Below are positions 1 to 64,000 of a DNA stretch of 64,000 nucleotides, piece after piece. The stretch spans positions 14,314 to 78,313 of the forward strand of contig CALGMT010000013.1 in NCBI GenBank assembly GCA_937958885.1. The letters run 5' to 3'. A model generated the notes under the pieces. It was not told where the DNA came from. It searched no databases and saw nothing but the letters and a program-made list of their open reading frames with translations. A program made the position numbers and the translations under genes. Every line of letters starts with the position of its first letter. Position 1 is the stretch's first letter. The stretch is from an uncultured bacterium (lineage in GTDB: Bacteria; Verrucomicrobiota; Kiritimatiellia; CAIVKH01).

Positions 1-2
1 AA

Positions 3-2102
3 TGGCTCGGCGCGATCCGGGCGCATACGGCGAACGCGCCGTCGGCTGTCGCGCATGCGGGTTCGCGGATCGTTGCGCTCGACGCGCCGCGCGCAGGTGG
101 CGTTGTGCCGTTGCTGATTCGCGTCGGCGCGCCGCTGGCGGGCATCGCCGCGTGGGGCATGAAGTGGAAAGGCACGTCGGAAGCGCGCGCGTGGCGCGCG
201 GCGCGCCGACTTTCCGATCGAGGCGCGCCGACGCCCGCGCCGGTCGCCTGGCTGGAGCGCTGGGAGGGCGGGCGATGCCCGGAGCGCTACTTCATCACGC
301 GCCGCATCGAACCGGTGACCACCATGCGGGACGCGCTCCGGCATCTGCTTGAGCACGATCCGGATTGCGGGCGTATCATCGCGTTGCTGGAGACGATTGC
401 GCCCGCCGTGCGCGCCATGCACGAGGCCGGCGTGCTGCATCGCGATTTGGGCAATCAGAACATCCTGCTTTCGCCCGACGGCGCCGGCGGATGGCGGGAT
501 CCCGCCATTATTGATTTGAGTCGGGCCCGCCTGCTGGATGCGCCGCCGGACGCCGCGTCGCGCGGGCGCGATTTGGGGCGGCTCTGGCTTCCGACCGATT
601 TGCTGCGCGTGTTTTGCGAGATGTATTTTGCAGGTCGACCGCCGCCGGCATTCGCGAAGGCTCTGCGCGCCGCGCGCCGGCGATATGCCGTCCACGCATG
701 GTCCCGCGCGATCCGCCATCCCATTCGAGAGGCGCGGGTGCGCCGCGACCCCGCGCGCCGGCAGGTCTATCCGCCGCCGCGCGAGATTTGGATTTGGGAC
801 GAAAAATCCGCACAGCCGATCAACGCATGGGCGAGCCGAGAGCGGAACCGAATGCACCCGTTCTCCAACCACCTCCGTGCCGCGCGCGCCACGCTCGCCC
901 ATCTCCCCGGCATCCTGCGTTCCTATTCTGCGCTGCGGAGCGGCGCATTTCTCCAGCCGCTTGCGCTGCGCGGCGCATGGGGCATTGCGGTCGAGCCGCG
1001 CCCCGAAAGTTGGGAGATTGAGCGGGCGTGGATCCCTGCGATTCCGGGGTTGCCTGTGTTGATTCGTCTGTATCACCACAAGGGGCCGACGCAATGGACC
1101 TTCGCCGCGGACGCGGGCCGCCGGTTGCACGAGAGCGGCCATCGCGTGAGTTTTGCGCTTTGCCAGGACCGTCGCGCAGTGCGGGACCCCGCCTCGTGGG
1201 CGGCGATGTGCGAACAGGCGGCGGGCGCGATCGGCGATTTCGCCGAGTGGATCGAAGTCGGGCACGCGGTCAATCGCGTGAAATGGGGCATTTGGAATAT
1301 GCGCGATTACGGCGCGCTGGTCGCGCCTATCGCGCGCCTGGCTCCCCGTTACCCCGCCGTTCGCTGGATGGGCCCCGCGGGGATCGATTTCGAATATCCG
1401 AAAGTTTTGTCCGCATTGTCGGCGATGCCGGAGGGGTTCCGGTTTCACGCGTTGTCGCATCACCTGTATGTCGATCGGCGAGGCGCGCCCGAAAATCCGC
1501 AGGCCGTCTTCGCAACGATTGAGAAACTTGCCCTCGCGCGCGCGATGGCCCGCGCTTCGCAGCGCTGCGAGGATCGATTGATTGTGTCGGAAGTGAACTG
1601 GCCCCTGCTCGACACCGGCGTGTATTCGCCGGTCGGCTCCCCGTATACCCATCCCGGGCAGGCGCTGGGCGCGCCGAACGTGTCCGAAGACGTCTATGCC
1701 CGCTACATGATTCGATATCTGCTCCAGGCCGCGTGCAGCGGGTTGGTCGAACGCGTGTACTGGTGGCGGCTGGCCGCGCACGGATTCGGCTTGGTGGACG
1801 AGCGCGCGACGCCGTGGCGCCCGCGTCCGGCCTATCGCGCGTGGGGTCGGCTGCTGGAGCTGTTGGGCGATGCTGTTTTCGAACGCAACGCGTCCACGGG
1901 CGAGGGGGCCTATCTCCATCTCTTCCGGCGTCCAGACGGCGAGCGGATGGCCGTCGGCTACGCATGGATACCCGGCGGCGCGCCGTTCGATCTGCGGTGC
2001 GCGCGCGCCGAGGACATGGAGGGCCGCGCGCTCGACCGTATGCCCGATCGGCTGGGCGACGCGCCGGTCTATTTCCGCTCGGTAGACGCGGCGCCTTCCT
2101 GA
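3..2102 (+). CDS. LPS kinase (Kdo/WaaP-like) domain fused to a C-terminal clan GH-A-like TIM barrel; probably 5'-partial
   Basis: Frame is open from base 3 (the ORF track starts at GTG 105). Kinase motifs HRDLGNQNILL and IIDLSRAR. C-terminal WIEVGHAVN, LSHHLY, LIVSEVNWP, VERVYWW..GFGLVD and RPAYRAW resemble GH5/GH39-type barrels. Confidence 0.75.
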   Translation, partial: WLGAIRAHTANAPSAVAHAGSRIVALDAPRAGGVVPLLIRVGAPLAGIAAWGMKWKGTSEARAWRAARRLSDRGAPTPAPVAWLERWEGGRCPERYFITRRIEPVTTMRDALRHLLEHDPDCGRIIALLETIAPAVRAMHEAGVLHRDLGNQNILLSPDGAGGWRDPAIIDLSRARLLDAPPDAASRGRDLGRLWLPTDLLRVFCEMYFAGRPPPAFAKALRAARRRYAVHAWSRAIRHPIREARVRRDPARRQVYPPPREIWIWDEKSAQPINAWASRERNRMHPFSNHLRAARATLAHLPGILRSYSALRSGAFLQPLALRGAWGIAVEPRPESWEIERAWIPAIPGLPVLIRLYHHKGPTQWTFAADAGRRLHESGHRVSFALCQDRRAVRDPASWAAMCEQAAGAIGDFAEWIEVGHAVNRVKWGIWNMRDYGALVAPIARLAPRYPAVRWMGPAGIDFEYPKVLSALSAMPEGFRFHALSHHLYVDRRGAPENPQAVFATIEKLALARAMARASQRCEDRLIVSEVNWPLLDTGVYSPVGSPYTHPGQALGAPNVSEDVYARYMIRYLLQAACSGLVERVYWWRLAAHGFGLVDERATPWRPRPAYRAWGRLLELLGDAVFERNASTGEGAYLHLFRRPDGERMAVGYAWIPGGAPFDLRCARAEDMEGRALDRMPDRLGDAPVYFRSVDAAPS

Positions 2103-2974
2103 TCCGCCGGTGGGCGCGTGCGCCAGCGTTTGTGGATCCAGGTCCATTGATCGGGGTGCGCGCGAATGATCCGCTCCAGGATGGCTGTATAGCGCTGCGT
2201 ATAGACGCGGATCGTGTCTTCGCTGCGGTCCGGCGGCGGCTCGACCGGCGACTCGATGTGCAGCGTGTGCCGACCGTTCGGCGCGCGGATCATGTAGACC
2301 GGAAGCACCGGGGTCCGCGCGACGCCGGACAGGTACGCGAGGCCCGGCGTGGTGCAGGCCGGCTGTCCGAAGAAATCGACAAAAATGCCGCGATGCCGCC
2401 GCATGTTCTGATCCAGAATCAGGGCCACCACCTCGCGGCGGCGCAGCGCCTTGATGCAGTCGCGCATCGCATCGTCGCGCGGCAGCAGATGCAGCCCCAT
2501 GCGCTCGCGCGAGGCGCGCCAGTAGGCGTCGAGCCCAGAGCCGCCGAGCGATTTGACCACGACGTGGACCGGCCGCCAGATCGCGGCGGCGACCAGCCCC
2601 ATCAACTCCCAATTCCCGATGTGTCCCATCAGAACCAGCGCGCCGCCGCCCCGCGCGCGAACGGCCTCGACATGCTCGCGGCCCACGATGTCCACCCGCT
2701 CGACGAACGCATGCGCGCGGCTACCCGAAAAATGCAGGCACTCCGCGATCAACAGGCCAAAGTGCCGATACATCGCGTCCGCGATCTGCGGCGCTTCCGC
2801 CGCGCGTTCCGGCAGGCATCGCGCAAGTGTGTGCAACACCAACGCACGCCGATGGCGAATGACGCGGCCGAGCAGGAACCCGATCCCGCGGCCGAACCCG
2901 AGCGCCGCGCGCGTGGGCAGCGCGCGAAAAGCCGCCTCCAGGCCGCGCAACAAAAGCACCGTGGGTTTCGGCAT
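2069..2974 (-). CDS. Lipid A lauroyl/myristoyl acyltransferase family (LpxL/HtrB-like)
   Basis: HIGNWE catalytic motif, LILDQN, GIFVDFFG, C-terminal PDQWTWIHKRWR. Confidence 0.9.
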   Translation of the reverse strand: MPKPTVLLLRGLEAAFRALPTRAALGFGRGIGFLLGRVIRHRRALVLHTLARCLPERAAEAPQIADAMYRHFGLLIAECLHFSGSRAHAFVERVDIVGREHVEAVRARGGGALVLMGHIGNWELMGLVAAAIWRPVHVVVKSLGGSGLDAYWRASRERMGLHLLPRDDAMRDCIKALRRREVVALILDQNMRRHRGIFVDFFGQPACTTPGLAYLSGVARTPVLPVYMIRAPNGRHTLHIESPVEPPPDRSEDTIRVYTQRYTAILERIIRAHPDQWTWIHKRWRTRPPADQEGAASTERK

Positions 2975-3074
2975 GGACCTATTCGCGCCACAGTCCGCAC
3001 GATTGTCAATCGGAACCCCGCGGCATTCCTCGCTTGAATCTCGCCATGCCGGGAACTAGCGTTCGTATCGCGTT

Positions 3075-3974
3075 ATGAAGATCAGCGGGTTCTCCTTCTG
3101 CCGAAACGCCGACAAGCTGTATTATCCGGTGGTGGAATCCATTCGCTCCGCGCTGCCGATTTGCGATGAATTCATCGTCGCCGTCGGCAAAGGCGACGAA
3201 GACGATCGCACGCGAGCGTTGATCGCGGGCATCGGCGACCCGAAAATTCGCATTATCGACACCGAGTGGACGGACCGCGACCGACTCAAGGGGTGGACGC
3301 ACAGCCAGCAAACCAATATCGCGCTCAACGCCTGCACCGGCGACTGGTGCCTCTATCTCCAGTCGGACGAGGTGCTTCACGAACGCGACTTGCCGGTGAT
3401 CCGCGCCCGAGCGGAACAGGTGGCGGGCGATGCGCGCGTCGAGGGCCTCGTTTTTTCGTATCTTCATTTCTGGGGCGACTACCGGCATGTGCACCGCAGC
3501 CATGCCTGGTATCCGCGCGAAATCCGCATGATCCGCAACGGCGTCGGCATCCAATCGTATCGCTCCGCGCAATCCTTCCGGCGGGACGGGAAAAAACTGC
3601 GCTGCGCGCTGGTGGATGCGACGATCTACCATTACGGATGGGTGCGTCCGCCCGCGCTGATGACGCGCAAGCGAGTCGAGATGACCCGCACGCACCAGGG
3701 CGCGGAGGAAGCGGAGCGCATCCGCGCGGAGCAGCAATTCGACTATGGCGATTTGAACAAGATTCCTCTTTTCGAAGGCACGCACCCCGCCGTGATGCGA
3801 GACTGGATAGCGCGATTCGACTGGGGCGATCAATTGAATTACGGCCGGCCGACGTCGGCGCGCCATCGCCACGATCGGCTCAAATACCGGATTCTAACCG
3901 AAATCGAACAACGACTTTTCGGAGGCCGTATCAAGCTCGGAGCCTCGTCATTCCGGCGCGTGCGCGGCGTTTGA
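3075..3974 (+). CDS. Glycosyltransferase family 2-like protein
   Basis: MKISGFSFCRNA..YP..ESIRS.LP.CDEFIV.VG...D.T start; DWCLYLQSDE; YHYGW. Confidence 0.85.
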   Translation: MKISGFSFCRNADKLYYPVVESIRSALPICDEFIVAVGKGDEDDRTRALIAGIGDPKIRIIDTEWTDRDRLKGWTHSQQTNIALNACTGDWCLYLQSDEVLHERDLPVIRARAEQVAGDARVEGLVFSYLHFWGDYRHVHRSHAWYPREIRMIRNGVGIQSYRSAQSFRRDGKKLRCALVDATIYHYGWVRPPALMTRKRVEMTRTHQGAEEAERIRAEQQFDYGDLNKIPLFEGTHPAVMRDWIARFDWGDQLNYGRPTSARHRHDRLKYRILTEIEQRLFGGRIKLGASSFRRVRGV

Positions 3975-4008
3975 TCGCGCGTTCGCTTCGCGGGATGGCC
4001 GCAATCCC

Positions 4009-5079
4009 ATGAAAGTATTGTTTATCACCAAGGACAGCGATCTGCCGGAGGCGCACTTAATTGCAGGTTTGGCCGCCGCCGGATTCGAAGTGCGCGTGCT
4101 CGGCAATCTGCTGCCGCCAATCGCGCGCATGTTCGACGAGCGCGGCGTCGACCGCGAAGGACTGACGATTCGATCCCGCCTCGACCGCGAGGCCATCCGG
4201 CGCGTTCGCGCGGCGGTGCGCGCGTTCACGCCCGATATCGTACAATGTTTCACCTCCCGCGCATTGACGTGCGCGATTCGAGCGCGCCTGCCGCGCAGTG
4301 TGCGCCTGGTCGGCTATCGCGGCGCGATCGGACGCTTGACCCGGGTTGATCCATCCAATCTGTTCGGTGTGCTCCATATCCGCGTGAACGCCATTCTTTG
4401 CCTGTCGGACTCCATTCGAAACGCGCTCCGCGCCGCAGGCGTGCCGTCGAGAAAGTTGTTCAAAGTTTACAAAGGGCATCATCCGGACTGGTACCGAAGC
4501 GCGGCGAACCGGCCTTCGCGTCCCGCGGGCGATACGACATTTGTCGTGGGCTTCATCGGCAATATGCGGCGCGTGAAAGGCGCGCATGTGCTGCTGGAGG
4601 CGCTGCGCTTGATCAATCCCAGTATTCCGATTCGCGCCGTGCTGGTGGGCGAGGTGCTCGACTCGCGTGTGCGAATCATGCTGCGGGCCCCGGATCTGGC
4701 CGGACGTATTGAGGTGCGCGGATTTCAGCAGAATGCCGCCGCGATGATTCCCGAGTTCGACCTGCTCGTGGTGCCGTCGCTGGAGGGAGAGGGGCTTTCC
4801 AAAGCTGCCATTGAGGCCATGGCGCAGCGCGTGCCGGTCGTGGCGAGCGCATCCGGCGGACTGGTGGAATTGATTGAAGATGGCGTCTCCGGCCGTTTGG
4901 TTCCGCCGGGCGACGCGGCGGCGCTGGCGAAGGCGCTGGAGGAGGCGTGGCGTAATCCGGACGCGCGCGCGCGGCATGCCGAGTCGGCATACGCGCGGAT
5001 GCTGACGACTTTTCACATCGACCGGACTGTCGAACAGGTAGCGGAGATCTACCGGTCGTTGGTCAACGAGGCTCGATAA
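4009..5079 (+). CDS. Glycosyltransferase family 4 (GT-B)
   Basis: MKVLFI start; KG..VLLEA; EGLSKAAIEAMA (EX7E); GRLVPPGD. Confidence 0.9.
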   Translation: MKVLFITKDSDLPEAHLIAGLAAAGFEVRVLGNLLPPIARMFDERGVDREGLTIRSRLDREAIRRVRAAVRAFTPDIVQCFTSRALTCAIRARLPRSVRLVGYRGAIGRLTRVDPSNLFGVLHIRVNAILCLSDSIRNALRAAGVPSRKLFKVYKGHHPDWYRSAANRPSRPAGDTTFVVGFIGNMRRVKGAHVLLEALRLINPSIPIRAVLVGEVLDSRVRIMLRAPDLAGRIEVRGFQQNAAAMIPEFDLLVVPSLEGEGLSKAAIEAMAQRVPVVASASGGLVELIEDGVSGRLVPPGDAAALAKALEEAWRNPDARARHAESAYARMLTTFHIDRTVEQVAEIYRSLVNEAR

Positions 5080-6728
5080 AGACGGCGCGGCAAATTGCCG
5101 TCATCGAACTCCAGCACGGGGCGCCATCCGGCCTCTTCCAGTTCGCGGTTCAACCCGTCGTGGCGCGCGGCCATGAGAAATCCGGAAGGCGGTCCGTCTG
5201 CTCGCGTCCACAAGGGGATGATGCGCCGCGCATACATCAACATTTTGCCGTCCGGCACTTCGGCATAGTCGGGCAATTCCGGCGACTCGGCATATCTCAA
5301 CGGATCGCTCTTCACGATGCGCATCACCTGCTCCACCTCGGCGCGACGCTGATAGCGACCGTGGTGCGTGTGCGAATAGTCGAACAACAAGGGCGTGGAC
5401 GCCAGCGTCATCCAAGCCGCCGTCAAAGCGGCCATCGATTCGAGCGCATCCTTCCGCGCCGCGCGCAGGACAGCGCGCGCGACATATACAAGCAGCGCGG
5501 CGAGCAGAGCCAGACTCCAAGGCGGCAAAAGGGCGATTTCAGGTCGCTTCAGCGCCCCGATCTCCAGCAGCCACGGATGCAGGAGGCCGAAAACGCCGAT
5601 CAAGGCGGATGCCGCGACGAGAATCCCGCCGTGTATCCGTGCGAGTCGCGGCAGCCATGGCGCGCGCGTGCGCGCGCCAATGGACAGAATCGCGGACGCC
5701 ATCAAAAGACCCGCTGCGGGTAGGATCGGGACGATGTAGCGCTGCTGCTTGGCCGCCGGGATGGACATGATGATGAAAATCGCGAGAAACCAGCCCGCGC
5801 CGATCCGGATGGCAGGCGAACCCCAATCGAGCCGCCGCCGAATCGCATGGGCCCAGAAGGCGGGCAACCAGAGCGACCACGGCGCGACCAGCGATACGAG
5901 TCCGAAATAATACCACGGAGGCTGGAACTCGGAGCGCGCCGCTTTGTATTCGACGCCGAGCACGCGCGCCGCGGCCGGGATCTCGCGCAATACATGGAGA
6001 TACCACGGCGCCGTGAGCGCCGCGGCTCCAAGCAGCGCCAGCGCTAGTCCTGGAAGCTGCGTCCGCCAACTGCGCATGCACGCAATGAAGCAGAGAGCGG
6101 GAATTAACGTCATTACGAGAGAGATCGGGCCTTTCGTGAGATAAGCAGCAGCGCTCGCCAGTCCGAACACGGTCCAGCCGATCGTTCGGGTGCGCAGCGG
6201 CGGAGTTCTCTGTTCATTCGGTCGAATGGCATGCAGCGCGCCGGCTGCTGCACAAGTGGAAAAAACGAGCAAATAGGTGTCGTAGGTGGCAATCCGCGCG
6301 GTGCGGAGAAATAGCAGGCTCGTGCCCACCACCACGGCAGCGAGCCAGCCGAATCGCTCGTCATATAATCGCGCGCCGATACTCCAAACGGCAAATAGCG
6401 CGAGAAATGTCAGGCCCGCAGCGGCCATGCGCGCGCGCATCACCAACTCGTCAACGTTCGCTGTGGCGGGATCGATGCCGCTCCACAAGATCGCGTTAAT
6501 CCAAACGGTCAGCGGCGGTTTGTTCACGCGCGGCGCGCCGTTCCACGAGGGGATGAGCCACGCGTCCGGATCGGACTGCATCCGCATCCAGGTCTCCTGC
6601 GAGGAGGCGAGCGTCATCACTTCCATGTGGTATTCACAATCCGCCGCGCCCAGTCCGGCCAAAAGCGGCGGCATGACGAGCAGGATCAGAAGCGCGGTGC
6701 GCGCCAGGAATGAATTCGGAACTTCCAT
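5049..6728 (-). CDS. ArnT/PMT-like (GT-C, GT83/39) polyprenyl-sugar-dependent glycosyltransferase
   Basis: Polytopic membrane protein; NG.PRVNKPPL..W, LTKGP, PWY, KQQRYIVP motifs. Confidence 0.8.
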   Translation of the reverse strand: MEVPNSFLARTALLILLVMPPLLAGLGAADCEYHMEVMTLASSQETWMRMQSDPDAWLIPSWNGAPRVNKPPLTVWINAILWSGIDPATANVDELVMRARMAAAGLTFLALFAVWSIGARLYDERFGWLAAVVVGTSLLFLRTARIATYDTYLLVFSTCAAAGALHAIRPNEQRTPPLRTRTIGWTVFGLASAAAYLTKGPISLVMTLIPALCFIACMRSWRTQLPGLALALLGAAALTAPWYLHVLREIPAAARVLGVEYKAARSEFQPPWYYFGLVSLVAPWSLWLPAFWAHAIRRRLDWGSPAIRIGAGWFLAIFIIMSIPAAKQQRYIVPILPAAGLLMASAILSIGARTRAPWLPRLARIHGGILVAASALIGVFGLLHPWLLEIGALKRPEIALLPPWSLALLAALLVYVARAVLRAARKDALESMAALTAAWMTLASTPLLFDYSHTHHGRYQRRAEVEQVMRIVKSDPLRYAESPELPDYAEVPDGKMLMYARRIIPLWTRADGPPSGFLMAARHDGLNRELEEAGWRPVLEFDDGNLPRRLYRASLTNDR

Positions 6729-6828
6729 ATCGCGCCGCCGTTATAGCCGGAAAGGGGAAAAAAACGAGCGCGCTTGCGACAGTCATTTCTTCGTTTTACA
6801 CCGCCGCCTGGTGCGGCATGCTCGACGC

Positions 6829-8454
6829 GTGGAAAACAACCGGGTCATTCGCTCAGCCTTCAAGGTCGGCGGGTTCACCTCCTTGAGCCGCGTGCTAGGG
6901 CTCATTCGCGATGTGCTGACCGCGAATGTGTTCGGCGTCAGCGCGGTGATGTCGGACTTCGTCGTCGCGTTCCGGCTGCCCAACTTGTTCCGCGCGCTAT
7001 TTGGCGAGGGCGCGCTCTCGTCGGCCTTTGTGCCGGTGTTTATGGCAACCCGGAAGGAGGAGGGCGTCGCGGCCGCGTGGATGGTCGCGCGCAAGACGGC
7101 CACCCTCGTCGCGACATTTTTGCTGCTGCTCGTGATCGCGCTGATTCTGGCGACCATCGCGATCGAGCGGCTGAATCCCGACCTCGCCGCGCGCGCGCCG
7201 CATCTGCTCCCGCTGATGCGGATCATGATGCCGTACATCCTGTTCATCTGCCTGGCGGGGTTGTGCATGGCGATGCTGAACGCGTGCCATCGCTTCTCGC
7301 TGCCCGCTTTTACGCCGAGTCTGCTGAATATCGTGTGGATCGGTTTTGTGCTGCTGGTCTGCCCGCGCCTCGGCGCGGCGCCCGAGCAACAAATCTACGG
7401 CGTCGCTGCGGCGGTTTTTGTCGCGGGCTTGGTCCAGATGGGCGTCCAGCTCCCGGCGCTGATTCGGCTCGGCTTTCGGCCGGGGTTCACCTGGGATCTC
7501 GCCGACGCGCGCGTACGGCGCGTGTTCGCGCTGATGGGGCCGACCGCGCTCGGCCAGTCCGTTACGCAGGTGAACGTGATGGTCAACGCCCTGCTGGCCC
7601 GCTGGGCGGCGCCGTGGGCGCCGGCCTCGCTGTTTTATGCGGAGCGCCTGCTCTACTTTCCGCAGGGCTTGCTCGCCACGGCGATGAGCACGGTGCTGCT
7701 GCCCGTCTTCTCCGGCCACGCGGCGCGCGGCGACACGGCGGAACTGCGGAACACGCTCAACCACGCGCTGCGCACCCTGCTGTTTGTGATGATCCCCGCG
7801 TCGGTCGGCTTGCTCGTGCTGGCCGGACCGATCGTCGGCATGATTTTCGGATCGGGCCGTTTCGACGCGGCCGCGGTTTCGCACACCGCGATCGCGCTTC
7901 GCTTCTACGCGCCGGGACTGATGGTGTTCTGCCTCGCGAAGGTTTTTGTGCCGGCCTTCTACGCGCTGCAGGACACGCGCACGCCGTTCCGCATCGGACT
8001 TCGCGCGGTTGCCTTGAACTTCGCGCTCAACGTCGTGTTCGTGCTCACCTGGCCGTTGGACTACAAGCACGCGGGACTCGCGTTCGCGACCGTGCTGTCC
8101 GAGGGCATGAACGGGATCACGCTCGCTGTGCTGTTGCGCCGCCGCCTCGGCGCGATGGGCTGGCCGGAGATCTTCGCCGCCGCCGCGCGCGCGCTGGCGT
8201 GTTCCGCGGTAATGGCGCTCGCCCTGCTGGCCGCGCATCCGCTCCTCGTTCGCGGGTTGCACGCGGCGGCGTTGCCCGGCAAAGCGGTCGAAATCGGATC
8301 GGTATTCGGCGCCATTGCGGCGGGCATGGCCGTCTATTTTGCCGCCGCGCGCGTCGCCCGCGCCCCGGAACTGGGCTTCGCGATCGACGCGATTCGGAAA
8401 CGGCGATCAGCGGCGGCGATGCGAGAAAAAAGTCCACAAGCCGGCGGTGGCTGA
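6829..8454 (+). CDS. murJ: Lipid II flippase MurJ (MviN)
   Basis: SRVLGLIRD, AFRLPNLFRALFGEGALS.AFVP, FYA.QDTRTP. Start placed at GTG 6829 because the ORF-track start overlaps the ArnT-like gene. Confidence 0.93.
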   Translation: MENNRVIRSAFKVGGFTSLSRVLGLIRDVLTANVFGVSAVMSDFVVAFRLPNLFRALFGEGALSSAFVPVFMATRKEEGVAAAWMVARKTATLVATFLLLLVIALILATIAIERLNPDLAARAPHLLPLMRIMMPYILFICLAGLCMAMLNACHRFSLPAFTPSLLNIVWIGFVLLVCPRLGAAPEQQIYGVAAAVFVAGLVQMGVQLPALIRLGFRPGFTWDLADARVRRVFALMGPTALGQSVTQVNVMVNALLARWAAPWAPASLFYAERLLYFPQGLLATAMSTVLLPVFSGHAARGDTAELRNTLNHALRTLLFVMIPASVGLLVLAGPIVGMIFGSGRFDAAAVSHTAIALRFYAPGLMVFCLAKVFVPAFYALQDTRTPFRIGLRAVALNFALNVVFVLTWPLDYKHAGLAFATVLSEGMNGITLAVLLRRRLGAMGWPEIFAAAARALACSAVMALALLAAHPLLVRGLHAAALPGKAVEIGSVFGAIAAGMAVYFAAARVARAPELGFAIDAIRKRRSAAAMREKSPQAGGG

Positions 8455-9273
8455 TACCCGGTCGCACGTCTGACCAACGATGGACTCGGGCAGCAGGCGA
8501 TGCCCGCCCGGCCATACATGCCCGCATTGCTCGACGGCCACAAAGTGTACCTCGCGCGGATCACCGGACTCGCCCCAAATTTCCCATGTCGCTCCGTCAC
8601 GTCGCTCCACGCGTGGCGATGACGTGATGCCATTGCGACGCGCCCACGCCTCTGCCGACTGGCGCGCGGGCGGACGCCATTCGGCCTTGCCCCACGGAAG
8701 CTCCACCATGCCGCCGTCGAACGGACTCAGCGGGTCGTTGCGTCCGAAATAGTGGGCGAGAGGAACAGGCGTGCCTACTGCGTCGCCGCCGGAGCGAAAA
8801 TGCCCGGCAACCGTGCCGATGGCAGCGAGGCGATGCCCTGATTCTGCTGCGAAGCGAAAGGTCATCGAAGCGCCATTCGAGAACCCGCACATGTAGATCC
8901 GCGCGGGGTCCGCGCCGCGATTGATGAGGTCGTCCAACACGGTGTGTAGAAACGCGACATCGTCCACCGCCGGGCGCTCCGCGTCCGAGCTGCCGATACC
9001 GGCGTTCCACATCTGCGGATTGTCCAGAAAATGTAGCGGGCCCGTCGGATTGATCCGCGTCGCCTCCGGATACGCCGCGAGAAATCCGTGCGCATCGGCG
9101 CATGCGCTCCATCCCGTGCTTTTCATCGCCGTCCACGGCGTGCCGCCGCGTCCGTCGAGCATGATGACGGCGGGATGCCGCGCGTTCGGCGCGCACGCGG
9201 GCGGACGGTGCAGCACGTAGCGCCGCCGCCCTTCCTTCGTTTCGACGTAGATCACTTCGTCGTTCGCGCTCAT
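8407..9273 (-). CDS. PHB-depolymerase/LpqC-family esterase (alpha/beta hydrolase)
   Basis: GFSNG nucleophile elbow, AYPEA, WNAG, DDVAF, GHVWPGG. ATG 9273 overlaps the upstream stop codon. Confidence 0.85.
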   Translation of the reverse strand: MSANDEVIYVETKEGRRRYVLHRPPACAPNARHPAVIMLDGRGGTPWTAMKSTGWSACADAHGFLAAYPEATRINPTGPLHFLDNPQMWNAGIGSSDAERPAVDDVAFLHTVLDDLINRGADPARIYMCGFSNGASMTFRFAAESGHRLAAIGTVAGHFRSGGDAVGTPVPLAHYFGRNDPLSPFDGGMVELPWGKAEWRPPARQSAEAWARRNGITSSPRVERRDGATWEIWGESGDPREVHFVAVEQCGHVWPGGHRLLPESIVGQTCDRVSATAGLWTFFSHRRR

Positions 9274-9446
9274 GACCGGGCGAAAAAATGCCAGAGCGCG
9301 AGCGCAACCGCAATGACACCCTCGATCACAGCGATCCACCCAAGCCGACGCGGCGGGATGATGGGGGCGAACCGCCGCGCGTTCCAGAGCCCGATTCCCG
9401 CATCCAACAACAGAACAATCGCCACCCAAATTCGCCAACTTTGCAT
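9270..9446 (-). CDS. Small (58 aa) two-TM hypothetical protein
   Basis: MQSWRIWVAIVLLLDAGIGLW..., two hydrophobic segments; ATGA overlap with the esterase. Confidence 0.5.
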   Translation of the reverse strand: MQSWRIWVAIVLLLDAGIGLWNARRFAPIIPPRRLGWIAVIEGVIAVALALWHFFARS

Positions 9447-9565
9447 ACCGGTCCAATCCTTTGCACGAAGCCGATCGAGCTCTAACAATCTTCTAGCCTG
9501 GGTGAAATAGTGCGCGAACACGACAAAACAATAGATGACGCATTATCACGGGAGGATTTTTTCCT

Positions 9566-10318
9566 ATGTCTACTAGAACTATCAAATTCTATCTCATCGC
9601 TACGTTGCTTTCTGCAGCTTCTATCACGCGCGGTGACATTGTTGCTCAATGGACGTTCGAAAACACGAACAACTTGCTTGCCGCCATCGGTTCCGGAGTT
9701 GCCTCGAATGTCGGAGGCACCACCACGGCGTTCGCAGGTGGGCAGAACAGTACGTACGCCTGGAATACGTCCCAGTATCCTGCGCAGGGTAATGGATCCG
9801 GCACTGCCGGCGTTTCGTTCTACGTGGATACGACAGGCTATCAGGACATCATCTTTTCATACAACCATCGCGCGTCGGGGGCCGCCTCGCGCTGGGCGCA
9901 AATCGACTACACGCTCGACGGCGGCGCGAACTGGGTGACGGGTTACTGGACCAACAGCGGGGCGCTCTCTCCCCACGACACCTTTTACTCCAATAACGTC
10001 AGCTTCGTTTCCGTGACCGGCGCGAACAACAATCCCAATTTCGGCGTGCGCGTGGTGTCCATTTTCTCGCCGGTGCCATTCGATCAAAATGCCACGCTGC
10101 CCGATTACGGCGCGAATGAAGCCTATATGCGCGCGAACGCGCAGGCGAGCTATACGCCGGGCGGCGGAACCGGCACCGGCGACTACAGCTCGAATGGCAC
10201 GTGGCGCTTTGACAATGTGACCTTTAACGGCAGCGTGGTTCCCGAGCCGGGCACGGCGCTGCTCTTCCTCGGCGGTCTGGCGCTTTGCGGCTGGGCGCGG
10301 CGGCGCAGCCAGAACTGA
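9566..10318 (+). CDS. PEP-CTERM sorting-domain surface protein
   Basis: Signal peptide; C-terminal VPEPGT + hydrophobic helix + RRRSQN; GGAGG upstream. Confidence 0.92.
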   Translation: MSTRTIKFYLIATLLSAASITRGDIVAQWTFENTNNLLAAIGSGVASNVGGTTTAFAGGQNSTYAWNTSQYPAQGNGSGTAGVSFYVDTTGYQDIIFSYNHRASGAASRWAQIDYTLDGGANWVTGYWTNSGALSPHDTFYSNNVSFVSVTGANNNPNFGVRVVSIFSPVPFDQNATLPDYGANEAYMRANAQASYTPGGGTGTGDYSSNGTWRFDNVTFNGSVVPEPGTALLFLGGLALCGWARRRSQN

Positions 10319-10342
10319 TTCCCATTTCGAGAGGATCGTCGG

Positions 10343-11104
10343 ATGGATGCCCCAACCAAGGGCTATCGCGGATTCACGCTGATCGAGCTGCTGGTGGTCA
10401 TTGCGATCATCAGCGTGCTCGCGGCGTTAATCTTTCCGACCGTCGGCGCTGCGCTGGCGCGCGGACGCGCGACCTCCAGTCTGTCGAATTTGCGCCAGTG
10501 GGGCATGGCGATTCACCTTGCGCTGGCGGATCGGGACGACCAGCTCCTGCCGTGGGATGGACCCGACAACGTGTCGGGCGCTATGACCAACATGACGTGG
10601 TGGGCCAACATGCTGCCTCCGTATGTCGGCCAAAAGACGTATCTCGACATCAACAAGGATTCGATGGGCCAGAAAGTGCCGCTCCCGCCTGAGAAAAGCA
10701 TTTTCATCGATTCCTACGCCAAGCGTCCCGCCAACGCCCCGCACAAATCGGGACAATTCTCGTTCTTCTTTTGCTATGTCATCAACTCCAAGTTGAACCA
10801 ATCGCTACCGCCCGGCCAGCGCGTATGGATCGGCAGCATCCCGCGTCCGTCCCAAACGGCGGTCATGGTCGAGATGCGTACTGTTCCCGAAGAGCTGCCC
10901 GCCGGCGACCCGCACCGCAGCGCATCGCTCGATCGGGCGAAGGCCGATTGGCAGCGTTTCGCTGCGCGCCATCGCAACGGCGGTCATATTGCGATGGCCG
11001 ACGGCTCCGCGCGCCACTTTGAAAACAAGTATGTCACGACCCCCGTGGGCGGAAACTACAACAAGGACGACATCGTCTGGAACCCGCTCGGAACAGCCAA
11101 TTAA
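10343..11104 (+). CDS. Prepilin-type N-terminal cleavage/methylation protein with H-X9-DG motif
   Basis: RG|[22 protein letters not shown]; SNLRQWG; [13 protein letters not shown]. Confidence 0.92.
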
Positions 11105-11119
11105 CAAGGAGCTCCCGCT

Positions 11120-13525
11120 ATGAAACGCCTCGCCCTCATCCTCGCCCTTTCAATGGTCGGCCTGTCGGCCCGTTCCGCGACGATTACCGAGTGGAATTTT
11201 GATGCCACGAACCTGGTTGCCAACATTGGAAGCGGAACTGCGACGAATATCGGCGGGACTTCGACGGCCTTCGCGTCCGGCAATCCGGGGCAGGGCTGGA
11301 ACACGTCATCGTATCAACCGCAGTTCACCAACTCCGGAACGGCCGGCGTCGTGTTCTATGTGAGCACCGTGGGCTTTTCAAATATTGCCGTTCGCTTCGA
11401 CCACCGCGCCTCGGGCACCGCGTCGCGCTGGGCCCGATTGGAATACACGACGGACGGCGGCGGAACCTGGGTACCGTTCTGGACCAATAACGGCGCCCTC
11501 TCGCCGCACGACACCTTCGTGAGTTTCACCAATATTTCGTTCGCCGCCGTGCCATCGGTGAATGACAATAGCGAATTCGGGTTCCGCATCGTTTCCATCT
11601 TCTCGCCGGTCCCGTTCACCGATGAGTTCGCGGGCAGCCAGCCGGCGGATACCGCATATCACCGCGCGCGGGTCAGCGGCGGCTCCACATATGGAACAGC
11701 CGGCACTTGGCGCTTCGACAACGTGCGGATCACGGGCGATGCGATTTCCTCCGGTCCCTCCCTCTACGCCACCAACAGCGCAGTTCTCATCAACGAGGTG
11801 CTCGCCAATCCGATCGGCACCGACGACTCGCGCGAATATATCGAACTCATCGGCCCGCCCGGCGCGTCGCTCAATGGGTTGACGATTCTCGAGGTTAGCG
11901 GCAACGGCACCAACATCGGGAAAGTCTTCCTGGCGCGCGATCTCACCGGCGCGTCGCTCGGCGCGAACGGCCTGCTGCTGATCGGAGAAAACTACCAAAG
12001 CTTCTGGCCCGCCTGGACTTCTGTGCCGCCGGCGACCGCGCTGCTCGATATGAACCACCCGCGCGGCCGGATCGACAATGACACGACGACCTTCCTGCTG
12101 GTCACCAACTTCACCGGCGCCGCATTCGATGACCTCGATACGAACGACGACGGCACGTTCGACACGACGCCGTTCGACCTGATCCTCGACAGCGTCGGCT
12201 GGCTCGACGGTTCTACGGGCGATCGCGTCTATTCGCCCGCGTCACTGACGCAGTCCTCCGGCACGCCGGATGCCGCGACCCGCATCCCGACCAACGGCGC
12301 GCCGAACGCGCTCGCCGCCTGGTACAACGGCGACCTGATGACCAATGTTATGGACACCGCCGGCATCACCTACAATCCATTCAAAGCGTCCGTCCTTCCG
12401 CTGGGCGCAAAGTTGACGCCCGGCGAAACCAATCACTGGAGCACCGCAAGGCAGCCGCCGCTCATCGCGCCGCTGGCCGATCGCGTGGTCAAACTCAGCA
12501 ATACCGTGGTCGTTTCCGTCAATGCGCTGGCGACGGACGGCGATCCTGTCACGCTCGCGCTACAAAGCGGGCCGTCGGGCGCATCGTTCGGCTCGACTGG
12601 AACCGTCGGCGCGATGACGTGGTTCGCGGCTCCGACCGGCGTGTACACCGCCGTCTTCACGGCGACGGACGTCGATGGCGTTTCGACCGCCTCCATGCAG
12701 ATCATTGTGCAGACCGCCGCGGTCGCCACGATTCGCATCACGGAGGCTATGTCCAAGAGCCAGCATCCGGCGAATCGCGATTGGTTCGAGATCTACAACT
12801 ACGGCAATGAGCCGGTCGATCTAACCGACCTCTCGTGGGACGACGACAGCAACCTCCCCGGCAGTGCGCACTTCAATGGCTATATAATTCCGCCGGGCGG
12901 CACCTACGTGATTTCCGCGCGCCTGGTGGGTACGGAGGACATCTTCCGCCAGGAGTGGGGACTTCCCGCCACGGCGGCGGTGTGGTGCGCCGGCAGCGCC
13001 GTGTTTCAAAACTTCAGCTCCGCAGGCGACATGATTTACATCTACGACGCCTACGGCCTCGAAATCACCAGCGTCGTAATTCCTCCGGCGACAGTCGGCT
13101 TCTCCTTCGAATGGGCGGGCGACGGGTCCAGCCTCGGCTTGAGCGTCGCCGGCGAAAACGGCGCGTATGTCGCGCCCGACGACGGCACGGGCAACCCCGG
13201 CATCGATGTCGCGTCGCCGGGTTTCGCATTGCCGGCGCATCCGACCAACGACAGCGACGGCGACGGCATGACCGATCTGGAAGAGTGGATCGCCGGCACC
13301 GATCCCAACGATCCGAACGATTACTTCCGTTGGTACGGCGTCGGCGGCGTCCCCTCCGTCGGCTTGGTCAGCGGCCGCTGGTATGAAGTCCAGAGTACGA
13401 CGAATCTTCCGTCCGGCGCGTGGAATACCGTGACCAATTTCATCGCGCCGTCTAATCTCCTGTGGCAATCGGTCGGCGGGACGAACAACCTGGAAATGCT
13501 ACGTATTCGCGTCTCCCGGCCGTAA
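11120..13525 (+). CDS. Large secreted multidomain protein: N-terminal domain paralogous to the PEP-CTERM protein, two lamin-tail-like domains, Ig/cadherin-like segment, Asp-rich Ca-binding motifs
   Basis: AAGGAG RBS, signal peptide; VLINEVLANP..EYIEL and IRITEAM..DWFEIYN.G.EPVDL; DDLDTNDDG; DSDGDGMTDLEEWIAGTDP; YEVQSTTNL...W..RIRV C-terminus. Confidence 0.8.
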   Translation: MKRLALILALSMVGLSARSATITEWNFDATNLVANIGSGTATNIGGTSTAFASGNPGQGWNTSSYQPQFTNSGTAGVVFYVSTVGFSNIAVRFDHRASGTASRWARLEYTTDGGGTWVPFWTNNGALSPHDTFVSFTNISFAAVPSVNDNSEFGFRIVSIFSPVPFTDEFAGSQPADTAYHRARVSGGSTYGTAGTWRFDNVRITGDAISSGPSLYATNSAVLINEVLANPIGTDDSREYIELIGPPGASLNGLTILEVSGNGTNIGKVFLARDLTGASLGANGLLLIGENYQSFWPAWTSVPPATALLDMNHPRGRIDNDTTTFLLVTNFTGAAFDDLDTNDDGTFDTTPFDLILDSVGWLDGSTGDRVYSPASLTQSSGTPDAATRIPTNGAPNALAAWYNGDLMTNVMDTAGITYNPFKASVLPLGAKLTPGETNHWSTARQPPLIAPLADRVVKLSNTVVVSVNALATDGDPVTLALQSGPSGASFGSTGTVGAMTWFAAPTGVYTAVFTATDVDGVSTASMQIIVQTAAVATIRITEAMSKSQHPANRDWFEIYNYGNEPVDLTDLSWDDDSNLPGSAHFNGYIIPPGGTYVISARLVGTEDIFRQEWGLPATAAVWCAGSAVFQNFSSAGDMIYIYDAYGLEITSVVIPPATVGFSFEWAGDGSSLGLSVAGENGAYVAPDDGTGNPGIDVASPGFALPAHPTNDSDGDGMTDLEEWIAGTDPNDPNDYFRWYGVGGVPSVGLVSGRWYEVQSTTNLPSGAWNTVTNFIAPSNLLWQSVGGTNNLEMLRIRVSRP

Positions 13526-13532
13526 CGTCGGG

Positions 13533-14576
13533 ATGGCGAGTTTTCTTCAGATCGACGAGGCCGCGGTTTCGTTCGGCGCAACGCCCGTGTTGCGCGGCGT
13601 CACGGTCTCGCTCGATCAGGGGAAATGCCTCGTCTTGCTCGGCCCGTCCGGCTGCGGCAAAACGACCTTGCTGAATGTCGTGGCCGGGCTCTGCGCGCTC
13701 GATAACGGCAAATGCGTCTGCGAGGGGACCACGCTCGACGACCCGGCCGCGCGTATCTTCGTACCGCTGCGCGAGCGCGGGTTCGCGACGGTGTTTCAGG
13801 ATTTCAGCCTCTGGCCCCACATGACCGTCGCGGAGAACGTGGCCTTCGGGTTGCGCGTCCGCGGCGTGTCCGCGGCCGAATGCGCGCGACGCGTAGCGGC
13901 GGCGCTGGAGAAAGTCCGGATGTCGGCATTTGCCGACCGATACCCCGCGTCGCTATCCGGCGGCCAACAACAGCGCGTGTCCATCGCGCGCGCGCTGGTC
14001 GTGCAGCCGCGCATTTTGCTGCTCGATGAACCGCTGAGCGCGCTCGACGCGCGCTTGCGCGAGGAGCTGCGCGTCGAGCTGTCGCGCCTGTTGCGAGAAG
14101 AGGGGCAGACCGCGATTTACGTCACCCACGACCAGGCCGAGGCCTTCGCGCTGGGCGACATCGTAGCCGTGATGCGCGAAGGCCGCATCGAACAGATGGA
14201 CGCGCCGGAGGCGCTCTACCGCGCGCCGCGCACGCGCTTTGTCGCCGAATTCATCGGATCCGCAAATGTATTTTCGTTTGAGCAGCGGAACGGCGCGGTA
14301 CTCCTCGGCGGACGCCTGCAAATCCCCGCGCGCGCCGATTGGCCCGCGCGCGGGCGCTGCTTCGTGCGCCGCGAGGGCGTGCGTATCGTCCCGAACCCGG
14401 AGGGTGTGGCCACGTGCATAAATCGCCAATTTCTCGGCGGGCACATCGAGGCCGCTGCGGGTTGGCCGGACGAACTTGTCATCGTTGGGGAAGCGGAAGG
14501 TCCGGTCGCGCCCGGCGCGCGGGTGAGCATCGATATCGATCCCGCGTGCGCCGGTTTGCTCGCGGAGGATGCGTGA
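13533..14576 (+). CDS. ABC transporter ATP-binding protein (FbpC/PotA-like)
   Basis: GPSGCGKT, LSGGQQQR, LLLDEP, YVTHDQ.EA. Confidence 0.95.
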   Translation: MASFLQIDEAAVSFGATPVLRGVTVSLDQGKCLVLLGPSGCGKTTLLNVVAGLCALDNGKCVCEGTTLDDPAARIFVPLRERGFATVFQDFSLWPHMTVAENVAFGLRVRGVSAAECARRVAAALEKVRMSAFADRYPASLSGGQQQRVSIARALVVQPRILLLDEPLSALDARLREELRVELSRLLREEGQTAIYVTHDQAEAFALGDIVAVMREGRIEQMDAPEALYRAPRTRFVAEFIGSANVFSFEQRNGAVLLGGRLQIPARADWPARGRCFVRREGVRIVPNPEGVATCINRQFLGGHIEAAAGWPDELVIVGEAEGPVAPGARVSIDIDPACAGLLAEDA

Positions 14577-15604
14577 GCCGCGCGCTGCTGACGCTTGCGC
14601 TCGCGCTGGGGGCCGCGCTGTCCGGCTGCGCCCCGCGCGATGACGCAGAAAGCGGCCGCCTGGTCGTGTACTCCGCCGGTCCTCGCCCGCTTGCCGAAGC
14701 GGTCTGCGCGTCATTCACCGAAGCGACCGGCGTGCCGGTCGATCTCTTCCAAGCCACGACCGGCCAGCTCATGGCGCGGCTCGAGGCGGAAAAATATCGG
14801 CCGCGCGCCGATGTCGTCCTCTTCGCGAGCGAGGTGGCCGCGGCCGCGCTCAAGCAGCAGAACCGCCTGCTCCGCCATCGCCCCGAAGCCGCGTCGGCGC
14901 TGCGGGACGGGTGGTCCGATCCGGACGAAACCTATTGGGCGTCCGGCGCGGCGCTCGTCGGCGTCGCGCTGCGCCGCGAGTTCGAATCCCGCGCGCCGAC
15001 GCGCTGGTCCGACTGGTTTGCCCTCTCCGACGCGCGCCGCGTGGTGATGCCGTCGCCCTCGCGGTCCGGCGCGACGGGCGACTTCCTCGTCGGTCTCGCG
15101 CTGGAATTGGGCGCGCCGGTGTTTCCCGGGTTCGCGCGCCTCCGCCTCGCCGGCATGGACTTCGCCGCGGCCAACAGCCAGGCGCTCGGCGGGCTCCAGA
15201 TGGGCGTGTATGACGCGCTGATCGGCGCCGTGGATTATCTGATATATCAACAGATCGCGCGCGGCGAGGAGCTGGTCATGCAGTATCCGGAAGAAGGCGC
15301 CGTGCTCGTCGTGCGTCCGATCGCGATCCTCGCCGGTACGCCGCGGCCTGACGCCGCGCGCGCGTTTGTCGATTTTTACTTGAGCCCTGCGGTCCAGGCG
15401 CGCGTCGCGAACGCGCATCTCGCGCCCGCGCGCGCCGATGTGCCGACAAGCGCGCTGCGCGGCGAGCAGTGGCCGCGCGTATTGCGCGCCGACCCCGCGC
15501 TGGCGGTGCAGCGGCAGACGCAGTTGTTGCGGCGGTTCCAACTCGAGATCGAACGCGCGGTCACGCCGCGCGCGCTAAAGCGCGCGGCGGGGGAGGGCGC
15601 ATGA
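14573..15604 (+). CDS. ABC transporter substrate-binding lipoprotein (AfuA/FbpA-like)
   Basis: GTG overlaps the ATPase stop; lipobox LSGC; LVVYSAG, PRADV, MPSPSRSGA, YPEEG. Confidence 0.88.
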   Translation: MSRALLTLALALGAALSGCAPRDDAESGRLVVYSAGPRPLAEAVCASFTEATGVPVDLFQATTGQLMARLEAEKYRPRADVVLFASEVAAAALKQQNRLLRHRPEAASALRDGWSDPDETYWASGAALVGVALRREFESRAPTRWSDWFALSDARRVVMPSPSRSGATGDFLVGLALELGAPVFPGFARLRLAGMDFAAANSQALGGLQMGVYDALIGAVDYLIYQQIARGEELVMQYPEEGAVLVVRPIAILAGTPRPDAARAFVDFYLSPAVQARVANAHLAPARADVPTSALRGEQWPRVLRADPALAVQRQTQLLRRFQLEIERAVTPRALKRAAGEGA

Positions 15605-17292
15605 CCCGGCGCGAGGCGCGATCTGCCGGCGGAGGCCCCGGCGCGCCGAGCGTTATGCTGGCGCTCGCGTTTCTTGCAGTCGCGTGCGCATACCCGCTGA
15701 TCCTGCTGTTTGCGCAAAGCGTATTCCCCAATGTGCTCGGCGGCGATTGGAGCGGATTTCTTGCGCCCTATCGCCGACTGATCGCGACGCCGGATCTCGC
15801 GCAAATGCTCGGCAACTCGCTCGCGTGGGCCGGCGCGACCACGTTGGTCTCGTGGCTGTTCGGCATCCCGTGCGGCTTCATCCTCGCGCGTTGCGACCTG
15901 CCCGGCAAAGGATTCGCCCGCCTGACGATGCTCGCGCCGGTGATGACTCCGCCGTATATCGCGGCGCTGTCCTACATCACGATTTTGCAACCCGGCGGCT
16001 TCGGCGATGCGTTGGTCGGCGTGCCGGAGTTCGTGCGCGAGTGGTTTTTCTCGTTTCACGGCGTGACGCTCGTGATGGCGCTCGCCTCGTTCGGCTACGT
16101 CGCGCTCGGCATCGAGGCTGCGCTGCTGCGCTTGCCGAATCGCCTCGAAGACGCTGCGCTGCAACTCGGCGCCACGCGCGCGCGTTTGTGGCGCGCGGTG
16201 CTGATTCCGCTGTTGCTGCCGGCGATCCTCAACACCGGGCTGTTGGTCTTTCTGGATGCGCTCTCCAATTTCGGCGTGCCCGCCGTGCTCGGCACGCGCG
16301 CGAACCTCGCGCTGTTGCCGGCCGAAATTTACAACCTGTTGACTAGCTGGCCGATCGATTTGCCCGCCGCGACCGCGCTTTCGACGCTGCTCTGTGTCTT
16401 CGCACTCGTGTCGATGCAAGTCAGCGCGCGGCTGACTCGCAAAGGCATCGCCGCGGGCGGCCGCGCTGCGGGCACGCGGCTGATTCCGCTGACCGCGCCG
16501 CGCGCGGTTCTCGCGTGGCTGTGGATCGGCGGATTGTTCGTGTTGAGCACGCTGCTGCCGTTTGCGGCGATGATCGCGATGAGCTTCGTCGAGCGCTGGG
16601 CCGACGGCGCGCCGGTGTGGACCGCGCGCCACTACGCCGCGCTCTTCGCGCCCGGCTCCGGCGGGCGCGCGGCGCTGTTCACCAGCCTTGGCCTCGCGGT
16701 CGCCGCGGCGACGATCTGCGCCGGGGCGGGCGGCTTCATCGCGTATGTCGCCGCGCGCGCTGCGCCCGCCGCGCGCCGCGCGATCGAGGCGCTCGCGGTG
16801 CTCCCGCGCGCGCTGCCGAAGATCGTAATGGCGGTCGGCCTGATCCTCGCATGGAACGCGCCGTGGGTGCATGTCCAGGTATATGGGACCGTTTGGATGC
16901 TGTTGTTGGCCTACGTGGTCTGCTACATCTCCGACGCGCTCGCGTATGCCGGATCCGCGCTGCGCCGGATGAACGCGCGGCTGGAAATCGCCGCCGCGCA
17001 GCTCGGCGCGGGGCGTGCGGCGGTGTTCAGTCGCGTCGTCGCCCCGCAGCTCGGACCGGCGCTCGCGGCGGCGTGGCTGACGACCTTCATCGTGTGCGTG
17101 CGCGAGTTGGTCTGCTCGCTGTTGCTGCTGCCGCCCGGTGTGGAGACGACTGCGACATTTATTTTCAACCAATTTGAGCAAGGCGAGCTTGCCGCTGCGA
17201 TGGCGATGGCGACTGTGACCATCGGCGCGACGACGGTCGTCTTGCTGGCGCTGCAACAAACCCCGTTATTCAAATCAAAGGAGACCGCATGA
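15601..17292 (+). CDS. ABC transporter permease, duplicated domain (FbpB/AfuB-like)
   Basis: Two EAA loops (LEDAALQLGA, LEIAAAQLGA); ATGA overlap with the binding-protein gene. Confidence 0.93.
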   Translation: MTRREARSAGGGPGAPSVMLALAFLAVACAYPLILLFAQSVFPNVLGGDWSGFLAPYRRLIATPDLAQMLGNSLAWAGATTLVSWLFGIPCGFILARCDLPGKGFARLTMLAPVMTPPYIAALSYITILQPGGFGDALVGVPEFVREWFFSFHGVTLVMALASFGYVALGIEAALLRLPNRLEDAALQLGATRARLWRAVLIPLLLPAILNTGLLVFLDALSNFGVPAVLGTRANLALLPAEIYNLLTSWPIDLPAATALSTLLCVFALVSMQVSARLTRKGIAAGGRAAGTRLIPLTAPRAVLAWLWIGGLFVLSTLLPFAAMIAMSFVERWADGAPVWTARHYAALFAPGSGGRAALFTSLGLAVAAATICAGAGGFIAYVAARAAPAARRAIEALAVLPRALPKIVMAVGLILAWNAPWVHVQVYGTVWMLLLAYVVCYISDALAYAGSALRRMNARLEIAAAQLGAGRAAVFSRVVAPQLGPALAAAWLTTFIVCVRELVCSLLLLPPGVETTATFIFNQFEQGELAAAMAMATVTIGATTVVLLALQQTPLFKSKETA

Positions 17293-18620
17293 AAAAAGTT
17301 TTTACAGAGCATGGAAGTTTTAAAAAAAGTTTTTACAGAGCATGGAAATTTCTCGCCGCCGCGTGGCTGCTTCTCGGCGTGTGGAGCGCGGGCGCGGCGG
17401 AGATCTTCTTCAGCTTCCGCGCCGGCGAGGGCGGGGGACTGGGTCGCATCGAACTCGAAGATGCGACCGGCGCGTTAATCGCGCAGGAGGCGGTGTACAC
17501 GGCGCCGACGGCGCGCGAGGCGTACAAGGTGGCGCAGTCGCCCGAGGGCTACGCCGCGATGTCGATCAATGCGGAGGGGCCGGACAACCTGGTGATCCGC
17601 GCACCGGACGGACGCGTGCGCGCGCTGACCATTCCGGACAAACTCGATGAAATCCGCATCGAAGGCCGTCGCGCGGTCGTGGGCGGCGAGGAGGGCGGCG
17701 TATTTCTCGTGGATCTGGAGAAGGCGGAGATTGCGCGAACGTGGAGTCTGAAGGACGCGCTGAACCCGCCGGGGCGTCGGCCGGAGGACATCCGCATGGA
17801 AACGGGCGGACGCCGCGCGTGGGTGTCGCTGCAGAAGGACAACAAGAGCGGCAAGCGCGAGGGGAATCGCGTGGTCTATCTCGATTTGGAGAGCGGGAAC
17901 GTGCTGGCTGATTTGCGGCTGCCGCGCGATCGCGAATCGCTGCACTACGGGCGCGAGGGTGATTTCCGCCAGCGCGGGCCGGGGCCGGAGATCGTGATGC
18001 CGGTCGATTCGGCGAATACGCTGCTCGTCACGCTCGATTTGTACGGCGCAATCGGGTTTGCCGATCTTGCGGCCGCGCGCGCAGGGAAGTTGTCGAGCTG
18101 GTCCGTCCAATCGACCGCGCTGGATGAATCGTGGGGCACGGCGTTTCCCGATCGACTGGTTCCCTTTCGCGCGGGCGATCGCGATTTTGCGTTGGTGGTG
18201 AACGCCGGTGCGGCGGGCGGGGCGGCGGTGGTGGATGTGCAAAAGCGCTTGATTGCGCAGCGGATTCCCGCGCCGCATGGATTGTCCACGCCGGCGTTCA
18301 TTCCCGCCGCGCGCGCGATCGCAACAGCGAGCGGAGGCAAGCTGAAGGAGCGCGGATCGGAAGATGTCGAGAAGACCTATCAGCCGCGTTCAGAGGTCGT
18401 GGTGTTCGACGTGTCCGCCGACGGCGGGCCGCTGGCGATGCGGACGATTTCGACAGATGCACCGACTCATGCGCTGCGCGCGCTCGCGCCGGAGAAGAAC
18501 GCCCTCGTGTTGGTCAGCGCCGGGGAACAGGCGGATGGGTGGCTCGTGGTGGATATCGCGGAATCGCGCATCGCGCATCGCTTCGATGCGATCGGCCGCG
18601 TGATACGGATCGCGCCGTGA
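17289..18620 (+). CDS. Secreted hypothetical protein, probable beta-propeller
   Basis: ATGA overlap with the permease; signal peptide (LAAAWLLLGVWSAGA); repeated beta-blade-like segments (VFLVDLE, VVYLDLE, AVVDVQ, LVVDIA). Confidence 0.65.
   Translation: MKKVFTEHGSFKKSFYRAWKFLAAAWLLLGVWSAGAAEIFFSFRAGEGGGLGRIELEDATGALIAQEAVYTAPTAREAYKVAQSPEGYAAMSINAEGPDNLVIRAPDGRVRALTIPDKLDEIRIEGRRAVVGGEEGGVFLVDLEKAEIARTWSLKDALNPPGRRPEDIRMETGGRRAWVSLQKDNKSGKREGNRVVYLDLESGNVLADLRLPRDRESLHYGREGDFRQRGPGPEIVMPVDSANTLLVTLDLYGAIGFADLAAARAGKLSSWSVQSTALDESWGTAFPDRLVPFRAGDRDFALVVNAGAAGGAAVVDVQKRLIAQRIPAPHGLSTPAFIPAARAIATASGGKLKERGSEDVEKTYQPRSEVVVFDVSADGGPLAMRTISTDAPTHALRALAPEKNALVLVSAGEQADGWLVVDIAESRIAHRFDAIGRVIRIAP
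17292..17350 (+). repeat. 31-bp-period doublet of TTTTTACAGAGCATGGAA (locus 1)
   Basis: Cores at 17299-17316 and 17330-17347, read directly. Confidence 0.95.
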
Positions 18621-18642
18621 CGCGCGCGCCGCGCGAAATAGA

Positions 18643-19536
18643 TCAGCGCCAGAGGAAGAGCGCCAGCACCGTCGCGCCGTAGAGCGCGAGGTTGATCAAT
18701 AGCGGAGGGTCAGTGAGCAGCAACTGCTCGGGACGTCCGCCTTCTTCGCGCCGATACACGAGGTCGAGATAGCGGAACAGGCCAAAGACGACGAAGGGGA
18801 TCGTGAAGCCGAGTTTGTGCGAGCCGAATTTCGCGACTGTGTCCGGCCAGAGTGTGTACAGGCTGTAGGCCAGCAGCGTCGCCGCGGCGATCATCGGGAT
18901 CAGCACATCGAGCAGACGCTGGTCGTATCCGCGGAGGCTCGGACGCGACGCGCCGTCGGCGATGCCGAGCGCGACGAGTTCGTGCCGGCGTTTGCAGAGG
19001 GCGAGAAAAAGCGCGAGCAGCAGGGTGCACAGCAGCAGCCAGGGCGAGATGGCGACATGAATCACGACCGCGCCTGCCAGTGCGCGCAGGACGAAGCCGA
19101 TTGCGATAACAAGAATGTCCACCAGCGCGACGCGCTTCAGCGCGAGAGAATACAACGCTTGCAGCAGCACGTAGCCGGTGACGACGCCCGCGAATGCGCG
19201 ATCGAGGGCGAACGCGAGCGCAAGGCCGCCTGTCAACAGGACACCCGCCATCATCGCGCCTATGCGCGTCGATAGCGCGCCGGACGCAAAGGGGCGGAGG
19301 CGTTTGACGGGATGCGCGCGGTCGAGTTCGAGATCGCGAAGATCGTTCAAAATGTAGATTCCGCTCGAAACAAGGCAAAAAATGCCCGCGGCGGCGAACG
19401 CGGCGAGCGCGGAGGCCGCGTTCACCTGTTGCGCCGGATCGCCGAGCGCGAAGATCAGGGGCGCGAGGACGACCGCATTCTTGATCCACTGCTTCGGGCG
19501 CAGCGCGCGGAGCCCGCTGGCGAGCGCCGCGCTCAT
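18643..19536 (-). CDS. Decaprenyl-phosphate phosphoribosyltransferase (UbiA prenyltransferase family)
   Basis: LRPKQWIKN, YILNDLRD...DRAHP.KR.RP.ASG, KRRHEL. Confidence 0.9.
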   Translation of the reverse strand: MSAALASGLRALRPKQWIKNAVVLAPLIFALGDPAQQVNAASALAAFAAAGIFCLVSSGIYILNDLRDLELDRAHPVKRLRPFASGALSTRIGAMMAGVLLTGGLALAFALDRAFAGVVTGYVLLQALYSLALKRVALVDILVIAIGFVLRALAGAVVIHVAISPWLLLCTLLLALFLALCKRRHELVALGIADGASRPSLRGYDQRLLDVLIPMIAAATLLAYSLYTLWPDTVAKFGSHKLGFTIPFVVFGLFRYLDLVYRREEGGRPEQLLLTDPPLLINLALYGATVLALFLWR

Positions 19537-20300
19537 GCGGGAGACAGATGGGCCGCAACGCTGCGCGGGTGAGGATCACGCGGCGGCGAGCGGCGGAGTC
19601 TGCTGCGCAGCAGAAGTTTCCAGACCATCCACAGCGCCTCCTTGACGATTGCGCCGCTCATTTTCGACGCGCCCGATCGCCGCTCCTCAAACGTGATCGG
19701 CACTTCGGCGATGCGGAAGCCGTGCATCCACGCGTGATGCGTCATCTCGATCTGGAACGAGTAGCCGTTGGATTTGATCGCATCGAGATTGATGGTTTCC
19801 AGGACGGCGCGCCGGAAACATTTGAACCCGCCGGTGGGATCGGTGAACGGCATGCCGGAAATAATGTTCACATACACGGCGGCGCCTTTGCTTAAGATCA
19901 ACCGGCCCAGCGGCCAGTTAATGACGCGGATGCCGCCTTTGTAGCGCGTGCCGAGCACGAGGTCGGCCTGTTGGGCGGCGTCGCGAAACTTGGGAATGTC
20001 AGCGGGGTTGTGCGAGAAATCGCAGTCCATCTCGCCAATGAATTCATAGTTCCGGGCCAGCGCCCACTTGAAGCCGGCAATATAGGCTCGGCCGAGGCCC
20101 TGTTTTTGCTCGCGGTGCAGCACGTGGATGCGCGGGTCGGCCTCCGCCATGCGATCCAGCAATCGGCCGGTGCCGTCGGGCGAATTATCGTCCACAAACA
20201 GGATGTCAGCCCACGGCGCGTGCTGATGCACCGCGAGCGCCAGTTCCCGAACGTTTTCGATCTCGTTGTATGTGGGGACGATGACCAGGTAATCGTTCAT
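19533..20300 (-). CDS. Polyprenol monophosphomannose synthase (Ppm1/DPM1-like GT2)
   Basis: VPTYNE, VDDNSPDGTG, GLGRAY..GF, MDCDFSH.P, SNGYSFQIE, G.SKMS. Confidence 0.92.
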   Translation of the reverse strand: MNDYLVIVPTYNEIENVRELALAVHQHAPWADILFVDDNSPDGTGRLLDRMAEADPRIHVLHREQKQGLGRAYIAGFKWALARNYEFIGEMDCDFSHNPADIPKFRDAAQQADLVLGTRYKGGIRVINWPLGRLILSKGAAVYVNIISGMPFTDPTGGFKCFRRAVLETINLDAIKSNGYSFQIEMTHHAWMHGFRIAEVPITFEERRSGASKMSGAIVKEALWMVWKLLLRSRLRRSPPRDPHPRSVAAHLSPA

Positions 20301-20390
20301 GTGCGCGCAACTCTAGGGCGCGCCTGACGGCGGAGCAAGCGCGCAGGATGATTGTACCCCGTTTGCTACGACGATATAGTCCGTTCCTGC

Positions 20391-20951
20391 ATGAAGTTGG
20401 AACTGCGAACCTATGGCGATCCTGTCCTTCGCGCGCCGACCGCGCGGATCGCCGCGCCGGACGAGTCGGTGCGCCGGCTGATCGCTGACATGATGGAGAC
20501 GATGCACGCGGCGCAGGGCATCGGCTTGGCTGCGCCTCAGGTTGGACAGTCGCTCGCGCTGTGCGTCATTGATCTGCCCGCGGACTACGACACCACCGAG
20601 GACGGGCGTCGCTTGAATCCGGACGTCGCGATGCCGCTCGTGCTGCTGAACCCGGAAGTCGTGTCGGCCTCGAAGAAGATGAACGAGCACGAAGAGGGCT
20701 GCTTGAGCTTTCCGGGGCTGCGCGGGAATATCGAGCGCCCGCTGGAGATTGTCCTGCGCTACATGGATGAGTCCGGGGCGACGCACGAGAAGACGTTCGT
20801 CGATTTTCTCGCCCGCGTGATCCAGCACGAAGTGGATCACTTGAACGGCGTGCTGTTCATCGATCGGATGTCCATCGCGAAGCGATTCGCGATCAAAAGC
20901 AAGTTGAAGCGGTTGGAGCAGGAGACGAAGGAACGCCTCGGCTTGGCGTGA
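20391..20951 (+). CDS. def: Peptide deformylase
   Basis: GIGLAAPQVG, EGCLS, QHEVDHLNG. Confidence 0.97.
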   Translation: MKLELRTYGDPVLRAPTARIAAPDESVRRLIADMMETMHAAQGIGLAAPQVGQSLALCVIDLPADYDTTEDGRRLNPDVAMPLVLLNPEVVSASKKMNEHEEGCLSFPGLRGNIERPLEIVLRYMDESGATHEKTFVDFLARVIQHEVDHLNGVLFIDRMSIAKRFAIKSKLKRLEQETKERLGLA

Positions 20952-20957
20952 GCGCGG

Positions 20958-23501
20958 TCATCGCCATTCGTGTTTCGGATACTTTCGCTGCAGCTCCTGC
21001 TTGATGCGCGGGTAATGGTCGCGCCAGAACCCTGCGAGATCCTGCGTGATTTGGACCGGGCGCTGGCTCGGCGCGAGGATGTGCGCGGTCAACGCCACGC
21101 GGCCCATCGCGATTTTCGGAGACTCGTTCATTCCGTACAACTGCTGAATGGTCGCGGAGAAGTAGGGAGGCGTTTCGCCGGAGTACACGATGCGCGCGCT
21201 GCGTCCATTCGGCAGTGCGATGCGCTCCGGGGCGTGGCGATCCAGCAGTGCGCGCTGCTCGGGCGTCAGCCAGTCATGAACGATCGGGCGCACCTCGCGC
21301 TCTTTGATGTCCTTGTAGCTGACCGCGCCGTCGCACACGTGCGCGATGAGCAGGCGGCGATCCTCCGCGGTGACGATGGGAATGCCCAGCTCCGGGCACC
21401 AGGCGGCGAGACAGTTGACGCGAGTCAGCCACTGCTCGATCTGCTCATCCCACTTCTTAAGCGTCAATTCACCGCTCAGCACGCGTTCAGCGAGCAACTC
21501 GGCCGCTGCGTCGGCAGGCGGCTGTTCCGATCGCGAGGCGGACAACACGAGATCGCGAAACAGCGTGCGTTTTTCGGCATAGACGCGGCGCGCGGCGTCG
21601 TCCCACACGGCGACGGTTTCCTCGCGAAAGCCGTTGGGGAACAGTTCGCGCAGCCATTCCGGCTCGACTGCGGTGGCGAGCGAGAGCTGCACCTCGACCT
21701 CGCGCCCCTCGATCTCGTTGACCTCGGCTGCGACAAAGAGCGGCTTCTTCTGCACCACGCTGGAGCGCGCGAGCGCGCCGCGCCGGTTGTGGACGAGTTG
21801 GCAGCGCAGGGTCCCGCCGTCGAGGCGGCGCGCGAGGTGATCGGCGAAGCCGGTCAGCACGCACTTTTGGACCGCGCTGTCATCGGCCGGCGGGCCGTCG
21901 ATCGGCAGGCCCTGTGCGGCGGCCATGCGGAGGAACGCATCGTAGAGCGGGCGCACCTGCCGCGCCGCCTGTGCGTTGATGCCGACGCGACGGCAGGCGT
22001 CCGGCGAAAATCGATTCTTTTCCGCATAGGACCAGGCGCGCATCAGGACGAAGAAGTCGGAGTCGGCGCGCTCGCCGAACAGGTCGTCGCGCCGCTCGCC
22101 GGCGTCGCGGTCGGTTCGGCGCACGAGGATGTCGCGCCCCTGCGTGAGCGCGGCGATCAGCGCGACTTGCCGCGCGCCGCCGTAGGTTTCGGCGGCGACG
22201 AGCATCCGCGCGTAGCGCGGGTGCACGGGGAAGGCCAGCATGCGGCGGCCGAGTTCCGTAATGGCGCCGGTCTGTTCGTCCGCCGCGCCGAGGTCGCGCA
22301 GCAGGACTTCGGCGCGCGCCAGCGATTTCGGATCGGGCCGCTCGACCCAGGGAAAGGCGGCAAGGTCGGTGTAGCCCGCGGCCTTCAGCGTGAGGGCGAT
22401 CTCCGAGAGATCGAGGCGGCGCACCTCGGGCAATTCCTGAACGGGCCGCGCGCGGTGTTCGAGCTCGCTCCACAGCCGGATGCAGCAGCCGGGCGCGGTG
22501 CGCCCCGCGCGGCCGGCGCGCTGGTCGGCGGACGCGCGGCTGATGCGCTCGATCAGCAGGGTGTTGATGCCGCGATGCGGATCGTAGCGGGGAATCCGCG
22601 CGAGGCCGGAGTCGATTACGATGCGTATGCCGTCGATGGTGAGCGACGTTTCCGCCACATTGGTGGCGACGATGATCTTCCGTCGGTTCTGGCGCGCGAC
22701 GGCCTGATCCTGCTGATCGGGCGGCAGGTCGCCGTGCAGCGGAAGGATCGCGCAATCGGCGGCCTCCGGGCGGGTCTGCAATTCGGCGATCGTGCGCGCG
22801 ATTTCGTATGCGCCCGGCATAAAGATCAGCGCATCGCCGGGCCGTCCGGCGCGCGCGGCCTCCGCGAAGGCGGATGCGGCCTGCTCCCATACCGGCACAT
22901 CGTCGCGCGGGCGCGCGGCGGGCGGGGTGGGGCGGTAGCGGATGTCGACAGGAAACATCCGCCCCCGTGATTCGAGCACGTCGCAGGGGCGCAGGTAATC
23001 CTCGACCAAGCCGAGATCGAGCGTGGCGGACATCACGATCAGCCCGAGATCGGGGCGCGACTCACGCTGGAGCGCGCGCGCCCGCGCGAGGGTGATGTCG
23101 CCGTAGAGATGCCGCTCATGGAATTCGTCGAACACGATGCACGCGACGCCGCGCAGCGACGGGTCGGAGAGCATTTGCCGCAGCAGGATGCCCTCGGTCA
23201 CGTAGCGGATGCGCGTCGCAGCGGAGGTGACGTCTTCAAAGCGGATTTGATAGCCGACCTCGCGGCCGAGCGGCACGCCGCATTCCTGCGCCACGCGCGC
23301 CGCGAGCATGCGCGCGGCGATGCGGCGCGGCTGCAGCACAACGATCTGCCCGTCGCCGAGCGCGCCGCCGCGCAGCAGCATTTGGGGAACCTGGGTGGAT
23401 TTGCCCGATCCGGTCGGCGCCTGGATCAGCAGGCGTCGGTTGCGCGGATAGGCCGCGAGGAGGGCGGACTCCAGTTCGTAAATGGGCAGGCGTTCCGACA
23501 T
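20958..23501 (-). CDS. hrpB: ATP-dependent helicase HrpB
   Basis: APTGSGKST, DEFHER, MSAT, TNVAETSLTI, QRAGRAGR, C-terminal YPKHEWR. Confidence 0.93.
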   Translation of the reverse strand: MSERLPIYELESALLAAYPRNRRLLIQAPTGSGKSTQVPQMLLRGGALGDGQIVVLQPRRIAARMLAARVAQECGVPLGREVGYQIRFEDVTSAATRIRYVTEGILLRQMLSDPSLRGVACIVFDEFHERHLYGDITLARARALQRESRPDLGLIVMSATLDLGLVEDYLRPCDVLESRGRMFPVDIRYRPTPPAARPRDDVPVWEQAASAFAEAARAGRPGDALIFMPGAYEIARTIAELQTRPEAADCAILPLHGDLPPDQQDQAVARQNRRKIIVATNVAETSLTIDGIRIVIDSGLARIPRYDPHRGINTLLIERISRASADQRAGRAGRTAPGCCIRLWSELEHRARPVQELPEVRRLDLSEIALTLKAAGYTDLAAFPWVERPDPKSLARAEVLLRDLGAADEQTGAITELGRRMLAFPVHPRYARMLVAAETYGGARQVALIAALTQGRDILVRRTDRDAGERRDDLFGERADSDFFVLMRAWSYAEKNRFSPDACRRVGINAQAARQVRPLYDAFLRMAAAQGLPIDGPPADDSAVQKCVLTGFADHLARRLDGGTLRCQLVHNRRGALARSSVVQKKPLFVAAEVNEIEGREVEVQLSLATAVEPEWLRELFPNGFREETVAVWDDAARRVYAEKRTLFRDLVLSASRSEQPPADAAAELLAERVLSGELTLKKWDEQIEQWLTRVNCLAAWCPELGIPIVTAEDRRLLIAHVCDGAVSYKDIKEREVRPIVHDWLTPEQRALLDRHAPERIALPNGRSARIVYSGETPPYFSATIQQLYGMNESPKIAMGRVALTAHILAPSQRPVQITQDLAGFWRDHYPRIKQELQRKYPKHEWR

Positions 23502-23517
23502 GCGCTCGCGCCCTCGA

Positions 23518-24858
23518 TTATTTCCGCTCGTGACTGGAGCGATACTCCACGACGATCGGCGCGCCTTCAAACCCCGCCGCCTCGCGGAGCGCGGCGATCA
23601 GATAGGCTTGGTAGGACGGCACGCACAGATCCGGTTGATTCACAAAAAAGCGGAACCGCAGCGGGCGCACGCCGGTTTGCGCGGCGTAATAGAATTTGAG
23701 ACGTTTGCCGCCCGTGCGGGGAGGGGCGACGCGCTTGACCGCGTCGTGCAGCACCTTGTTCAGCGTGCTGGTCGGCAGCGTGGTGGAGATTTGGCCGGCG
23801 ACGTAGTCGATCGTCTCGACGGCTTTCCGCACATTCAACCCGGACTGCGCGGAGACGAAGACGACCGGCACATACGAGAGGAAATACAGATCACGCCGCA
23901 GGGCCTTTTCATACTCGCGTTGCGTGACCTTCGTTTCGGCGGTCGCGAGATCCCACTTGTTGACGAGCAGCACACAGCCCTTGCGCGCGTCGAGGATCAA
24001 GCCGGCGATTTTCTTGTCCTGTTCGGTCGGCCCCTGCGCGGCGTCGATCATCAGGACGACGACATCCGCGTCTTCGATGCTCTTTTGCGCGCGCATCACG
24101 CTCCAGCGTTCGACCGCGTCTTCCGCGCGGCGCAGCTTGCGCAGGCCCGCGGTGTCGATGAGCCGGTAGTGGCGCGCCTGCGGACCGGATCCGATGGTGA
24201 AGGGGATTTCGATGCTGTCGCGCGTCGTGCCGGGAATGGGCGAAACGATGACCCGATCGCTGCGCAAGACGCGGTTCACGAAGGATGATTTGCCCGCGTT
24301 CGGCTTCCCGACGATCGCGACGCGTAGCGGGTTTTCGACTGTCGGCGATTCGCCGGGCGGCAGACGTTCCAGCACGGCGGAAAGCAGCGCGTCGAACCCG
24401 CGGTTGTGCAGTGCAGCGACCGGGAAGACCGGGAAACCGAGCGCGGCGAACTCGGACGCTTGAGTGTCGAGTCCTTCATGGTCGGCCTTGTTCGCCGCGA
24501 GCAGGACGGGGCGGCCGGAGGCGCGCAGCAGCGCGGCGACCTCGCGGTCGAGCGGCGTCACGCCGTCCGTGACGTCGGTGGCCAGGATAATGACCGACGC
24601 ATCGGCAATCGCGACTTCGGCTTGTGCGCGCGTGCCGGCGGACAACACATCTTTAGCCGCCTCCCCGTCGATGAAGCCCAATCCGCCGGTGTCGATCAGC
24701 TCGAACCGCTCGCCGCGCCAGCGGGCCTCCGCCGACAGACGATCGCGCGTGACGCCGGGCTGGTCGTGCACGATGGCGATGCGGCGGCCGACGATCCGGT
24801 TGAACAGGGCCGATTTCCCGACATTGGGCCGGCCCACGATGGCGACGATTCGATTCAT
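23518..24858 (-). CDS. der: Ribosome biogenesis GTPase Der (EngA)
   Basis: Two G-domains (GRPNVGKS/DTGG/NKAD; GKPNAGKS/DTAG/NKWD) plus KH-like tail. Confidence 0.97.
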   Translation of the reverse strand: MNRIVAIVGRPNVGKSALFNRIVGRRIAIVHDQPGVTRDRLSAEARWRGERFELIDTGGLGFIDGEAAKDVLSAGTRAQAEVAIADASVIILATDVTDGVTPLDREVAALLRASGRPVLLAANKADHEGLDTQASEFAALGFPVFPVAALHNRGFDALLSAVLERLPPGESPTVENPLRVAIVGKPNAGKSSFVNRVLRSDRVIVSPIPGTTRDSIEIPFTIGSGPQARHYRLIDTAGLRKLRRAEDAVERWSVMRAQKSIEDADVVVLMIDAAQGPTEQDKKIAGLILDARKGCVLLVNKWDLATAETKVTQREYEKALRRDLYFLSYVPVVFVSAQSGLNVRKAVETIDYVAGQISTTLPTSTLNKVLHDAVKRVAPPRTGGKRLKFYYAAQTGVRPLRFRFFVNQPDLCVPSYQAYLIAALREAAGFEGAPIVVEYRSSHERK

Positions 24859-24959
24859 GCGTGCGCGTTATGCCTCGAAACGCGGCGGGTCACAAGCGAA
24901 CTCTGTACAAGACCCTCAAGCGCGGGTAAATTCGCGGCCAGGTACGGTCGGGGCTCTTC

Positions 24960-25217
24960 ATGATATATGTAGGAAATCTATCGTTTCAGTGCGGAGAGGA
25001 TGCGTTGCGCGAGGCCTTTTCGCCCTGCGGCGAGGTCGCATCCGTTCGCATCATTCGCCATCCGTCCACTGGGCGTTCCCTCGGATTCGCATTTGTGGAG
25101 ATGAAGGACGAAGCGTCCGCCGATCGAGCGTGCCGCGAATTGCATCATCGACAACTCGGCGGCCGCGCCATCCGCGTGGCCGCCATGCGCCCGCGCGGCG
25201 ACCGCGCAAGGATTTAA
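24960..25217 (+). CDS. RRM (RNP-1) RNA-binding protein
   Basis: RNP2 IYVGNL; RNP1 LGFAFVEM. Confidence 0.9.
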   Translation: MIYVGNLSFQCGEDALREAFSPCGEVASVRIIRHPSTGRSLGFAFVEMKDEASADRACRELHHRQLGGRAIRVAAMRPRGDRARI

Positions 25218-25220
25218 CGC

Positions 25221-25484
25221 ATGAGCATTTTCGGCCGATTCAGAAGAAAGAAACACGCGTCGCCTCCCGCGGAGTTGAATGGGACGCCCCCCGCGGGTGA
25301 AACCGCGCCGGGCGTACGCGCAATCAGAGACCTCTGGGCGATCGAGCCGCGCCCGCCGGTCGAGCGCGTTGAGGGCGAGGTCGTGACCGATATCTATGCG
25401 ACTCAGCGGCCGAACGGGATGCCGCGTCGCCGCCACCAGCGCCGCACCCCAAACGAGTCGGACGAATTCACTCCGCCATTCTAA
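25221..25484 (+). CDS. Small hypothetical protein (87 aa)
   Basis: Fills the gap between the RRM gene and the serpin on the same strand; AAGGA upstream; no motif recognised. Confidence 0.45.
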   Translation: MSIFGRFRRKKHASPPAELNGTPPAGETAPGVRAIRDLWAIEPRPPVERVEGEVVTDIYATQRPNGMPRRRHQRRTPNESDEFTPPF

Positions 25485-25498
25485 CGCGAGGACCGAAA

Positions 25499-26752
25499 AT
25501 GCGCCTGCGATTCGCTTCAATCCTGCTGTCTGCCCTGCTGGCCGCGTCTGCTCGCGCGGAAGACCCGGGCGTCGCGGCGATCAACCGGCTGGGCCTCGAG
25601 TTGCTCGCCGTGTCCCGCGGTCTGAACGAGACGGCGCTGCTCTCGCCCTTTTCAATCCAGAGCGCGCTGGCGATGGCGTATGCGGGGGCGTCGGGCGCGA
25701 CCCGCGAGGAGATGCGGCGCGTCTTGCACTATCCGGAGGACGAGTCCGCGCTGGTCCGGTCCCTCGCCGGGCTGCGCGCGGAGCTCGATCGAATCGCGCG
25801 CGATTCGGAACGATTTTCTACCGAGCAGGCGCGCTATGGCGGGCCGCGCGATCCCCTCGCGCTGTCGATCGCGAACCGGCTGTTCGGCCAGCAGGGCTAT
25901 CCGTTTCGTCCGGAGTTTCTCTCGTACCTCGCAGAGGCCTATCAGGCCCCGTTCGAAACATGCGATTTTCGCGAAAACCATGAAGCAGAACGGCATCGGA
26001 TCAACCTTTGGGTCGAAGAGCAAACGCGCGAGCGCATCCGCGATTTGATTCCCGGCGGCGGGCTCACCGAGGAGACGCGGCTCGTGCTCGTGAACGCGAT
26101 CTATCTCAAAACGCCGTGGATGGAACCGTTCCCTGAATACGCCACCCAGCCGCGACCCTTCTGGGTGCGCGGTGTCGAAGAGCGCGAGACGCCGACGATG
26201 AGCCGGACCGGCGATTTCCGCGTCAAAAAGGGCAATGGCTACACCGCCGTCGGCGTTCCGATGGATAGAGGCGATTTGCTTTTCATTGCGGTGGTCCCAG
26301 ACGAACGGACGGGATTGGATGCGGTGGAATCCGCACTGAGCGCCGACGAACTGGCGGCGCTGGCCTCCGCGCCGATGGCCGAGGCGATCGTGTATCTGCC
26401 GAAATTCAAAATCGAGCCGCCGGTGATGGCGCTGGGAACCGCTCTCAAGCAGCTCGGCATGCGGATGGCATTTGACGTTCCGCCCGGCAGCGCCGATTTC
26501 GACGGCATCGCGCCGCGCCGGCCCAACGACTATCTTTATATCGACGAAGTGTTCCACAAGACATTCCTCGCACTGGACGAGAAGGGGGTAGAGGCCGCCG
26601 CTGCCACGGCCGTGGTGATGATGCGGGCGACGGCGATGCCGATCGAAAAACCCAAGCCGATCGAGATCCGCGTGGATCGTCCGTTTCTATTCGCCATTCA
26701 GCATCGCGGCGGCGCATGCCTGTTCATTGGGCGCGTCGTGGATCCGCGCTGA
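25499..26752 (+). CDS. Secreted serpin family protein
   Basis: Signal peptide; SPFSI, IN.WVE.QT, LVNAIY.K..W, hinge DEKGVEAAAATAV, DRPFLFAI...LFIGRV.DP. Confidence 0.95.
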   Translation: MRLRFASILLSALLAASARAEDPGVAAINRLGLELLAVSRGLNETALLSPFSIQSALAMAYAGASGATREEMRRVLHYPEDESALVRSLAGLRAELDRIARDSERFSTEQARYGGPRDPLALSIANRLFGQQGYPFRPEFLSYLAEAYQAPFETCDFRENHEAERHRINLWVEEQTRERIRDLIPGGGLTEETRLVLVNAIYLKTPWMEPFPEYATQPRPFWVRGVEERETPTMSRTGDFRVKKGNGYTAVGVPMDRGDLLFIAVVPDERTGLDAVESALSADELAALASAPMAEAIVYLPKFKIEPPVMALGTALKQLGMRMAFDVPPGSADFDGIAPRRPNDYLYIDEVFHKTFLALDEKGVEAAAATAVVMMRATAMPIEKPKPIEIRVDRPFLFAIQHRGGACLFIGRVVDPR

Positions 26753-26766
26753 TTGCGGAGAGAAGT

Positions 26767-27864
26767 TTATTCCTCTTCGACTGCTTCATCCGAATTGACC
26801 GGAATCTCCGGCCGGTCCCAGCGCCGGATGACGCCGGTCCACGCCGGACTCGGCGTGAATGCGTCAATCCAGCCTTGTGTCGCCCACGCTTCCATCGGTT
26901 GACGGTCCGGAATCACGAGCGCCTCGCAGTCGGGAAACTCGTTGAGCAGAGACGTGCCTTCCTCCACGCCGAGCACGATCAGGGCGTGCGCGAGCGCGTG
27001 GGCCATCAGGCAGGTCGGCGCGCGCACCGCGGCGAGCGCGGTGTCTTCCGCGGGCCGAGCGGTGCGAGGATCGATGACGTCGCCATACTCGCGGCCTTCG
27101 ATGGTCACGGTGCGATCGCGCAGGCCGATCACCGCGAGCGCGGGCGCTGCGGCATCAAGGGCAATTTCACCGAGCGGAGCCGAGTCAAATGGGTTGCGGA
27201 TCGGATGCCGCCACGGCGTGTCGGGAGCGAGCCGGCCGAGCGCGCGCGCGTAGCGATCCCACGTCACAAACGCGCGGTCGATCTCCTGGCGGCGCAGTTC
27301 GACGATGGCAAGGTCCACACCGTAGGCGTAGGCGAGACTGCCGGGTGCGATGCGCGCGCCCGGCGAAACGAGCGCGATAGCGCCCTGCTCGGCGAGTTGG
27401 ATGTGGCGAAGCCCGATCAGTTCCATCAGCGCGGCGAGCTCCTCATCGCTTGGTGGCGATTCTGGAATCGGGCCGGCGAAGCCCCACGCCTCGAGCGCGG
27501 GCAAGACGGTCAAATCGTAAGCGCCGCCGGTCAACTGACTGTAGTAGTGCGCCAGGTCGATGGCGCGAAACGTATTGAACGAAACCTGAAGGCGATACGT
27601 TCCGGCGACGCGGTTGATCTTCGCGATGTCGCTGCGCGGGTCGTTGAGATTGAATTCGCTCCACGCGATTTGGAACTGTCGGCGCACGATCTCGCTCGAC
27701 GCAGACAATTGGCCGGCGAGATCGGGCGGCATGATGAGCGCGCCGGCCCGGTCGCCAACCGCGATGGCGGCCTGGCGCGGGGCCGCATCCCGGCAGCCCG
27801 CGCCGACGAAGAGTACCGCGCAGGCGAGCGCCGCGGCGCATGTGACGGGGACGCTATTCCTCAT
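26767..27864 (-). CDS. ApbE-family (FAD:protein FMN transferase-like) lipoprotein, degenerate active site
   Basis: Lipobox GAGC; SDIAKINR, TGGAYDLTV.P...WGF, W...IRNP, IDPRT. Confidence 0.8.
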   Translation of the reverse strand: MRNSVPVTCAAALACAVLFVGAGCRDAAPRQAAIAVGDRAGALIMPPDLAGQLSASSEIVRRQFQIAWSEFNLNDPRSDIAKINRVAGTYRLQVSFNTFRAIDLAHYYSQLTGGAYDLTVLPALEAWGFAGPIPESPPSDEELAALMELIGLRHIQLAEQGAIALVSPGARIAPGSLAYAYGVDLAIVELRRQEIDRAFVTWDRYARALGRLAPDTPWRHPIRNPFDSAPLGEIALDAAAPALAVIGLRDRTVTIEGREYGDVIDPRTARPAEDTALAAVRAPTCLMAHALAHALIVLGVEEGTSLLNEFPDCEALVIPDRQPMEAWATQGWIDAFTPSPAWTGVIRRWDRPEIPVNSDEAVEEE

Positions 27865-28540
27865 GACGATAATAATACGCCTCGGTGAAGAGCGCGTCGG
27901 GCCGAATCCCGCGCGCGGTGAGCAAATCGCGCATCTCGTAGAACATTTCGTTCGCGCCGCAGAGATAAAAATGCGCATCGGACGGGAAGTCGAAGGTCCG
28001 GCTGAAGTCCGTGACACGCCCGTGGAATGCGCCGGGCGCACCCGCGCTCACACAGGGGAAATATGGGCGGCCCGCAAATTCTTCGCGATAGAACAAATCT
28101 TCAGCGGTGCGCACGCCGTGGAGGACGGTCATGTCGAGTTCCGGATACGTGCGGAGATAGGCTCTGCACGGAGCGATGCCGGTTCCGGTGGCGACAAAAA
28201 CGATCGGCCGCGCGCGGTCGCGCAAAACAAACTCGCCGCAGGGCGCTGAAATTTCAACATACTCGCCTTCCGCCTTCCCGGCGAGATGCGGCGTCAGAAC
28301 GCCACTCGGAATCAGGCGGTAGAGTACGCGCAGCTCGTTGTCGTTTTCGCCGCTGGCGATGGTGTAGTTCCGATCTTCGGTCAGCGCGCGTCCGTGGATG
28401 ACGAGCAATTGTCCCGCGCGAAAGTCGAGGCCGTCGCGAGAGAGGGAGAGCTCGTAGGCGGTCGGGGACAGTTGGCGATGGCGCAGTATCCGCGCTTTCC
28501 AACGGCGCATCATGGGCGGGCTTGAGGGGGCCGTGGTCAT
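27854..28540 (-). CDS. Ferredoxin-NADP reductase-like FAD/NAD(P)-binding oxidoreductase
   Basis: RNYTIAS, ATGTGIAP, YLCG, C-terminal E.YY. Confidence 0.88.
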   Translation of the reverse strand: MTTAPSSPPMMRRWKARILRHRQLSPTAYELSLSRDGLDFRAGQLLVIHGRALTEDRNYTIASGENDNELRVLYRLIPSGVLTPHLAGKAEGEYVEISAPCGEFVLRDRARPIVFVATGTGIAPCRAYLRTYPELDMTVLHGVRTAEDLFYREEFAGRPYFPCVSAGAPGAFHGRVTDFSRTFDFPSDAHFYLCGANEMFYEMRDLLTARGIRPDALFTEAYYYRHEE

Positions 28541-28555
28541 GGCGTGCGTTTATAT

Positions 28556-29284
28556 TCAACGATTGAGCGCCGGGTCGGGGATGCCCAGTTCACGGAAGCC
28601 TTTTGCCCGCAGCAGGCACGCGTCGCACCGCCCGCAGGGACGGCCGCCGGGGCCGGGGTCGTAGCAGGAAAGGGTTATGCCGTAATCGACACCGAGCGCG
28701 AGGCCGGCGCGGATGATCTCGGCCTTGTTCCATTTCATCAGCGGCGCGTGGATGCGGAAGCGTCCGCCCTCGGCGCCGATGCGGGTCGCGCGGTCGGCGA
28801 GGCGCTGGAACGCGCGGATGAAGGCCGGACGGCAATCGGGATAGCCGCTGAAATCGAGCGCATTCACGCCGATAAAAATATCGCGCGCGCCGAGGACCTC
28901 CGCCCACGCGAGGGCGAAGGAGAGAAACACGGTGTTGCGCGCGGGCACGTAGGTGATCGGAATGCCGCGCTCCATCTCGCGGGTCGAACGGTTTTTCGGA
29001 ACGGGGATATCCGCGGTCAGCGCCGAGCCGCCGAACGCGCGGAGGTCGATGCGCACGGTCTTGTGCGCGACCGCGCCGAGCGCGCGCGCGATGCGGCGCG
29101 CCGCGCCGAGTTCCGCGCGGTGGTGCTGGCCGTAGCGGAACGAAAGCGCGTGGCACGCAAACCCGCGCGCGCGCGCGATGGCGAGAACGGTGGCGGAGTC
29201 GAGGCCGCAGCTCAGGAGGACCACGGCCTTGCGCGCTTCGGACGCGGGGGCGTTGGGGTGTTTTGCTTGTGCGGATCGGATCAC
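28556..29284 (-). CDS. queC: 7-cyano-7-deazaguanine synthase
   Basis: [41 protein letters not shown] start overlaps the queE stop. Confidence 0.95.
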
Positions 29285-30078
29285 AGTTGGTTCATCATCT
29301 TGTGGGTTTGCGGAATGACGCGGACATTCGGGATGTGCGCAAGGCAGCGCGCCTGCCAGTCGAGCAGTTGGTGCGGCGCGGGCGCGCGGCGCGCCTCGCC
29401 GAAGGGGGTCATCGGCTGCAGGATCAACATCGTCTGCGGCGCGACGTCTCGAATGACCGCGCATGCGGCGTCGAGATCGGCCGGGTCCGTGTCGGCGCTC
29501 ACGACCGCCTTGGCGAACACATCGACTTCATTCTCAACGCAGCGCGCGAGGAATTTGCGATGCCCGCCCCATGCAGCTTCGTTCAAGGTCACGCTGGGCA
29601 ATTTGATATCCATCGCGGCGAAGTCGAGCCAGGGGAGCAGCGCATCGAGTTGCGTGTAGAGATCGCCCGCCGTTTCGAGATAGGTCTTCAGCCCGAAATG
29701 TTCGATGCGGGGCAGCAGGGCGCGCAAATAGTCGGGATAAAGCAGCGGTTCGCCGCCGGTGAGGGAGACGGCGTGATGCGGGCCGAACTGTCGGTCGAGC
29801 GCGCGAATCCAGTCGAGCAGGGTTTCAACGGGCAGCGGATTCGGCATCTCGATAAAATCGCGGCGGCCGGGCGTTTGCTCCACGCGGCAGCGCGGCGGCT
29901 GATACCCGGGCGGCTGCCACGCGGTGACGGTTTCCGGCGAATCGCAGAAGGCGCAGCGGCGATGGCATCCATAAAAGCGCACGAAGAGTTGCCGCGCGCC
30001 CACGCAGGGGCCTTCGCCCTGGACCGAGCTGAAAATTTCCGTGATCGGCGCGGTCAGGCTGGGCGGATTGTCGGTCAC
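29281..30078 (-). CDS. queE: 7-carboxy-7-deazaguanine synthase (radical SAM)
   Basis: [30 protein letters not shown]. Start placed at GTG 30078. Confidence 0.93.
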
Positions 30079-30082
30079 GCGA

Positions 30083-30928
30083 TCAGAGGGTCTCCATGCC
30101 CAGCGAGAATCGGCGTTGAAAGCGCCGGACGAAGCCCGCCTCCTCGATGACGTTTTGTCCCGCGGTGGAGCGGACGAACCGGATAAATTCGGACGCGGCT
30201 TTCGATTCGGTTTTGGCGTTCGTGTAGAAGCGGAGCATCCGCGCGAACGGGTAGAGATTGTCGGACACGGCGAATGGGGTGGGCGCAATGCCGTTGATCG
30301 ATACCGCGCGAACCGGCAGGCCCGCGGCGAACGGCAGCGCGATGAAGCCGATGGCGCGAGGGTCGGTGGCGACCGCCTTTCCAATGTCCGAATAAGTGCC
30401 GTGGCGAATCGCCGTCTCGCTGTAGGGGCGTCGCTCCAGCGCGAGTTCCTGAAACCCGAAATGCGTGCCGGCCGACTCGCCGATGATATGGACGGCGATC
30501 GGCGAGCTGCGCCCGCCAATCGCCTGCCAGTTGTCGATCGCGCCGGTGAAGATATCGCGCACCTGGTGATCCGCGAGATTCTTTACAGGATTGTCCGGAT
30601 GCACAATCACCGCGATGCCGTAGTAGCCGATGGTGTGGGTGCGCAGTTTGATGCCCCGCGAGCGGGCGAGCCGCGCTTCGTCCTCGTTGATGGGACGCGA
30701 GGACGCGGCGATGTCGCATTCGCCGTCCAACAGCGCGAGGATGCCGAATCCGGAGTGCCGGGCCTCCAAGTCGATGCGCCAATCCGGGCGCGTGCGCGTG
30801 AACGCCGAAATCAAGCGCGGACCCAATTCCTCTCCGAAGGTATTGGACCCCTTGATGGAAAGGGTTTCCGCGAACGCGTGCGCGGTCAATGCGCCTGCCG
30901 CGATGATACTGATGAGGGTTGTTTTCAC
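30083..30928 (-). CDS. PstS-like phosphate-binding periplasmic protein
   Basis: Signal peptide; IKGSNT, DIAASSR, VHPDNPV, IFTG.I.NW..IGG, YPFAR.L..YT. Confidence 0.85.
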   Translation of the reverse strand: MKTTLISIIAAGALTAHAFAETLSIKGSNTFGEELGPRLISAFTRTRPDWRIDLEARHSGFGILALLDGECDIAASSRPINEDEARLARSRGIKLRTHTIGYYGIAVIVHPDNPVKNLADHQVRDIFTGAIDNWQAIGGRSSPIAVHIIGESAGTHFGFQELALERRPYSETAIRHGTYSDIGKAVATDPRAIGFIALPFAAGLPVRAVSINGIAPTPFAVSDNLYPFARMLRFYTNAKTESKAASEFIRFVRSTAGQNVIEEAGFVRRFQRRFSLGMETL

Positions 30929-30987
30929 GGGTTGGTTCTCCGCCTGGTGTCGCTACGCCGCCAGTCAACACCCGTTTGCGGCGCGGG

Positions 30988-33726
30988 TCAAGCGGGAGGC
31001 GCGGGCTGGTCGAGCACCTTGCGAATGGTTTTCAGCAGGTTGTCGAGCGGGTAGGGCTTTTGGAGGAAGGGATAGCCGCGCTCGCGGATCACCGGCCAGC
31101 GCGATTTTTCGTCCATGTAGCCGCTGGTCAGCAGAAGCCGCAAGTCCGGCCGCTTGCGGCGCAGCGCGTCGGCCAGTTCAAGGCCCGTCTGGTCCGGTAG
31201 CACAACGTCGGTGAACAAGAGGTCGACCTGGCCGTTGATTTGTTCAAACACCTGCGCCGCTGCTGCCGCGTTTTCCGCAACGATGGGGTGGTAGCCGTAC
31301 TTCCGGAGAGCGGAGACGGTAAAGTCGCGAACGCCCTGCTCGTCCTCCACCAGCAGGATTCGTTCGTATTTCCCGCGCGGCAAGTCGGGCGCCAATTTCG
31401 GTTCTGAATGAGCGTCCGGCGAAACGGATTGCTCGACGCTGACCGGCAGATAGATGCGGAATGTCGTGCCGCGTCCGGGTTCGCTGTAGACGTGAATCAT
31501 GCCTTCGTGTTGCTGCACAATGCCGTACACCACGGAGAGGCCCAGCCCCGTGCCGCGGCCCGGTCCTTTTGTCGTGAAGAACGGCTCAAAAATGCGATCG
31601 CGCACCTCGGGCTTCATGCCCTGTCCTGTGTCCGTCACATCGAGCACGACAAAGCGGCCATGCCGCCGATCGGGCGAAAACAGGTCGTCCTCCTTGAGCA
31701 GGACAATCGAGCTGGTGGCGATCACAAGACGGCCGCCGGCGGGCATCGCATCCCGTGCGTTCACGGCCAGATTGACCAGCACCTGCTCGATTTGGCCCGG
31801 ATCGATGTGCACGGGATCGAGATTGGGCTCCAGCTCCAGCACGAGCTGGATGTCCTCGCCGATGAGCCTGCGCAGCATCTTCTGCGTGCCGTCAACGAGC
31901 GAATTCAAATCGACCGTCCGCGTTTCGATCAGTTGCTTGCGGCTGAAGGCAAGCAGTTGCCGGGTCAAATCGGCGGCGCGCCGCGCCGCTTTGTCGATCT
32001 CCAGCACATCGTCGCGATACGGGTTCTGCGCCTCCATGTGATCGAGCAGCAGGTGGCTGAACCCTGTGATGGCTTGCAGCAGGTTGTTGAAATCGTGTGC
32101 GATTCCGCCGGCGAGGCGTCCGATGGTCTCCATCTTCTGCGATTCGAACATGCGCTGCTGCATCACGCGGCGCTCGGTGATGTCCTGCTTGATCGCGACG
32201 AAGTGCGTCGGCGTGCCGTCCGCGCCCAGCACCGGTGTCACCGTCAGTTCTTCCACATAGATGGAGCCGTCCTTTCGGCGGTTGAACAGCTCGCCGCGCC
32301 AGAGATTGCCCGCGAGCACGGTGTTCCACAGATCGGCGTAAAATGCCGCGTCGTGTCGTCCGGACTTGAGAATGCTCGGCGACTTCCCGACCGCCTCTTC
32401 GAGGGAATAGCCGGTCAATTCCGTGAAGGCCTTGTTGACCCATGTGATGACGCCGGTCCGATCGACCAACATGATGCCGTTGGCGGCCGATTCCAGGGCG
32501 GCGCTTTGCAGGCGGATGAGTTCGTTCGCGCGCCGCTGCTCTGTCACGTCGATAAAATTGACCGCAAATTGGCCCTCGCGCGGCCTGAAGGCGATAACCG
32601 AGAAATATTTCTTCAGTGCACCGGAGTACATTTCGAACGCGACCGGCCTGCCGGTTCGCGTGACTTCGCCATAGCGTCGAATCCACTCCGGTTCGGTCCC
32701 TGGGAAGACCTCGGTCACGCGCTTTCCGATCACTTCGTTCCGCCGTTTGCCGGTCATCGCCGTAAAGGCGGGATTCACATCCAAAAAACGGTAGTCGATC
32801 GGTTCGCCCTTTTCGTCATAGATCATCTCGTGCAGCGCGAATCCGGTGATCAGCGTGTTGAACAACGATTGATAGTGCTGCTCGCTTTCGCGCAGGCGCT
32901 CCTCGGCGAGCTTTCGGGCCGTGATGTCGCTGGCTGCCGTGATGATACGCCGCGTGCCGTCGGGCAGTGTGATCGCGCGCTCGCGGAGCTCGACCCACCG
33001 GGAGGACCCGTCCTTGCGTCGATTCTCGACCTCGTGGGACAGCGTCTGCCCGTCGAGCAGACGTGCGATGTCCTCGCGGATGCGGTCGTGAAAACGCGGG
33101 TCGGCCAATATCTGGATCGGCTGCCCGATGAGCTCCTCGCGCGTGTAGCCCACGATGTCGCAAAGGGACTGGTTGACGTCGAGGATAACGCCTTCGTCCG
33201 ATTCCATCACGATGCCGATCGGCGCCAGCTCGTGCAGGGTGCGGTAGATGCGTTCGCGCTCCGCGGCTGTGCGTTCCTCTTCGATTCGGCGCATGGCGTC
33301 TTCCGCCAACGCCCGCTTGCTGGCGTTCAGTTCCTCAGTGCGATAAGAGACGAGCTTTTCCAGATCGGCGTGCATCTGTTGCAGGCGCGCATGCGCGTGA
33401 TCGAGGGTGGACAGCAGCCCGTTGATTTCGCCCGTCAGTTCCAGAAATTCCGGAGAAACGCCCGGTTCGATCCGCGCCTTGAAATCGGCAAGGGCCCGCG
33501 TTTCTCGGATGGCCTCGCTCAGTCGGCGTACGCGCCGGCCGATCACCGCGTCCATCGTAAAGATGAGGGCGATGCCGCCCAGGGCGCACACGATCGTGAT
33601 CCGGGCCGCCTCGGATAGCGGCGCCCCCCAATCCCAACGGGCTGCGAACACCCCAGCCAATACCAGCGCGCACCAGAGCAGCGCGGCCAGGGCCAGCAGC
33701 CTCGGTCGTGATAGAAAACGGCTCAT
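30988..33726 (-). CDS. Hybrid sensor histidine kinase (TM-HAMP-3xPAS-HisKA-HATPase-REC)
   Basis: AGGIAHDFNNLL, NLAVNARDAM, FFTTK..G.GTGLGL, receiver LLVED...TDVVLP...KP. Confidence 0.93.
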   Translation of the reverse strand: MSRFLSRPRLLALAALLWCALVLAGVFAARWDWGAPLSEAARITIVCALGGIALIFTMDAVIGRRVRRLSEAIRETRALADFKARIEPGVSPEFLELTGEINGLLSTLDHAHARLQQMHADLEKLVSYRTEELNASKRALAEDAMRRIEEERTAAERERIYRTLHELAPIGIVMESDEGVILDVNQSLCDIVGYTREELIGQPIQILADPRFHDRIREDIARLLDGQTLSHEVENRRKDGSSRWVELRERAITLPDGTRRIITAASDITARKLAEERLRESEQHYQSLFNTLITGFALHEMIYDEKGEPIDYRFLDVNPAFTAMTGKRRNEVIGKRVTEVFPGTEPEWIRRYGEVTRTGRPVAFEMYSGALKKYFSVIAFRPREGQFAVNFIDVTEQRRANELIRLQSAALESAANGIMLVDRTGVITWVNKAFTELTGYSLEEAVGKSPSILKSGRHDAAFYADLWNTVLAGNLWRGELFNRRKDGSIYVEELTVTPVLGADGTPTHFVAIKQDITERRVMQQRMFESQKMETIGRLAGGIAHDFNNLLQAITGFSHLLLDHMEAQNPYRDDVLEIDKAARRAADLTRQLLAFSRKQLIETRTVDLNSLVDGTQKMLRRLIGEDIQLVLELEPNLDPVHIDPGQIEQVLVNLAVNARDAMPAGGRLVIATSSIVLLKEDDLFSPDRRHGRFVVLDVTDTGQGMKPEVRDRIFEPFFTTKGPGRGTGLGLSVVYGIVQQHEGMIHVYSEPGRGTTFRIYLPVSVEQSVSPDAHSEPKLAPDLPRGKYERILLVEDEQGVRDFTVSALRKYGYHPIVAENAAAAAQVFEQINGQVDLLFTDVVLPDQTGLELADALRRKRPDLRLLLTSGYMDEKSRWPVIRERGYPFLQKPYPLDNLLKTIRKVLDQPAPPA

Positions 33727-33815
33727 TCTGGAGCCTGTCAGTATAAGAAAAGGGTCGATGCGGGGCGAGCCGGATTTCAACCCCGCACACGATCCGTCGA
33801 CCGCCACCGCGCCGA

Positions 33816-34193
33816 TCAGCGCATTTCCTGCCCGCCGGTCACGTTGATGGCATGGCCGGTCATGTAGCTGGATTGATCGGACGCGAGGAACACCACCCCG
33901 TTGGCGACGTCCTCATACCGGCATCCGCGCCGCATCGGGACCTGGGCGACAAAAAAATCGCGCACGTCGTCCAGCGTCTTCGCGCCGGGCACTTTGCCCG
34001 CGTTGAAGTATTGCACGAACAGGTCGCGCTGCGGGTCGGTCCACAACGGCGAGTCGAGCAGATTGCCCGGACACACCGCGTTCACGCGGATGCCGAGCGG
34101 GGCCATTTCGAGCGCGACGCTCTGCACGAGGCCGATGCCGCCGAACTTGCTCGCCGCATACGCGGAATTCGCCGCGCTGCCTTTCTTGCCCGA
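33816..34193 (-). pseudogene. C-terminal fragment of a sorbitol-6-phosphate dehydrogenase-like SDR (srlD-like)
   Basis: SGKKGSAANSAYAASKFGG (YxxxK), CPGNLLDSPLW, INVTGGQEM. In-frame TGA at 34220-34222 upstream; no Rossmann N-terminus. Confidence 0.8.
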
Positions 34194-34385
34194 CCCGTTC
34201 CGGCGAATGGGATGCCGCCGTCAAAAAGTTCAAAGAAATAAAACAGCGTAGCGCGGGATGGCGCTCTCGTGAGAATCGCGCGCGGACGAGAGAACCGCGC
34301 TGATTCCCGTCTTGGATGGAGTTATTATTCTGCGAGGCGCTGCGCTTGGCGTGAGGGTTGGCCGTACTTGCGCACAGGCTCCTCG

Positions 34386-35360
34386 TCAGTTGTTTTGAGA
34401 GCTAGTCCCCGTGTTGGCGTCCGGCAACAGGTGGGCGTAGAATGGAAAGTCCTCTTCGCGCGAGCCGGTTGGGCGATATTTCCAGCGCTTGTAGCTCCAG
34501 ACCCAGGCCTCGGGGTGCGCGCGGATTAATGCGGATAACTCGTCCGCGATTCTCGCGGTCACTGTTCGCACCACAGCATCCGAACCGTCGCAATCCGATG
34601 GCAGGGGCACTTGAACCATAGGCAGGGTGCGATAGCGGCCGTCGGGTGTAGGCAGCGCGACGCCGATCACGATGGGCGCGCCGGTGCGCAGCGCGAGCAG
34701 CGCGGGCGCAGTGGACATGGTTGCGGGACGGCCGAGGAAATCCACAAAGATCCCGCCTTCGGCGGGTATCGTATTCTGATCCATCACCAACGCGATCTTG
34801 CGTCCGCTGCGCAACGTCTTGAGCAGCTCGCGCACGGCTCCCTTTCGCGGTATAATCCTCTGTCCGGTGACCCGACGCAGATGGACGAACAGCTCGTTCA
34901 CCCGCCGGTTCTTGATCGTCGCCGCAACACTCGCAAGCGGTTCCCCCGTTCGATGGCTTATGGCCATGCCGAGCGCCTCCCAATTGCCCATGTGCGCGGT
35001 CACGCAGATCATGGGACCGGGCTTTAGGACCGGATCGAATGTCGGGTCGAGTTCGACGAGCGATTCGATTTTTTGTGCGGCGTCGCGCGAGAGCCAGAAG
35101 ACATCGAGCATCGAGAGCGCGAAGGTGCAGAGCGATTGTTTGAGAATGCCGCGGCGTTCGGATTCGCTGCTGTCGGCGAGCGCGAGCGCTAGATTCGCCT
35201 GGGCTATGCGGCGAGTGCGCGTGCCGCCGAAGTGATAGGCCGCGCTGCCGAGCGCGCGCGCAAGCCGCATCAGCGTAGGGCGGGAAAGCCGCGGCACAAC
35301 CCGCAGAGCCAGGCGCGCGAGCCACAACTCTGGACCGGCTCTTAACCTTCGGCGGATCAT
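34386..35360 (-). CDS. Second lipid A acyltransferase family protein (LpxL/HtrB-like)
   Basis: HMGNWE, MDQN, GIFVDFLG, WVWSYKRWK. ATG 35360 chosen because the ORF-track start lies inside the tRNA. Confidence 0.88.
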   Translation of the reverse strand: MIRRRLRAGPELWLARLALRVVPRLSRPTLMRLARALGSAAYHFGGTRTRRIAQANLALALADSSESERRGILKQSLCTFALSMLDVFWLSRDAAQKIESLVELDPTFDPVLKPGPMICVTAHMGNWEALGMAISHRTGEPLASVAATIKNRRVNELFVHLRRVTGQRIIPRKGAVRELLKTLRSGRKIALVMDQNTIPAEGGIFVDFLGRPATMSTAPALLALRTGAPIVIGVALPTPDGRYRTLPMVQVPLPSDCDGSDAVVRTVTARIADELSALIRAHPEAWVWSYKRWKYRPTGSREEDFPFYAHLLPDANTGTSSQNN

Positions 35361-35365
35361 GGGAG

Positions 35366-35441
35366 TGGTGAGCCGGGAGGGAATCGAACCCTCGACCACA
35401 AGATTAAAAGTCTCGTGCTCTACCAACTGAGCTACCGGCCC
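35366..35441 (-). tRNA. tRNA-Lys (anticodon TTT), CCA encoded
   Basis: 76-nt cloverleaf GGGCCGGTAGCTCAGTTGGTAGAGCACGAGACTTTTAATCTTGTGGTCGAGGGTTCGATTCCCTCCCGGCTCACCA. Confidence 0.97.
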
Positions 35442-35461
35442 GGAAGCGCATTCGGACTGAA

Positions 35462-35490
35462 AGAGTAGGGGATGCGGGGGCGCTTGTCAA
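35462..35490 (-). promoter_or_regulatory. Sigma70-type promoter for tRNA-Lys
   Basis: TTGACA (35490-35485), 17-bp spacer, TACTCT (35467-35462). Confidence 0.75.
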
Positions 35491-35812
35491 AAATACCCGC
35501 CGGCTTTCTTGACGACTGGAGCAAGACCGATCGGATCATCGGCCTGCATCTCCCTTGCAACGGCGCATCGCGGATGCCGCAGCCTGCGTGGAAATGAAAC
35601 ATCGAAAATGAACTGGCAGGGCGGGGCCTCCGGAACCGCCGAATCAAAACCGACGCGGTGATCGCCGCGCCGTCAGCCTCCGCCTCTCCCGCCCGCACAT
35701 TCGGATTGAATCGCAACACACCTCGGCATTCGCTTGCGGGCGGCGCGCGGTTCGGTATAGTAACGCAATCCTAACATGCAAGGCTCGCGCGGCGCGGGCC
35801 GGAACGAATGAC

Positions 35813-36481
35813 GTGAAGCTCGCAAAAGGTTTTTGGTCCCATACAGGCGTGGTGCTGGCGGCGGGGGGCGGAGTATCCGCCCTTTTTGCTTGGCTCGGCA
35901 TGTCCTTCGCCCTTCAAATCGCGGCGGCCGTGACCGCGGCGCTCGTGCTCTTTCTTGTGTATTTTTTCCGCGATCCGGATCGGCCGTCGCTGGCGGACCC
36001 GGGGGTCGTGGTATCGGGCGCGGACGGCTGGGTCCGTTGCATTGAAGAGATGCCCGAGACTAAATTTCTCAAGACCGACTGTGTGCGGGTCAGCACCTTC
36101 CTGACGCCGTTCGACGTGCACGTCAACCGCGCGCCGATCGCGGGCTCCGTGACCGCGCTCGATTACACTCCGGGCAAGCATTTGCTCACCATCCAACAAG
36201 CGGCCTCAGAATACAACGAACACAGTTCGATTGTAATTGAAGGGCGCCGGACGCGATGTTTGGTCAGGCAGATCGTGGGGCCGATTGTCCGCCGAGTCGT
36301 GTATTGGCTCAAGGAGGGCCAGCCGCTGGAGGCGGGCGAGCGGATCGGGATGATGAAGTTCGGTTCGCGGTTGGATGTGTATCTGCCCGCGGCGGATGTC
36401 GAGGTGCTGGTGAAAAAGGGCGACCGCGTATTCGCAGGCGTGACCGCGATCGCGCGGATCAAGAAGGGACAGGCATCATGA
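35813..36481 (+). CDS. psd: Phosphatidylserine decarboxylase (type II, short)
   Basis: FFRDP, DVHVNRAP, GM.KFGSR autocleavage motif. Confidence 0.93.
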   Translation: MKLAKGFWSHTGVVLAAGGGVSALFAWLGMSFALQIAAAVTAALVLFLVYFFRDPDRPSLADPGVVVSGADGWVRCIEEMPETKFLKTDCVRVSTFLTPFDVHVNRAPIAGSVTALDYTPGKHLLTIQQAASEYNEHSSIVIEGRRTRCLVRQIVGPIVRRVVYWLKEGQPLEAGERIGMMKFGSRLDVYLPAADVEVLVKKGDRVFAGVTAIARIKKGQAS

Positions 36482-37251
36482 TGTGGCGCAAAATCATTCC
36501 GAATCTGCTGACGCTCGGCGCGCTCGCGTGCGCAATGATGAGCCTGATCAAGGCACTGGAAGGAGAGTTTGTCGCCTCGGCCCAGTTCATCATGCTGTGC
36601 CTGGCGCTCGACGGGTTGGACGGCAACGTCGCGCGTTGGTGCCGCGGCTCGACCAAGTTCGGCGCGGAACTGGATACGTTCGTGGATGTGATCGGCTACG
36701 GCGTCGCCCCGGCCATTCTCGCCTATACGCTGGTGATGAAGGATCATGGCCTGTGGGGCTTGGCGTTTGTCTGCTTCACGCCGATGTCCGGCGCGCTGCG
36801 TCTCGCGCGGTTCCGCGTGGTCGATCCCTTCCGCGGCCAGCAGGGCTATCTCGGGTTGCCGATCACCGTGAACGCCGGGTGGGTCGCGATGTTCGTGTTC
36901 ATCACGCAGAGCGGGCTGTTGCGCGAGGACATTTTCACCCTCCAGGGAGGTCCGCTCGCGGCGCTGGTCTGGACCATTTCGACCGTGATGCTCGTCTTGC
37001 AGGTCTCCACGCTGAAGTATGCGAAGCCGACGAAGGCGCCGTTGTTTTTCTTTGCCGGCATCGCGATGGTGTTGATGTTGTTCCTTCAAGCGGAGGTGGC
37101 GCTGGTTTCTGCGTTGGCCATGTGCGCGTACGGCGTCTTTTACGCCTTCGTCAGTCCCTTCCTGCCGCGTCACGCCGCGCTGGTTGAAAAGGCCGCCGTT
37201 GTGCCGGAGACGGAAGAAGAGGAAGATCCAGTTCGTTTCCGCCCTTCGTAA
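36478..37251 (+). CDS. pssA: CDP-diacylglycerol-serine O-phosphatidyltransferase
   Basis: PNLLT, DGLDG.VAR....STKFGAELD...D, LRLARF; coupled to psd. Confidence 0.88.
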   Translation: MMWRKIIPNLLTLGALACAMMSLIKALEGEFVASAQFIMLCLALDGLDGNVARWCRGSTKFGAELDTFVDVIGYGVAPAILAYTLVMKDHGLWGLAFVCFTPMSGALRLARFRVVDPFRGQQGYLGLPITVNAGWVAMFVFITQSGLLREDIFTLQGGPLAALVWTISTVMLVLQVSTLKYAKPTKAPLFFFAGIAMVLMLFLQAEVALVSALAMCAYGVFYAFVSPFLPRHAALVEKAAVVPETEEEEDPVRFRPS

Positions 37252-37266
37252 TCCGGCTTGACCGGA

Positions 37267-38610
37267 TTATCCCGACGCCAGCACAACGCGGCCTTTCGCC
37301 ACGATGCCGGGTCCAAATCGAATGTCGCCCTCCACCGTGAACGATTCGCATTCGATCAGCGACGGCGCACCGGCGGGAAAGCGGGCGGCGAAATCGGGCC
37401 AGAGTTTGTAGAATTTCGGATCGAGCTTGACCGTCGGCGGCGCGCCGTTGCGGCGCGGGTCCAGCGACAGGCGCGCGTCCGCGCCCAGCACGTACGCATC
37501 CGACCAGAGCGCGAGCAGATCGTCCGTTGTTTTGACCGGCGCGAACCGCGTGCGCGGCACATCGAGAGCCGTCGCGCCGGGCAACACAGCCAGCGCCGCG
37601 CCCATCGCGGTTTCGAGTTGCAGCACGGGCGTGGAATTGGGGTCCCGCGGATCGACGGTCTTTCGGTTCACGATCACCGGCAGGTCCGGCGGCCCGCCGG
37701 CTGCCTCCATAAAACGGGCCAGCGCGTCGAGGTCGATCCACAGATTGTTGGTATTGAAATAGCGGTGGCGCGCGATGTCCTGGAACTGCGCCGTCTCCTC
37801 CGGCGGGCACTGCGCGGACTCGCGCAGGAGCAGGCCGCCGTCTTTGCGACGCGCGAGATGTCCGCCCTTGCGATCCGCCGGGGTGCGCGCGGTGACCTCC
37901 ATGAGGAAGGATGCGCCCGTCGCCGCGAGATAGCCGAGGATGTCCGGATCCAGACCCGCGCCGAGATTGTCCGCGTTGGAGACGAACGCGTAGCGGATGC
38001 CCGCCGCGCGCAAGCGTTCCAGCATGCCGGAACCCGCGAGCGCGGCGTAGAGATCGCCGTGTCCCGGCGGGCACCATTCCTTCTCGGGGTCGGCCGGCCA
38101 TTCGACCGGCGCAAGGGTATCCGCCCGCAGCTTGGGAATCCGATTCTGTCGGAACGACAGGGGAACTGCTTGGTCGGCCAGCGCGGGGTAATTTGCGAGG
38201 GCGGCGAGGGTGTCGGCCTCGGTGCTGAAGCTGTTCATCAGCAGGAGCGGCAGGGCGATGCCGTAGGCCTCGCGCAGATGCAGCACCTGCCGCGCGATCA
38301 AATCGAGAAACGTCAGTCCGTTCTTGACCGGCAATAAGGATTTTGCCTTGTCGAGGCCCATGCTGGTTCCGAGGCCGCCGTTGAGCTTGATCACCACCGC
38401 ATGGGCGAGCGCCTCGCGCCCGCGCGCGCGGTGGGCGGCGGCATCGGCCATGCCGGGCAGTGTCGGCACAGGCGTCAGATCAGCCTCGAAGAGTAGTCCG
38501 GACTCGCCGGCGGCCACGCGCGCAAAGGCGCGGCGGAAGGCGGATTCCAGCGCCGGAGATGCGCCGTCGCGCCTCAATTTTTCGATCGCGGTTTCCAGTG
38601 CGGAATTCAT
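37267..38610 (-). CDS. UTP-glucose-1-phosphate uridylyltransferase, UDPGP (UGP1-like) family
   Basis: KLNGGLGTSMG, LMNSF.T, WCPPGHGD, SN.DNLGA, KGG, FNTNN, QLETA.G, RF.PVK. Confidence 0.92.
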   Translation of the reverse strand: MNSALETAIEKLRRDGASPALESAFRRAFARVAAGESGLLFEADLTPVPTLPGMADAAAHRARGREALAHAVVIKLNGGLGTSMGLDKAKSLLPVKNGLTFLDLIARQVLHLREAYGIALPLLLMNSFSTEADTLAALANYPALADQAVPLSFRQNRIPKLRADTLAPVEWPADPEKEWCPPGHGDLYAALAGSGMLERLRAAGIRYAFVSNADNLGAGLDPDILGYLAATGASFLMEVTARTPADRKGGHLARRKDGGLLLRESAQCPPEETAQFQDIARHRYFNTNNLWIDLDALARFMEAAGGPPDLPVIVNRKTVDPRDPNSTPVLQLETAMGAALAVLPGATALDVPRTRFAPVKTTDDLLALWSDAYVLGADARLSLDPRRNGAPPTVKLDPKFYKLWPDFAARFPAGAPSLIECESFTVEGDIRFGPGIVAKGRVVLASG

Positions 38611-38655
38611 GCGCGGAAGATAGACTGCTCAAGCTTCGGGTGTCATGTTTAAGAT

Positions 38656-39348
38656 TTGTTGAAAGGATCTGACCGATCCGACCGATATCGTAGCGTGAAA
38701 TCGACTGAACAAATTCTCGACGACCTCCGGCATCTGGAAGAGGCCCACTACTACAGCGAGGACTTTCAGTGGCTCTCCTCGGTGCGGGCTTATCGCGACG
38801 AATTGAGCGCTGAAGAGCAGGCGGCGCTGGCCTCCGTCATCCTGCAGCGCCTGTTGCGGGACGGCTCCATGACGGACATTTTATTGTGCTCCATTGTGGA
38901 GGTGCCCGGCGCCGGCTCGGTCCTCGCGGCGAAACTCGACCGCGAGTCGACGCCGTCCCAACTGACGCGCGCGCTGATTACTGCGTTGGAGCGCTATCGC
39001 GGGGACGATGTGTTCCGCGCGGTGGCGCGCTTTGTCGATTCCGATCAGGAAAATGAGGCGCTGCGCGCCCTCGCGCGCATCGATTTCATACGCGCGCTCC
39101 CCTTCGTCGCCCGCGCATTACAAAAAGAGCATCAGGCCGACCTCGTCCTGCATATTCTTCACGATCGGGCGAAGTCGAGAGCCGGGCTTGACCTGTTGGC
39201 TGTCGAATTACGCGCATTCGCCTCCGGCTGGAACGATCAAGACCTCCTGCCTCGCATCGTCCGGGCTTTGCACGGCAAGGCGGAGCCCTATAATCCCTTT
39301 TCACCGGCGGAGTTGAAGCGCCTGGAGGACGCCATGACGAGCGGTTAG
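38656..39348 (+). CDS. Hypothetical alpha-helical (HEAT-like) protein
   Basis: Protein-like composition, alone in the gap; start uncertain (alternative GTG 38695). Confidence 0.6.
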   Translation: MLKGSDRSDRYRSVKSTEQILDDLRHLEEAHYYSEDFQWLSSVRAYRDELSAEEQAALASVILQRLLRDGSMTDILLCSIVEVPGAGSVLAAKLDRESTPSQLTRALITALERYRGDDVFRAVARFVDSDQENEALRALARIDFIRALPFVARALQKEHQADLVLHILHDRAKSRAGLDLLAVELRAFASGWNDQDLLPRIVRALHGKAEPYNPFSPAELKRLEDAMTSG

Positions 39349-39430
39349 GCTCGCTACAAGAGGAAGGTTGTTTGATCAAGGGTGAACAGTGTCGGATAAC
39401 GCATGTCAAAGGAAACACAGGAGGAACAAC

Positions 39431-40015
39431 ATGAAGAAATTAATGATCGCAGTATTGGCAGCCGGTCTATCGACCGGCGTTATACAGGCCGCAAATTATA
39501 GCATCGACGTTTCGCACTCGCACATTGGGTTCGCGGTCCGCCACATGGTCGTGACCACAGTCCGCGGCAACTTCAACGAATTCGAGGGTCAGTTCACATA
39601 CGACCCCGAAAATCCCACCGCGTTCACCGCATCGGCGGTGATCAAGACCGAGAGCATCGACACGCGCAACAAGAAGCGCGACGATCACCTGCGCAACGAA
39701 GATTTCTTCGATGCGCCCAACCATCCGGAAATTCGGTTCGAGACGATCTCGTCCGAGATGGTGGACGGCAAACTGCATGTGCGCGGCAACCTGACGATGC
39801 GCGGTGTCACGCGCGAAATCACCCTTCCGCTCACCTTCAGCGAAACCATTACCGACCCGTGGGGCAACGTCCGCATTGGGTTCGAGGGATCCACCACCAT
39901 TAATCGCCAGGATTGGGGCATTTCATGGAGCAAGCAACTAGATACCGGCGGATTGGTAGTGGCAAATAACGTGACGATCGAAGTGAACATCGAGGGAATA
40001 TTGAACAAGGAGTAA
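39431..40015 (+). CDS. YceI family polyisoprenoid-binding protein
   Basis: AGGAGG RBS, signal peptide; HS.IGF.VRH, RDDHLR..DFF, GNLTMRGVT, DPWG, INRQDWG. Confidence 0.95.
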   Translation: MKKLMIAVLAAGLSTGVIQAANYSIDVSHSHIGFAVRHMVVTTVRGNFNEFEGQFTYDPENPTAFTASAVIKTESIDTRNKKRDDHLRNEDFFDAPNHPEIRFETISSEMVDGKLHVRGNLTMRGVTREITLPLTFSETITDPWGNVRIGFEGSTTINRQDWGISWSKQLDTGGLVVANNVTIEVNIEGILNKE

Positions 40016-40033
40016 GCCTCCAAGGCGTTGACC

Positions 40034-40074
40034 GGAAGGCAGGTCCCGCGGGTTCGCGGGACCTGTTTCCTTTT
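40034..40074 (+). terminator. Intrinsic terminator after yceI (possibly bidirectional)
   Basis: GGAAGGCAGGTCCCGCG-GGTT-CGCGGGACCTGTTTCC followed by TTTT, between convergent genes. Confidence 0.85.
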
Positions 40075-40079
40075 AATGT

Positions 40080-40883
40080 TCAGACGGCGTGGCGGGCACG
40101 TCGCCAGGCGCAAAAACGATCGATCGCGCCTCGGATGCGGATTCGCATGTTGCGGATGCCGCGTTTCGCCTTGCGGAATAGCGCAAGGCAGATCAGAAAA
40201 ATCAATATATTGATCGCCAGTGCGGCAAACGGGCTGAAGGCGTAGACCGCGATGAGGCTCGCGCAAATGGATTTGTTCGCCGCTTCGAAGATGGCGTCAA
40301 GCAGCGGAATCGGCGAGAGCCAGACCAGCAGTTCGAAAAAGAAGCGCACGGTCTGGATCACGAGAACATTGACGATCGAGAGGGCCGCCAACAATGCTTC
40401 GATCGGGATGCCCGCGATTCCCGCCGCGACGACGGGCGCGCCGCTTTCCGGCGCTTCCAGCAGCTTGTTGACCAGTTGCACTGCAATGACCGCGACGAGG
40501 CCTGCATACGTCTCCATCGTGTCACAGAGCAGCGCGACCGGTTTGCTGACTTTGGTAAGGCGGGGCAGGGAGGTGAACAGCGCGAGGGCCAGGAAGAGGA
40601 AGAAAAATGCCGGATGTGTGAGCACCGGGTGCGCATGGAGGAACGCGTTCTCCGGCAGCGCGCCCTTGGTCACGAGGATGGAAAGACCGGACAGGCACGC
40701 CATGCCGAAAAACGGCGACAGCGCCACGGGCGCGAGCGGTCCGAGGAGCTCCGCCCACGGCGCTTGATCGCGCAGCGCCCCGCTCGCCGCCAAATCCCCC
40801 GCCGCCTGCGCCGCGCCATAGCCGAACGCCAGCAAAGGGCTTGCAATCAGCAGCGCGACACAAAGCAGCGCGCGTTTATTCAT
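40080..40883 (-). CDS. Hypothetical polytopic membrane protein, coupled to top6A
   Basis: Several hydrophobic helices; ATGA overlap with the top6A stop. Confidence 0.75.
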   Translation of the reverse strand: MNKRALLCVALLIASPLLAFGYGAAQAAGDLAASGALRDQAPWAELLGPLAPVALSPFFGMACLSGLSILVTKGALPENAFLHAHPVLTHPAFFFLFLALALFTSLPRLTKVSKPVALLCDTMETYAGLVAVIAVQLVNKLLEAPESGAPVVAAGIAGIPIEALLAALSIVNVLVIQTVRFFFELLVWLSPIPLLDAIFEAANKSICASLIAVYAFSPFAALAINILIFLICLALFRKAKRGIRNMRIRIRGAIDRFCAWRRARHAV

Positions 40884-42001
40884 GGCAGGAACTTGGCTTT
40901 TTTCAATTTTTCCGGGAGGTAATGCTCAAGCACGAAGTTCAAGCCGTGCTTGGCAAAGGCTTGTTGCTCGATGCGGACGCCCATTTTCAACATCTGCTCC
41001 AGAGCCTGCTGCCACTCTTTGTAGTGCTTGATGAAGGGGTCGTTTTTCAACGCGTCTTTCGCGCGCTTGATGTCGGCTTCTTCCAGCGGATGGGTCGCGT
41101 CTTCGAGGTCGTAGTCGATGATGTCCTGCGGCGTGACGCCGAGGTAGTGGCAGGTCGGCACGCAGAAGTAGCGGTTGATGTGCGCGGCCTGGCCGGAGCC
41201 GACTTTCAATGTGCGGTAGATGTTGCAGTAGCCGTAGGGATCGCCGTCGGTGAAGGCCAGGACCGGAATCTTCTGATCGTCCGCCAAGCGCCGAATGAAG
41301 CGCCGGCACGCGCGCGTGGGCACGCCGCTCATCGAGATCAAAATGCAGTTGGCCTTGGCGTAGTAGCGATGGTGGACGAGGCGCTGAAAAAGCGAGGCCG
41401 TCTCGACGGCGAGCACGAATTTCGCTTTTGTTTGAAAGCGCAAATGCTCGACGCGGGACGGGATGCTCCACGCGCCGGTGCCGAGCTTGGTGCAGTCGAT
41501 CTTGATGTCCTTGCCCGTGTCCGGGTCGCGGTCGATGACGACGATCGGTCCGCACACTTCGCCTCCGCGCTCTTCCGGGATGTAGCCGAGCTGCTCGCGG
41601 TTGATCGCGAGCATGGCCTCGATGTCGTCGAGCAACGTGTCGGATTCGGACTGTTCGTCGAACCGGCACTCGCCCCAGCTTTTGGAGTTGTAGTAAATCT
41701 CGCGCTTGCCGGCGATGTCGTCCTTGTCGAGCAGGTCGTTCTTCGTCGTCGCGAGCAGGCGCATCGACTGCGCGAAGGTTTTGACGGTGTTGTAGGACAG
41801 CGTGCGGGTCGCGGTCTTGTTGAGGATTTCGAAATGCCCGCGCTTCGCGTCGTATTTGACATTCGCGAGCGAGCGGATGGGGAAGCGCAGCGAAGGTTTT
41901 CGGTGTTTCTTGACGACGTCGGTGTGGACCTCGCCTGCGACGTCGACGATCTTGCGCGCGGCGGCTTGTTTGCTGACGATCTGGATGCTGGTTTCGCTCA
42001 T
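40880..42001 (-). CDS. top6A: DNA topoisomerase VI subunit A (Spo11/Top6A family)
   Basis: KREIYY (catalytic Tyr, WHD), FDEQ.ESD, toprim LAVE..LFQRL and DGDPYG, C-terminal EQQAF. Confidence 0.9.
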   Translation of the reverse strand: MSETSIQIVSKQAAARKIVDVAGEVHTDVVKKHRKPSLRFPIRSLANVKYDAKRGHFEILNKTATRTLSYNTVKTFAQSMRLLATTKNDLLDKDDIAGKREIYYNSKSWGECRFDEQSESDTLLDDIEAMLAINREQLGYIPEERGGEVCGPIVVIDRDPDTGKDIKIDCTKLGTGAWSIPSRVEHLRFQTKAKFVLAVETASLFQRLVHHRYYAKANCILISMSGVPTRACRRFIRRLADDQKIPVLAFTDGDPYGYCNIYRTLKVGSGQAAHINRYFCVPTCHYLGVTPQDIIDYDLEDATHPLEEADIKRAKDALKNDPFIKHYKEWQQALEQMLKMGVRIEQQAFAKHGLNFVLEHYLPEKLKKAKFLP

Positions 42002-42127
42002 GGGAGTGGCCTGTTGCGACGTGTTGGTGAATGTCTGCGAGTGGAGCGGCGCGCCTTCAGGGTGCAGCTCGCATCACTGGGTTGGAGATGGGTGATCAAG
42101 ACCGAATTCGGAGCAGGCCCGGTCGCG

Positions 42128-44059
42128 TTATTGAGCGGGAGGGGCTTGGCGGGTGATGAGCAAATCCCTCTCGAAGGATTTGGCGAGGGCGGGGTTGAGG
42201 CGCCGTCCTTTTTGTTTCATGCGATCCGCGCGCGCGGTATCGCCAAGCGCTTCGTAGGCCTTGGCGAGCCACAGGTGGGTCAGGGCGTCCTTGGGCCGGC
42301 GTCGAACCGTCCGTTCCAGCGCGCGCGCGGCCGGTTCGGGCTGGCCGAGGTTGAAATATGCGATGCCGAGCTGTTGGCGCGCCGTGATATGCGTCGGCGA
42401 TCCGGCGACGACCAATTCTAAAACGGTGCGGGCTTCGAGGAAGCGCCACAGCGAGAAGTAAATCGTTCCCGCGCCGATCAGGCGCGGATGATTGCGCGCG
42501 GGGAAGATGGAAGCGAGTTCGCGCTGGTAATCGCGGCGCGCGGATTCGAGTTCGATCAGTCCGCTGCGCTGCATCTCAAAGTCGGCGAGCATGCGCGCGT
42601 TCTCGCGCGTGCGCCGCAGCAGGACCATCGTGGTGCCGTCAAAATAAGCAGGCGCCCAATCGCCAAGGTCCACGAGCCGGCGTGTGGTCTGGCCTGCCCC
42701 CGGCCATGAGCAGGGCAGGATAATGGCGCCGGGATCGAAGCGATCGAGAAGGCGCGCGAGCTGTTCGTTGTCCGTCAGCAGCGCGCGGCCGAGGCCCTGA
42801 TAAAACGCCGCGCCGTAAACCGGCGTCCGCATGTCGGTGAAGATTTTCCGGTTCGGCAGCGCCCATGCGAGATAGCCGCCGTCCTGCGCGAGGTTGATGG
42901 CGCGGGCGGGGAAGTCCGGCCGCGCGAGAATGCGTTCGCAGGCGCGCTGCGGGAAGAGATCGTGGGCGATCCCCAGCCCAAAGGCGGACGCGCTTCCGAT
43001 TCGGTTAAAGTAATAGCCGCTGCTGACGAGCAGGAGCGTCAGCGCGGCGGCGCCCGCGATCAGGCTGCGTCCGGTCGGCTCCCACATGGGGGTGCCGATC
43101 CGCCGTGTGATCCACCGCGCCGCGCCTTGCAAGCTCATCGCGGCAAATGGAAATACAAACAGCCCCGCGAAGAGTGAATAGCGCGGCGACAACACCAGCA
43201 GAAATGCGCCCGCCACGCCGAGTGTGGTCAGGCCCATCGGAAGCCGTCCCGGGATGCTGACGAAGCCGCCCGCGACGGTCAGCAGCAGCAGCGTTTGAGC
43301 AAAGCGCGCGGCGAATGGCGCGAATTCGGCATGAAACGGCGAAATCCATTCGAGCAGAGCGCCGGTGTTGGGATTGATCGCGCTGGAAATGGCCAACCGG
43401 TGGACGCTGAATCCGTACGGATTCACCAAGGTCGCCGCGAGCAGCGCGAAGGGCAGCCAGTTCGGCAGCCGATTGGAGGGATCGGCGCGCCGCTCGTAGG
43501 TCATCAACGCCGCGATTAGGGGACCGAGCAGGAACGACGCGTGCATGTTCGCCCAGATGACTTGAATCGGCAACAGACACAGCAGGACGCTCCGCGCCGG
43601 CAGCGTCGCCAGCGCGCGCAAAAAAATAGCCGCGAGCAACAGACCGACGCCGTGCGGCCCGACGGACATGGCGGGCGCGATCAGCCACGCGACCAGCAGC
43701 AGGGCCAACGCCTGGGTGGCGTCGCTCGCGAGGTCCCGGACCAGCGGTCGCAGGAAAACGAAGGCGCCGACCACGCAAACCGCGAAGGCGAGGATGACGC
43801 CATAGGAGCCGCCCGCTTGCCAGAGCCGGTAGAGCACGGCGTCGTAGAGCCACGTGGTATTCACCCAGCTTCGGGACGCATCCGTGGTGAAAGAGAACGG
43901 GTCCGCGCGAATCCAACCCTGCTCGGCGAGCAGCCGACCGGTCGCCAGGTGAATCCAGAAATCGGAGTTCGAGAGCGTCCGCAACCCGAAGAACGCGAGC
44001 GCCGCCAGCGCCATCCACCACAGATAGCCGGCGCGCGGCATGTTCGATTGATCACTCAT
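42128..44059 (-). CDS. Polytopic membrane protein (putative GT-C fold) with C-terminal TPRs
   Basis: SDFWIHLATGR..DPFSFT, WANMH.SF, LVNPYG, GGYL.W, F.D.R; TPR-like tail. Confidence 0.75.
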   Translation of the reverse strand: MSDQSNMPRAGYLWWMALAALAFFGLRTLSNSDFWIHLATGRLLAEQGWIRADPFSFTTDASRSWVNTTWLYDAVLYRLWQAGGSYGVILAFAVCVVGAFVFLRPLVRDLASDATQALALLLVAWLIAPAMSVGPHGVGLLLAAIFLRALATLPARSVLLCLLPIQVIWANMHASFLLGPLIAALMTYERRADPSNRLPNWLPFALLAATLVNPYGFSVHRLAISSAINPNTGALLEWISPFHAEFAPFAARFAQTLLLLTVAGGFVSIPGRLPMGLTTLGVAGAFLLVLSPRYSLFAGLFVFPFAAMSLQGAARWITRRIGTPMWEPTGRSLIAGAAALTLLLVSSGYYFNRIGSASAFGLGIAHDLFPQRACERILARPDFPARAINLAQDGGYLAWALPNRKIFTDMRTPVYGAAFYQGLGRALLTDNEQLARLLDRFDPGAIILPCSWPGAGQTTRRLVDLGDWAPAYFDGTTMVLLRRTRENARMLADFEMQRSGLIELESARRDYQRELASIFPARNHPRLIGAGTIYFSLWRFLEARTVLELVVAGSPTHITARQQLGIAYFNLGQPEPAARALERTVRRRPKDALTHLWLAKAYEALGDTARADRMKQKGRRLNPALAKSFERDLLITRQAPPAQ

Positions 44060-44102
44060 GTGTCGTCAAACGCGATCAGCATTCCGGCGTTCTCGTCTCG
44101 CG

Positions 44103-44897
44103 TCAAGGTTCTTCTGGCAGCAGGTCGCTCACGGGGGTCAGATCTTCGCCGACGAGATGCTCCACCTCGTGGACCACGCCCGTGGGCGGGCGAATGCGGT
44201 CGATGAGCCGTTGCATGACTTCCCGCCGCATGAATATCGATCTGTCGAGCGTGTCCATGTCGGGGCTGAACGGGGAGAGGACCAGCAGCGGCACATCCGG
44301 TTCGACCGGTTGCGCCGGGGTCCATTCGACGCGGGGCCGAACGCCCATGGCGCGGGCGACATCCCGGTCGGCGGGCACGCCCAATTCGCGCATCAGCGCC
44401 ATCCAGTCGCTCGATCCTCGCGCCCACAGCGCGTCGAACGACGTGCGCGTGACCCAGTAGGCTCGCTCTTCGACGTTGACTGACGCCAGTCCGCGCCGCA
44501 GCCAGCCGATGGCGATGGTCTCGGTCGCCGCGGTCGAGTGGAGCGCCGCGAGCGCGGACGCGGTGGCGGGCGTTGCGCCCGCCTGGCGGAATGCCATGAC
44601 CAGCCAGCGCGCGGCCACCGCGCGTTCGCCGATGCCCCACGCGGCCAGGGCCGCCTGATGCCGGACCGCCGCGTCGTCCGGGCACACGGTGAGCAAATTG
44701 CTCAACAGGTGCGCTGCTTCGCCGTATCGGCGCCCCTCCAGCGCCGCGAGCGCCTCGCGCCACGCGGGATGAAGCGTCTCGTCGCGCTCGATGCATGCGC
44801 CGGGCGCGAACAGCCTGTAATCGGGAATATCCGGCGCGCCGCGTGCAATGGCCGCGTACAGCAGGATTCCCGCGATTATTCGCGCGCAGTGCTTCAT
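44103..44897 (-). CDS. Secreted TPR-like hypothetical protein
   Basis: Signal-like N-terminus MKHCARIIAGILLYAAIARG; TPR-like helices. Confidence 0.6.
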   Translation of the reverse strand: MKHCARIIAGILLYAAIARGAPDIPDYRLFAPGACIERDETLHPAWREALAALEGRRYGEAAHLLSNLLTVCPDDAAVRHQAALAAWGIGERAVAARWLVMAFRQAGATPATASALAALHSTAATETIAIGWLRRGLASVNVEERAYWVTRTSFDALWARGSSDWMALMRELGVPADRDVARAMGVRPRVEWTPAQPVEPDVPLLVLSPFSPDMDTLDRSIFMRREVMQRLIDRIRPPTGVVHEVEHLVGEDLTPVSDLLPEEP

Positions 44898-44994
44898 GCA
44901 AGCACGGTGAACGCGTCGGTCGAAAGCGTCAAGCGCGCGGAGTACGCGTGTGTGAGAGCGAGAACCCATTCCCATCGCGCGCAGTAGCGCGTCG

Positions 44995-45055
44995 AACAAA
45001 ATTTTTACAGAGCATGGAAGTTTTAAAATAATTTTTTACAGAGCATGGAACTTTT
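44995..45055 (+). repeat. 31-bp-period doublet of TTTTTACAGAGCATGGAA (locus 2)
   Basis: Cores at 45002-45019 and 45033-45050. Confidence 0.95.
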
Positions 45056-45343
45056 CGCCGCCCCGCGTTCTTTTGCGCGCGGGCGATGACGGCTCTGACG
45101 CGCAGTAGTGCCGCCGCTCTGTCCGCGGAATGGAAAGGACCGCGTTTTACCCCGAACCACGGATTTCTTGAGCGCGGGGGAAGGGGAGAGGGAGGTTGAG
45201 GGAGAGAAGGAGGGGGCGATTCAGCGGGTTCGTCTAATCCTGGCAGGGCGCGGCGTCTCGACGAGACGCGCGAGCGGGATTGACGATGTGTGCCGGATTC
45301 GGCTTGCGATGTCGCGAGACCGCGCATACGCTCGCGGCTCTTC

Positions 45344-46492
45344 ATGAAAATCCACGAGTACCAAGGTAAAGAGTTGTTCCGACGCTACGGCATTCGCGCC
45401 CAGGACGGCGAAGTGGCGGAGACGCCCGAGGCGGTCGCGCGGATCGCCGAATCGTTCGGACGAACGGTCGTCGTCAAGGCGCAGGTGCATGCCGGCGGGC
45501 GCGGCAAGGCCGGCGGCGTGAAGCTCGCAAAAAGCCCGGAAGAGGCGGCACAAAAGGCGTCCGCGATTCTCGGTATGAACATCAAGGGCAGCCGCGTGCG
45601 GAAGGTGCTCGTGGCCGACGCCGTGGACATCGCGCGCGAGGTGTACCTGGCGATCATCCTCGACCGCAGTGCGCGCGGCATTCTTTTCATGGCCAGCGCG
45701 GAAGGCGGCATGGAGATCGAGGAGCTCGCGGTCACCGCGCCGGAGAAAATTCACCGCTTCCACGCGCTGTCCCGCGAATTTCCCGAGGCCGAGGCGTCGC
45801 GCGTCGCCCCGCTGCTCTTCGGACCCGAACAGGCGGCCACGGTGCTCGACATCATGCGGAAACTGTTCCGCATGTTCATCGAACTCGATTGCTCGCTGGT
45901 GGAGATCAATCCCCTCGTGCTGACGCCCGGCGGCGAGATCATCGCGGTGGACGGCAAGGTCAATTTCGACGACAACGCGCTGTTCCGCCATCCGGACGTC
46001 GAGGCGCTGCGCGACCTCGCGGAGGAAAATGCCAACGAGGTCGAGGCGAAGGCGCGCGGGTTGAGTTACGTGGAGCTCGAAGGCGACATCGGCTGCATGG
46101 TGAACGGCGCGGGTCTCGCAATGGCGACGATGGACATGATCAAGCTGTTCGGCGGGCGGCCCGCGAATTTTCTCGATGTCGGCGGCAGCTCGAACCCCGA
46201 CAAGGTCGTACACGCGTTCCGCATTATTTTGAGCCGGCCCGGCATCAAGGCTGTATTGATCAATATCTTCGGCGGCATTACGCGCTGCGACGACATCGCG
46301 CAGGGCATCCTTGAAGCCTTCCAGCGGATGTCGATCGACATCCCGGTTGTCGTCCGGCTGACCGGCACGAATGCGGCGGAGGGGCTCGCGCTGCTCGAGG
46401 GCAGCTCCCTGATCCCGGCAGCGACCTTCGCCGACGCGGTCAAAAAAGTCATTGAAGCGGCAGGCGGCCCCAACGTGGAAGACGAAGCATGA
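45344..46492 (+). CDS. sucC: Succinyl-CoA synthetase beta subunit
   Basis: [40 protein letters not shown]. Confidence 0.97.
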
Positions 46493-47361
46493 GCATTTTG
46501 GTCAATAGCGATACCCGCGTCCTCGTCCAGGGCATCACCGGCCGCGACGGCTCGTTTCACGCGAAGGGCATGCTCGACTACGGCACCAGGGTGGTTGGCG
46601 GCGTCACGCCCGGGAAAGGCGGCGAACAGGTCCATGGCGTCCCCGTGTTCAACACGGTGAAGGAAGCGGTCTCCGCGACCGGAGCAAACGCGACGGTGAT
46701 TTACGTGCCCGCAAAATTCGCCCCCGCCGCGATGCGCGAGGCGATGGACGCGGCGATCCCGCTGATCGTGACGATTACTGAAGGCGTGCCGACGCTCGAC
46801 ATGATGGACATCTATCACGAGGTCCGCGCGCGCGGGCTTCGGATGATCGGCCCGAACTGCCCCGGCGTCATTACGCCCGGCCAGTGCAAGATCGGCATCA
46901 TGCCGGGCCACATTCACAAGCCCGGACGGGTCGGCGTCATTTCCAGAAGCGGCACACTGACGTATGAGATTGTGTATGCGCTGACCAATCTGGGCGTCGG
47001 CCAGTCCACCTGCATCGGGATTGGCGGCGACCCGATCGTCGGGTCCGGCCCGATGGACCTGCTGCCGCTATTCGAGGCAGATTCCGGCACAGACGCGATC
47101 GTGTTGGTGGGCGAGATCGGCGGCGACGAAGAGGAACGCACCGCCGCCTTCATTCGCGAGCATATCAAGAAGCCCGTCTTCGCGTTTATCGTTGGCCACA
47201 CGGCGCCGGAGGGGAAGCGTATGGGCCATGCCGGCGCGATCGTATCCGGCGGCGCCGGAACCGCGGCCTCGAAGCTCAAAGCCTTTTCTCACGCAGGCGT
47301 TCCGGTCGCCAATACGATCGACGAGCTCGCCGAGATGGTGGCCGCTGCGATGCGCCGCTGA
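46489..47361 (+). CDS. sucD: Succinyl-CoA synthetase alpha subunit
   Basis: [27 protein letters not shown]. Confidence 0.97.
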
Positions 47362-47476
47362 GGCGCACGCGCGCTGTCGATTGCTCCGCAAAAGTCATCC
47401 CGGCGTCGCCGTGTGCGCGGCTGCGGAATGAGTGTCACAAAGCTTTGCGAAAGGGTATAAACCCTATGGTGACACT

Positions 47477-48904
47477 ATGAAGAATATGTATCCGCTGTTT
47501 CTGGCAAATCGCGCGGAGGCCCCTAATTCCGATCTGGAAGTGCGCGATAAGTATTCCGGCGCGCTCGTCGCGCGGGTCGCTCAGGCCGACGCGACCATGA
47601 TCCGCGAGGCGATCGCCCGCGCGGAGGGCGCCGTCGAACCGCTGCGCGCCTGGCCGGCCTACAAACGACAGGCCGTGCTCGACCATCTCGTGCGCCGCGT
47701 GCGCGAGCGCGCCGACGAATTCGCGCAATTGCTCTGCGCCGAGGCGGGCAAGCCGATCAAGGACAGCCGCGGCGAAGTCGCCCGGCTGATCGACACCTTG
47801 CGGATCTCCGCCGAGGAGTCCGTGCGTATGACCGGCGAAGTGATGCCGCTCGATATCTCTCCGCGCACGGCCGCCTACGCCGGAATGTGGAAGCGCGTGC
47901 CGATCGGCGTTTGCTCGTTCATCTCGCCGTTCAATTTCCCCCTCAACCTCGTCGCGCATAAAATCGGCCCCGCGCTTGCGGTCGGCTGCCCATTCGTCCT
48001 GAAGCCCGCCAGCTTGACCCCGCTGGGCGCGCTCGCGCTGGGTGAGATTCTGGCGGAAACCGATCTGCCGGAAGGCGCGTTTTCCATCCTGCCGTGCCCG
48101 CGCGACGGCGCGGATTTGTTCACCACCGACGAGCGCATCAAGCTGCTCTCGTTCACCGGCTCACCCGACGTCGGATGGGCGCTCAAGGCCAAGGCCGGCA
48201 AGAAAAAGGTCGTGCTCGAACTCGGCGGCAACGCGGCGGTCGTGGTGGACGCCGACGCGGACCTGAAGGACGCGGTCGATCGCATCATCATCGGCGCGTT
48301 CTACCAGTCGGGCCAGAGTTGCATCAGCGTCCAGCGCGTGATCGCGCACGAATCGGTGTATGCAGACCTGCGCGACCGCCTCGTCGCGGCCGCGCGCGCG
48401 CTTAAGGCGGGTGATCCGCGAGACGAGGCGACCTTCATCGGCCCGATCATTTCCGCGAAAGAGGCGGATCGCATCGAGGCGTGGATGGCGTCGTCGGTCC
48501 AGCGCGGCGCGCGCGTCCTCTGCGGAGGCACACGCGAGGGAAACGTTATCCAAGCGACCGTCCTGGAAAATGTGCCGCGCGACGAAAAGCTTTATGCGGA
48601 GGAGGTCTTCGGTCCCGTCGTCATCCTCGAATCCGCGCCGGATTTCAACGCCGCCCTCGCGCGCGTCAACGACAGCCGCTACGGTCTTCAAGCCGGCGTG
48701 TTCACGCGCGACATCCAAAAAGCCTGGCGCGCATGGGACGCGCTGGACGTGGGCGGCGTCCTGATTAACGAAGTCCCCTCCTGGCGCGTGGACCACATGC
48801 CTTACGGCGGCGTCAAAGAAAGCGGACTGGGCCGAGAAGGCGTCCGCTTCGCGATGGAAGACATGACGGAAATTCGGATGTTCGTGTTGCGCCGCAACGT
48901 GTGA
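47477..48904 (+). CDS. NAD(P)-dependent aldehyde dehydrogenase
   Basis: PFNFP, FTGS, LELGGN, GQSCIS, EEVFGP, YGG.K.SG.GREG. Confidence 0.95.
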   Translation: MKNMYPLFLANRAEAPNSDLEVRDKYSGALVARVAQADATMIREAIARAEGAVEPLRAWPAYKRQAVLDHLVRRVRERADEFAQLLCAEAGKPIKDSRGEVARLIDTLRISAEESVRMTGEVMPLDISPRTAAYAGMWKRVPIGVCSFISPFNFPLNLVAHKIGPALAVGCPFVLKPASLTPLGALALGEILAETDLPEGAFSILPCPRDGADLFTTDERIKLLSFTGSPDVGWALKAKAGKKKVVLELGGNAAVVVDADADLKDAVDRIIIGAFYQSGQSCISVQRVIAHESVYADLRDRLVAAARALKAGDPRDEATFIGPIISAKEADRIEAWMASSVQRGARVLCGGTREGNVIQATVLENVPRDEKLYAEEVFGPVVILESAPDFNAALARVNDSRYGLQAGVFTRDIQKAWRAWDALDVGGVLINEVPSWRVDHMPYGGVKESGLGREGVRFAMEDMTEIRMFVLRRNV

Positions 48905-49456
48905 TCAGCGGCGCCGCCCGGTCAATGCAGCGTGAAAGTCCCGATAGTCCGTGCGCGGGTCGAGCCAGATGCCGAAATAGGGTCCTGCAAAATCCGCGCC
49001 GGGGATCACGCCGAGCGGATCGCCGTTGAACGCCAGTTCGCTGCCGACACCGGGCACATATGTTAAGGTGTATCGGTCGCCCGGGCGCACGTCGCGGTAG
49101 AGTCGATTGATTTCATCCACACGCGACTGGATTGCGGCGAGCTCATCCGGTTTCAAATGCCGCCGGAGCATGTCGTCGCCCGCCTTGATCAGATCGGCTG
49201 CGGAAATAGTGCGGAGATACACAATGTCCAGCCGCTTCGGCACGTCGTCCAGGACCGATTCGGTCGGCACTCCTTCGCCGACGTGGAGCGCGGCCCAATA
49301 CACGCGAAAAATATACCCGACCCGCAGCAGTGCTTCGCCCCGCAGCGTCATCCTTGCGCCGTGCGCCTCGACAACAGCCGGGAAAACCGGCTTTGATGCC
49401 GCGGCGGCGATGAGCGGCAGCGCGAGCAGGGCAAACAGGATGATAATTTTGCGCAT
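48905..49456 (-). CDS. Chalcone isomerase-like periplasmic protein
   Basis: Signal peptide; F.VY.AAL, DV.PGDRY.L.Y.PG, F...YFGIWL. Confidence 0.8.
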   Translation of the reverse strand: MRKIIILFALLALPLIAAAASKPVFPAVVEAHGARMTLRGEALLRVGYIFRVYWAALHVGEGVPTESVLDDVPKRLDIVYLRTISAADLIKAGDDMLRRHLKPDELAAIQSRVDEINRLYRDVRPGDRYTLTYVPGVGSELAFNGDPLGVIPGADFAGPYFGIWLDPRTDYRDFHAALTGRRR

Positions 49457-49562
49457 AAACGTACATCGCGCTGCAGCAATTTCCCTTACACCCCCCGCGC
49501 GAATCGGTTGACTCTGGTGCCGGTTTCCGTAGGCTGTCAACCTTTCAAGGAGAACCCGTATC

Positions 49563-50021
49563 GTGGCGCAGGTTTCGAAGACGATGAATACATGGCCCTG
49601 GCAGGGCCTCGGCAAGGCTCCGCCGGAGAAGAAGCCCATGCCGATCCGGCTGAAGGCGACGATTCAGGCCGCGGCCATGACCGCGATCGGGTTCATTATT
49701 TACAAAGTGTTCGACCATCTAATCGGCCCGGCGATCGTGTGGTCGCTCGCGGGCCTCGTGCTGATCGGCGGCTGGTTCGTGCCCCCGATTTTTCACGGCT
49801 TCGAAAAGTTCGGCGCGAAGATGGCCTACTGGGTATCCGCCGGACTGACATGGGGGCTGCTCGTCCCGTTCTTCTATTTGACGTTCACGTTCGGCCGCCT
49901 CGTGCTGATCTTGAGGAAAATCGACCCGATGGACCGCGCGTTTCCCGACAAGGCGCGCGACTCGTTTTGGACGCCGCGCCCGCCCGTGCCGAGCATGGAT
50001 CAATATCGAAAGCAGCACTGA
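49563..50021 (+). CDS. SxtJ-like membrane protein
   Basis: TM helices then FFY...FG.L.....DPM.R......SFW..R......QH; directly upstream of a carbamoyltransferase. Confidence 0.65.
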   Translation: MAQVSKTMNTWPWQGLGKAPPEKKPMPIRLKATIQAAAMTAIGFIIYKVFDHLIGPAIVWSLAGLVLIGGWFVPPIFHGFEKFGAKMAYWVSAGLTWGLLVPFFYLTFTFGRLVLILRKIDPMDRAFPDKARDSFWTPRPPVPSMDQYRKQH

Positions 50022-50044
50022 AGAGGCCGTCGGCCGAAAAACCC

Positions 50045-51889
50045 ATGAACATTCTCGGTATCAGCGCGTTTTATCACGACTCTGCGGCGGCGCTCGTCCG
50101 CGACGGCAAAATCATCGCCGCAGCGCAGGAAGAGCGCTTCTCGCGCAAAAAACACGACGAGCGATTTCCTTTTCACGCCGTGCGCTACTGCCTGCACGAG
50201 GGCGGGGTGGGGCCGGACGACCTCGACGCGGTCGCGTTCTACGACAAGCCAATCCAGAAGTTCGAGCGTCTGTTGCAGACCTATTTTGCGGTCGCGCCCC
50301 GGGGCCTCAAGTCGTTCATGATGGCGATGCCGATCTGGATTCGCGAAAAGCTTTGGATCCCGCTCGAAATCCAGCGCTCGCTGGACGAGTGCCACATTAA
50401 TTCCGAGAAGCCGGAGCTGTATTTCCCCGAACACCACGAATCACACGCCGCCAGCGCGTTTTTCCCGTCGCCCTATCCGACCGCCGCAATTCTCACCGTC
50501 GACGGAGTGGGCGAGTGGGCGACGAGCACGCTCGGCCACGGGAAGGGGCACGATTTGCAGATCCTCAGCGATCTGCGTTTCCCGCACTCGCTGGGCCTGC
50601 TGTATTCGGCGTTCACGTATTTCACCGGGTTCAAGGTCAACTCCGGCGAATACAAGCTCATGGGCCTCGCACCGTATGGCGAGCCGCGCTACGTCCAGCA
50701 AATCTACGAGCACCTGGTCTCGGTCCGCGACGACGGCTCGTTCAAGCTGAACATGGAATATTTCGACTACATGGCCGGCCTGACGATGACGAACGACAAG
50801 TTCGCCAAATTGTTCGGCGGCCCGGCGCGTCCATCTGAGTCGAACATCGGCCAGCGCGAGATGGACCTCGCGCGCTCGATCCAGGTGGTCACTGAAGAAA
50901 TTGTCCTCAAGATGGCTCGCCACCTGCACAAGGTCACCGGCGAGAAAAACCTTTGCATGGCAGGCGGCGTCGCGCTGAACTGCGTCGCCAACGGGCGCCT
51001 GTTGCGCGAAGGTCCGTTCGAAAATATCTGGATTCAGCCCGCCGCGGGCGACGCCGGCGGCGCGCTCGGCGCAGCGCTCACGGTCTGGTATCACGTCAAG
51101 GGCAACCCGCGCGAGGCGGACGGCGTAAAAGACAGCATGCAGGGCGCGTATCTCGGACCCAATTTTGACGACGAAGTCGAAGCGTTCCTGCAGGCGAAAG
51201 GCTACCCCGCAAAGAAGCTGACCGGTCCGGCATGGGCCGCGGAAATCGCGAAGCGCATGGCGGAGGAGCAGGTCGTCGGCCTCGTGCAGGGCCGCATGGA
51301 GTTCGGTCCACGCGCGCTCGGCGGCCGTTCGATCATCGGCGACCCGCGCTCCGAAAAGATGCAGTCGGTGATGAACCTCAAGATCAAGTATCGCGAATCT
51401 TTCCGCCCGTTCGCCCCCTCCTGCCTGCGCGAACACGTCAGCGATTACTTCGACCTCGACCGCGAATCGCCCTACATGCTCCTCGTCGCGCCGGTCCGCC
51501 GCGACCTGTGGACCGAGCTCACCGACGAGCAGCGCCGGATCATGAAAGACCCGGACCTGTGCAAGCGCGTGAACGTCGCGCGCTCGAAACTTCCCGCCAT
51601 CACTCACGTGGACCAATCCGCGCGCGTGCAGACCGTCGAACGCGACGTGAACCCTCGCTATTACGACATCATCAAGGCCTTCGGCGATCTCACGGGCTAC
51701 TACTGCATCATCAACACGTCCTTTAACGTGCGCGGAGAGCCGATCGTGTGCACGCCGGAAGACGCCTACCGCTGCTTCATGCGCACCGAGATGGATTGCC
51801 TCGTCCTCGGGGATTTCATCTTGAGCAAGGCCGACCAGCCCGAGTGGAAAGACAAGGTCGACTGGCGCAAGGATTACGTGCTCGACTAG
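50045..51889 (+). CDS. O-carbamoyltransferase (NodU/CmcH/TobZ family)
   Basis: ILGISAFYHDSAA, EERFSR.KH, HH.SHAA, GGVALNC.AN, EFGPRALG, RESFRPFAP, NTSFN..GEP. Confidence 0.95.
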   Translation: MNILGISAFYHDSAAALVRDGKIIAAAQEERFSRKKHDERFPFHAVRYCLHEGGVGPDDLDAVAFYDKPIQKFERLLQTYFAVAPRGLKSFMMAMPIWIREKLWIPLEIQRSLDECHINSEKPELYFPEHHESHAASAFFPSPYPTAAILTVDGVGEWATSTLGHGKGHDLQILSDLRFPHSLGLLYSAFTYFTGFKVNSGEYKLMGLAPYGEPRYVQQIYEHLVSVRDDGSFKLNMEYFDYMAGLTMTNDKFAKLFGGPARPSESNIGQREMDLARSIQVVTEEIVLKMARHLHKVTGEKNLCMAGGVALNCVANGRLLREGPFENIWIQPAAGDAGGALGAALTVWYHVKGNPREADGVKDSMQGAYLGPNFDDEVEAFLQAKGYPAKKLTGPAWAAEIAKRMAEEQVVGLVQGRMEFGPRALGGRSIIGDPRSEKMQSVMNLKIKYRESFRPFAPSCLREHVSDYFDLDRESPYMLLVAPVRRDLWTELTDEQRRIMKDPDLCKRVNVARSKLPAITHVDQSARVQTVERDVNPRYYDIIKAFGDLTGYYCIINTSFNVRGEPIVCTPEDAYRCFMRTEMDCLVLGDFILSKADQPEWKDKVDWRKDYVLD

Positions 51890-51911
51890 CGCCGCCGGCC
51901 GCGCAGCGGCT

Positions 51912-52481
51912 TTAGCTGTGCAGCGAAGGCCGCTCGAGCAGCTTGAAGAACTCCGTGCGCGTGGGGAGAGAGTCTTGGAAACAGCCGACCACGGCGGACG
52001 TGATCATGAACGAGTTCTGCTTCTCCACGCCCCGCATCATCATGCACAAGTGCTGAGCCTCGACGACCACACCGACGCCGAGCGGTTGAAGAACATCCAT
52101 TAGCGCATCCGCGATTTGTTGCGTTAACCGCTCCTGAATTTGCAGCCGACGCGCATACATGTCCGCGATGCGCGCGAGCTTGCTGACGCCGATCACCTTG
52201 TCCCTCGGGATGTAGCCGATGTGGCAGCGTCCGATGAACGGCAGCAAGTGGTGCTCGCACATGCTGTAGATTTCGATGTCCTTGACGATCACCATGTGCC
52301 GCGAATGCGCCTCAAACAACGCGCCGTTCACGATCTCTTCCACGTTTTGGAAATAACCCTTCGTGAGAAACTGCCACGCCTTCGCCACGCGGTGCGGGGT
52401 TCGGACCAAGCCTTCGCGCTCGGGATCCTCGCCCAGCGCGACCAGCATCTGCTTGATTAGCGGCTCCATCTCGTTTTCCAT
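51912..52481 (-). CDS. folE: GTP cyclohydrolase I
   Basis: [33 protein letters not shown]. Confidence 0.97.
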
Positions 52482-52532
52482 GTTTATACCCTAGCGTGAC
52501 GTCGGCTCGACGTCATTTGTTATCGTTCGGTT

Positions 52533-53318
52533 ATGAAGATCATTACGTTGATGACCGATTTTGGAACAACCGACGGCTACGTCGCGGCCATGAAGGGGGT
52601 CATTTTCGACGCCTGTCCCCGCGCGCAGGTGGTCGATGCGGTCCACGACATTCCCGCGCACGACATCCGCGCCGGCGCGTGGGCGCTGCGGCACTATTGG
52701 AAATTGTTCCCCGAAGAGACGATCCATGTTGCGATCGTCGATCCGGGAGTCGGCTCCGCGCGGCACCCATTGATGGCCCGGGCGGATGGCCGCTGGTTGA
52801 TCGGACCGGACAATGGCGTGTTTTCGTGGGCGCTGCGCGAAAGCCGACGGTTTGAGGCGTGGACGCTTTCGCCCGCCATCCGCCGCCGCCTCGCGGTCGG
52901 GCACACCTTTCACGGGCGGGATGTTTTTGCCTTCGCGGCCGGGATGCTCGCGTCAGGGGTATCGCCATCCGCGCTTGCGGGAAAGCCCATCGCTCCTATG
53001 CGCTTCGATTGGCCTCTTCCTATTAAAGGAAGGTCATCCATCCGCGGAACGGTGATCCACATTGACCGGTTCGGAAACGCCGTCACGAACATTCCGGCGC
53101 CCACGATCGCGCGACTCGGCCCGAACCTCTCAATCGCCTGCGAAAGTTTTCGTACGCGTGGATTCGGGCGAATTTATGCAGATGTTTCTGTTGGAAAGCA
53201 GGTTGCGCTAATGGAGTCGACTGGATTGCTTGAACTGGCCATCCGCGAAGGCAGCGCTTCCGAGCAGTGCGGGATCAAGCTCGGATCGCGAGTTATAGTT
53301 GAAAAGCATAAAAAATAG
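52533..53318 (+). CDS. SAM hydroxide adenosyltransferase (DUF62, chlorinase/fluorinase superfamily)
   Basis: ITL.TDFG, VDPGVGS.R, GPDNG, TFHGRD.F, IDRFGN..TN. Confidence 0.9.
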   Translation: MKIITLMTDFGTTDGYVAAMKGVIFDACPRAQVVDAVHDIPAHDIRAGAWALRHYWKLFPEETIHVAIVDPGVGSARHPLMARADGRWLIGPDNGVFSWALRESRRFEAWTLSPAIRRRLAVGHTFHGRDVFAFAAGMLASGVSPSALAGKPIAPMRFDWPLPIKGRSSIRGTVIHIDRFGNAVTNIPAPTIARLGPNLSIACESFRTRGFGRIYADVSVGKQVALMESTGLLELAIREGSASEQCGIKLGSRVIVEKHKK

Positions 53319-53340
53319 AGTCTATTTAAAATGTGACCCA

Positions 53341-53399
53341 TTATTTTTTGAAAAATAAGCGCATAATTTTGTTGTAATCGATTTTTGCTGTGCTATCTT
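53341..53399 (+). promoter_or_regulatory. Putative ilvBN promoter with upstream AT-rich palindrome
   Basis: TTGTAA (53372-77), 16-bp spacer ending TGc, TATCTT (53394-99); inverted repeat TTATTTTT-TG-AAAAATAA at 53341-53358. Confidence 0.5.
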
Positions 53400-53421
53400 T
53401 TGATAAATCAAGAGGTAATTC

Positions 53422-55230
53422 ATGAGCGCAACAGCAGTAGAGCACAAAACTTCTCCAGAAAAAGCCAAAGATCAAAAATCATCGATTGAGGTCAAGGGGC
53501 CATCGGTTTCTCGTGAGGTGCTGGATGGCGCGCAGGCGCTCGTGAGGGGGCTGGAGCGGCAGGGGGTGGAATACATTTGGGGCCTGTCGGGCGGCGCGGC
53601 GATCCCGATTTTCGACGCAATCGTCACGACTGGTACGAAAATCAAACTCGTGCTCGTGCGGCACGAGCAGGGGGCGACGCACATCGCCGACGGATACGCC
53701 CGTGTGACCGGACGGCCCGGCGTGGTGCTCGTGACCAGCGGTCCGGGAGCGACGAACACCGTGACCGGCATTCTGACCGCGCACATGGATTCCGTGCCGA
53801 TGGTGGTGCTGACAGGACAGACGATTTCGCCCATGCTGGGCAAAGACGCATTTCAAGAGGCGGACGTGTTCGGCATTACGATGCCGATCGTCAAACACAG
53901 CTACCTCGTCAAGAAAACCAACGACATCCCCCGGATCGTCAAAGAGGCGTTCCACATCGCCAACACCGGGCGACCGGGGCCTGTGCTCATTGACATCCCG
54001 AAGGATGTGAGCTCCGGTCCGTGCACCGCCGATCTCGACCCGCCGATGGATTTGCCCGGCTATAACCCCGCGATCCCGGTGGACAAGGCAGGCGTGATGG
54101 CGATTGCCGAGGCGCTGCGCAAGTCGAAGCGGCCCGTGTTGCTCGCCGGTCACGGCGTGCTGATCTCCCGCGCGTGGGATTCGCTCCGCCGCCTCGCCGA
54201 AACCCTGCAGGCGCCGGTGACCACCACGCTGCTCGGCAAGGGCGCGTTCCCCGAGAACCACCCGCTATCGCTCGGCATGCTCGGCATGCACGGCACTGCG
54301 TATGCGAACAAAGCGATGATCGAATGCGACCTGGTGATGTCGATCGGTTCGCGCTTCGACGACCGCATCATCGGCCAGGCCCCGAAATTCTGCAAAGATG
54401 CCGTGCGCATCCACATCGACATCGACGCCGCCGAAATCAACAAAATGATCAAGGTGCACCACTGGTGCGTGGGCGACGCGCGCGAAATTCTTGATGAACT
54501 CACGCAGCACGTGCGGCGTCTGGACACCAACGACTGGCTGAACCATCTCAACGGCTACAAAAAGAAATATCCGCTGAAGTACAAGAAGTACGGCGGACTC
54601 AAGATGCAGTACATCCTCGACGAGCTCGACAAGCTGACCGGCTGCAACGCGATCATCTCGACCGACGTCGGCCAGCACCAGATGTGGTCCGCGCAATTCA
54701 ACAAAACCATCCGGCCCGACGGCTGGTTGAGCTCCGGCGGCGCCGGCACGATGGGCTACGGGTTCCCCGCCGCGATCGGCGCGCAGTTCGCGAAGCCGAA
54801 GGACCAGGTGTGGGCCGTGGTCGGCGACGGCGGGTTCCAGATGACGATGTGCGAACTCGCCACCGCCGCGCTGCACAAGCTGCCCGTTAAGGTCCTCGTG
54901 CTGAATAATCACTACCTCGGCATGGTGCGCCAGTGGCAGGAACTGTTCTTCGAGAACCGCGAGAGCGGTGTGAATCTCGAGGGCAACCCGGACTTCGCCA
55001 AACTCGCCGAGTGCTATCCCGGAGCGAAGGGCTTCACGCTTAAGCGCGGCGCGGACATCCGCAAGATTCTCAAGCGGGCTATGGACTACACCGACGGCCC
55101 GTCCGTGATCAATGCGGAGGTGGAGAAAGCGGACAATGTGTATCCGATGATCCCCGCCGGCCGCGCGATTGAGGACATGATCCTCGAAGCCCCGAAATAC
55201 AAAATGGAAAAACCCACCGGCTCGACCTGA
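53422..55230 (+). CDS. ilvB: Acetolactate synthase large subunit
   Basis: RHEQGA, TSGPGATN, GMLGMHG, DVGQHQMW, GDGGFQM..NN..LGMVRQWQ. Confidence 0.97.
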   Translation: MSATAVEHKTSPEKAKDQKSSIEVKGPSVSREVLDGAQALVRGLERQGVEYIWGLSGGAAIPIFDAIVTTGTKIKLVLVRHEQGATHIADGYARVTGRPGVVLVTSGPGATNTVTGILTAHMDSVPMVVLTGQTISPMLGKDAFQEADVFGITMPIVKHSYLVKKTNDIPRIVKEAFHIANTGRPGPVLIDIPKDVSSGPCTADLDPPMDLPGYNPAIPVDKAGVMAIAEALRKSKRPVLLAGHGVLISRAWDSLRRLAETLQAPVTTTLLGKGAFPENHPLSLGMLGMHGTAYANKAMIECDLVMSIGSRFDDRIIGQAPKFCKDAVRIHIDIDAAEINKMIKVHHWCVGDAREILDELTQHVRRLDTNDWLNHLNGYKKKYPLKYKKYGGLKMQYILDELDKLTGCNAIISTDVGQHQMWSAQFNKTIRPDGWLSSGGAGTMGYGFPAAIGAQFAKPKDQVWAVVGDGGFQMTMCELATAALHKLPVKVLVLNNHYLGMVRQWQELFFENRESGVNLEGNPDFAKLAECYPGAKGFTLKRGADIRKILKRAMDYTDGPSVINAEVEKADNVYPMIPAGRAIEDMILEAPKYKMEKPTGST

Positions 55231-55266
55231 TCGGTCGCTCCGACACTCCCCCATAGAGGTGCCTCC

Positions 55267-55794
55267 ATGACCACGTCCGTTGCCAACCCCCACATCGCCC
55301 CATACACCGGCCATCACACCATCAGCGTGTATGTGGCGAACAAACCCGGCGTGCTCGCGCGCATCGCGCAGGTGTTCGCGCGGCGCGGCTACAACATCGA
55401 ATCCCTCGTCGTCTCCCCCGCGATGGACGGTCAGTTTTCTCGCATGACCATCGGGTTGAGCGGCAATCCGGAGGGGATGGAGCAGATCATCAAGCAAACC
55501 AGCAAGTTGATCGATGTGCTCCGCTGCACGGATCATACAGACGACGACGCTGTGGTGAAAGAACTGGCGTTGGTGAAGGTCGGCGCCAGCGCAGCCCAGC
55601 GCGCCGAAGTCCTGCAGATCGGCGAACATTTCGGCTGCAAGACTGTGGACCTTACCGAAACCTCGATGATCCTGCAGTGCACTGGCAACAGCGAAAAAAT
55701 CGACGCGCTGGTCGGCATGCTCGGCAAATTCCGCATCATCGAGCTTGTCCGAACCGGGAAAGTCCTGATGGCCCGCGGCGACGGCTTGACCTGA
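55267..55794 (+). CDS. ilvN: Acetolactate synthase small subunit
   Basis: NKPGVLARI..VF.RRGYNIESL, ELALVKV, ELVRTG. Confidence 0.96.
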   Translation: MTTSVANPHIAPYTGHHTISVYVANKPGVLARIAQVFARRGYNIESLVVSPAMDGQFSRMTIGLSGNPEGMEQIIKQTSKLIDVLRCTDHTDDDAVVKELALVKVGASAAQRAEVLQIGEHFGCKTVDLTETSMILQCTGNSEKIDALVGMLGKFRIIELVRTGKVLMARGDGLT

Positions 55795-55864
55795 TCGGGC
55801 GGGGCGCACGGGCGGTATCGCGCGCGGATTTCCCTGTTGCACGGGTTTCCTGTACGCTGTCGCC

Positions 55865-56911
55865 ATGCATCTCGATGCGGCACGCGTAAAAGCCCGAGCC
55901 TTGGAGCTGGGCTTCGATATTGCGGGAATCGCGCGCGCGGGCCGCGCGGAGCGGGCGGCAGCGTTTCACGCATGGTTGGAAGCCGGGCGGCATGCCGACA
56001 TGGCGTGGATCGCGCGCGAGCCGGAGCGGCGCTGCGAAATCAGCCGCGTGCTGCCGGAAGCGCGCTCGATGATTGTGGTCGGCCTCTCGTATTTTATCGC
56101 CGATCCGCCTCCCGAATACTGGAGCGATCCCTTGCGCGGCCGCATCGCGCGCTACGCCTGGGGCCGCGACTACCACGACGAACTGCTCCCGCGTCTGCGC
56201 GAACTCGCGGCATGGCTTGACGCCGAGGCCGGCCGCCCGGTCGCGCACCGGGCCTATGTGGACACCGGCCCCGTGCTGGAACGCGAATGGGCCGCTCGGG
56301 CGGGACTTGGATTTATCGGCAAACACACGCTGTTGATTCATCCCGAGTGGGGGTCGTATCTCTTTCTCGGCGAGCTCTTGGTCGATCTCGACCTCGAGCC
56401 GGATCCGCCCGGGGACGATCGCCTTGGAACCTGCGGCAGTTGTCGGCGCTGTCAGGATATCTGTCCCACGCACGCCTTTCCCGCGCCGTACATCCTCGAC
56501 AGCCGCCTGTGCATTTCCTACCTGACCATTGAACATCGCGGCGCGATTCCCGAAGCGTTGCGCCCGAAGATGGGCAACTGGATTTACGGGTGCGACGAGT
56601 GCCAGCAGGTTTGTCCGTGGGTCAAGCAGTTCTCCCGACCGGGACGCGCTCGTTTTCTGAACTACGATCCCGAATGGATCGCCCCCCGCCTGGCCGACTT
56701 GGCGGCGCTTGACGAAGAAAGATTCCGCGCGCGTTTTCGCGGCTCGCCGATCCCGCGGACAAAGCGGCGCGGGTTGTTGCGAAATGTCTGCATCGCGCTC
56801 GGCAATTCCGGGAGCGCAGAAGCGATTCCGCCGCTTGAAATCGCCGCGCGCGACCCAGACCCGCTGATTGCCGAGCACGCCCGCTGGTCCCTCGCGCGGC
56901 TCGTCCGATGA
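55865..56911 (+). CDS. queG: Epoxyqueuosine reductase
   Basis: ARYAWG.DYH, VDTGPVLER, CGSC.RC.D.CP, CISYLTIE, GCDECQ.VCPW. Confidence 0.96.
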   Translation: MHLDAARVKARALELGFDIAGIARAGRAERAAAFHAWLEAGRHADMAWIAREPERRCEISRVLPEARSMIVVGLSYFIADPPPEYWSDPLRGRIARYAWGRDYHDELLPRLRELAAWLDAEAGRPVAHRAYVDTGPVLEREWAARAGLGFIGKHTLLIHPEWGSYLFLGELLVDLDLEPDPPGDDRLGTCGSCRRCQDICPTHAFPAPYILDSRLCISYLTIEHRGAIPEALRPKMGNWIYGCDECQQVCPWVKQFSRPGRARFLNYDPEWIAPRLADLAALDEERFRARFRGSPIPRTKRRGLLRNVCIALGNSGSAEAIPPLEIAARDPDPLIAEHARWSLARLVR

Positions 56912-56978
56912 TGTGAACAGAGCATGAAATCCGTGCGCGCATTACGCCATCAATCGCGACGCCGGTCACCCCATTCCC

Positions 56979-57576
56979 GCCGCTGGAAATTTATGACATC
57001 ACACTTCCGCCGACGGAGCGGCGAACCTGCAGCACCAGAAAGACCTCGCCGATTCGAGGAACGCCGCAGTCTGCGCCCACTTCAACAGCCTCTCCCTCTC
57101 CCGCCGCGCGGGAGAGGGCGGGGGTGAGGGCGACGATCCATCAGCTCGGCGGGCTCTGAGATTCCGCTCTTCCGTTTCCTTTCAATAATCGCGCCACAGT
57201 TGTAGCTCCGGCGCTCTGGCCGCTGGAAATTTATGACATCACACTTCCGCCGACGGAGCGGCGAACCTGCAGCACCAGAAAGACCGCGCCGATTCGAGGA
57301 ACGCCGCAGTCTGCGCCCGCATCCACAGCATCCCCCTCTCCCGCTGCGCGGGAGAGGGCGGGGGTGAGGGCGACGATCCATCAGCTCGGCGGGCTCTGAG
57401 ATCCCGCTCTTCCGTTTCCTTTCAATAATCGCGCCACAGTTGTAGCTCCGGCGCTCCGCCGCTGGAAATTTATGACATCACACTTCCGCCGACGGAGCGG
57501 CGAACCTGCAGCACCAGAAAGACCGCGCCGATTCGAGGATCGCCGCAGTCTGCGCCCGCATCCACAGCATCCCCCT
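56979..57576. repeat. Tandem repeat, ~240-bp unit, about 2.5 copies
   Basis: Units start GCCGCTGGAAATTTATGACATC at 56979, 57219 and 57458; about ten differences between units 1 and 2. Confidence 0.95.
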
Positions 57577-57712
57577 TTCCACCGTGTGGAAGAGGATCAT
57601 GCCGGTCATCGATCAGATACACGCCTATTTCACCCTATGAGAAAATTCAGCGCCTGACCCCTTTTTTCCGCCGCCCCCTCTCCCGCCGAGCGGGAGAGGG
57701 TTGGGGTGAGGG
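57094..57712. repeat. REP-like palindromic element CCCTCTCCCGC-N3-GCGGGAGAGGG-NN-GGGGTGAGGG, three copies
   Basis: Copies at 57094-57130, 57334-57370 and 57676-57712; stem invariant, loop varies (CGC/TGC/CGA). Confidence 0.9.
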
Positions 57713-57714
57713 TC

Positions 57715-57783
57715 CTGGAGTTTCAAAAATTTTTTACAGAGTATGGAACTTTGTAAAAAAGTTTTTACAGAGCATGGAACTTT
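57715..57783 (+). repeat. 31-bp-period doublet of TTTTTACAGAG(C/T)ATGGAA (locus 3)
   Basis: Cores at 57731-57748 (one C>T) and 57762-57779; remnant TGGAGTTTC one period upstream. Confidence 0.95.
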
Positions 57784-58234
57784 AGCGCGCGGCAGGTCGC
57801 GCCGGAAGCCAGCGCCAGGCCAGAACAGTCAGGAACAGAAGGCCGACGTTTCGCGCGACGTTGAGCCACGTCATCGCTTCGCCGCCGGAAACGGAGAAAC
57901 AGCCGCAGGCCATATCGATCCCGCGATGGAGATTGATGCTCACCGCGCCAATGAAAACCAGCAGCATGACGCCCACCCCCACCAACGCGCCGCGCCGCAG
58001 CGGCGGGACCGCGAGAAGCGCAAGCGCGCAAACGGCCTCGAACCAGGGCAAAAACACCGCGATCGGATTGATCAGCGCGTCGGGCAACAAATGGTAGCGA
58101 TAGACCGCTTCGGCAAATCCGGCGGGATCGCGAATCTTCGGCCACGCGGCAAATAAAAAAACCGCGGCAATAAAAAGTCGAATCGCGTTCGCCGCCAGCG
58201 CGCGCGCTGCGGGAGACATGGCCGCAGCGCTCAT
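57782..58234 (-). CDS. MauE/DoxX family membrane protein
   Basis: F..A...K..DP..F...V..Y, LPW.E, RGID..CGCF, RN. Confidence 0.9.
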   Translation of the reverse strand: MSAAAMSPAARALAANAIRLFIAAVFLFAAWPKIRDPAGFAEAVYRYHLLPDALINPIAVFLPWFEAVCALALLAVPPLRRGALVGVGVMLLVFIGAVSINLHRGIDMACGCFSVSGGEAMTWLNVARNVGLLFLTVLAWRWLPARPAAR

Positions 58235-58731
58235 CGCTCAATCTCCCCGCCGGCCTGCTGCCAGGCCTGAATGCCGCCGACGTACAGCACGAGATTGGTG
58301 TGCCCGTGGCCGAGTAGAAAGAGGCAAAGCTGGAGCGATTCGTCGCAGGTCTGGCCTGAACAATAAATCACGGCGCGCTGGCCGGACGCGAGCAGGTCGG
58401 CGTAATCGGGATAAAACTCCGAGCGGCGCGAGTCGGGGAAGGGCAGGGCGCCGGGCAGACGGCCGGCGTCGTAATCCTTGATCGAACGCGCGTCGAACAG
58501 CAGCGCCGAACCGTCGGCGATGAAGGCCCGGATGTCCTCGGTCTCCGCAAGGGCGAGGCCGGCTTGGAGGGCCTTGGTCTGCACGCGGGCCGACCAGCTC
58601 TCGGACCAGGGGATGCGCGTCGGCGACAAGGTCTGCGCGAGGGCGCCGAAGACCAGCGCCGCAAGGAGTAACAGCAGGACTTGCGCGCCCGGACTCCATC
58701 GATCTGCGGTTGGGCGATTGGATTCGGTCAT
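58231..58731 (-). CDS. Membrane-anchored rhodanese-like protein
   Basis: FDAR...Y..GRLPGA, IYCSGQTC.ES, YVGG..AW; ATGA overlap with the MauE gene. Confidence 0.88.
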   Translation of the reverse strand: MTESNRPTADRWSPGAQVLLLLLAALVFGALAQTLSPTRIPWSESWSARVQTKALQAGLALAETEDIRAFIADGSALLFDARSIKDYDAGRLPGALPFPDSRRSEFYPDYADLLASGQRAVIYCSGQTCDESLQLCLFLLGHGHTNLVLYVGGIQAWQQAGGEIER

Positions 58732-58819
58732 GGCGTTGTCGTCCGCGCATCTCGCGGGCGGCGGCTCCGCTGCCTCGCGCGGCCCCAATGCTCGACGGAT
58801 GGTTCGACGTTCCCTCCGA

Positions 58820-59809
58820 TTAGTTGACGCGAATCGGGACGTCGATCACACCGCTCGCGCGCGAGTGGATCCGCAATACGCGTCCGTTCATCTCGCGGTT
58901 CGGCACCAGATTGCTGAGCTGAATTCGCAGCCCGTTCGCGCCGAACGGCTGGGTCACCACGTGCACAGAGGGATCGGGCGGCTCGACGCCGTCGATCTCG
59001 ACGGGCGCGCCGTCGGCGTTGCGGAGGAGCACGAATCGCGAGACGGGCGCGTCGGCGGGTTGGTCGAACACAATCTCGCGCGGCGCGACGATGACCTCGC
59101 GGGCGGCAATAAAGGTGACGGGCACCTCAATGGCGTCGCGCTTCGGGTGATCTGTGCGGATCACGACCCTGGCGTGGAAGGCGCCGCCTTCGAGCGGGTC
59201 GTTGAGCGCGAGGTCCACGCGATAGGCTTTGCGGTCCTCAACGGTGTGAACGTGCGCTTGAAGCTGCTCCGACGTGGACTCGACTGCGGTGATGCTGTAT
59301 TCGCCGCCATCGCCGCTTGAAAGAAACACACTCGCCGTCGGCCGGCTGCCGGGAACGACGCGGGGTTGGGTGATTTGGGGCGGCTGAACGTTGATCGCCG
59401 ATCCGACGACGCCCCGAAGCGTGAGGACCAGTTGCCGTGTCTGCGGGTCGTTTGAATCAATCACAATTGTTTTCTGCTGCGGCCCGCTGCGCCCCTGGAG
59501 GGAGAGACGCGAGGAAATCTGCGACTCGCCGCCGGGCGGGATGCTCTGGCTGGAGATATTCGCGACGGTGCATCCGCAGGAGGCATGAACCCGCGAGATT
59601 TCAAGCGTGAGCGTGCCCTCGTTGCGAATGGTGAACGTGTGTTCGACCACCGTGGAGGCGTCCACGGTTCCGTAGTCAAAGACCGGCTCGTCGCAGACGA
59701 TGCGGGGGGCATTGGTTGTGCCGGGCTGTTGAGCCAGGCCCCGCGCGGGGGCGGCGGCCAAAAGGACGGCCATGGACAAGGGAAGCAACAGAGTGCGGAT
59801 GGCATGCAT
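58820..59809 (-). CDS. DUF1573 (Ig-like) secreted protein
   Basis: Signal peptide; FDYG.V, H.F.I.N.G...L.I..V.ASCGCT, IPPG, SNDP. Confidence 0.85.
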   Translation of the reverse strand: MHAIRTLLLPLSMAVLLAAAPARGLAQQPGTTNAPRIVCDEPVFDYGTVDASTVVEHTFTIRNEGTLTLEISRVHASCGCTVANISSQSIPPGGESQISSRLSLQGRSGPQQKTIVIDSNDPQTRQLVLTLRGVVGSAINVQPPQITQPRVVPGSRPTASVFLSSGDGGEYSITAVESTSEQLQAHVHTVEDRKAYRVDLALNDPLEGGAFHARVVIRTDHPKRDAIEVPVTFIAAREVIVAPREIVFDQPADAPVSRFVLLRNADGAPVEIDGVEPPDPSVHVVTQPFGANGLRIQLSNLVPNREMNGRVLRIHSRASGVIDVPIRVN

Positions 59810-59869
59810 ACAAATTAAGATACCTAATTTCGCCGCGCGTTCAATCGCAGGATGCGCTTGGCGGAGGGT

Positions 59870-61141
59870 TCATGGAAGGGCCCCGGCTGCGCCGAGGGCG
59901 AGCAGCTTCTCGTGGATGCGCTGTGCGATGAACTCGAGGCCGGGCTGCTCGAAGTGAATGCCGTCGGCGGAGAAGAGGGCGTCGTATGTGGGGTCGTCCA
60001 TGATCGAGGCGAGATCGAGCAGCTCCGCGCCGGTCGCGGCGGCGACCTCGCGCACGATGGCCACGTAGTCTTGGTGTGCGCGATTGCCATCCTCGATGCT
60101 GTGCACACTGCGGCCGCGCACCGCGCCGGGGGTCAGGGTCCGGCTTGGCGCGGTGATCAGGATCGGCACGGCATCGATCGCGCGCACCTCCTCGATAAAT
60201 CGGGTCAGCGTGGCGCGAAAAAGCTCGGGCGGGACTCTGAAGGTTTTGTTGTCTTCCGTCTCCTCGGCATCGTGCGCGCGCTGGCGCACGGCTCGCGCGA
60301 GCGCGCCGAACATGCGTTTCTTTTGAAGACCGGCAGTCAGATTGGCGCGCAGCGGATGCAGGCGCACGGCCATGCGGAGGTGATCGGGTTGCTTGTGCAG
60401 CCAGTGATCGTTCCAGCCATAATAAAGGGTGACCACGTCGGGCTGAAAGTTGCGGACGGTCAACTGAAATTGACGCAACCCCTGCATCGAGGAGTATCCG
60501 TAAACGCCGGTGTTGCAGGCCTGCCAAGGCGCGGGCGTGGGAGGGGCCGATTGAAGCAACATGTGCAGCAGGACGCTATAGGGCGGCTTGCCTTGCGCGG
60601 TGCAGGAATCGCCCATCGCGATCACGCGCCGGGTGCCCGGCAGCTTTCCCGCCGCAAATTCCTGATCGCGAAATCCAAGGCTGTTGATGGTGATGCCGTC
60701 CCAATCAATTCCGGGCGCGAATCGCCACAACAGTTCGGGATCCTCAATCACTTTTTCGTCGCCCGGTCTGGGAAGGGAATCGATGTTTTCCTGCCCGCGG
60801 ATCACGATCGGCGATGCCGCCTCCGGTTCGACGCCTGCCAGGGCGAGCGCCCCTTCCAGCGCGATAAAGAATCCCCAAGTGGCCAACCAGGAGGCGGCGC
60901 ATTTTTTCATTAACGGTCGCGACAGAAATCCGCCGGGAATCCCGCGGCTGCGATTCCACGCGCGTGCGGCAAAGAGCAGAAGGGGCACAAGGATGGGCTT
61001 CCACCCCCAACGGATGGACAAGGAGATCGGACCGCTCTCGATTCGGAAGGGATCAAACAGCCACGCCATCGGCAACGCGACGAGAGCAAGAAGCAATGCG
61101 TAGTCGAGTAGCCCAGCCAGTCGTTTCATGTGGCGGCGCAC
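59870..61141 (-). CDS. Membrane-anchored SGNH/GDSL hydrolase
   Basis: INSLGFRD, MGDS, GV.GYSS.QG, GWND, DGIH. Confidence 0.9.
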   Translation of the reverse strand: MRRHMKRLAGLLDYALLLALVALPMAWLFDPFRIESGPISLSIRWGWKPILVPLLLFAARAWNRSRGIPGGFLSRPLMKKCAASWLATWGFFIALEGALALAGVEPEAASPIVIRGQENIDSLPRPGDEKVIEDPELLWRFAPGIDWDGITINSLGFRDQEFAAGKLPGTRRVIAMGDSCTAQGKPPYSVLLHMLLQSAPPTPAPWQACNTGVYGYSSMQGLRQFQLTVRNFQPDVVTLYYGWNDHWLHKQPDHLRMAVRLHPLRANLTAGLQKKRMFGALARAVRQRAHDAEETEDNKTFRVPPELFRATLTRFIEEVRAIDAVPILITAPSRTLTPGAVRGRSVHSIEDGNRAHQDYVAIVREVAAATGAELLDLASIMDDPTYDALFSADGIHFEQPGLEFIAQRIHEKLLALGAAGALP

Positions 61142-61304
61142 ACTATCGGGGATTCCCCGAATGGCAAGCCCAATCGCCGCTCGCCTCCCGCGCGGCTACC
61201 CGATAGGAAGCGGATGAGTGAGCGCCACATAAAATAAAGCGCCCGGCGACGCGGAACTTGAATCGACTTTCGCGCCGTGCGGGGGTCGCGCATACTCCTT
61301 TTGC

Positions 61305-63065
61305 ATGCGCCATCTTTCACGAATCGCGCGATGGACCGTCGGTCTCGCCTTCCTCGCCGCCGCGCCGGCGCGCGGGCAGGATGACGCGGCCTACCGCGTG
61401 CGTTTCCGCGATGCGCCGGAACGCGGGATCGTTCGGATGCTGCGCGAACACTGCGAAACCTATTCGCTGCGCGATCGACCGCCGCCGACCGACACGCTGT
61501 TGCGGCGGCGCGCGGAACAGGACCTGCCGATTGTGCGCGACGTGCTTCGCGCGGCGGGATATTATGGAGCCGATCCGCGCGTAGAGTTGATCGCCTCAAC
61601 GCCGCGCCGCGTGGTGTTTCATCTGAACCCCGGCCCGCGCTACCGGCTCGGAGAGGTCGAACGCGTCGCAGCGATTCCGACCCTTGCGCGCCTCCGCGCG
61701 ATGGGCTGGAGTCGGCATATGCCCGCGCGCGCGGCGGCGCTGCTCGCCGCCGAGCAGGAATGGCTCGCCCACGTGCACGCGCAAGGCTATCCATTCGCGA
61801 AATATACGCTGCGTCGCTACACGCTCGACCACGAAGCGCGCCGCGTGCATGTCCGCCTCGAAATCGATCCGGGCCCCGCGGCGGTTTGGGGCGCCATATC
61901 GGTGACGGGCGCCGTCCGCGTACGCGAGGGGTTTCTACGGGATGAACTCTCTCTCGCGCCGGGCGCGCGCTATGACCCCGCTCGGCTCGATGAGAGCCGC
62001 GCCCGATTGATCCGCCTCGGGCTCTTCTCGTCTGTGGCGCTCGCGCCGGCCGCGGAAGTGGACGAGGAGGGTCGGCTCCCCGTCGAACTTGCTGTGCGCG
62101 AGCGGCGCCCGCGCACGATCGCGGCGGGCGTCCGCTACACAACCGACGAAGGGTGGGGCGCGCGCGGCGAGTGGGAGCATCGCAACCTCGGCGGTCGCGC
62201 CGAGCGCCTGCGTCTTTCCGCGGACTACGGCGAGTCCGCCCGCGCGCTGGAGGCGCGGCTCGCGATGCCGCAGTTCGGCCGTCCGCGTCAGCGACTCCTG
62301 CTCACCGCGCGCGCGGCGGATGAAACGCCGGACGCCTACAGCAGCCGCAGTTTTCGCTCCAGCGCGATGTTGGAACGCGAATGGAGGCAATTGCTCTGGG
62401 TCCGCGGCGGCGCGGCGTTCCGCTTGAGCGAGGTGGATCAATTCGACGAAGACAGAAACTTCGTGTTTCTTTCGCTCCCGTTCGAGACGGACTGGAACAC
62501 GAGCGGAAATCCGCTCGATCCGCGCGGCGGGTTCCGGCTGTTTGCCCGCGCCGAACCGTTCTTCGATGTCGAACAAAAAGATCGCGGCTTCTTCAAGTCG
62601 GCCTTCACGCTGAATCGATATCAACAACTGAACCGCGAGCGCACCTGGCTGCTCGCCGGTCGTGTGACCGCGGGATCTATCGCGGGCACCAGCGCGAGCC
62701 GAGTGCCGGCAGACGAACGCTTTTATGCGGGCGGCGGCGGCTCGGTTCGCGGGTACGCCTATCAAACCGTCGGACCGTTGCGCGACGGGGAACCGCTCGG
62801 CGGCCGATCGCTGCTCGAGGTCTCCGGCGAGCTGCGCGCGCAGGCGACCGAGTCGCTGGGATTCGTGCTCTTCCTCGACGGCGGCACGGCCTACGAGAAA
62901 AATGTGCCGGACTTCGACGAACCGTTTCGCTGGGGCGGCGGCGTCGGAGTCCGCTATTTTACCGCGGTCGGCCCGCTCCGCGCGGATATCGCGTTTCCGT
63001 TCGACCGGCGGCGCGAGTTCGACAAGGCCTATCAATTTTATCTGAGCCTCGGACAGGCGTTCTAA
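61305..63065 (+). CDS. tamA: Autotransporter assembly factor TamA (Omp85 family)
   Basis: POTRA-like repeats (GYY, GYPFA, LGLFSSV), RFYAGGGGSVRGY, terminal YLSLGQAF. Confidence 0.88.
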   Translation: MRHLSRIARWTVGLAFLAAAPARGQDDAAYRVRFRDAPERGIVRMLREHCETYSLRDRPPPTDTLLRRRAEQDLPIVRDVLRAAGYYGADPRVELIASTPRRVVFHLNPGPRYRLGEVERVAAIPTLARLRAMGWSRHMPARAAALLAAEQEWLAHVHAQGYPFAKYTLRRYTLDHEARRVHVRLEIDPGPAAVWGAISVTGAVRVREGFLRDELSLAPGARYDPARLDESRARLIRLGLFSSVALAPAAEVDEEGRLPVELAVRERRPRTIAAGVRYTTDEGWGARGEWEHRNLGGRAERLRLSADYGESARALEARLAMPQFGRPRQRLLLTARAADETPDAYSSRSFRSSAMLEREWRQLLWVRGGAAFRLSEVDQFDEDRNFVFLSLPFETDWNTSGNPLDPRGGFRLFARAEPFFDVEQKDRGFFKSAFTLNRYQQLNRERTWLLAGRVTAGSIAGTSASRVPADERFYAGGGGSVRGYAYQTVGPLRDGEPLGGRSLLEVSGELRAQATESLGFVLFLDGGTAYEKNVPDFDEPFRWGGGVGVRYFTAVGPLRADIAFPFDRRREFDKAYQFYLSLGQAF

Positions 63066-64000
63066 ATGAAACGCGTTGCGATCATCCTTCTCGCGCTTGC
63101 CGCCGTCGCGGCCGCTCTCGCGGCGTGGCTGCTCCGCCTGCCGGCGGGACAGGCGCGCTTGGAAGCCCTCCTGCGCGCGCAATTGCCGGAGTCGGTCGAA
63201 ATCGGCGGCCTCTCCGGCCGCCTGCCGTTCGCCGGACGCGCGGCGGACGTGGCGCTGCGCGACGAAGAGGGCGTTTGGCTCGAGGCCGAGGATGTCGAGT
63301 GGCGCATCGTGCGCCGATCGCTGTTGCGCCGTGAACTCGTGGTGCGCCAAGTGGATATCCGACGACTCTTCATTCATCGCGCACCGATTTCACCTGCGGC
63401 CCGCAACAGCGGCGAAGCGCCCGATACGCTCATCTGGCCGTTTTGGATTCAAAATGCGACGGTCGAGGAGTTGCACGTCGGAGCGGCGCTGAGCGGCGAG
63501 CCGTTTGCCGGTCGATTACTGGCCACTTTTAAGATGGAAAGCAACGCGTGGACGGCTGTCGCATCGCTTTCTACCGAGTGGCGCGGTGAACCGGTATTCG
63601 TCGTCGGCTCCGCGAAACAGACCGCAGAGACGGGGCTGATCCACGTGCGTCAGGTCGAGGCGGAAGGGATTCGTCTCGAGGGGAGCGGGATGTGGCGCCC
63701 GCGTGAGGAGTTCCGATTTTCCGGAACGTTTTCCAACGCGCCGCTCGTCGCACGGCTCGCGACATTGGACGCCGCCGGCACGGGTTCGGTCGAAGGCGTC
63801 GTTTCGTGGAGCGGCGCGACACGCGTCGATGCGCGCATATCGGCGTCCGGCTGGGCTGGATATGGGCTCTCCAACGGGGTTCTCGAGGCCGAAGGCGTTT
63901 GGCGCGGAGGCGGGGTCGGTTGGAGCGCTGTCATCCGTGACGCACACGCAGAATACGCGGGCGAGCCTATCCGCGTCGCCTTGCCCGCGCGCGTCGGTTC
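63066..64000 (+). CDS. tamB: TamB/AsmA-like protein, N-terminal part (3'-partial; absent from the ORF track)
   Basis: ATG directly after the tamA stop; MKRVAIILLALAAVAAALAAWLL...VEIGGLSGRLP...LRDEEGVWLEAEDV.W; runs off the window. Confidence 0.75.
   Translation, partial: MKRVAIILLALAAVAAALAAWLLRLPAGQARLEALLRAQLPESVEIGGLSGRLPFAGRAADVALRDEEGVWLEAEDVEWRIVRRSLLRRELVVRQVDIRRLFIHRAPISPAARNSGEAPDTLIWPFWIQNATVEELHVGAALSGEPFAGRLLATFKMESNAWTAVASLSTEWRGEPVFVVGSAKQTAETGLIHVRQVEAEGIRLEGSGMWRPREEFRFSGTFSNAPLVARLATLDAAGTGSVEGVVSWSGATRVDARISASGWAGYGLSNGVLEAEGVWRGGGVGWSAVIRDAHAEYAGEPIRVALPARVG

Follow-up and report, generated by a model that had tools for sequence, protein, structure and literature searches.

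Introduction

REP and BIME elements tend to be found near stop codons and to be scarce between divergent genes, and the RAYT gene, which encodes a Y1/HUH transposase, is typically flanked by and co-inherited with its REPs. The parS, Noc-binding, matS and SlmA sites are dimer-bound palindromes of 14–16 bp that occur in tens to hundreds of copies per genome, mostly singly and often inside genes, and such specificity can change from one paralogue or lineage to another. For uptake signals the frequency is about one per kb, often within genes. NrdR sites are made up of two tandem palindromic boxes of ~15–16 bp, the centers of which lie 31–32 bp apart and place two dimers on one face (PMC2892513).

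In the present study, a window of 64 kb (the whole stretch of DNA that was analyzed) contains three phased doublets of a short core. They belong to a class-wide family of intergenic arrays that is old and inherited vertically, and represent its local dialect; the idea of a system special to the source genome found no support.

Results

A scan of the window allowing up to 3 mismatches found TTTTTACAGAGCATGGAA exactly six times, always on the + strand and always as one of a pair (Table 1), while the chance expectation from 100 shuffles was 0.00. The period is exactly 31 bp in each pair, and the single mismatch is a C>T change. The 13-nt A/T-rich linker differs in sequence from locus to locus and is constant in length, as had been described from the sequence alone, along with the six copies and their spacing. 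The contexts first assigned to the doublets, namely the start of a coding sequence, a divergent gap and a convergent gap, also held with independent gene calls, which throughout this work came from our own crude caller. Array 1 lies just past the ATG of the ORF at 17289-18620, within its first 21 codons, and the ORF reads through it into a signal-peptide-like segment. Array 2 is flanked by divergent genes at 44103-44897 (−) and 45344-46492 (+), the latter SucC-like. Array 3 occupies a convergent gap; it sits 2 nt away from the stop codon of the MauE-like gene at 57782-58219 (−), a codon that its 3′ T-tract overlaps, and is spanned by an X2 metagenome contig that shows no insertion or deletion inside the array. 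The perfect TTCCA-N5-TGGAA palindrome that had been noted near array 3 is present, and a second was found at 52338; the partial copy ACAGAGCATG, reported at 56917-56926, is also there, though as an isolated 10-mer.

Table 1. Arrays and single palindromes in the window
Feature	Position	Strand	Description
Array 1	17292..17351	+	Two direct 31-bp units: A6G tract, TTTTTACAGAGCATGGAA, 13-nt A/T linker, second core, ATTT; cores 17299 and 17330
Array 2	44994..45055	+	Two direct units, cores 45002 and 45033
Array 3	57724..57783	+	Two direct units, cores 57731 (one C>T) and 57762
Single class-type palindrome	57577..57591	.	TTCCACCGTGTGGAA (TTCCA-N5-TGGAA)
Single class-type palindrome	52338..52352	.	TTCCACGTTTTGGAA (TTCCA-N5-TGGAA)

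The source genome of the window (G000), a draft assembly of 87 contigs, holds 85 such arrays on both strands (46 + and 39 −). The "three unrelated loci" of the preliminary description were thus correct for the window and an understatement for the genome, and the placement of all copies on the + strand holds within the window but not genome-wide. The pattern TT[AC]CA-N5-TG[GT]AA gave 218 matches, against 4 for its backwards control, and the spacings of ≤120 bp among them were 16 bp (21 cases), 31 bp (81) and 32 bp (12), with no others, which makes the spacing preference absolute across the genome. The motif occurs at ~1 per 12 kb, with nearly all copies intergenic and 24 of the 218 matches inside called genes. 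The copies are extremely uniform: there are 96 exact 18-mers, the asymmetric center is fixed, many linkers are identical between copies, and AB-type sites are over ten times as frequent as those of AA or BB type. No described IS end, regulator box or Rfam family matched. The refuting outcomes named in the preliminary description thus failed to appear, which favors a real feature. The co-orientation or replichore role considered earlier found no support, since array orientation was unrelated to GC skew (odds ratio ~1, orientation being an uninformative proxy for a palindrome) and adjacent arrays were not significantly co-oriented (22 vs. 13, p = 0.18). Arrays in this genome often adjoin two other repeat families.

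Divergent gaps contain fewer arrays of the source genome than expected (12 of 76 vs. 30%, p = 0.004), a depletion that was not seen in the small sample from G030 (5 of 17). Short co-directional gaps are enriched for arrays, which nearly fill them (median gap 130 bp), and seven arrays lie in convergent gaps. The median distance from array to stop codon is ~20 bp, and arrays are found within conserved operon-like pairs such as ruvA–ruvB, sdhC–sdhA, rmlA–rmlC and tsf–queF. With respect to the downstream gene, arrays point both ways; some sit just upstream of genes, and 8 of 85 predicted starts coincide with the ATG inside the last core. The arrays delimit no regulon, in that the 77 genes flanking 40 of them share no functional theme and are unrelated housekeeping genes. 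In G030, none of 30 motif copies lies inside a called gene, and on one 83-kb contig about 17 of the 39 gaps of at least 60 bp contain arrays.

A core-independent form of the phased pattern was found in 147 of 301 genomes of the class (controls, 0–1), with up to ~2,700 matches per genome and with all 21 genomes of the family positive; the 31–32 bp period recurs in G010, G030, G004 and G006. Elsewhere in the class, a true palindrome (TTCCAA-NNN-TTGGAA) serves as the unit, and the asymmetric dialect is found in the source genome and three relatives (G001, G003 and G005). The pseudo-palindrome TT(A/C)CA-N5-TGGAA, correctly recognized in the window at the outset, proved to be the key to this family. 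Class-wide, and in the position table for G006 as well, the half-sites are conserved while the 3-nt center and the linker differ from copy to copy, which is the pattern of a dimer operator and not that of recently copied DNA.

Positions are conserved across dialects. Among mappable arrays of G001, G003 and G005, 15 of 17 adjoin an array of the source genome, and 12 of those 15 are bracketed by both flanks. In G004, which uses a different dialect, 4 of 4 mappable arrays coincide with arrays of the source genome, one of them preserving the same 0/16/47–48 layout; in the more distant G006 conservation is weak, neither of two cleanly mapped sites being shared. Intergenic flanks are about equally diverged at orthologous and non-orthologous loci (identity 0.63 vs. 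0.59), and copy number varies between orthologous arrays. A test for evolution in place failed, since linker identity averaged 0.751 among orthologous pairs and 0.742 among the others, which were non-orthologous (n = 14, p = 0.34). The filled/empty locus C10:84454 has no target-site duplication, and a non-exhaustive look noticed no inverted copies bounding a longer element. Arrays occupy orthologous loci in other species (G001, G003, G005 and G004), and MITEs, IS ends and a mobile burst are not supported; nor is the earlier suggestion that the doublets mark where a mobile element ends or has left a footprint.

Arrays of the source genome fold no better than shuffled sequence on both strands (z = +0.4 to +1.7). 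A palindromic array of G030 gave z = −7.6 and −5.9, with a predicted energy of −61.5 kcal/mol at z = −7.6. Searched against Rfam 15, the window yielded only a tRNA and the G030 contig only a TPP riboswitch; no array matched at the gathering threshold, the hits there being sub-threshold generic hairpins, and a described RNA family is not supported on this basis. Intrinsic terminators likewise lack support, because the source genome lacks the hairpin and, in the palindromic dialects, the stem has the T-tract on its 5′ side and the A-tract on its 3′ side, a polarity that is wrong in either orientation.

Discussion

We tentatively propose that the arrays are cooperative sites of a putative dimeric, architectural DNA-binding protein, the specificity of which may have shifted in the clade of the source genome, an explanation that we regard as plausible though short of probable. 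An array comprises one to six copies of a 15-bp motif of two half-sites, ancestrally the class-wide palindrome, spaced center to center by the 31–32 bp of three helical turns and sometimes joined by an abutting copy 16 bp away. Each motif may be the site of a dimeric, sequence-specific protein, with adjacent dimers occupying the same face of the double helix in a cooperative manner. The absolute phasing, the conserved half-sites, the breadth across the class and the conserved positions across dialects all favor this reading, and tandem NrdR boxes set a precedent for the geometry. Arrays of the source genome have no excess RNA structure and occur in both orientations relative to genes, which indicates that the conserved feature works on double-stranded DNA. 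Since the arrays separate unrelated housekeeping genes, in many cases within operons, such a protein would be architectural, whether nucleoid-associated or marking gene boundaries, and would not regulate a particular set of genes. Within the clade of the source genome, the recognized sequence would have become asymmetric, with the left half-site changed to TTACAG, the center fixed and the linker turned into an A-tract that adjoins a T-tract. Sites already present would have been converted in place, and the protein and its sites may co-evolve. Binding sites for a DNA-organizing protein, as first suggested from the window, still appear to be the best reading. Several observations count against it: the analysis identified neither a binding protein nor a gene family co-occurring with the arrays, the test for evolution in place failed, positions are weakly conserved in G006, gene context differs between the source genome and G030, and the copies in the source genome are far more uniform than protein binding needs. 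Their uniformity in core, center and AB excess points to copying or conversion rather than to independent selection at each site. A broader form of the proposal, which we consider doubtful, is a class-wide, hitherto undescribed system of chromosome architecture, in which a dimer would oligomerize on arrays of palindromes three turns apart that punctuate a large share of the gaps between genes, with lineage dialects co-evolving much as those of parS/Noc sites or uptake sequences. The switch to an asymmetric site would then have abolished all hairpin potential.

The main rival, which we think rather unlikely, is an interspersed repeat of the REP/BIME kind that has no dedicated host function and persists in permissive intergenic spots, its copies being kept alike by ectopic conversion, by slippage within arrays or by an unrecognized transposase that targets existing copies; the dialect of the source genome would be a variant that swept through the family. 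The extreme uniformity of copies in that genome, many with identical linkers, favors such a repeat, as do the unrelated housekeeping neighbors, the proximity to stop codons, the depletion in divergent gaps, the frequent adjacency to two other repeat families, the differing copy number of orthologous arrays and the prior existence of rare TTACAGAC-type copies in G004 and G006. REPIN populations are likewise described as long-lived and inherited vertically. However, the defining partner of such repeats lacks support: no array lies within 3 kb of any of the six Y1 genes that received a gene call, 53 of 88 genomes from array-rich families encode Y1_Tnp compared with 44 of 89 from array-poor ones (p = 0.17), and the array-dense genomes G030, G010, G040, G043 and G047 have no Y1_Tnp at E ≤ 1e-12. 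Retention of half-sites across the class while centers and linkers vary implies selection on the half-sites and not copying, and neutral inserts of 47–93 bp should not keep them intact where the flanks have been randomized. The exact three-turn phasing is also left without an explanation.

Other rivals seem less probable still. An element acting as an RNA or single-strand hairpin (in protection of mRNA 3′ ends, processing or termination) or as a cruciform is improbable, even though a palindrome works in either orientation, most of the class has a perfectly palindromic unit, multi-copy arrays of G030 fold into long nested hairpins, some single copies there tip GC-rich, terminator-like hairpins in convergent gaps, and arrays of the source genome lie near stop codons. 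Against it, G000, G001, G003 and G005 have kept the loci and the period yet lost self-complementarity; in G001 the right-arm partner base varies among G, T, C and A while the left arm TTACA stays fixed; the tract polarity is wrong for a terminator, Rfam matches none of the arrays, and divergent gaps hold arrays too. A DNA-uptake or self-recognition signal propagated by molecular drive, in which biased uptake or recombination of DNA with the preferred sequence converts sites in place and so generates species dialects, would account for dialects at orthologous loci with locus-specific flanks, for both orientations, for arrays after stop codons and for a core that is very uniform within each genome, but it is very improbable given the low density in the source genome, the near-exclusion from genes and a strict tandem phasing foreign to known uptake signals. 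The chance that the arrays are promoter elements or global-regulator operators controlling adjacent genes appears equally slight: they resemble dimer operators, have the geometry of tandem NrdR boxes, and in some cases lie just upstream of genes or supply a predicted start, whereas the bias away from divergent and toward short co-directional gaps, the arrays inside operon-like pairs and in convergent gaps, the lack of a functional theme and the mixed orientation all argue otherwise.

If the arrays are docking sites, they would mark intergenic spaces throughout the lineage, with hundreds to thousands of such sites in each genome. Most members of the group are uncultured marine bacteria, and the group is not known to have a nucleoid-associated or boundary system. 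The series of dialects at the same loci, from palindrome to half-changed to fully asymmetric, would provide a natural experiment on how a binding specificity and its hundreds of sites change in concert. Should the arrays prove instead to be selfish repeats, they would constitute a REP-like family without the usual transposase partner and would bear on how repeats persist. On a practical level, the arrays break short-read assemblies and cause false N-terminal extensions in gene calls.

In common with the REP, BIME and REPIN-RAYT elements of Enterobacteria and Pseudomonads, the arrays are short, ancestrally palindromic, intergenic repeats whose copy number ranges from tens to thousands. Both are often placed in operons or toward the 3′ side of genes, are species-specific in sequence, and are vertically inherited and persistent. 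They differ in that no RAYT-type Y1 transposase adjoins or co-occurs with them, and while a REPIN is two inverted REPs, the arrays are direct tandem units with an exact period of 31–32 bp. Array copies class-wide share half-sites and not centers or linkers, and the hairpin palindrome of REPs, although met in other dialects such as that of G030, is absent from the asymmetric direct repeats of the source genome. Unlike parS, Noc, matS and SlmA sites, the arrays are intergenic and phased and show no strand or replichore bias, as judged by orientation against GC skew. With the DUS of Neisseriaceae and the USS of Pasteurellaceae they share a core that is uniform within each genome, lineage-specific dialects where loci are conserved, occurrence in either orientation and frequent positions just after genes, but they are much sparser in the source genome, nearly excluded from genes and strictly tandem-phased. 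Mycobacterial MIRUs are also dispersed, short direct tandem repeats of variable copy number in operon intergenic spaces; the array unit differs in its length of 31 bp, which is not divisible by three. It is found in both orientations with respect to genes, contains a two-half-site motif and derives from a class-wide palindrome. The NrdR motif is unrelated in sequence to that of the arrays, and a single ordinary NrdR gene is present in the source genome. A few nrd promoters carry NrdR boxes, whereas the arrays occupy 85 loci beside unrelated genes with no coherent regulon, but the geometry of tandem NrdR boxes, two palindromes 31–32 bp apart, is matched by the arrays.

The window doublets and their genome-wide family

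The preliminary description reported an 18-bp core that recurs in the window only as pairs, and a search for TTTTTACAGAGCATGGAA with up to three mismatches bore this out. It finds six copies, all on the + strand and differing by a single C>T change, and 100 dinucleotide-preserving shuffles of the window gave no match. The spacing is exactly 31 bp at all three loci, with a 13-nt A/T linker that is constant in length and locus-specific in sequence. The contexts described for arrays 1 to 3 (a CDS start, a divergent gap and a convergent gap, respectively) also hold, as do the perfect TTCCA-N5-TGGAA palindrome and the partial sequence ACAGAGCATG, which stands as an isolated 10-mer. A further palindrome of the same form occurs in the window (Table).

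The genome containing the window, G000, is a draft metagenome-assembled genome of 87 contigs (2.58 Mb, 63.5% GC, 88% completeness). When it was scanned with the pseudo-palindrome TT[AC]CA-N5-TG[GT]AA, 218 matches were obtained, against 4 for the pattern read backwards, and successive matches no more than 120 bp apart fall only at 16 (21), 31 (81) and 32 (12) bp, so that the spacing of the window doublets recurs across the genome. Clustering matches to a 15-base core, and keeping those clusters in which one or more copies had no more than one mismatch, yields 85 arrays: 53 doublets (48 with the 31-bp and 5 with the 32-bp spacing), 18 with three direct copies as scored, one with four copies, 11 of the form '<>>', two singles and one of the form '<>'. 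In the '<>>' layout the first direct copy has an inverted one directly against it, at 16 bp, and the second direct copy follows 31 bp on. G000 holds 96 exact copies of the 18-mer and 195 core units at up to two mismatches.

Other repeats occur beside the arrays. A second family, a GC-rich hairpin (ccctctcccgccgNgcgggagagggttggggtgaggg), is represented in the window and near arrays on several other contigs; a loose pattern finds 41 copies in G000, often within ~100 bp of an array. A third family, which is low-complexity, intergenic and located in G000 outside the window, consists of CGGAA/TTCCG units, some of which form inverted pairs; these lie beside arrays and also at one locus that has an array in G010, a genome of the same family, and none in G000. 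In the same-genus relatives G001 and G003, several arrays (loci L026, L027 and L029) are nested between inverted copies of a further repeat (ggtgtcgggtttcaggtgtcagg ... cctgacacctgaaacc), and repeats appear to accumulate inside repeats there.

Array 1 begins 3 nt after the start of a 443-aa ORF with no Pfam match, whose translation runs across the two units (MKKVFTEHGSFKKSFYRAWKF...) and on into a signal-peptide-like stretch; in a gene on C56, a doublet stands in the same frame ahead of a signal peptide. The gene caller places a start at an ATG within the last core in 8 of 85 arrays, about the chance rate. Metagenome contigs from three DNA runs of one study end at arrays; one contig from the X2 metagenome spans array 3. 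In one X2 contig, 20 bases that look like a local duplication are inserted immediately upstream of the GC-rich hairpin, which represents strain-level variation beside array 3 and outside the array itself.

Table. Locations of the features discussed (C-numbers are contigs of G000 unless another genome is named)
Feature	Location	Remarks
18-mer copies, array 1	window 17299, 17330	+ strand
18-mer copies, array 2	window 45002, 45033	+ strand
18-mer copies, array 3	window 57731, 57762	+ strand; C>T in copy 57731
TTCCA-N5-TGGAA	window 57577	in preliminary description
TTCCA-N5-TGGAA	window 52338	additional
ACAGAGCATG	window 56917	
443-aa ORF	window 17289-18620	
tRNA gene	window 35369-35441	minus strand
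Insertion in X2 contig	window 57647	20 bases
GC-rich hairpin repeat	window 57676-57713	
GC-rich hairpin repeat near arrays	C18, C36, C42, C46, C68, C70, C73, C77	
CGGAA/TTCCG repeats	C10:55060-55210, C10:84400-84450, C14:1060-1100, C14:19400-19440	G000
Gene with in-frame doublet	C56:6227	
Array beside apparent tRNA	C57:1514-1559	
Array with retained linker bases	C10:84454	compared with G003
Array at rearrangement	C29:67994-68039	
Two arrays of G006	G006:C1:81288-98100	
Long Y1/HUH paralogues	C10, C17, C18, C32, C49, C55, C63, C81	G000

Gene context and orientation

Genes were called with our own self-trained codon-usage caller, which gave 2,132 genes at 90% coding and is crude, most of all in placing start codons; called genes contain 24 of the 218 motif matches. 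Among the 76 arrays that could be assigned to a gap, 57 lie in co-directional, 12 in divergent and 7 in convergent gaps. Relative to all G000 gaps of at least 60 bp (60% co-directional, 30% divergent, 10% convergent), arrays are depleted in divergent gaps (p = 0.004) and enriched in co-directional ones (p = 0.005). Co-directional gaps with arrays are so short (median 130 bp) that the array nearly fills its gap, and the nearest stop codon (~20 bp, as we read the distances) is closer to arrays than the start codon in either orientation. Pfam annotation of the 77 genes around the first 40 arrays in contig order, the window's contig excluded, revealed housekeeping genes of all kinds, with no regulator adjacent and no functional theme. 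Arrays lie within the gene pairs ruvA-ruvB, sdhC-sdhA, rmlA-rmlC and tsf-queF, and adjoin recA, mutS, dnaX, gap, sodA and rplS. One array on C57, judged by eye, stops ~27 nt before the apparent 5′ end of a tRNA, and its flanks are 90-94% identical in G001.

The claim that all copies lie on the + strand stands within the window but not genome-wide, where 46 arrays are on the + and 39 on the − strand, and arrays are co-oriented with flanking genes about as often as opposed to them. Within G000, array orientation was unrelated to local GC skew (odds ratio ~1) and not significantly related to gene strand (p = 0.085), and neighbouring arrays were not significantly co-oriented (22 versus 13, p = 0.18). 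These results reject replichore polarity and do not support a replichore role; because of the skew and neighbour results, the co-orientation of the three window doublets is local chance.

Dialects in related genomes

Only G000 (173 matches at up to one mismatch) and G010 (36), which belongs to another genus, carry the exact core in abundance. The same-genus relatives G001, G003 and G005 carry many arrays of G000-like architecture and 31-bp period with the core TTTTTACAGACGTTGGAA, the second copy commonly ending in TGTAA, TGCAA or TGAAA. In G010, TTACAGASCATGGAA is mixed with perfect palindromes TTCCAT-NNN-ATGGAA, and its arrays reach five or six copies spaced 31-32 bp apart. In two other genomes of the class, G004 and G006, the doublets read GAC-TTCCAA-NNN-TTGGAA-GTC, have a 32-bp spacing and lack A/T-rich linkers. 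A phased pattern that does not depend on the core (TGGAA-N16/17-TTMCA-N5-TGKAA) is present in 147 of 301 sampled genomes of the class and in 21 of 21 genomes of the family. Counted as adjacent pairs over both strands, not as arrays, it ranges from a few to 2,731 (G011), with 1,830 in G030, against 0 or 1 per genome for the pattern backwards. On one 82.9-kb contig of G030 the unit is a 19-bp palindrome, TTTTCCAAGSCTTGGAAAA, at 17 sites (11 single, 6 arrays of 2-4 copies), all intergenic; this contig has 39 gaps of at least 60 bp, and the site contexts are 7 co-directional, 5 divergent and 5 convergent. Because the phased pattern is found class-wide, and elsewhere in palindromic form, the window doublets are a local asymmetric dialect, or lineage-specific version, of an element that is old and shared across the class. 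The CATG or ACGT within the cores might be a methylation target.

On both strands, arrays 1 and 2 show no more folding than their shuffled versions (z = +0.4 to +1.7), which rejects a hairpin element in G000, whereas a four-copy G030 array folds strongly (z = -7.6 and -5.9). The G000 clade has thus dropped all self-complementarity and kept position, period and copy number.

Inheritance of arrays in place

The orthology samples were small (20, 20, 16 and 10 sites). For G001, G003 and G005, 20 test arrays were picked solely through BLAST matches to the array itself and their flanks were mapped to G000: 17 had a mappable flank, and 15 of these 17 adjoin a G000 array, which both flanks bracket in 12 of the 15, together covering 10 distinct G000 arrays. 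In G010, 7 of 20 arrays adjoin a G000 array and 4 map to array-free G000 gaps. In G004, the four sites for which the two flanks could be mapped all coincide in position with G000 arrays despite the different dialect, and the layout of the tsf-queF gap is kept, with three motifs at 0/16/48 in G004 and 0/16/47 in G000. In the more distant G006 (56% GC), neither of two cleanly mapped sites was common to G000, and a counterpart was also missing for the single G000 array mapping to the 400 kb of G006 sampled. The sdhC-sdhA array is present in G000, G001, G003 and G005; in other genera this gap is short and array-free, and it holds unrelated filler in G004, G006 and G009.

Flanking intergenic identity is 0.63 for orthologous and 0.59 for non-orthologous arrays. 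That half-sites, T-tract and period are retained while the flanks are hardly alike shows either constraint on the arrays or their continuing homogenisation. Orthologous positions with diverged flanks also rule out a recent mobile burst as the origin of G000 uniformity, and do not support the earlier suggestion that the doublets are ends or footprints of a mobile element. In-place point mutation of the cores lacks statistical support, linker identity being 0.751 for orthologous and 0.742 for non-orthologous arrays (n = 14, p = 0.34). At individual loci, locus-specific linker bases are kept while cores differ (C77 and C36 compared with G001, and one array on C10 compared with G003), G000-type cores persist in one G001 array, one G000 copy at C77 has the intermediate core GACATTGG, and rare TTACAGAC-type half-sites occur in G004 and G006.

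Synteny is broken upstream of the SucC-like gene beside array 2, which makes that region uninformative. The two sides of one G000 array on C29 correspond to two G006 arrays separated by 17 kb; the intervening housekeeping genes are located elsewhere in G000, so that a rearrangement breakpoint coincides with the arrays. An island was rejected for this segment, given its housekeeping genes and lack of an integrase.

Candidate functions and proposed mechanism

Several familiar functions do not fit the arrays. At gathering thresholds, the Rfam matches were limited to one tRNA within the window and one TPP riboswitch on the G030 contig, and permissive thresholds gave only generic hairpin matches to an array, far below cut-off, which rejects a described RNA family. 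Intrinsic terminators are rejected because, in the palindromic dialects, the stem is preceded by the T-tract and followed by the A-tract. A regulon operator or promoter is contradicted by the depletion of divergent gaps, the operon-like gene pairs and the lack of a theme, and promoter or sigma-54 readings made by eye by inconsistent spacings and the same gene context. A RAYT partner, as in REPIN-RAYT systems, was also considered. G000 has about nine diverged Y1/HUH (IS200-like) paralogues, which are unusually long (~300-340 aa), share 31-60% identity and are not IS copies; the DnaA-like C-terminal domain that we took such paralogues to carry was rejected, Pfam finding only Y1_Tnp in the two tested. 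No array lies within 3 kb of the six G000 Y1 genes with a gene call. The Y1 family is present in 21 of 21 family genomes whatever their dialect (in G010 as two fragments only), and across the class, in families with at least five genomes and with sums made by hand from tallies, 53 of 88 genomes from array-rich families carry it, as do 44 of 89 from array-poor ones (Fisher p = 0.17). It is absent at E <= 1e-12 from the array-dense G030, G010, G040, G043 and G047. Lacking adjacency and co-occurrence, a RAYT partner was rejected.

Class-wide, two 6-bp half-sites are conserved, the 3-bp centre and the linkers vary, and successive motif centres keep a constant distance of 31-32 bp, or three helical turns. 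This pattern is the hallmark of a dimeric DNA-binding protein, here putative, whose dimers touch along one helix face. Because the genes around the sites are unrelated and the sites often fall within operons, its role would be architectural rather than gene-specific control. We tentatively favour arrays as docking sites of such a protein, at somewhat less than even confidence. The main rival, a REP-like repeat homogenised in place, seems to us less likely but strong, owing to the extreme uniformity and asymmetry of the G000 copies, which go beyond the needs of protein binding and suit copying or conversion better. The two do not exclude each other, given that host proteins bind REP/BIME elements as well. 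If the docking-site reading is correct, the change in the G000 clade towards TTACAG-AGC-ATGGAA and an A-tract/T-tract linker could reflect a changed specificity of the putative protein; alternatively, a paralogue or heterodimer reading two different half-sites may have arisen. NrdR itself is not a candidate binder, since G000 has one ordinary NrdR gene, which rejects an extra paralogue, and the NrdR box is presumably unrelated to the array motif. NrdR serves instead as a geometric precedent, its tandem boxes having a documented geometry identical to this one (PMC2892513).

A full-text search on the half-site words, judged on titles and abstract starts and with supplementary files outside its reach, returned no published description of the array family, and among literature matches to candidate phylum names combined with a REP term, no paper contained the REP term. 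The family resembles REP/BIME elements in distribution and persistence, tandem NrdR boxes in geometry, and uptake-sequence and parS/Noc systems in the evolution of dialects, but it fails defining tests of REP systems, NrdR-type operators and uptake sequences. We class it with interspersed intergenic repeats or binding-site arrays, and there is a fair chance that the arrays mark an undescribed architectural system.
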